A stretch of 63,353 nt of DNA, filler included, from Octopus bimaculoides (GCF_001194135.2; 11 parts of 9 records of this genome joined end to end with filler, not necessarily neighbours in it); one strand, 5' to 3'; shown: positions 1 through 63,353, numbered from the whole stretch's first letter. Numbers and translations: made by a program. The notes: a model not told the origin generated them from the letters alone.

Positions 1-12909: not shown

Positions 12910-13350
12910 TGTTCCGCTAGGGTTTTGTTCCACTAGGGTTTTCCAGGACGTCCTCGTCGAGCTCTACAGATCTTCCAGGACAAGGCCCGTCTTCTAGGCT
13001 GTAATTTCCAGCTTGGAATTTCTGGAACCACCGTTGACACTGGCTTACATTTGTTGTCCGATCCCCATATACTGTATTAATAATATTCCTCACACTTTCC
13101 GTTGCGTTGTTGCCTTTATTGAACTCATAAAGCAAAATATGCTGAATATGCTCCTTTGTTACTTCCATTACAGCTTTGAAAAAAATAACTGTTAAAATCG
13201 AACTGCACTCTTCAAAACTTGCACTAAGAATAAGTACATGGTGAAATTACTACCTGCCTTTATAGCAAGTTGATGCAGGTAGTTTATACCGTCCCCCTCA
13301 GACTTTTAGTTCATGCAATTGAAAAAACCGTATTATTTATGGGATGACCC
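12910..13350 (-). mobile_element. mariner element, 5' half (TIR plus HTH-coding part)
   Basis: ORF MEVTKEHIQHILLYEFNKG...QRWFQKFQAGNYSLEDGPCPGR is the typical mariner N-terminal HTH. Putative TIR TTGGGTCATCCCATAAATAAT at ~13350. Confidence 0.85.
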
Positions 13351-13367
13351 AACATGTGTATATGTTT

Positions 13368-13548
13368 ACGTGTGTGTCTTAATGTCTGTGTTTGTCCCAC
13401 CCCATCACCGTTTGACAATTGGTGTTGGTGTGTTTACGTCCCCGTAAGCTAGCAGTTCGGCGAAAGAGACCGATAAAATAAGTACCAGAAATACGTCTTA
13501 TGGCGGTGCTCCAATATGGCCGCAGTCAAATAACTGAAACACGTAAAA

Positions 13549-13550
<2 letters not shown>
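13368..13550 (+). mobile_element. SINE family A, 3' half
   Basis: GTGTTTACGTCCCCGTAA...GGCCGCAGTCAAATAACTGAAACACGTAAAAG. Confidence 0.8.
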
Positions 13551-13591
<41 letters not shown>

Positions 13592-14642
13592 TCGTATTAA
13601 GACACACATAATTGTGTGTATATATGTATGCATATGTGTGTGTGTGTGTGTATGTATGTGTATGTGTGTGTGTGTACGAAAAGCAGGTAAGGCATAAGAC
13701 TGAAGCATCTAGCTAACTAGATAGAATATATATATATATAAAGACTTCGCCAGGTGGTGTTATAAAGTTAGACATAGCCTGGGGCAATACTGGACGAAAC
13801 CTATAAATATATNNNNNNNNNNNNNNNNNNNNNNNNNNNNNNNNNNNNNNNNNNNNNNNNNNNNNNNNNNNNNNNNNNNNNNNNNNNNNNNNNNNNNNNN
13901 NNNNNNNNNNNNNNNNNNNNNNNNNNNNNNNNNNNNNNNNNNNNNNNNNNNNNNNNNNNNNNNNNNNNNNNNNNNNNNNNNNNNNNNNNNNNNNNNNNNN
14001 NNNNNNNNNNNNNNNNNNNNNNNNNNNNNNNNNNNNNNNNNNNNNNNNNNNNNNNNNNNNNNNNNNNNNNNNNNNNNNNNNNNNNNNNNNNNNNNNNNNN
14101 NNNNNNNNNNNNNNNNNNNNNNNNNNNNNNNNNNNNNNNNNNNNNNNNNNNNNNNNNNNNNNNNNNNNNNNNNNNNNNNNNNNNNNNNNNNNNNNNNNNN
14201 NNNNNNNNNNNNNNNNNNNNNNNNNNNNNNNNNNNNNNNNNNNNNNNNNNNNNNNNNNNNNNNNNNNNNNNNNNNNNNNNNNNNNNNNNNNNNNNNNNNN
14301 NNNNNNNNNNNNNNNNNNNNNNNNNNNNNNNNNNNNNNNNNNNNNNNNNNNNNNNNATATATACCTATGTATATATGTATATATATATATGTATATATAT
14401 GGAGAGAGAGAGAAAGAGTAGATGATATACGTGAAGTGTTGTACTTGTCTGGAAGTTTAGGCAAGCGTAGGAAGGTGGTGAAAGCAATTCTTACTATCTT
14501 CCCTACTTAACGATCGTTTTGCATCTCCAATACCACTTGACAATCACTTCTATCCCCCGCACCACACCTGCCTTCAGTCGTCCATCTTTCTCCCTCTACT
14601 TACCTCTCCTTACCACTATGTATGTGTGTGTGTGTATGTATG

Positions 14643-14676
<34 letters not shown>

Positions 14677-14759
14677 TGTATGTATGTATGTATGTATGTA
14701 TGTATATCTAACATATATATGCACACGCAGACACACACGGACATATATATATATATTTG

Positions 14760-14791
<32 letters not shown>

Positions 14792-15675
14792 CATACATAC
14801 ACAAATATATATATATATNNNNNNNNNNNNNNNNNNNNNNNNNNNNNNNNNNNNNNNNNNNNNNNNNNNNNNNNNNNNNNNNNNNNNNNNNNNNNNNNNN
14901 NNNNNNNNNNNNNNNNNNNNNNNNNNNNNNNNNNNNNNNNNNNNNNNNNNNNNNNNNNNNNNNNNNNNNNNNNNNNNNNNNNNNNNNNNNNNNNNNNNNN
15001 NNNNNNNNNNNNNNNNNNNNNNNNNNNNNNNNNNNNNNNNNNNNNNNNNNNNNNNNNNNNNNNNNNNNNNNNNNNNNNNNNNNNNNNNNNNNNNNNNNNN
15101 NNNNNNNNNNNNNNNNNNNNNNNNNNNNNNNNNNNNNNNNNNNNNNNNNNNNNNNNNNNNNNNNNNNNNNNNNNNNNNNNNNNNNNNNNNNNNNNNNNNN
15201 NNNNNNNNNNNNNNNNNNNNNNNNNNNNNNNNNNNNNNNNNNNNNNNNNNNNNNNNNNNNNNNNNNNNNNNNNNNNNNNNNNNNNNNNNNNNNNNNNNNN
15301 NNNNNNNNNNNNNNNNNNNNNNNNNNNNNNNNNNNNNNNNNNNNNNNNNNNNNNNNNNNNNNNNNNNNNNNNNNNNNNNNNNNNNNNNNNNNNNNNNNNN
15401 NNNNNNNNNNNNNNNNNNNNNNNNNNNNNNNNNNNNNNNNNNNNNNNNNNNNNNNNNNNNNNNNNNNNNNNNNNNNNNNNNNNNNNNNNNNNNNNNNNNN
15501 NNNNNNNNNNNNNNNNNNNNNNNNNNNNNNNNNNNNNNNNNNNNNNNNNNNNNNNNNNNNNNNNNNNNNNNNNNNNNNNNNNNNNNNNNNNNNNNNNNNN
15601 NNNNNNNNNNNNNNNNNNNNNNNNNNNNNNNNNNNNNNNNNNNNNNNNNNNNNNNNNNNNNNNNNNNNNNNNNNN

Positions 15676-15751
15676 CATCATCATCATCATCATCATCACC
15701 ATCACCATCATCATCATCATCATCATCTCCATCATAATTATTATCATCATT

Positions 15752-15789
<38 letters not shown>

Positions 15790-15896
15790 GATCATCATCA
15801 TCATCATCAACATCATCATCATCATCTCCATCATAATTATTATCATCATTATCATCATCATCACCATCATCATCACCATCATCATCACCGTCATCG

Positions 15897-15947
<51 letters not shown>

Positions 15948-15950
15948 CCG
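15676..15950. repeat. (CAT)n repeat with a duplicated variant block
   Basis: Directly visible; CATCTCCATCATAATTATTATCATCATTATC occurs twice. Confidence 0.9.
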
Positions 15951-16259
15951 TCATTTCTTCTACTCATTCATTATCTTCAAGAGTATTCCACAATAAATTA
16001 CAGATGAATTGTTGCAGATAATTCATTGATACACCCACCCACCCACACACCCACCCGAACACACACACATACACACATATTTACATTTGCATATACACAT
16101 ACATTCACATCGATATACATTATACATACATGTATGCCTACACATAAGGCTTACATCATAACTCCTGGATGTATTGTGTGCACCCAATTATATATACATA
16201 CAAGCACATATTTGCACATATAATACACGCGTGCGCATTCATACGTGACAATTATTCGG

Positions 16260-16333
16260 TAGCCATAATAAAACTCCGAGATTCGGATATCGGGGCAGAA
16301 ACCCGCGCCGACATCTCTTCAGTTATCTGGCCA
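16260..16333 (-). ncRNA. Type I hammerhead ribozyme-like motif, near intact
   Basis: CUGAAGA core (16322-16316); stem I 11 bp with one bulge; stem II 8+4 bp; GAA then U instead of A15.1; stem III CUC/GAG; GUU site. Manual fold. Confidence 0.65.
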
Positions 16334-16460
16334 TCGAAAAAATGGCCTATATATATATATNNNNNNNNNNNNNNNNNNNNNNNNNNNNNNNNNNNNNNNN
16401 NNNNNNNNNNNNNNNNNNNNNNNNNNNNNNNNNNNNNNNNNNNNNNNNNNNNNNNNNNNN

Positions 16461-16579
16461 AGCCTAGTACTTATTCTATTGGTCCCTTTTGCTGAACTGC
16501 TAAGTTACGGTGATGTAAACACACCAGCATCAGCTGTCAAGTGATGTTGGGGGAGGAGAACAAACAGACACACAAACAC

Positions 16580-16610
<31 letters not shown>

Positions 16611-16777
16611 TACGATAGGCTTCTTTCAGTTTCCATCTACCAAATCCACTCACAAGGCTTTGGTCGGCCCGAGGCTATAGAGGAAGACACTTGCCCAAGG
16701 TACCACGCAGTGGGACTGAACCCAGAACCATGTGGTTGGTAAGCAAGCTACTTACCACACAGCCACTCCTGCACCTA
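16461..16777 (-). mobile_element. SINE family A, young; 3' end lost in the gap
   Basis: Near identical to 24921-25333 over the head and core. Confidence 0.9.
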
Positions 16778-17403
16778 TAATGAGAAAGTTTTTTTTTTAC
16801 ATTTAGACGTACTTTAGTGTAATTAGTAACACATTTGTCTGGCCTACAGAAGATGCTTGGTATGAGACTGATGTGCAATTTTCAGTCCCTTTTTTTCCCC
16901 ATATTAGGGATTTTTAACTCATAAGCAAGGGAGGCTGAAATCATGTGATCTCATGGTCTAGCACTGGAGGTAACAGGGCTTTATCTCCCTGCTGGCAATA
17001 AAAATAAGAATGCATTTTGCACCAAAACCCAATATCAAAGTTTCTCTCATGACAACTACCACAGTGTAGTTCTTACAAAACATCCAAGTTTAAGTGGTAA
17101 TAAATATCATTTATAGCCCATTTTGCTTCAGAACACATAGCTAAGAAAGACTGATGTACCAATGTGTGTGTGCATGGAAGAGATGTGTTCATGAGCCTGT
17201 ATATATATATATTTATATATGTGTTTATTATGGTAGTTTTTGACTTTAAGAGTCCCACCTAGCATGAGGCATTTATGTGTAGTAATGCCCTTAATATAAA
17301 TAAATATATTTCTAGGGAATAATTAATAATTTTTTTCCCTTACCAGGTTTTTCACGCTAACTACTTGATAAATTCTTATAAAGATTTTATCCTATATTCA
17401 AAT

Positions 17404-17465
<62 letters not shown>

Positions 17466-17762
17466 TAAAAAAAATATAAAAAAGGGTTTTATATGATCGT
17501 GTATAGAGGAATATATTATTTAAAAGAGTTCCAACTCTGTCTGTTTTTTATGTTTCTTTATATTCTTATAAAATTAATGTGGGATATAGAATATGGAATA
17601 TATAATATAAATAGTAAAATGAAATGTAGTATTGAATGTCTTATTGAATATATGAAATATTGAGTATTACATATATAAGGACTAGTATACTTTCCTGCCT
17701 CATGGCAGTCATCAAGGTCCCGTCGTGTGTGTGTGTGTGTGTGTGTATGTATACATATATAC

Positions 17763-17925
17763 AAAGCATCGGCATTAGGAAGGTCATCCAGCTGTAGAAA
17801 TCAGGCCAAAAGTGACATGGAACATGAGGCAATCCAGTAGCTCACTGAATCCTATCACACTATTCAACTCATGCCAGCTTAGAAAATGAACGTGAAATAA
17901 TGATGAAGAAGATGATGATGATGAT
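17763..17925 (+). mobile_element. Repeat family C (retroelement-type 3' end with (GAT)n tail)
   Basis: TAGGAAGGTCATCCAGCTGTAGAAA...CATGCCAGC...GATGATGATG, reverse-matching 49876-50045. Confidence 0.6.
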
Positions 17926-18151
17926 ACATCACTTGTTTCAATGAGACAATCCAGAAATTGCTATACACTGCCGGTCAGAATACACTACCAATTCATTTAT
18001 GTCTATGTCCTTTTTTGTCGTGCTTCTCATAGTTTTAATATGACATTTTGTTATTTATTTATGCCTGTTTTACCATGTTACTACGGATTAAAGGAATATG
18101 TTATTCATTCATTCTTTTACCACTTGATGCCCTTCCTAGTATCAGGATGGC

Positions 18152-18365
18152 ATTTTGCAAGGTAGCAGAATCATTGGCATACCAGGCAAAATGCTTAGTG
18201 GCATTTTGTCCACCTTTACATTCTGAGTTCAAATTCTGCTGAGGTCTACTTTGCTTTTCGTCCTTTTGGGAGTTGATAAAATAAGTACCAGTTGAGGACT
18301 GGGGTCGATGTAATAGACTTAACTCCTCTCCCACACCTGCTGCTCTTGTGCCAAAATATGAAACT
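18152..18365 (+). mobile_element. SINE family B, near full length
   Basis: TAGCAGAATCATTGG (A-box-like), GAGTTCAAATTC (B-box), GATAAAATAAGTACC...CTGGGGTCGAT domain, GTGCCAAAAT tail. Confidence 0.85.
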
Positions 18366-18406
18366 AATATTACTCTAGCATTTGTTTAATCAAAGTTGGG
18401 AAGTTT

Positions 18407-18775
18407 AGGTGCAGGCATGGCTGTCTGATAAGAACTTTGCTCTCAACTACATGATACCGGGTTCAATCCCACTGAGTGGCACCTTTGGCAAGTATCTTTT
18501 ACTATTTGCCCAGGGATGATCAAAGCCTCATGAATGAATTTGGTAGACAGAAACTGAAAGAAGCCCATTTTGTATGTGTGCGCGTGTGGTGTGTGTGTAT
18601 CTATGTTTGTGTGACTATGTTTGTGCTTGTCTCCCACCACTACCACTTGACAATTGGTGTTGGTTTATTTATGTCCCTGTAACTTAGTGGTTTGGCAAAA
18701 AGTGACTAACTGACTGACTGATTGACTAAGTACCAGATTTAAAAGAAAATAAGTGTTAGGGGTTGATTTGTTTAA
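18407..18775 (+). mobile_element. SINE family A, diverged
   Basis: AGGTGCAGGCATGGCTG head, GGGTTCAATCCC B-box, GGCAAGTATCTT core. Confidence 0.8.
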
Positions 18776-19572
18776 CTTCTGCCATATTTGAACTCAAAGT
18801 GCATAGAGGTGAAACAAATACTTGCAAAGCATTCTAATCTTATATTCTAGCAACTCTGCCAGTTTACAATGATGAAAGACAAAAATCAAGAAGGGCAAGA
18901 TTTGAACATGAAATATTAAAGGATGAAACTAAATACCACAGGGTAATAACGGAGGACAATATCACAACATCTACCACATAATATAAAATAGATAAATAAG
19001 TAAATAAACAAGAATCACAGCAAATTTTGGCAAGCAATCTTCAGTGAGATATTAAATAAATTATTGTAGAATCTGCTATATAGTTACTTGACCCATATAA
19101 TGTTTCAGCCAAATTTCTCTTAAGAAACTTCATACCATTATTAAAAGAAGGAGCTCACATCTCATATTTAAAATCTTAGGGACAGTATGCCCACAAAACA
19201 AAAGAGGGGGGTAGCAGCATGTCATGAGTAGATAATCCACATGATAAAAATTGATTCAAAACTGACATGTTGCCTTTCTTTATATCTGTCTGTCTCATCT
19301 ATAAGAGAAACAATGCAATTTTGAGTAGCGATACTGAGTCATTTTTGTGAGCAGCTAAATGTATTTTGAATAAATAATTAGGTGCATATATCAAACAGAC
19401 CCGTTTTATTATTAAAACACATTCTATTTACATAAATACACACACACACACACATATCTATACATATTTGCGTATGTATACGTATAAATATTTATGCATA
19501 CATATATGCACATACACATACATACACATGCACGCACACGCACATACATATAAATATATACACCCACATACA

Positions 19573-19648
<76 letters not shown>

Positions 19649-19748
19649 NNNNNNNNNNNNNNNNNNNNNNNNNNNNNNNNNNNNNNNNNNNNTTAATTAA
19701 TTAANNNNNNNNNNNNNNNNNNNNNNNNNNNNNNNNNNNNNNNNNNNN
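19649..19748. other. Artificial scaffold linker
   Basis: N44-TTAATTAATTAA-N44. Confidence 0.95.
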
Positions 19749-19949
19749 TATATATATATATATATATCCCACCTCCACCACGGCATTAAACAAATGTATA
19801 CCTCCCACGGAAAAAAAGGGTGGATATTAGTTTGTTTTTTTTTGTCTCGTTTGACTACATTTATTTGTTTATAATTATAGAAGCGGTGCTCTATCAAATT
19901 GTCAACGCTATAGAGAAGAACGGAACTGAGTACTAATACGAAAGTGTTA

Positions 19950-22900
19950 ATGACGATTAACCAAACTCATGTCGGATCAGAGGAAATATTAACAATGATA
20001 AATAGTAAAAAAAATGAAAATAATAATATCAGTGATGATAACAATAATAATGAAAGGAAGCGGCTGGAATCTCCCCATGTCCTCGTTGATGATACATCTA
20101 GTGATGGTGTCACAATAAATAACACTGGTAATTGTGCAATCTTATAATCGCTACAACATATGAGTGACAATGAAAAAACAAAATATTGTGAATAACGGTG
20201 GTAATGAAACTTAAGCCCTTGATGGTAACAGCTTTGCACCAGGCAGGCTAAGAGATACTGGTCCGAATCCAGATTGTCGTTATCCAGCAATGCACCAGCA
20301 CATAGGGCATAGATGGAACAAACACGTCAATGCCGTGGTCATGGAGTGTTACTACCTGAGCAATCCTGTAGACGAAAATAGTGCTCCTATTAGGGGATAC
20401 CGACAACGTGTGTATGATCAATGGAGAGAAAGAGAGAATTGTTTCAACTCACGGAACAGAGATTATGTTGATGTCAAGAAAAAGAAATATAATGAGAGTG
20501 ACAAAAGAAAAATCCATGGTTGAAAAGAAGAATACAGGCGGGGTTAGATATGCTCCCGAAAGATATTTCTGTGTTAGACCAAAAAGAAAAGGGAGAGCTT
20601 AAAAGCGAAAAAAAATACATGGCACTGAACAGGAAGTATAATATTGAAAGAAAGGGCCTGAAAGTGGTAATAGAGGAACTGAAACAGTGCCTTGTTGCAA
20701 AGAAAGCAAAGATGGTAAGATACGACCAAAGAATGAAGGGTTACCAGCAGAATTGGTTATTCAGAGTAGAAGAGATTCTTCAAAAAAAAAATGGAGTGTA
20801 CAGAGGAAAAGTTGATACCAGATAACACTGAAAGTCAAAGGTTTTAGAGTGACATCTGGAGCAAAGACAAAGAACACAAGAAGGATGCTCAATGGTTGCA
20901 AGAACTGAAACAAACAGTAGTCTGTCCAAAACAAGCAGTACTAGTCATTTCAGTTAGGGAAATGAAGGAAATCAGCAAAACAATGGGCAACTGGAACGCC
21001 CCGGGACCAGATGGAGTTCGAGATTACTGGATCAAAAGATTTGGTGAATGTCATGTACGAATAGCTGCACAACTCAACACCTTGTTAAATGCCAACCAAG
21101 TAACATCAGAATAGTTGACAATAGGTAGGACAGTGCTGTGCCTGAAAAACATCGAAAAAGGCAATACGGTAGACAATTACAGGTTGATATCCAGCTTGCC
21201 ACTTATGTGGAAATTATTGACTGGAATAGTCACAGAGTCAACATAAGGACATCTGGAAAAAATGGAGTCCTGCTATATGAGCAAAAGGGTTGCAAGCTAG
21301 AGTATAGCGGTACCAAGGATCGACTCCTGATAGACAAAACTGTACTTAGAGATTACAAGAGGAAGAAAACTAACTTAATCATGTCATGGATCGATTATCG
21401 TAAGGCCTACGATATAATCCCACATTCCTGGATTATGGAATGCATGAACCTATTTGGTATTGCTTCGAATGTTGGGCGATTGCTTGGAAAAAGTATGGCG
21501 AAGTGGAGGACAGAACTGACAGCATATGGAAGAAGTTTAGAGACAATAGAGATCAGGAGAGGCATCTTCCAAGGGGACTATATGTCCCCACTGATCTTTG
21601 TACTGTGCGTGATACCACTAATACTGATTCTGAGGAAAGCAAAAGCTGAGTATGTATTCAAGAGCCGCCAACAAAAAGTCAATGACTTGTTATTCATGAA
21701 TGACCTCAAACTCTAAGGCAGTTCCCTCGTTGATATGGTGTTTACCTTCAGTGCTGGTATCGGAATGGAGTTCGGACTGAAAAAGTATGGTATGTCTATC
21801 TTGAAGATCTCAAAGGCATGGATAGGCTAGCCATACCGTCAGAGAAGGTTATGAAGCAAATAGAAAAGACGGGCTATAAGTACTTGGGGATTTGGGAAAT
21901 AGATAAATTGATGGAGACAAAATGAAAAATTTAAGGTAGTGTACTTGCGCAGACAGAGACTGATTCCAAAGTCGAAATTAAACGGACGGAATAAGACTGA
22001 AGTTATCAACACCTGGGCGGTTTCACTCCTTAGTTATGGATCAGGGGTAATCGCATGGACAGTAGACGAACTAAACAGTTTAGACAAAAAGACAAGGAAG
22101 TTGCTGACTAGATATGGGATACTCCACCCAAAAAGTGACACAGACAGACTGAATGTACCAAGAAATAGAGGAGGACGTGGACTGGTTGGATACGAATACA
22201 ACATTAGAGCAGAAGAAAACAACATAGCATGGTTTGTAAAAAATGCTACAGAACCGCTATTATTGGAAGTAAGATCAGACTTGTGTAGAAAGGAAGATTG
22301 CAAAGATAAAGCACTGTACAAGCAATTGAAAATGAATGAAACTGAAAATAATAAAGAAAGATTAGAAGATAAGACAGACAAAGCAAAAAGATGGCTATGG
22401 ATGACTAAAAGGGATTTAAAACTGGAAATGGAGGCCCTAATCAGTGCTGCCCATGAGCAAGCATTAAGAACCAATTACATCAAATATAGAATAGACAACA
22501 CATCAGAAAGTGATAAGTGCAGAATTTGTGGACAAAATGGTGAAACCTTATGACATATTACCAGTCCATGTACGCCACTAGCCAAGAAATAATGTGAGAA
22601 GTCATGACAACGTGGCAAGGATTCTCCATTGGACACTTTGTGACAAGTATGGACTTGACAGAGCAAAAACGTGGTACGGATATAAACCTGAAGGCATCAT
22701 CGAAAATGATAATGCAGAGATCCTATGGGATTTTATGATTCAGTGCCACCTTGAGATAGAGAATAGGAAACCAGACATAGTGTTAATTGAGAAAGAGAGC
22801 AAACAATGCTGAATCATAGATATAGCATGTGCAGCTGATAACAAGGTATATGATAAGCAAGAAAGAAAAGTCGGTAGATATGACAGGTTAGCTTGAGAGG

Positions 22901-23162
22901 TCAAGCAGTTGTGGTTGATGAAAAAGGTGGTAGTAGTACCAATAATTACTGGAGCCCTAGGAACAGTGAGTAAAAGTCTTGAGAAGTATATGGAATAAAT
23001 AGGGGCTGCAATAAGGGTAGAGCAATTGCAGAAAACAGCACTTCTTGGAACCGCACGAATACTCCGGATAGTGCTCGAAAGATAAGGGGTGTTACCTTAG
23101 TTCACTGGTAGTGAACAGCTGACACCGCAGTACAACTCCAGCGTTAGCAGCTGTGCAAAGAC

Positions 23163-23232
<70 letters not shown>
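19950..23232 (+). mobile_element. R4/Dong-clade non-LTR retrotransposon (RT + CCHC + RLE), near full length, decayed; 5' boundary approximate
   Basis: [59 protein letters not shown]...C, HDNVA, KPDIVL..IID, KTALLGTARIL; (TAA)n tail 23163-23232. Confidence 0.92.
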
Positions 23233-24062
23233 NNNNNNNNNNNNNNNNNNNNNNNNNNNNNNNNNNNNNNNNNNNNNNNNNNNNNNNNNNNNNNNNNNNN
23301 NNNNNNNNNNNNNNNNNNNNNNNNNNNNNNNNNNNNNNNNNNNNNNNNNNNNNNNNNNNNNNNNNNNNNNNNNNNNNNNNNNNNNNNNNNNNNNNNNNNN
23401 NNNNNNNNNNNNNNNNNNNNNNNNNNNNNNNNNNNNNNNNNNNNNNNNNNNNNNNNNNNNNNNNNNNNNNNNNNNNNNNNNNNNNNNNNNNNNNNNNNNN
23501 NNNNNNNNNNNNNNNNNNNNNNNNNNNNNNNNNNNNNNNNNNNNNNNNNNNNNNNNNNNNNNNNNNNNNNNNNNNNNNNNNNNNNNNNNNNNNNNNNNNN
23601 NNNNNNNNNNNNNNNNNNNNNNNNNNNNNNNNNNNNNNNNNNNNNNNNNNNNNNNNNNNNNNNNNNNNNNNNNNNNNNNNNNNNNNNNNNNNNNNNNNNN
23701 NNNNNNNNNNNNNNNNNNNNNNNNNNNNNNNNNNNNNNNNNNNNNNNNNNNNNNNNNNNNNNNNNNNNNNNNNNNNNNNNNNNNNNNNNNNNNNNNNNNN
23801 NNNNNNNNNNNNNNNNNNNNNNNNNNNNNNNNNNNNNNNNNNNNNNNNNNNNNNNNNNNNNNNNNNNNNNNNNNNNNNNNNNNNNNNNNNNNNNNNNNNN
23901 NNNNNNNNNNNNNNNNNNNNNNNNNNNNNNNNNNNNNNNNNNNNNNNNNNNNNNNNNNNNNNNNNNNNNNNNNNNNNNNNNNNNNNNNNNNNNNNNNNNN
24001 NNNNNNNNNNNNNNNNNNNNNNNNNNNNNNNNNNNNNNNNNNNNNNNNNNNNNNNNNNNNNN

Positions 24063-24297
24063 TAAAAAAATATTCAGACAAATACATAACAAAAACACCA
24101 GGACTTACAAATATATATAACATACAGAAAATTGCACTACTGGGCACTGCACACATCCTACGCAAAACACTTTCAATACAGTAACCATAAGAGCGTCACA
24201 GCAAACCACAGCACATACCCAAGGCACACAGAGCTGCGCTCGGTAATGAAGTGAAAGCACGTTATAAAAATAAAACTACTGAACAGTAGTAGTAGTA

Positions 24298-24396
<99 letters not shown>
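24063..24396 (+). mobile_element. R4/Dong LINE 3' end (second subfamily) with (TAA)n tail
   Basis: QKIALLGTAHILRKTLSIQ*, a distinct 3' UTR and (TAA)n. 5' part lies in the gap. Confidence 0.85.
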
Positions 24397-25140
24397 GAGA
24401 AGCAGCCACATTTATGACTAACTAGTGCATTAATGAGTAAAGTGTTAGAAAAAATGCCGAACTGGAAAGGCCCAGAACAAGATTTTGTTCAGGAGTACTG
24501 GCTAAAGAAATTTAGTAGTTTACATGGGAGGCTGAGGGAACAACTTCAGGATTGCCTTAATGGAGGAACAATACCAGATTGGATGACTAGAGGGAGAAAA
24601 ATACTCTTTATCCAAGATAAAAGCAAGTGTAATACAGTTAGCAACTGTAGACCAATCACGTACTTACCATTAGTGTGGAAGTTGTTAATAGGAATGCTTT
24701 CTGAAGGCATTTACGAGCACCTCGACAACCAAAATTTACTGCCAAAATAATAGAAAGATTGCAGGAAGAAGGCTAGAGGAACACATGATCTATTATATAT
24801 AGACAAAGCGGTTCTAAATGAAGTAAAAGGTAGAAAGAAGAATTTAACAGTAGCATGGATAAATTATAAGAAGGCCTACGACATGATCCCACACTCATGG
24901 ATAAGTGAATGTTTTAGTATACTCTTACTCTTTACTCTTTTACTTGTTTCTGTCATTTGACTGTGGCCATGCTGGGGCACCGCCTTTAGTTGAGAAAATC
25001 GACCCCAGGACTTATTCTTTGTAAGCCTAGTACTTATTCTATCGGTCTCTTTTTGCCGAACCGCTAAGTTACGGGGACGTAAACACACCAGCCTCGGTTG
25101 TCAATCGAAGTTGGGGGGACAAACACAGACACACAAACAT

Positions 25141-25171
<31 letters not shown>

Positions 25172-26542
25172 CGACGGGCTTCCTTCAGTTTCCGTCTACC
25201 AAATCCACTCACAAGGCTTTGGTCGGCCCGAGGCTATAGTAGAAGACACTTGCCCAAGGTGCCACGCAGTGGGACTGAACCCAGAACCATGTGGTTGGTA
25301 AGCAAGCTACTTACCACACAGCCACTCCTGCATATGTTTAGTATAGCAGACAACATAAGCCAATTAATTAGCTTTAGCATGAAGAAATGGAAATTAGTTC
25401 TCTACTTAGGTGATACGGTCTTAGGAAAAGTTAATACCAAGAAAGGAATTTTCCAAGGAGACACGTTATCCCCTTTAATATTTTTCTTATGTTTGTTTCC
25501 CTCAGTTTAGTATTAAGGAAGGCAGGGCAAAGTATCAGTTCAGAAATACTAAAAGAAAACTTAACCATTTGCTCTACATGGATGACCTGAAGCATTTTAG
25601 TAAGAGTGAAAAAGTGATAGATTCCTTAATACAGACTGTAAGACTCTTCAGCAAAGATTTAAGCATGGAATTTGATATAGATAAGTGTGCAAAATTAGCC
25701 ATGTAAAGGGACAGGTAGTCGGCAGTAAAGGCGTCCAATTAAAATCATTGAAAGAAGGAGACGGTTGTAAGTTTCTAGGGCTATTAGAATCTGACAGAGT
25801 ACTAACTATAGAAATGAAAACAAAAACTGAGAAGGAGTACATCAGAAGGGTGAGGAAGCTAATGAAGTCGAAGCTAAATGGTCCGAATCTAGTGAACGCT
25901 GTAAATGCTTGTGCAGTGTCAATAATTAGATACTCAGCAGCTTTTGTAGAATGGGCAAAAGCTGAAATAGCAAACCTAGAGAGAAGAACCAGGAAGAAAT
26001 TCAATACGAATGGAGAACTCCACCAAGTGTGTCAGCACAGAAAGAATACAAGAAAAGACCTAGGAAGAGTAATCCACTGGGAGTTATGTAGAAAGCTAGG
26101 ATTTGACCATACTGTTGTGGGACTTTAGCATTCAATCTGACAGAGTAATAGAAGGTAATAGGCCTGATTTAGTAGTAGTAAATAAAGAGATTAGAAAGTG
26201 CCAAATAATTGACTTTACAGTCCCAAATGAGGAAAAGCTCAGTATGAGAGGTATAGAAAAATAGCAAAGTACCAGGACCTAATCATTGAACTATAGAGAC
26301 CATGGAAAGTGCCGATAAAATGTATCCCAGTAGTTATAGGTGCATTTGGAACTATACCTAAAGATTTGAACAGGTGGATATAGGAAATATGCATAAAACC
26401 CAGTTTAGTGAAGCTCCAGGAAACCGTGTTTTGAGGAGCAGCTACGATAATGGGGAGGGTTCATGGCATCTAAGGTTACTTGTTGTAGCCCGATATTAGG
26501 AATGGTTCTTTTCCAACAGTCTAATATGTTGTGTGTATATGA

Positions 26543-26583
<41 letters not shown>
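24397..26583 (+). mobile_element. R4/Dong LINE (third subfamily), 5'-truncated, internally deleted, interrupted by a SINE
   Basis: NWKGPEQD, NCRPITYLPLVWKLL, GIFQGDTLSPL, LLYMDDLK, KLNGPNLV, RPDLVV; begins in the previous (TAA)n and ends in its own (TAA)n. Confidence 0.9.
24921..25333 (-). mobile_element. SINE family A, full length, young, inserted in the LINE RT
   Basis: Complete head, core, microsatellite and (AGAGTAA)-like tail; splits the LINE motif WISECFS/MFSIAD. Confidence 0.93.
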
Positions 26584-26584
<1 letters not shown>

Positions 26585-26792
26585 GAGTCAAAATTAAAAG
26601 AAGAGTGCCATTTGCTATCTCGTGAACAATATTTCGACATCTTGCGTGTCTTCCACTGGTTCAAAAAATAAATTTGTCAATCTACTTCATTTTCGTTTAT
26701 ATAGAAAGGATTGAGGTAACTCCTCCTGAAGATATAGAGTCAAAATTAAAAGAAGAGTGCCATTTGCTATCTCGTGAACAATATTTCGACAT
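26583..26792. repeat. 152-bp-period direct repeat (1.4 units visible)
   Basis: 58 nt at 26583-26640 is identical to 26735-26792; truncated by a linker. Confidence 0.85.
26623..26663 (-). ncRNA. Minimal type I hammerhead-like motif with variant core
   Basis: UGAAC-CAGUGGA-A-GACAC-GCAA-GAUGUC-GAAA-UA-UU-GUUCA: 5-bp stem I, GNRA-capped stem II, palindromic stem III; core matches CUGAUGA at 4/7. Confidence 0.5.
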
Positions 26793-26892
26793 NNNNNNNN
26801 NNNNNNNNNNNNNNNNNNNNNNNNNNNNNNNNNNNNTTAATTAATTAANNNNNNNNNNNNNNNNNNNNNNNNNNNNNNNNNNNNNNNNNNNN
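26793..26892. other. Artificial scaffold linker
   Basis: N44-TTAATTAATTAA-N44. Confidence 0.95.
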
Positions 26893-26926
<34 letters not shown>

Positions 26927-28033
26927 TACATACAGATACATAATACCTACATAGACGCACACGCACATATTTTGTGACGAGTATGGTGAGAATGAGCTGT
27001 GTTAATTCAGAAATTTCAACAAAGAGAGAAAGTGAGAGAGAGAGAGAGAGAGAAGGAGAGAGAGAGAGGAAAGAAAAATGAAAATATCAAAAGACAAGAG
27101 AAGCAGAAAGCTAATTAAAGGAGAATTAAGGCAGAAGAATCGAAAAGGTTTTAATGATAGATAATTTGTGACTGAGAGAACCTGGAGATAGAAGAGAAAA
27201 ATAGGTGTATGGATGTGTGTGCATGCATGTATATAAGTGTATACGTATATGTATATGTTTCTATATGTGTGTGTGCATATGTGAGTGTATGTGCGCGCGA
27301 GAGAGTCTGAGTGTGTGTGTGTGCGTGTGTCTGTGGAGAGAAAGAAACAAATGATGTTTTAACCTCAGGTCAGCCTGATTGAGCAGAATAATGATCGAAG
27401 ACGCTCCATTCGTGACCATTTTTTTTTCATTTCATTGATTACTCTGTCAAATATCTTTTCTTTAAACGGTGATCTGTATAATTTTTTTTGGAGTGGACAG
27501 TTTGGTTACTTGTAGCAGGTTGAATGTTTACTTAGAAGCGTCTTCCTGGGGAGAAGGATATACAACTCCAACTGGTTGCAGTGGTGAAATCACTTGATTC
27601 TTCCTCTTGTGTCAATATGAAAATCGATATTATCCTGTATTAAAGTAGCAAAACTGTCGGGAATTAAGGGAATCGGTAAATGCGAGGTTCTCCGTCTAGT
27701 TAGACAGAAGAAAAGCTGATAAACTTAGGACCGCCTAAACATCTTGGTCTGCTTTCATTTCTATCTTTTCTTTATAACTTAGAGTCGAGACTATACTGAA
27801 AAATCGTAGAGATCTACTTTCCAATGGTTTTATCAGCTGAAATCCGCAGAAACGTTTCGTTAAATTCAAAACCCGATCGCCTAACAGTCAGGAATAATTT
27901 TCAGGTAGAGATGGTTCTCAATTGATGCATGCATTTTGATCAGAACAGGATAAGCAATCAATTTTGTTGTGACGATCAATGTAATAAGTTTAAAAAAATT
28001 TATCTTCTTAATAATGGGTATAATGTGCCGGTA

Positions 28034-28069
<36 letters not shown>

Positions 28070-28140
28070 TCAGGTTCATCATTTTTAAGATGAAAGAAAA
28101 AAATTGAGAAGGAAATAGAGAAAGCGAGTGTTGTGTGTGC

Positions 28141-28189
<49 letters not shown>

Positions 28190-28959
28190 CGTGTACGTAT
28201 GCGCACATGCGTGCGTGTGTGAGTTTGCCACTTCATACCTCAGTTGTAGTTATTTCAATCTCCGCTGGTGTTCACATTACAACACAGACACTCTCCATGC
28301 ACTTAAGACAATAAGACCCTCACTCTATCGCATTACTAGTGCCCGAGATAAATAACATAGCTATATATAAATTGATTTAAAAGTACAGTTGATAAAATTA
28401 CGTCTCATGAAAATAATGCGTACAATGATACAATGATACCCTCATTTACGTTGTGTTATGTAACGAAAAAGGCACGCATTGGATATAGTATGTGTTACAA
28501 TTTTGAAAATGAATTAAATAATGTGTCTGAAGTTACGAGAAGAATGAATACGTTAGTCCCAAAGACATTCTTTCTTGTAAAGAAAATGTCAAAGTTGGTT
28601 TCTGAAGCTGAATGTAGAACCCTTGGTGTCTTGAAGACCCTTTTGCTAAAAGTGCTTAGGTCACATTGAGTTTTTTGTAACTTAAGTGCTTTTTAATACT
28701 ATGGCCTTCAGTTTGTCCTTGTAATATTCCTCATTATCCATCATTATAGTATTCTTCGGTTTAGGTGACATTTACTCTACCGAAGCCACTCTGTAGTTGT
28801 AGGAAAGCATTATTTTTTCCGGTGACAAACTGACGATAATTGGACTCAGAAAATGGACACTTCCTAGGAATGCTGTTTTGGACGTATATATCTGGAAGTT
28901 TTACTTGACAGCTCTTCGAGTTTCTTCTTTGTGTCACACAGCTAAATACCAATGTACAA

Positions 28960-29460
28960 AATCATTACAAGCCATTCTTATCATACTTAGTTTTCAAGAG
29001 TTTATGTGAGTTTCTGCAGCATCACAGGTTGTATATTTGTGTTTCACAGGTGTCTTTCGAGAGTAAAGTATTTTGTTTGAATACTACATGTATTTTGCAA
29101 TGCTTTAGGATTTCATTTGCTTTTCTAGCAGATCAGTATTTGTGTAGAGCATATGTAATGTAAGCTGTGTCATTTTGTTGGGTGGCGTGTTTGTTGATTA
29201 TGTGCTATGTAGGTTGGTGTTATAATTATTGGGCGGTACCTCTGTTTAATACGAATCGTGTAAGTTGGTTTATGAATATCATAGCATCGGATGTCGACTA
29301 TCTAATGGCATGTGTAGCATACCATTTGATTGGGTGATGGTTGTATCGCGTAGCGTTCTGTGAATTGTGCAGAAAGTGTACGTTGCCATTTGCGCTGACT
29401 ATCAATAATAGGTTAAATGACATGAAATTTCCAGATCTAGACAATATTTCAGCAAAGCTC
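28960..29460 (-). pseudogene. Penelope-like element RT thumb/linker remnant
   Basis: Minus-strand remnants NFMSFNLLLIVSANG...TRYNHHP, RFVLNRG, KANEILKHCKIHVVFKQNTL and QIYNL*C resemble the PLE pattern FLDxLI..RY..HP..ILKxHxIxVxFKP..VYxIxC (from memory). Confidence 0.5.
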
Positions 29461-29582
29461 TTAGACAAGTGTGTTTACCTCTGCACCAGAAAGTTTCATC
29501 GCTCTACCAGAGAAGTCTATATTTCAATATGAAAGGATGCTTACATCGTCACTGTTTCCAAACAGTTTAATTCAGCAATATA

Positions 29583-29995
29583 TTCTTTTATTCTTTTACT
29601 TGTTTCAGCCATTTGACTGTGGCCCTGATGGAGCACTGCCTTTAGTCGAGCAAATCGACCCCAGGACTTATTCTTTGTAAGCCTAGTACTTACTCTATCG
29701 AAGTCTTTTGCCGAACCGCTAAGTTACGGGGGCGTAGACACAGCAATATCGGTTGTCAAGCGAGGGAGGGTGGGGGGACAAACACAGATACACAAACATA
29801 CATATACACATGCACACACACACATATATACGACGGGCTTCTTTCAGTTTCCATCTACCAAATCCACTCACAAGGCTTTTGTCGGCCCGAGGCTATAGTA
29901 GAAGACATTTGCCCAAGGTGCCATGCTGTGAGACTGAACTCCGAACCATGTGGTTGGTAAGCAAGCTACTTACCACACAGCCATTCCTGCGCCTA
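29583..29995 (-). mobile_element. SINE family A, full length
   Basis: Complete, and closely similar to 24921-25333. Confidence 0.93.
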
Positions 29996-30397
29996 AATGT
30001 AGAATATGTCTGTATATTACTGCGAAGATCGAGCTGAAAAGACTTGTGGAATCAATGTCAGAAAACGACACAGCAGACTCAATGCACAGCTTCTTAAATC
30101 ATTTAATTTCTTCGTTTATATTTCAGCACGCAAAACAGGGTCCAAAATCATATTTAAATTCAAATATAGAGAGAATCTGTATCCATATACTTACCTATCT
30201 ACATAAATACATATCTATATACGTACCTACCTACATGCATACATACATGCAGAGACGAACACACAAACATATACATAGACATATGTACAGTCATAGATGC
30301 GTAGTTAAGAAGCATCTTGCAATCATGCCGTTCCTTATTCGATTCCAACTTCCTGCATCTTGGACAATTATCTGCTGTGGTAAAGTTGAATTAATCA

Positions 30398-30458
<61 letters not shown>

Positions 30459-31899
30459 NNNNNNNNNNNNNNNNNNNNNNNNNNNNNNNNNNNNNNNNNN
30501 NNNNNNNNNNNNNNNNNNNNNNNNNNNNNNNNNNNNNNNNNNNNNNNNNNNNNNNNNNNNNNNNNNNNNNNNNNNNNNNNNNNNNNNNNNNNNNNNNNNN
30601 NNNNNNNNNNNNNNNNNNNNNNNNNNNNNNNNNNNNNNNNNNNNNNNNNNNNNATATATATATATATATATATATATACGTGCTGCTGTGAGTATGGCGT
30701 TGTTAAAAAAATGGGATGCAATGAGAGATTTGATAATGTAACACTGATGTCCAGAATTGTAAAACTGTTGAAAGGATTTTCCAAATACAAAACTAACCCT
30801 TTTTAGATGTAAGCCAGCATTTTGTGGAGAATGGAATTTGTAATTTATTTGCGTTTAGAGTTGAAGAGTGAGAAATCTCGATCCCATAAAACTGGAAGAT
30901 AAGGGGAAATTGGAACAAGATCATATAAAAAATCAAAATATTTATGACCGAAAATATTCTGTATCTCTTAGATTTATGCATATATTTGCATCAAGAAAAT
31001 AGACAGCTGGGAAATGAGACCCAAGTCTGAACATGTTACGCATTTTCATTTCATAATACATCTTATAACGTGTGGGTAGTTATATATAAATTTGGCACTG
31101 GTCCAGCTTCGCACATGTAACAGTTTCTCTCTAGAAATATGTCGCTTTTCACGTAAACAAGTCTACCTATAACACACCCACTTCAGCTTGGCAACTCCAT
31201 AAAACGATTCTTTCGTGTTTTACACTTTCATTTTAACCCAAGTTCCATCCTCCCCCTCTAGTAGAAACATTTCCAGGAGTTATCTATTTGTGACACTTCC
31301 CTCACTCGAATAAAATTTGGGTTTTGAAAATTTTTAGATTTTCGAAATTTTGGATAAATGATTAATGGCTGCACTAAAAAAAGGTATAATAAAACTGATT
31401 GTATTAGAGCGATTCACCCTTTTACTTGCATACAGTATATTTTGAATCAGTCTCCCGACATCCGTTCATGAAAACATTTCAGTTTTTATTTAATTTTCTT
31501 GATAATGTCGATGGATTGCAAAATAGATAGATCACGTTTCTTTGCGTTCTCATTGTAAATTCTATCGGGAATTCCAATAATATAATGTGATGAATTTACA
31601 TTATTATATTTCTCCGCCACAAATATGTAACGTATGTTCAAATTGTAAAAGGTCAGCATGGACTTTTAAGTAGAAAAATGAAAATTGATTCAAGATTCAC
31701 ATATATGCTTGAAAGCCATTCACGTGTCCGATTTCTTTGCTAGAAATAAAATCAAATCTTTATCAAATCACATCCAATTTTATTTAAAATAGGTTGAACA
31801 CATTGAATATTATAGTCTTCAATACACTGTATCAATAAAAGTCATTTGTTTTGGTTGAGCGTTAGTTTGTCTTCTATATCATTGTGCCGAAGGCTAGAA

Positions 31900-32935
31900 A
31901 AATAATGTTACTGAAATAAGCGTATGGAATCAATGTTGAGACTCCTTTCCAATATGGTATCTACAAATCGGCTATCAAAGAAGCCGTTAAACTAAAAAAG
32001 AAAACGAAGTAAACACTACATTTAGAAATCTGGTCATTGCATTTTGAGCGTAAACGTATTGATGACCAAGTGTGTCAAACGCTAGTTTTAAAGAATGAAT
32101 AGAGAAGCATGCCAACTACCAAACGGAAAATCCGATACTATTGTGAAAGGAATAGCAGCTGTTTTAGATGAATACAATTTATGGAACTGTGTAAAGATAA
32201 TTGTCACTGATACAACGAATGTGAACATTGGGAAAAGAAATGGCATTGTCATTCATTTGCAAAGACTGTTTGCTCAAATGGTTTGAAAGAACTGCAGTTT
32301 ATTGGTTGTCAGCATCATATCCTTGATAGAGTTCTTCGTGTTGTAATGGATATGGAACTTAGAGAAAAAAAAGTCATCTTCCAATACTGAATATGAATTT
32401 CATCCCAGATCTTCTAAGTAATTACGAGAAGCTTCAGGCTAATTTCAACAACAGTGAACAAAAAAATTACTGAATCAGCAGGATGGCGAAATGACAGGAA
32501 ATTTCTATTTCATTTCACCAGAGTTTTTCGTTCCTTTGAAGAAACTGGAAAATTTCCTACTGTAAAGTTTCAAAAAATACCCAATTTAATTAATGCAAGA
32601 TGGAATTCTCGAGCAATACTAGCTCTTTTGGCATTTATTCTTCTCCCAGAGAAAAGAGTTTTGCTTCTCAATGTTTGTCGATTCATCTCTTACAGCTGGG
32701 GCAGATTTTTGGTTTACTGACGAAATGCTCAATGTACATGATTATCAGATGTTATGTGGTAACCTGCAAGTTCATAAAAAAAAAAACCATTGAACTCTGT
32801 AAAAAAACTTTCGGAGTCGAGAACCATTAAAACTGGAAACGCCCAGAGCAAATCAGAGTGCAGAACCTTTAAGATCTTTATGATGTTTGTAAAAAGAAGA
32901 AACTTCAGCTTCGATTTATTTTATGTAACAAAACA
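31900..32935 (+). pseudogene. hAT-like (possibly hATx-type) DDE transposase remnant
   Basis: SLHFERK, VTDTTNVNIG, FIGCQHHILD (CxxH), ARWNSRA and PRANQSAE across several frames with stops. Subfamily assignment uncertain; TIRs not identified. Confidence 0.65.
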
Positions 32936-33002
32936 TTAATTCTTTGTTATGTTTAAAAACTTGCTAACATTCAGCACCCTTTTTCTTATAAGTCAGTTGG
33001 TA

Positions 33003-34216
33003 GACATACATCAGTTGGTAGACATCCTCGTTTGTCTATTTATTCCAAAGTATTAGAAAGTATTAGAAGAATACATACACATGTAATAACTATGTGTTAC
33101 ACACACATGTACTAATATTACAGAAAAGAGCAGAAAAGAGTAAAAGATCAGATTGTCAGAAGGTAATAAGTTCTTCACGGCCGATTCTGCCAAGAGGCAA
33201 CGCAATCCTTCCTGCCATCTCCATCTCCCCAGTGTTCTGTAGGGATGGGCAAACAGAGTTTAGATGATGAATGTGCCTCTAGGCTTCTTCAGAGGGTCTA
33301 AGTGGTTGGGAGAGTTAATACATATAAGAAACAGTTAACAATAGGTATAGTGTGTTTGGCTTTTCAGAAAGGGCAGAAAAGGAATAGGAGCAAACATGAG
33401 GATGTTAGTGAAGCACAACTTAGTAGAATTATTTGGGTATAGGAAGGGGAATAAGCTAGAGACTTCCCATGATGTATTCCAAGATCCATGTTATTTCGTC
33501 CAATTGTGGATAGGTGAATATAGTCGTTCTCAGGAGGAGTTTTTTTCAGGAAGGGTGAATTTAGGCAGTAGTACGCATTATGTTTACATAGAAACTCACA
33601 TTATGTTTACATAGAAATACATTGGTGGATTTGAAGATATGGTCCGTGTTACGGAGGTGAATATTTATATGTAAAGTGCAACGTTGCGGATGGTATGGCA
33701 TAAGCAACCTATGATGGTGAAATCATTATGGGAAAATTTGGTATATCAGTGTACTAATGAGAGTAAGGAACCAGGTAGGACCAAAGTGCGGTGTTAGTGT
33801 TCATTATTTTTTGCCGATCAACAAGTCTCGAAATTCCTATGTGTGTTGGGGTGGGGATCATGGTCAGTCCTATAACCTAATTGGTCAGCTATTTCTTTTT
33901 TGAAAACCATGACGTGGTTCCGGTTTATTGATGGTTAACCGATAAAACAAAGCAAATCAAAACAAATCAAGACAAAACAAAACAAAACAAGTGCTTGGAG
34001 ATGGCATGGAGGATTTCGTTGGCGCTTGGCAGAAACGGCCGTAAGGAACTTAGTACCTTCTGATAATCTGATCTTTTGCTCTTTTCTGTTCTTTTCTGTA
34101 ATATTAGTACATGTGTGTGTAACTCATATTTATTACATGTGTATGTATTCTTCTAATACTTTCTAATACTTTGGAATAAATAGACAAACGAGGATGTCTA
34201 CCAACTGATGAATGTC
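33003..34216 (-). mobile_element. 5'-truncated Penelope-like element with 221-bp inverted terminal (pLTR) duplication
   Basis: 33003-33223 is the high-identity reverse complement of 33996-34216; hammerhead motif at the 3' pLTR; weak GIY-YIG-region remnant (FTIIGCLCHTIRNV) inside. Confidence 0.7.
33170..33298 (-). ncRNA. Type I hammerhead-like motif of the Penelope pLTR, decayed
   Basis: CUGAAGA-A-GCC(U)AGAGGCA...UGCCUCUUGGC-A-GAAU-CGGCCG-UG. The inverted copy (~34030-34050, +) keeps canonical GAAA-CGGCCG-UA but lacks the CUGA half. Confidence 0.65.
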
Positions 34217-34622
34217 ATTTTTATATCTTCTCCATTTTCTTATTTGCCGTATAAATTTAGGGTAAACCACTTTTTACCCCTGCCCATATATAACACTCAA
34301 TTGAGAAATTACCAAGCAATAACCAGCACTTGAGTATTAATAATTGGGCACATTACCAGCGGTATACTGGATAGGCACTATCCCTTAGTTGGTTGGTTTC
34401 CCAACCTCTAACTCACACAGAAATATATATATATATATATATATATATANNNNNNNNNNNNNNNNNNNNNNNNNNNNNNNNNNNNNNNNNNNNNNNNNNN
34501 NNNNNNNNNNNNNNNNNNNNNNNNNNNNNNNNNNNNNNNNNNGCGAGCGTTGGCAAATGTAATATAACAAATTTTAAGAAATGCCCTATTCCTTCCTAAG
34601 ACACAGGAGTAATGTGTGTGTG

Positions 34623-34658
<36 letters not shown>

Positions 34659-35257
34659 AGCGTGTTTGTAAACATAAAACTAAAGATTATGCTTTTCTCC
34701 CTTGGAAGCTTTGATGTGAAAGTCTCTCTATTTCTCCCCCTCTCTCTCCCTCCCCTTCTCTGCTCAAATTCCGAGCATCGCCCACCCACCATACATAATG
34801 ATCATAGCTTAGGTTGCAAATCATTTGGAGTGTTTCCATTTGTTTTCCTCATTATTCTTCGGCTGTCCGACTTCTCACGTTCATTAGATGACACACTAGC
34901 TCGGGTTTTAACTTTAAAAATCCATTCTCATCGTCGTCGTACTCCTCCTTCTACTTCTCAACTTCATCATCATCTCATTGTTCTTATACCTCCCAGCTGG
35001 CCCCAGCGGCATGTTAGCAACAGGACTTAGTAGTTGTTTGTGCTCTTACATATTGTATTTTTATCATTTTCTTTATGAAGAACACAGTCAAAAATCCTTT
35101 TACTGATGATACTAAGTGATTCATGAACTCCAAGACTTGTACCCTAAACTTTAAACTATGAGTAAACTTTAAAATTCTCTCACCCTATATATGGCAGAAA
35201 AATAAGTAAAATATAATTATGTGTGCATGTATATATATATAATGAAAATAATCTGTT

Positions 35258-35445
35258 CTACTCTAGGCACAAGGTCCGAAATTTTTTGGGGAGGGAGCCA
35301 GTCGATTAGATCGACCCCAGTACGCAACTATGATGGAAAGCAAAGTCGACCTCGGCGGAATTTGAACTCACGAGGTAAAGACAGACGAAATACCGCTAAG
35401 CATTTCGCAGGCGTGCGAACATTTCTGCCAGTACGTCAGCTTATA
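35258..35445 (-). mobile_element. SINE family B
   Basis: AAAGTCGACCTCGGCGGAATTTGAACTC...ATACCGCTAAGCATTTCGC. Confidence 0.85.
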
Positions 35446-35524
35446 TAATGAAAATATTGTTATATGGTACAATGAGATGAAACCAAATGAGGGATGAGGG
35501 GAGAGAGGAAGAAGAAGGAGGACA

Positions 35525-35878
35525 CAAGGCTATCAAATTTGAAGGGAGAGGGACAATCGATTATATCGATCCCAGTGCTTAACTGGTTCTCATTTTATTG
35601 ACCTCGAAAGGACTGCAACTAAAGGCGACCTTGGTGGAATTTGAACTCAGGTCGTAGAGACAGTGCTGTTTTAAAGCAAGGGCGGATTAAGCAGTTGGCT
35701 GGGGCCTTCACGGGGCTAAGGTCCCGATTCTAATTTATGAATGAAGTGACTTCTTTTCGATAAATACTAAAGGGCCCAGTGCATTAAGTTCTCCGGGTAC
35801 CTGTAATGCTGCTAAGACGAGCCTGTACAGAGAACCGGAACAACTATCGCAAGGTTTCTTGTCCGAAGCTCTAACGAA
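35525..35878 (-). mobile_element. SINE family B interrupted by a 165-bp insertion
   Basis: B-box GAATTTGAACTCAG at ~35637-35650; the diverged head resumes after 35826. Confidence 0.6.
35661..35825. mobile_element. Putative hAT-type MITE
   Basis: Ends CAG...CTG with weak TIR similarity (12/19); flanking 8-mers CGTAGAGA / TACAGAGA differ only by transitions. Confidence 0.4.
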
Positions 35879-36951
35879 ATTATCAACTCCTGAACTGAGA
35901 GAAAACTATCTCAGGACAAAGTGTTCTACATGCTCTCAGCACTGATGTTTATAGTTATGGTCAACGTCACTACATTCTTTCTATTTCTGTGAGTTCACCT
36001 CTTCGTCATGCCAACTGAGATGAGTGTACCCCTCTGAGGAGATTTAATAATAACGACACATCTCTATTGCTATCACTTTAAAGTAACGTGTACCGCGAAC
36101 TGCATTCTCTTTATCTTATAAAGATATCTTCCTTGATTATCATTATTATTTTTTGTTTCATATTTTTAAGACTCCTAGGGTGAGGTTCTGTCCCTTAATA
36201 GGGGCCAACTCGTGTAATTATTCATATTGAAGGCTAACTGAAAGATTTCTATCTGTCATCATCTTCAATCTGGATGTCAAGCATCCTTTCTTTAAATAAT
36301 GAAAACTTCACGGGATACGAGAGGGAAATTTATTATCTACTTGTATATTTACACGCCTATCTACCTATTTATGTATTTCTGTATCTATCAAGCAATCCGA
36401 ACCAGCTCCGTATTAACTCTTCGTCAATGCTCCGTATCTATAAACGTTTCTCTATTGTTACATTCTTACTCACAAAAGTACTTTCTTAAATTGTTTTCTT
36501 TGAACAACCTTTACGTACGTCCTTCAGTTTGTTCTATGATTTTCACATTTGCCATTTTACCTGGAATACTTCGGATTCTCACAAAACTCTTTCCCTACAC
36601 TACACTCACGATTGAAATAGAGCTTATAAAACACGCATCCCTCACTCCACTACGAAGTATTTATCGTCGCGACTTCCGGCTAATCCTGTACTATTTTCCT
36701 TCACGAGCTTAACGTCTATGTTTCCCTCCACCAACTCACTGACGCTTCTTCGCAGCTTATCTATCTGGTTTCTATGTTCACTAGACTAGAGAAATACCGA
36801 AATATACATAGACTGATAGCTAGATTGATAAGACTATGCACACATACATAGATGCATACGTAAATCTCTCTTCCCTCTCTCTCTCTCACTCATATACACA
36901 CACATGTATACATAAGTATATAATGCACATACACGCATACTCATATATTTC

Positions 36952-37085
36952 ATATTTTACTAGTTTCTGTCATTAAACTGCGGCCATGTCGGGGCACCGT
37001 TTGAATGTTATTTAGTCGAATGAGTCGAGTACACAACCTTTTTAAAGCCGAGTATTTAATCTATCGCTCTCTTTTGACAAAACTT
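36952..37085 (-). mobile_element. SINE family A tail, diverged
   Basis: TTTTACTAGTTTCTGTCATTAAACTGCGGCCATG...TTTAGTCGAA. Confidence 0.65.
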
Positions 37086-37502
37086 TTCGTAGGGAAGCAA
37101 ACTTCCTACCACACAACTACGCATGCGCCTATTATAATATATATATGTGTGCGAAATATATATATGTACACATAAAATAATATACAATATATATATATAT
37201 ATATATGTATATGTATATATATGTATATATAAATATATATATGTATATATTTATATATATACATATATATGTATGCATATATATATATGTGTGTGTGTGT
37301 GTATGTATATACATATGTATACAGACACGCGCGCGCACACACATACACAAACACACACGCAGGGACCAGGATGGAGAAGTGTATTGAAACTTGCTGTTTT
37401 TGAGATATTCAGACTTTTACGATTTATTGAGCCAGTTAATACCTCAAAAATTATTCAGCATGAATTTAAATCCTTAGAGATAGGAATTTAGTTTTATTCA
37501 TC

Positions 37503-37579
<77 letters not shown>

Positions 37580-37619
37580 TTAAGGAATGGAGAAAACGCA
37601 TGTTATAATTGCATACTTT

Positions 37620-50045: not shown

Positions 50046-51612
50046 ACAAACACACAAGATTAGGGATACTCCAGTTAACCATAAAAAAATAACCCAGAAC
50101 ATTATTTTATAAATTTTTAATTGCATATAATTTTATTTCATCCTTTTATCCGATTTTTTCAATTTTCTCCATTTCATTGCAACCCAAACCATTTGTAAGA
50201 ATGTGCTTGTCCCTTGTAGTGTTCCCTTTATAGGGAAATAAAGAAATTCTTTGGTTCCAGACCTTTTAAGGTCTTGCCACTGACCACACAAGACACAGCC
50301 AGTTCCAGCGACAACATACTGCAATCTCTTTCTCCATCGCCAGAATCATGCACTTTTTCTTTTGAGAATGTTCACAATTGTTTTTTATTCTAGTATTTTT
50401 CTTTGTTTCCTTTTAAACAAAAAAGCTTCTTCCATGGTTTTACATTATAAAAAAAAAAAAAATAATAATCAGCTGTAATCAGCCTGGAGCGTGTTGTGGA
50501 GGAGGAAGTGTAGTGAAAAAAATTGATAAATTTTCAAAACTTTTTTTTCGTATATAGATGCCCACACACTCACCTGTCATTTCAAAGGCTGTGGAGAAAA
50601 ACAAATGGAAAAATCATTCTCAAAACCGACAAATACCGGAAATTTCTCAGAGTAAAATATGCACGATTTTCACTGAAAAAAAATTAAAAAAGAACTCGGA
50701 TTTTTTGGATNNNNNNNNNNNNNNNNNNNNNNNNNNNNNNNNNNNNNNNNNNNNNNNNNNNNNNNNNNNNNNNNNNNNNNNNNNNNNNNNNNNNNNNNNN
50801 NNNNNNNNNNNNNNNNNNNNNNNNNNNNNNNNNNNNNNNNNNNNNNNNNNNNNNNNNNNNNNNNNNNNNNNNNNNNNNNNNNNNNNNNNNNNNNNNNNNN
50901 NNNNNNNNNNNNNNNNNNNNNNNNNNNNNNNNNNNNNNNNNNNNNNNNNNNNNNNNNNNNNNNNNNNNNNNNNNNNNNNNNNNNNNNNNNNNNNNNNNNN
51001 NNNNNNNNNNNNNNNNNNNNNNNNNNNNNNNNNNNNNNNNNNNNNNNNNNNNNNNNNNNNNNNNNNNNNNNNNNNNNNNNNNNNNNNNNNNNNNNNNNNN
51101 NNNNNNNNNNNNNNNNNNNNNNNNNNNNNNNNNNNNNNNNNNNNNNNNNNNNNNNNNNNNNNNNNNNNNNNNNNNNNNNNNNNNNNNNNNNNNNNNNNNN
51201 NNNNNNNNNNNNNNNNNNNNNNNNNNNNNNNNNNNNNNNNNNNNNNNNNNNNNNNNNNNNNNNNNNNNNNNNNNNNNNNNNNNNNNNNNNNNNNNNNNNN
51301 NNNNNNNNNNNNNNNNNNNNNNNNNNNNNNNNNNNNNNNNNNNNNNNNNNNNNNNNNNNNNNNNNNNNNNNNNNNNNNNNNNNNNNNNNNNNNNNNNNNN
51401 NNNNNNNNNNNNNNNNNNNNNGAATTTCATTTACTGCTTTTAGTAGGGAACCTACAAACAAACAAACAAACTTTTTATAAGGACAGAGATAATAACATGT
51501 GTGTCTGTGTGTGTTATAAGACTTATTACTTTATATTGCAACAAGTATTACTTAAATATGTATTACTTATTATCTGACCACGCACCATCAGAAATGACAG
51601 CTAATTGTAGTA

Positions 51613-51850
51613 TCTGTATATATAAAAGGCAGGATGTGTGTGTGTGTACGTGAATGTAATTTTTGCATGTCCACAAATTAGCACACATGTCGCTCCAATT
51701 TTAGGACATTCGTCATGACCCTATCTGCATTTTCGTCAACTTTTTCTCTCAGAGGCACCCGTGTGTAGCTGTAAAAATCGATTTTCAACCGTAACTTTTA
51801 CCAATTTTGAAGTTTGCGAACATGGCGAAGTCAAAGTGTGCATAAGCGCC
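51613..51850 (+). mobile_element. Helitron-like non-autonomous element, 5' part
   Basis: A|TCTGTATATATAAAA start followed by (GT)n, same architecture as 61068. 3' end not identified. Confidence 0.45.
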
Positions 51851-51908
51851 TGAAGAAAGAGAGAGAAATTGTGTGTGTGTGACAGGAGTGAGTCAGAGAG
51901 AGATATAC

Positions 51909-52008
51909 NNNNNNNNNNNNNNNNNNNNNNNNNNNNNNNNNNNNNNNNNNNNTTAATTAATTAANNNNNNNNNNNNNNNNNNNNNNNNNNNNNNNNNNNN
52001 NNNNNNNN
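51909..52008. other. Artificial scaffold linker
   Basis: N44-TTAATTAATTAA-N44. Confidence 0.95.
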
Positions 52009-52368
52009 TCTAGTACCACCTAACATCACAACAACAGAAGAGCAAATAGTGGGGCCACTGATGTTGTTTCTGTCATTGTCCATGATGTCAGGAACATTAC
52101 TAAATCAATTCAGTTTGTGGTCTCTATTACTGTGATTGTTTTCACTTCTGTTATTTTTGTTACCCAAGTAATTTTAATTTTACATTTCTTTCTGCATCTA
52201 CATACTTATTCGTCTCATATTTCAAAACATATGTCCATCGAAAACGAGATGAATAACTTCTTAAGAAAGTTGTCGTTCATATTTTGTCATAACAGACACT
52301 CTATAGCGTCCATGACAAAATATTTCTGAAATAGATAAGTCTTCCTACTTACTAAAAGAATATTGCCC

Positions 52369-52399
<31 letters not shown>

Positions 52400-53619
52400 C
52401 TGGAATTACAGCACCAAGAATAAGAAGGTTTGACAGTGCAAGAATTATCTTCATTTTTTTTTTATTTTAATGGAATGAGAAAGAAAAAGTCTTACTGAAA
52501 ACAATGTCAGTCTAAGCCTATCTCACTTACAGATAGTTTAAGTGAAGCAGTTTGAATTAGCTGTGCTGATAAAATAAAGACATAGCTTCAGTTAATTTGA
52601 ATTCAAGGGCTATGAACTGGTGTTACATTCTAACTCTATTTAGGCATACATTAAGACGGTGAAACTTTATATAAGAATTGGCTATCATCTGACAACTAAT
52701 TGAAGATGGCTCACTAATATATTGTTTCTACTGCAGCTTACTGTAGCCCTCACGTTCTACATTAACATCATACACATTCATGGTTTACATAAGCATTGAC
52801 TAACTAGTAACGTAGGAAGGGGAGAAGGAGGAGCTAATATATTGTTTGTTTCTATTGCAGGATGTCTATCAGAATGAAGGAAGCATAAAGAATGTTCATC
52901 TTTTATCCATTATGTCTAACATTGGCTGTGGAATATCATTTGTGTGTCTCATTCTTACAGTAATGATTCATGTTTGTTTCAAGTAAGCATTTCAAATTCT
53001 ATTTTTATAAACTGTTCAGATACACAAACACAACATCTAACAGTTTGTGAGCTTTTCACAAATTGGTAAGATCAATGTGCTTGATATCTGCTGGAAAAAC
53101 CATGGATGAGGAGAAAATTCAGTATGTTATCGCTCTGAAGAGGAGTGATAGGACATAGTTAATGCAGGATTTGTAAGTGACGCAAAGTAAGGATGAGATG
53201 TGAAAGGCAGAGGAGGGTGATCTATCCTGTGTGTTTCAGTAGAGCAGGTTTTTAGTTTGTTAATTCAATAAAGTATAGACCAGTATTGTAGTGAAAGTAG
53301 TGACATTGTCTTTGCTATTGCTACTATATCGGTGTCTGTCTTTCGTTAAACAGTATGCCTGTGAGTAAGTTGTGAAGTTGATATTTTCCATTAAACCAGA
53401 TGAACATGTTTTGAGTGTGATCGAGAATATTCGTGTATTCTGTGTATACGTGCGAGTGGTGTATGAGTGTGCGTGTATTTGTAGCAGCCACGCACTCCCA
53501 CAGATGTTAATACAACTCCAATGCGGGGCTACCTTCAGATTGGGAGAATGTCAGCATTTGCCTTAAGCTGACCAGTATTTCCTTACCTAAAAGAGTTTCT
53601 GACATAGTGTTGGCAATGG

Positions 53620-53863
53620 TACATACATACATACATACATACATACATACATACATACAAACATACATACATACATACATACAAACATACATACATACAT
53701 ACGTACATACATACATTCATATATACATACATACATACATACGTCACACATACATACATACATACATTCATATATACATACATACATACGTCACACATAC
53801 ATACATACGTACATACATACATACATACATACGTCACACATACATACATACGTCACACATACA

Positions 53864-53897
<34 letters not shown>

Positions 53898-54490
53898 CAT
53901 ACATACATACAAACATACATACATACATACATACGTCACACATACATACATACGTCACACATACATACATANNNNNNNNNNNNNNNNNNNNNNNNNNNNN
54001 NNNNNNNNNNNNNNNNNNNNNNNNNNNNNNNNNNNNNNNNNNNNNNNNNNNNNNNNNNNNNNNNNNNNNNNNNNNNNNNNNNNNNNNNNNNNNNNNNNNN
54101 NNNNNNNNNNNNNNNNNNNNNNNNNNNNNNNNNNNNNNNNNNNNNNNNNNNNNNNNNNNNNNNNNNNNNNNNNNNNNNNNNNNNNNNNNNNNNNNNNNNN
54201 NNNNNNNNNNNNNNNNNNNNNNNNNNNNNNNNNNNNNNNNNNNNNNNNNNNNNNNNNNNNNNNNNNNNNNNNNNNNNNNNNNNNNNNNNNNNNNNNNNNN
54301 NNNNNNNNNNNNNNNNNNNNNNNNNNNNNNNNNNNNNNNNNNNNNNNNNNNNNNNNNNNNNNNNNNNNNNNNNNNNNNNNNNNNNNNNNNNNNNNNNNNN
54401 NNNNNNNNNNNNNNNNNNNNNNNNNNNNNNNNNNNNNNNNNACATACATACATACATACATACATACATACATACATACATACATACATA
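53620..54490. repeat. (ACAT)n tetranucleotide array with recurring ACGTCACAC variants; central gap
   Basis: Directly visible. Confidence 0.92.
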
Positions 54491-55620
54491 AACGAAGAAC
54501 AAGAAGTGGTGCAAGAAATAAACAGCCACGTTATCGCAATTCATGACATCATCGTCATGTATCGTAGTAGAGACAATAGAAAACGCTCAAATCCGGCAGA
54601 CTACAATTAACACATACATATACGGGTTTAATTAAGATAAAACAAGAATTGTCCAATCTGAAACATATTTTGATATATTAGAAATATAAAAATATATGAA
54701 TACTAAAAATATACATGGATATATAGATGTGTAACGGGTAGAAGTTCTATTTTTGTAACAATGCCTGTCATTGTGCAACGTTGGGATCACCAGTTTGTAA
54801 GCAATGCCTTGAAATGTGTAGCGGCAGAAATTTAATTTTGTAGCGGTAAAGATTGATTTGGTACACAATAATATGGTAAACGATAGTTAATACACAGCAG
54901 GATGGATGTAATCTGTTTGTAAAGTTCTTCGTTGATTGGCATTATGTAAAGATGAAAGAACAGTGATTGAAGTTGTGAATTTATTTTTACCGTTACATTT
55001 GTATATACCTTGCCACGACGGGCAGGTAATAAAATCCTAGAGCATGCGAGGTAAAGATAGGTGTAGATTTTTCTTGCGTGGTTTGTGTTTATGTTCTCGT
55101 TGTTGTGTAGTAGTAATTACAGAGAGAGATAGAATAATGTTGTAAGAGGACAGAATTAGAGCTAGTGAAAGTTGTAGGATCGTGGGAAGTTGTCTCAAAG
55201 CTGCTGACAGTAAACTTCATCTCTCCCTTTGACCATTGGCTTTTTGTAGTTGCCTGCTTGTGACCATGATTCTAGTGTTCCGCTCCCTAACTGATGGTAG
55301 CTGTCTCGGACTTGAGTTGTCACTCACTAACTAATTGATTGAGTTGTTACGAGCCTACTAACTGAGTTATCACCAAGTGACTGATCTTTTAGACTGATTT
55401 TTTATCGGTGAGAACAATTGACTTCGTTGGTGTTACTTCTTGTCTTAAGTCTAGCTTTTGGTGAATTAGAAAAGGTTAGAAGGATCAAGGCATCTGGAAA
55501 ATGTAAAACTGCTGTCATAGAAAAAAAAACCATAGGTCCACCGTGAGGAAAGTTCTGTTGAAGTGTTAATTTAAATTTGGCTATGGTGGATCGAATCCAC
55601 TTCATGCCTGCAAGATCCAC

Positions 55621-56024
55621 TACAGATATATAGATATGTAAGCATAATAATAATAATAGAATATAGATAAAAATAATAGTAGAATATAGAAAAAAGACGT
55701 TTTTAAAAATTGAAAAGATAAAGAAAGTAATAGGCATTAAAATGAGTTTTACGTAACATGTTACAGGAAAATAAGGGACTAAATGCATATCTAGCGTAAA
55801 CACTACTTTTTCCTGATGATGGGGGCATTCTATGGAAATGAACCATAAGACTCAGATGTAATCTGGATGAATGTAGGCCTGAAACGATCGTTGGAGGGAT
55901 TTTCCTCTTACATGTTACCCAAAAACTCTTTTTAATGCCTATTACTTTCTCTATATTATATTTTGAATTTTTAAAAACGTCTCTTTTCTGTATTCTATTA
56001 TCATTTTTATCTATATTCTATTAA

Positions 56025-56105
<81 letters not shown>

Positions 56106-56127
56106 GTTTACATATCTATATATCTAT
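55621..56127. mobile_element. Foldback element (~150-bp inverted arms, one carrying a (TTA)n expansion) around a 126-bp spacer; probably Penelope-derived
   Basis: 55621-55772 is the reverse complement of 55899-56127 apart from the TTA run; a hammerhead motif fills the spacer. Confidence 0.7.
55803..55900 (+). ncRNA. Type I hammerhead ribozyme-like motif with canonical core
   Basis: CUGAUGA 55813-19; branched stem II; GAAA 55881-84; palindromic stem III ACGAUCGU; GUU site at 55892; wobble-rich 6-bp stem I (UUUUUC/GGAGGG). Confidence 0.65.
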
Positions 56128-56346
56128 ATGTCCTTGTATATTTTTTGTACTCGTTTATTTTTATATTTCTATATTTTTATATTTCTAATATATCAATATA
56201 TGTTTCAGATTGGACATTTCTTATTTTATCCTAATTAAACCCGTATATGTATATGTTAATCGTAGTCTGCCGGATTTGAACCTTTTCTATTGTCTCTATT
56301 ATACTTGTCTAGCACTTCAGGTTCGACTTCTATGTTTTATATATAT

Positions 56347-56446
56347 NNNNNNNNNNNNNNNNNNNNNNNNNNNNNNNNNNNNNNNNNNNNTTAATTAATT
56401 AANNNNNNNNNNNNNNNNNNNNNNNNNNNNNNNNNNNNNNNNNNNN
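56347..56446. other. Artificial scaffold linker
   Basis: N44-TTAATTAATTAA-N44. Confidence 0.95.
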
Positions 56447-56623
56447 GTAAAAGCACAATAAATAAGTATAATATAATACAAAGTAAATATCATTAGGTAA
56501 TGATTATAAAACGGCTACACGTGTTTCATAACCAATTTTCAAATAGAAAGAATATTTAAATCGATTAAAACTACCGAAAATCAATTCTATTCAAAAATAT
56601 AGCTAATCTTCAAGTCAGAATAC

Positions 56624-56665
<42 letters not shown>

Positions 56666-56869
56666 TATAATTATAATAATAAAAGAATGTATATATCAAC
56701 CAACAATAAATAACAAACGAATATATATAAAATTCTTATTATATTAAGATAGAAAAATATTATTAAAAATATCAAATTTATAAACGTTCCAAATTAACTT
56801 TACGTTTATTATAATATAAGCTAACAGGTATATTAACGAAACATAAAAAAATTCCTGCAACTGTTATGG

Positions 56870-57448
56870 TTTAATGTGTTGGCTGCAACGAAGGAGATTT
56901 GAAGCCTGCTGACTTTCCATAGGCCTCAGAGTTAAATCTGCCACCTACATTGAGGTCCTAGAAATAATTGTTAAGCTCTCGATAGACAGTAAATGCATTG
57001 GAATGCCATATGTGTTTCATTAAGACTCTGCACTATCACACATGGCGCTACTAAGATAGGAATGGAAGGCTGAACATTTTCATGATCACATAACCCCTAA
57101 CATTTGACCTAATTCCTGACAATTCAATGCATTAGACTATTACATGTAAAGCCTTGTTGAGAGAGACGTCAGTGAAAACGCCCATAACACCACAGATTCT
57201 AAGAAAGCTTCTTCAGTCAGAAAAACTAACAAAATGAATCATGACCACGTGATTCGAGCGTGTAGATGTTTTAGAACTCATATCGAAACAGTTGTTGAAG
57301 CTGAAGGTATCTTTATTGAATAACATTATAGTAAAAAAAGGTTCAGTGTTATCCTCATAAGCATTTTTGAGGAATGAAGTTATCTGTTTTAATAAATCTT
57401 TTTCTTTATAAACACATATCTGTCCTCAGATATCTTACGCACACTGTG
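56870..57448 (+). mobile_element. DD37D/maT-like element, 3' half with putative TIR
   Basis: YVFH*DSA...NALDYYM...DHVIRACRCFRTHIETVVEAEG; ends ...CTTACGCACACTGTG before TA. Confidence 0.75.
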
Positions 57449-57467
57449 TATATATGTATGTATATAT

Positions 57468-57518
<51 letters not shown>

Positions 57519-57528
57519 NNNNNNNNNN

Positions 57529-57580
<52 letters not shown>

Positions 57581-58272
57581 TATGTAATACAGATATATAT
57601 ATATATATATGTGTGTGCATGTATGTCTGCATGTATGAATATATGCATGTCTCTGTACTTTGTTTCTGTGTGGGTATGGCTGAGTATGCATGAAGGTATT
57701 ATCGAATTTTAATAATATTGATATTTACCATATAATTTCAACTATCTCTTTTATTCCTGGCATATTACTAATATACAAAAAAATTATAAATTTTTAAGGT
57801 CGCTATTATTTTCACCAAAACAACAAAATTTCCATGAAATTTCCTAATAACAATTCATGTCTTATTTTACAGTTTGCATGGTGGATCGTAAGTTTGAAAA
57901 AGAGGAAAATGTTGTCTATTCGCAATACCTCGAATGCTAGCAGAAAATTCCATGTACGGTACACATTAATCTCTATAGTATTAACAGAATAAATATCAAT
58001 AAAGTATAATATATGGAAATCAGCGTCATATATAGACTCAAAATATCGACTTACCTTTACCTTTTTGCTATTAAACATGCGCACTTTTGTGTTTGATCAT
58101 GAAATGCTGCTGTATTTGCTTATATTAACATCGACGACTATCTACATATTAACATATTAATACGCAGAAATATAGTTAACGTATGTGTGCGCATTAAATC
58201 CCAAATATGTTATCACTTCCTTTGAACTATTACCTTTATATCTGCTCCCTAGGATTCCCCTCGTAGCCACTC

Positions 58273-58321
58273 TGAACCCTGATGGATTGGTCCTCAGTAG
58301 ACCTATCGGAATATCGGTTCA
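58273..58321 (+). ncRNA. Minimal type I hammerhead-like motif with two core mutations
   Basis: UGAACC-CUGAUG-GAUUGGUC-loop-GACCUAUC-GGAA-UA-UC-GGUUCA: 6-bp stem I, 8-bp stem II (one mismatch); A9 missing and A13 to G. Confidence 0.55.
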
Positions 58322-58415
58322 AATCATTTGAATGCTACTAAATGTTTTCCATATCGAGATTCTGTCAATTTCTTCTGCTGATGTCACACACTGGCACACA
58401 CACACACACACACTG

Positions 58416-58447
<32 letters not shown>

Positions 58448-58547
58448 NNNNNNNNNNNNNNNNNNNNNNNNNNNNNNNNNNNNNNNNNNNNTTAATTAAT
58501 TAANNNNNNNNNNNNNNNNNNNNNNNNNNNNNNNNNNNNNNNNNNNN
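58448..58547. other. Artificial scaffold linker
   Basis: N44-TTAATTAATTAA-N44. Confidence 0.95.
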
Positions 58548-58802
58548 AATGTTGAATACCTTGTATACCACAATTTTTTCCTTAATTGCGTTGACTGCCT
58601 CGGGTGGTGGAATTAGCTTCGTTTCACCATCCACCTTTTGTACATATTTCCGGTATGTATACAGACTTTCTTTTGACATTTTTATTTCAATTGAGTCAAT
58701 TCCAACGGCCTGTGCAAAACTTGGTTTTCCTTTGGAAACACTTTTACATACTCTTTCTTCCTCCATGGGAAGGACACTTTCCGCTACAATTAGAGTAGCC
58801 AT
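58548..58802 (-). CDS. Probable LINE (L1/Tx1-like) ORF1 N-terminus, cut by a linker
   Basis: Open 85-codon frame MATLIVAESVLPMEEERV...KPSFAQAVG...VVYKVFN; the SFAxAV motif is typical of LINE ORF1 N-termini. Could alternatively be a host exon. Confidence 0.45.
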
Positions 58803-60099
58803 ATTTGTCAAAAGACAAAAACACAAATAAAGTTTTTTACATGGAATTTTTTCGCCCCGTAGGGCGAAAATAACTGTATACCAACAGTTATTTAAACAGT
58901 TGTACAATACAGAGAGTTAGACAGACACGAACTCACACCGCAACAGCAAACAAAATCTCGATGGAAAAATTAATATATCCTCCTTAGCACAAGAAAAAGA
59001 CGTGTGTTGCTTCTGCAAAATGTCAGAAGTAATGGAGATTAAATACGCTTTACACCGCTTAAACTGCCAAAGGAGTAAGTGTAAACAACTGAATACTTGT
59101 CAGTGATTGGTTGAAATTATCGAAATAAGACAATTTTTTACATGAAAAAAATTCGAATACAAAATTTTTTTATGTTCTATAACACAAAATAGATAAGTAT
59201 ACGAAGTTTGAAAGTCTTTCGGTACCAAAAACACTACATAAAACATAAATGAAAACTGGTGCCCCCGTTTTGAACAAGATCCGCAATCTTCAGCTGCACA
59301 AAAATGTAGAAAAATTACAGTAGAATAGACATATTATAATTGTGGCAAGATATACTAAATAAGCCCTTCTCTTTTTAAGACGTTAGACAGTGATTTGAGG
59401 TGGGCAATGGATTGAATAATATAATGTTCATTTGTCGGACATTTATTTTATGTCTAGTTTGAGTTCGAATCCTGCCAGGATCGATAAGAACTACAAATAT
59501 TGATTTTTAAGATGTGTGAAATTGCAACGAAAAAGAATTTCTTAAGTTTGCACTTCCTTTTGAAATTCTGATGAGAACATGTTTAAGTTTTAAAACATTT
59601 CAGTCAATACTAGATTAATACTGAAATATGATTCAAATTGTATTCAATTCAATTTGTTATACGAAATTGTAATTTAGATTCTCTGAATTTTTATTTTATT
59701 TATGAAAAGATGAAGATATAAACTTAATTACAAACTTTAAATGGAATAAATTAAGAATATTTGTTGAATTTCTTTCTTCGAAAACAGGAAATTTTTACAT
59801 ATTTTGAATTGCACTTCACTTCGCTTGGTTTATGAAAATTTATTCTAGCTAACGTGCTCAAGACGTTCACTTCGGGTCCACGTGGTTCTCAGTTCAATCC
59901 CACAGCAGAACTCGCTGGACTTAATTTCTCACAGCCTCGATTTGGGCAGGTAAACGTTAACTGTTCTTTTTCTGTTTCTGCTACTTGCTCTTTTCTGACT
60001 GAAATTTTTGAGTACCAAATCCACATATGGGTATGTGCATACTATTCGGCGAAGTAGCGATCTTTGATTTTAGGTGCATATATCTGCAGGTATTATCTT

Positions 60100-60415
60100 C
60101 TATCGTTTTACTTGTTTCAGTCATTGGATTGTGGCCATGCTAGGGCACCACCTTGAAGGGTTCAGTCGAACAATTCGACTCCAGTACTTATTAAAAAAAA
60201 AAAATCTGATACTTATTCTATCGGCGTCTTTTGCCGGGGACGTAAACAAACCAACACCGGTTGTCAGGCAACGGTCGGGTAAACACGCACACAATTTCCC
60301 TCTGCCAAATTCACTGATAAGGTTGACTTGGGACTATTTTAGAAGACACTTGTCCAAGGTGCCGCTGAACCCAAGATCACACGATTGGGAAGCAAACTTA
60401 TTAGTCACAGCGCTA
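60100..60415 (-). mobile_element. SINE family A, diverged with internal deletions
   Basis: TTTTACTTGTTTCAGTCATTGGATTGTGGCCATGC...AGAAGACACTTGTCCAAGGTGCC. Confidence 0.8.
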
Positions 60416-61067
60416 ACGGGAAAATACAAAATATACACAAAACCAAAATTCGTCCGAGTATGTATATGAAATTTTTATTTATCGGAAAAAAAAAACAGTT
60501 TTCAAAAGTAAACAAAAATGGTTTAAAAAGCAAAGAAGTAAATAGATAATTTAAATAAAAAGGAATGCACATTCATTCATAGAATTCCGGGACATTGGTA
60601 TTCTTTTCTTAAAAAACTTTTGAGGCATGCCAAAACAGAACTTAGACAACAGACAAGAACCTAGCCTGCGACGAACATCTGCATTCCAGAACCCGGCTCG
60701 GCATGGAAGCCCTAACATCACGACGAGTGATCGCTCCGCCACACACGCCTCAACTTCTTACATACAGACTGTTACTATTGTGTACTCTAAGAACTGGCAA
60801 ATTCTTATATGTGTTACTGACTCTTTTTCTATCTGCTGTATCTCACGCATACACATACATGTATCACTTACACACACTATTTTCTTTACACGACGGCCTG
60901 TTTTTATTGTGTTTTCATTATGTCGCATACAATCACACACAGACATACAATTTAATGCTACAATAAATATTACAGTTATTCATCTTTATCGGTTGTGTTC
61001 TATCGTCTTCATTACTGGCCATCTACGAATTCACTATGTTATCGAAGTATAACATATTTATATATCA

Positions 61068-61093
61068 TCTATATATATAAAAATTAGAATGTG

Positions 61094-61140
<47 letters not shown>

Positions 61141-61381
61141 GTGAATCCTTAAAACTCGAGAACTACGCAACCAATTTCATTCAAATTTTACACATGCCTT
61201 ACTTAGGGTTCCAGTTGTGTTTTAGTCAAAAAAATTTTTTAAACTTCTTGCAGAGTTCGAGCACACGGCAACATAATATCTCCTCCACTATTTAAGTATT
61301 ACGTGTCAAAAGTGAAACAAAAACACTCATGTCAAATACTTTCACTTTAAAAATGAAACTATTCCACTAACTGAAACAATC
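61068..61381 (+). mobile_element. Helitron-like (DINE-1/Lep1-style) non-autonomous element, 5' part
   Basis: A|TCTATATATATAAAA start, (GTCT)n, then CAACCAATTTCATTCAAATTT; cut by a linker. Confidence 0.65.
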
Positions 61382-61481
61382 NNNNNNNNNNNNNNNNNNN
61401 NNNNNNNNNNNNNNNNNNNNNNNNNTTAATTAATTAANNNNNNNNNNNNNNNNNNNNNNNNNNNNNNNNNNNNNNNNNNNN
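61382..61481. other. Artificial scaffold linker
   Basis: N44-TTAATTAATTAA-N44. Confidence 0.95.
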
Positions 61482-62594
61482 GAAGAAATGGAATGGTGAA
61501 ATTATATGTTCCTTGTGTTTCTCATCTACATTCTGTGGCCTTTATATAAAAAGTTATTCGATGATTGAAGTTCAGATTTGCGAACTGGACACTCAAGGGA
61601 AACTGATTTTCTGGGTTATGTCGATTACAATAGCTTTCACACGTTCCTTTAGGTAGTAAAGGTAGATCCCTGTAGAGTGGTTTATAAAGTTTTGTGTGGC
61701 TATTTTTATCTTTCTTCTTTCCTGCCTTGCATTGTTGACTGTATTTTATTTAAGGATATAGTTTTAATAATTTCTGACCAGAGTTGCCACTCTTAATCAT
61801 TTCCAATTGATAACGGCTAAGGAGATAGAAACATCGATCTCTGGGAATCGTGGTAGATTGCAACACTGGAGTGATATCGTATTTTTCAACCTTTTTACCA
61901 TAAGAGAAAAATTTCTCCCCGGCAACTACAGTCAATTTGCCTTTTAGCAGTTGAAATACATCACAAACGTATTTTAATTAAACTATACAAAAACTTAAAA
62001 ACAACAAAGGGATAAAAAGATTATCTTATGAACATCATTAGCTTAGTGCTATTTCTGCGATAAGATGCAGTGTGCTCATACAGCAGCCATGCTTCCATTT
62101 GCCAAATCGCTATTTCGGCAACGTAAACAAATCAGCACAGATCGCTCACCTGTAGAGATTCAAATCTAAACACAAACACAAAAACAAATGCACTAACATA
62201 TATATATGTTTATATATTATGTAACATTTACAAACATACACACAAATTCATAATTTATATGCTACAAAGGATTACAATATGTGCGACAATAAAAATTTAC
62301 AAAATGTTTTTAAGATTTAAATGGTGGTGTTTATCAGAAGATACTTTCCTACACAACATTGCAACCAAGCAGGTGGCTGGTCAAAATTACTTTGAAATTA
62401 CAAAGTGAAAGAGAAGAACATACATACATACATACATACATACATACATACATGAAACGCACTGCCTAAATACCAATCTTGAAAAATTAGGTTTCCCAAA
62501 ACCAGAAAGGAGAATGCTAATTCGAAGATTACAGATTCAATCTATCACGGGAACTGCAAAAATCTGTAAGACTTTCCAGAAGTCTATCATTAAA

Positions 62595-63050
62595 ATATAC
62601 ATGAGCATGTCTAGATATGCAACAATATGTATGAGAATACATACATAAAGCAAAACATACAAATCTGCAAATATACATACATACATACATACATACATAC
62701 ATACATACACACATACATACAAAATACCTTGTTGTTGATGTTGAAATTCCAATGAAGGTGCCTTGGGGCTCTTTCTCTATTGGCAAGAAATCTTGAAATG
62801 AAACTGGATAATGACATGCATACATAAGAACTTGTCCTGATATGCAAGTGTATGATTGACATGAAACAAAACATACAAATCTGCACGTATACGTACATAT
62901 ATACATACGTAAATACGGAGGTACATACATACATACATGCACGCATGCAAACATACATACATACATGCATACATACATACATACATACATACACACATAC
63001 ATACAAAATACCTTGCCATTGAGGTCGAAATTCCAATGAAGGAGCCTTGG
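62595..63050. repeat. Diverged tandem duplication containing (ATAC)n
   Basis: CAAAACATACAAATCTGCA...CAAAATACCTTG...GAAATTCCAATGAAGG(T/A)GCCTTGG occurs twice (~62618-62766 and ~62841-63050). Confidence 0.8.
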
Positions 63051-63134
63051 ATCTATGTTAGAAACTGGCACTTTCTCTACATTATTTACATTATTTACAT
63101 CCGACGGATATTTGTCCTCATCTTGTTTGTTGTT

Positions 63135-63180
63135 AACACAACGTTTTCGCTGATATACCCTCCAGCCTTCTTCAGGTGTC
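63135..63180 (-). ncRNA. Minimal type I hammerhead-like motif in a probable Penelope pLTR fragment (~63075-63210)
   Basis: GACAC-CUGAAGA-AG-GCUG-loop-CAGC-GAAAA-CG-UU-GUGUU: 5-bp stem I, 4-bp stem II; one A too many after G12. Confidence 0.6.
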
Positions 63181-63211
63181 TAGGGGAAATTTCGAACCTG
63201 GGATCTCATTC

Positions 63212-63353
63212 CTAAGGTATTTTATTATTATTATTATCATTATTATTATTATCATTATTATTATGGTTCAGTAGTTTTATTTTTATAACGTGCTTTCACT
63301 TCACTACCGAGCGCAGCTCTGTGTGCCTTGGGTATGTGCTGTGGTTTGCTGTG
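63212..63353 (-). mobile_element. R4/Dong LINE 3' UTR with (TAA)n-like tail, same subfamily as 24063-24396
   Basis: 63255-63353 is the reverse complement of ~24195-24285 (CACAGCAAACCACAGCACATACCCAAGGCAC...). Confidence 0.85.

What the first reader, a model, noticed from the sequence alone, without database searches (positions are those of the whole stretch)
16260..63180. Seven hammerhead-ribozyme-like folds of several unrelated sequence families in 63 kb
Seen: type I hammerhead architecture (stem I - CUGANGA - stem II - GAAA - short palindromic stem III - NUH - stem I) at 16260-16333(-), 26623-26663(-), 33170-33298(-), 37620-37696(-), 55803-55900(+), 58273-58321(+) and 63135-63180(-). Their stems have different sequences. 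Established: Penelope-like pLTRs and non-LTR retrozymes carry minimal type I hammerheads that work as dimers through a palindromic stem III. Inference: this genome holds a diverse, probably unannotated set of ribozyme-bearing retroelements. Most copies here are decaying; six of seven have at least one core deviation.
Basis: partly seen in the sequence, partly recalled or inferred. Interest (0 to 1): 0.75.

Follow-up and report, generated by a model that had tools for sequence, protein, structure and literature searches.

The report
Seven Penelope retroelement ends with hammerheads
The seven motifs are worn or cut-off ends of seven different families of jumping sequences (six traced to Penelope-type retroelements) that carry a predicted self-cutting RNA, which is a known arrangement; two stand out, one whose end holds a tRNA-like, likely promoter and one young tandem family that has spread with altered catalytic letters.

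Summary
All seven motifs are present. Motif scans alone cannot tell six of them from shuffled DNA, but each is a copy of a different repeat family. Five families have the canonical hammerhead core; two (26623, 58273) do not. Five families lie downstream of Penelope-like RT/GIY-YIG remnants, one (26623) aligns with the end of such a family, and one (37620) has no ORF found. Fixed 3' ends, ~35-nt tails, inverted 5' arms and microsatellite targets fit Penelope insertions. This is known biology; an octopus Penelope hammerhead is in print (PMC8557442, File S2). Two features were not found in print. (1) The 63135 family is a Poseidon-type end repeat with a tRNA-derived head at which most short copies start; the scan found this before on other DNA. 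(2) The 26623 family is a young 152-bp tandem retrozyme-like unit whose core is fixed at U6 (A4 in the youngest copies), so it either spreads without cutting or uses a variant core. Cleavage is untested. The window is a pack about eightfold richer in these families than other loci.

The parts
16241..16351 (-). F1: 3' end stub of a Hydra-type PLE; hammerhead 16260-16333 (A15.1>U in this copy)
   Evidence: 14 of 14 relatives have CUGANGA, 11 of 14 the full core, palindrome and stem I; RT, CxCx5C linker and GIY-YIG upstream on the same strand in L100/L101
26582..26792 (-). F2: 1.4 units of a 152-bp tandem retrozyme-like family (cut by the pack joint); hammerhead scaffold 26623-26663 with core CAGUGGA; 3' end into (TAT)n
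   Evidence: homology to the end of ORF-linked family F8
33003..33961 (-). F3: 3' part of a PLE with a long 3' UTR; hammerhead 33170-33298 with long stem II (A15.1>U, H17>G in this copy)
   Evidence: colinear over 3.5 kb in L103/L104 with a GIY-YIG remnant 2.6-3 kb upstream
33998..34259 (+). Inverted 5' arm of the F3 insertion
37567..37693 (-). F4: piece of a young non-coding hammerhead family; 5' half of the core replaced by (CA)n in this copy
   Evidence: 33 relatives 100% identical over 96 bp; 13 of 14 relatives have the full core; no ORF within ~8 kb upstream in 3 of 3 loci
55772..56033 (+). F5: 3' end stub of a Hydra-like PLE; hammerhead 55803-55900 with intact core
   Evidence: RT/linker or EN upstream on the same strand in L102 and L092
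55644..55775 (-). Inverted 5' arm of the F5 insertion
58192..58400 (+). F6: old PLE end stub; hammerhead remnant 58273-58321; most relatives read CUGYUGA...GGAGUGUA
   Evidence: 0 of 11 relatives with full core; 0 genome matches to a canonical version of this 3' half; decayed Hydra-like EN ~1 kb upstream, colinear in L307/L308
63073..63228 (-). F7: body of a Poseidon-type PLE end repeat; hammerhead 63135-63180. Its tRNA-like head and 5' fold-back lie 1.5 kb upstream in the genome, outside the window
63236..63353 (-). 3' tail of a LINE inserted into the internal (AAT)n of the F7 copy, separating head from body
   Evidence: 92% identical to window 24197-24314; the same tail sits in the (AAT)n of L119

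Best explanation
The seven motifs are separate, mostly damaged copies of seven repeat families, and six of the families are, or likely derive from, the hammerhead-bearing terminal repeats (pLTRs) of Penelope-like retroelements. Likely mechanism: a PLE RT/GIY-YIG protein binds the 3' repeat RNA, nicks a (TA)n, (CA)n or (TAT)n microsatellite, starts reverse transcription inside the RNA at one of two sites about 35 nt apart, and usually stops early or folds back. That leaves short stubs that always keep the hammerhead and often carry an inverted 5' arm. The minimal hammerheads are predicted to cut only as dimers, through the palindromic stem III. F7 likely makes its own short RNA polymerase III transcripts from a tRNA-derived head placed just after the ORF stop, and the element's protein copies them in trans like SINEs. 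F2 is a 152-bp non-coding tandem offshoot of a Neptune-type pLTR. Its ribozyme is most likely crippled (about 60%), so its arrays would be copied from read-through tandem transcripts without self-cleavage. Shown: families, ORF linkage, ends, core states. Inferred: clades (motifs only), Pol III use, dimer cleavage, loss of activity.
For: Families. Canonical cores in relatives of F1, F3, F4, F5, F7. ORF upstream, same strand: F1, F5 (30, 34), F3 (34, 50), F6 (90), F7 (45, 50; 11 of 12 best RT loci carry the head downstream; an 855-aa stop-free frame with Pfam RVT_1 E=1.2e-10). F2 aligns with F8 from the hammerhead through both 3' ends, and 6 of 15 F8 loci have a GIY-YIG-type remnant 250-800 nt upstream of the query start. 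F2 3' ends cluster at unit positions 51-59 (8) and 90-97 (11, one an internal junction) among 24 ungapped of 30 matches. F7 has an inverted arm in 21 of 30 genome-order loci. Literature: min-HHR hallmarks (PMC4209133), tails, inversions, (TA)n targets and the Hydra CxCX5C linker (PMC8557442), internal RT starts and cleavage not needed for insertion in vitro (PMC11167929), retrozymes as pLTR derivatives (bioRxiv 10.64898/2026.07.22.740005).
Against: No cleavage or circle was shown: RNA reads gave no place where many molecules begin or end on F7 or F2, and no joint on F2. F4 has no ORF partner. GIY-YIG calls for F1, F7 and F8 rest on motif reading and tblastn among my own loci; Pfam was below cut-off or blank. 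Clades were not tested with a tree. Few copies are fully intact: F7 1 of 30 in genome order; F3 5 of 14 and F5 4 of 14 by my strict test. ARAGORN finds no tRNA in the F7 head at default settings (0 of 12 loci) and only scattered pseudogene calls at lowered thresholds. Six of seven motifs do not beat shuffles on their own.
Confidence: 0.85

Rival explanations
1. The motifs belong to an active, PLE-independent circular-RNA (retrozyme or viroid-like) system in which each unit is cut out, circularised and copied.
For: F2 is a short tandem unit with one hammerhead scaffold per unit; F4 is young and has no ORF nearby; the antisense strand of the youngest F2 unit has a perfect-core type II-like motif (98 of 200,000 shuffles).
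Against: Five families are ORF-linked PLE ends. F2 has PLE-type tails and inversions and aligns with a PLE end. The antisense motif is lost in older F2 copies and varies at its U4 and G12 in reads. No circle joints in two raw-read RNA runs, though depth was low (96 and 119 reads).
Confidence: 0.08
2. F2's CUGU(U/G)GA and CAGUGGA cores are working, slow or ion-dependent hammerhead variants, so F2 follows the standard cut-and-circularise retrozyme route. This changes only the F2 part of the best explanation.
For: Stems I and II stay 96.5% paired across 12 distinct rows, and loop II, N7 and H17 (free positions) vary while G12-A14 do not. U6 persists in both subfamilies and in reads of a coded organism. 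A natural A6C variant cuts slowly and prefers Mn2+ (PMC3088659, PMC7151607).
Against: Rows were picked with a pattern that fixes one strand of each stem; covariation is weak (12 of 500 shuffles; one pair). A second core change (U4>A) swept the youngest copies. Position-6 change cut the Mg2+ rate about 100,000-fold at 0.3 mM in a test ribozyme (0.30 vs 3.6e-6 per min, PMC7151607 Table 1).
Confidence: 0.25
3. The motifs are chance matches in AT-rich, microsatellite-rich DNA.
For: Shuffles give as many relaxed-descriptor hits as the window; no Rfam hit.
Against: Relatives restore exactly the deviating core letters in five families. The F2 scaffold arises in 1 of 200,000 shuffles of its unit and is shared with a canonical sister family.
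Confidence: 0.02

Closest known systems
[quoted passage not shown]
   Same: Short stem I, long stem II, unpaired base between 9 and 10.1, palindromic stem III, many dissimilar families per genome, mostly single truncated copies
   Different: F2 and F6 carry a changed position 6 as the family state; the parts read report only the U3-A8 core covariation
Hydra-clade PLEs, including Hydra-1_Obim (Craig et al. 2021, PMC8557442; passages, section 11, supplement part 2 of 59)
   Same: F1 has the CxCX5C linker, (TA)n target and a hammerhead of the same layout as the listed Hydra-1_oBim motif (odd-length stem III palindrome, GAUGUC-type stem II start)
   Different: Motifs from F1-F5 were not found in the supplement text as family hammerheads (line breaks could hide them), so these look like further families; F3, F5, F6 are assigned by weak similarity only
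Poseidon PLE PAc of Anolis (Frangieh et al. 2024, PMC11167929; passages read)
   Same: Hammerhead overlapping the start of the reading frame, 30-40-nt optional tail from two RT start sites, inverted 5' arms
   Different: F7 has a tRNA-derived head with A and B boxes and an internal (AAT)n between the ORF stop and the hammerhead, and most copies start at the head
Animal non-LTR retrozymes (PMC7229834, passages; bioRxiv 10.64898/2026.07.22.740005, parts 1 and 3 of 5 and passages)
   Same: F2 is a non-coding tandem unit with one type I hammerhead scaffold per unit, homologous to a PLE pLTR
   Different: 152 nt is below the ~170-400 nt range; the core is non-canonical and would fail those papers' descriptors; circles not shown
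Bcep176 A6C natural hammerhead variant (PMC3088659, PMC7151607; passages read)
   Same: Natural change at core position 6
   Different: Phage type and A6C; F2 has A6U, with U4A in the youngest copies, in hundreds of genomic copies

Membership tests
Minimal type I hammerhead (PLE type) | Core C3U4G5A6N7G8A9 / G12A13A14A15.1 / U16.1H17 in the family | tested here: met
   Met for F1, F3, F4, F5, F7 (CUGANGA in 14/14, 13/14, 13/14, 13/14, 10/11 relatives)
Minimal type I hammerhead (PLE type) | Same core in F2 and F6 | tested here: not met
   F2: 0 of the first 100 of 231 matches canonical; 92 of the first 100 of 145 U4-type matches have U6, 5 have A6, of which 2 are F2 members. F6: 0 of 11 full, 0 canonical genome matches
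Minimal type I hammerhead (PLE type) | Palindromic stem III, unpaired base 9/10.1, G10.1-C11.1 pair | tested here: met
   Read from alignments: palindromes in F1, F2, F3, F4, F5, F7; F3 and F5 have an extra mismatch before the first G-C pair, F4 closes stem II weakly
Minimal type I hammerhead (PLE type) | Self-cleavage, as a dimer | not testable with these tools
   No end pile-up in two fragmented RNA-seq runs, which is not a test of cleavage
Minimal type I hammerhead (PLE type) | Match to an Rfam hammerhead model | tested here: not met
   0 gathering-level matches in window plus 19 loci; none at E<=10 on one F7 copy with G12>A
EN+ Penelope-like element | RT plus C-terminal GIY-YIG ORF upstream of the pLTR | tested here: met
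   F1, F5, F7 (RT and EN), F3, F6 (EN remnant), F8 for F2; not met for F4
EN+ Penelope-like element | 5' truncation, inverted 5' arm, optional 30-40-nt tail, microsatellite target | tested here: met
PLE clades (Hydra, Neptune, Poseidon) | Position in an RT tree | not tested
   Assigned by motifs only: CxCX5C for Hydra from PMC8557442 section 11; Neptune and Poseidon RT motifs recalled
Non-LTR retrozyme (F2) | Non-coding tandem units, one type I hammerhead per unit, pLTR homology | tested here: met
   (scaffold present, core variant)
Non-LTR retrozyme (F2) | Complete canonical hammerhead in consecutive units; circular RNA | tested here: not met
   Core non-canonical; no circle joint seen at low depth (inconclusive for circles)
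tRNA-derived SINE (short F7 copies) | tRNA-like head with A and B boxes, sharp 5' start | tested here: met
   A box from base 8, anticodon-like loop at 32-38, B box at 53-61 (sequence); 24 of 30 genome-order heads lack the ORF sequence upstream; 2,950 exact head matches, control 0
tRNA-derived SINE (short F7 copies) | Separate non-autonomous family that shares only a 3' tail with its partner | tested here: not met
   The head is part of the coding element itself: 11 of 12 best RT loci carry it
tRNA-derived SINE (short F7 copies) | Pol III transcription | not testable with these tools
   Reads are abundant in both directions with no start pile-up

The most novel reading that the evidence does not exclude
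One genome holds two natural experiments on how Penelope RNAs travel. F2 is a retrozyme lineage that fixed A6U and then U4A yet kept making fresh tandem, tailed, inverted insertions, so either retrozyme arrays need no self-cleavage or circle, or CUGUKGA/CAGUGGA is an undescribed working hammerhead core. F7 is a protein-coding Penelope element that carries its own Pol III cassette and sheds SINE-like, ribozyme-bearing copies by the ten thousand.
Probability: 0.45. Interest if true: 0.68.

Novelty: new variant of a known kind. Interest (0 to 1): 0.47.

Why it matters
Hammerheads at Penelope ends are known, so the seven motifs as such are ordinary. What they do is still open: PMC8557442 calls their function unclear, PMC11167929 found cutting unnecessary for insertion in vitro, and only 1 of 9 frog retrozyme dimers cut in the 2026 preprint. 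F2 with its canonical sister F8 is a matched natural series (CUGAAGA, CUGUUGA, CUGUGGA, CAGUGGA on one scaffold) that makes the question testable with short transcripts. It also shows that descriptor-based retrozyme counts miss young families. F7 would be a route by which a coding retroelement produces SINEs from within.

Tried and rejected
Rfam: E-value scan of the window was swamped by microsatellite miRNA matches; gathering scan blank; F7 copy blank. Strict and relaxed descriptors did not separate six sites from shuffles. One search's pattern fits only the F6-type 3' half, so it says nothing on F2. F7 as a separate SINE, or as a hammerhead stub that lands in SINE tails: rejected. The GIY-YIG fragment 3 kb upstream of the window's F2 copy (L110) as part of that insertion: rejected; it has its own 3' end and an assembly gap follows, though it later matched F8. 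The Pfam-positive GIY-YIG in L095 lies downstream of its F5 motif and was not used as linkage. Antisense type II hammerhead in F2: not conserved. ORF for F4: none in 20 loci of +-1.5 kb or 3 loci of ~8 kb, bar one weak distant hit (19.6% identity, E=0.001). One search had stem I set one column off; one search replaces it. Sequencing-run search: no RNA holder listed; the two raw-read runs came by species label of a coded organism that may not be the window's species. Paper searches: hammerhead + Penelope + octopus, 1 work; hammerhead + SINE + tRNA-derived + Penelope, 2 unrelated; Penelope-like + RNA polymerase III + tRNA-derived + non-autonomous, 0; no listed paper with A6U for a hammerhead; none with 'inactive ribozyme'. 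No earlier scan note matched F2 by sequence or words. No structure or complex prediction was run; it would not bear on the question.
Full report
Setting. The window is a pack of 11 stretches from a 2.34-Gb animal genome, 29-38% GC in most stretches and full of microsatellites and gaps. It looks like an octopus genome; that is my inference from the repeat landscape and C2H2 arrays (recalled) and from earlier scan notes, not a tool result.

Observation. The seven motifs are present, and six of seven deviate in the core, as stated. As isolated motifs they are weak. A strict descriptor found 1 of 7 plus one other site (shuffle mean 0.77). A relaxed one put five of them on top but found as many in shuffles (7 vs 6.3); only 16260 stood out (3 of 226). 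Rfam found nothing at gathering level.

Families. Each site has 40 or more matches in the own genome (candidates: F1 2075, F2 1304, F3 346, F4 949, F5 72, F6 136, F7 2007; only 40 scored each). Aligning the 12-15 best loci, which are biased towards the damaged window copy, restores CUGANGA in 14/14 (F1), 13/14 (F3), 13/14 (F4), 13/14 (F5) and 10/11 (F7) relatives. Full core, palindrome and stem I are present in 11, 5, 13, 4 and 3 of these. F2 and F6 give 0/14 and 0/11. In loci fetched for other families these motifs occur at about 16 per Mb, against about 120 per Mb in the window (rough, not de-duplicated, families defined from the window). F7's 11 per Mb would mean some 20,000 copies.

Link to Penelope-like elements. 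F1: RT, a CxCx5C linker and GIY-YIG lie upstream on the same strand, with an inverted F1 piece at the 5' end (L100, L101). CxCX5C marks the Hydra clade (PMC8557442 section 11), and that paper's File S2 lists an octopus Hydra hammerhead of the same layout. F5: RT/linker in L102 and EN in L092, upstream. F3: two loci are colinear over 3.5 kb, with an EN remnant 2.6-3 kb upstream. F6: two loci are colinear over 1.5 kb with a decayed Hydra-like EN. F4: young and canonical, with a microsatellite-like 5' region and no ORF found. Inverted 5' arms are common; the window's F3 and F5 copies have them.

F7. A 75-nt head with tRNA spacing (A box from base 8, anticodon-like loop at 32-38, B box at 53-61) precedes (AAT)n and the hammerhead. 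Head was followed by body in 26 of 30 best head matches and 26 of 30 genome-order matches (two of these are one insertion). In the latter set 6 of 30 had the ORF end directly upstream, 21 of 30 an inverted arm and 1 of 30 a fully intact hammerhead. The head pattern has 2,950 exact matches, control 0. Upstream lies a Poseidon-type ORF that ends just before the head. 11 of the 12 best RT loci carry the head, and one locus has an 855-aa stop-free frame that runs through the 5' hammerhead (RVT_1 E=1.2e-10). So the head is part of the coding element's end repeat, and most short copies begin at it. Pol III transcription is the simplest reading but is inferred. ARAGORN gives no default call. The window's copy has its head and 5' fold-back 1.5 kb upstream, split off by a LINE in the (AAT)n. 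Reads of two RNA runs of a coded organism cover F7 densely (7,292 of 12.9 million and 5,763 of 12.0 million), in both directions, with no start or end pile-up. I reached this reading before looking at earlier notes; the scan holds 15 similar findings in at least 3 genomes. Two paper searches found no description. The Schistosoma SM-alpha repeat, with a tRNA-like promoter and a hammerhead, is a recalled precedent that I did not read.

F2. A 152-bp unit in arrays of at least 2-4 units, often next to assembly gaps. Copies are nearly identical: apart from a few subfamily sites, variation is at most about 6% per position over 55-87 unit copies. 3' ends fall at unit positions 51-59 or 90-97 into (TAT)n or (TAA)n in 19 of 24 ungapped matches, while 5' ends are scattered or inverted: the Penelope tail. 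The scaffold has a 5-bp stem I, an unpaired A, G10.1-C11.1, GAA, an AUAU palindrome and H17; it arises in 1 of 200,000 shuffles of the unit. With the core left free, 231 matches were found; the first 100 all have U6, 99 have A4 and none is canonical. An older subfamily keeps U4: of the first 100 of 145 matches (control 3), 92 have U6, 5 A6, 2 C6, 1 G6 (counted by hand). The five A6 places are two F2 copies, two copies of a sister family F8, and one unrelated sequence. F8 has CUGAAGA in most copies, GIY-YIG remnants upstream in 6 of 15 loci, Neptune-like RT motifs (recalled), and aligns with F2 from the hammerhead through both 3' ends. The likely order is canonical, then A6U, then U4A, with amplification at each step. 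Stems stay paired (96.5%) but covariation is weak and partly built in by my selection. Position-6 change strongly lowers Mg2+ cleavage in other hammerheads (PMC3088659; PMC7151607), and cleavage is not needed for insertion by an Anolis PLE in vitro (PMC11167929). I put 'crippled' at about 60%, 'working variant' at about 25%, and the rest on other routes such as DNA-level array growth. RNA depth was low (96 and 119 reads), with no joints or ends.

Comparison and verdict. The collection matches the minimal hammerheads of PLE pLTRs (PMC4209133) and, for F2, retrozymes as pLTR derivatives (bioRxiv 10.64898/2026.07.22.740005; PMC7229834). Octopus SINEs named in PMC4824008 (passages) could not be compared by sequence. 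Supplements of the bioRxiv preprint were closed, and Repbase, Dfam and Lunse et al. 2017 were not seen; any of them may list these families or cores. The value lies in F2 and F7. Novelty: new variant of a known kind. Interest 0.47.

Noticed in passing
window 26698-26734 (+) region, antisense of the F2 unit: A perfect-core type II-like hammerhead motif (GAAA, UH, 4-bp stem I, CUGAAGA) lies on the opposite strand and coincides with the 35-nt tail; 98 of 200,000 shuffles, but not kept in older copies or in reads.
   Followed up: yes
L249-L263 (e.g. G000:C4:147046177-147047420): An eighth hammerhead family (F8), canonical core, ORF-linked, Neptune-like, not in the window; closest relative of F2.
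   Followed up: partly
window 45837-48200 (+): 787-aa open frame with about 25 tandem C2H2 zinc fingers.
   Followed up: no
window 960-1978 (+): Broken Tc1/mariner-like transposase frames (label recalled); a further mariner-like piece at 12917-13246.
   Followed up: no
window 19749-26580: Two broken LINEs of an R4/Dong-like type (label recalled) ending in (TAA)n; F2 sits in one tail, and the same LINE tail lands in the internal (AAT)n of F7 copies (window 63236-63353, L119), so the two element types share targets.
   Followed up: partly
L110:3000-4201 (-): A GIY-YIG fragment of the F8 type followed by a CUGAUGA motif and its own 3' end into (ATT)n, 3 kb from the window's F2 copy.
   Followed up: partly
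L038 (RT-like frames on the strand opposite F1): RT fragments of another retroelement type beside an F1 copy; no Pfam match.
   Followed up: no
L046:1508-1529, run X24: A cluster of A>G differences in 3-4 reads on the F2 unit, which looks like RNA editing but cannot be told from alleles without matched DNA.
   Followed up: no
F2, F5 and F6 3' ends: All three end at similar short UCUAU-type motifs on either side of a hairpin, which may be a shared signal for where reverse transcription starts.
   Followed up: no
L233 (G000:C2:108098000-108107000): Three near-identical older F2 pieces within 7 kb, in both orientations.
   Followed up: no
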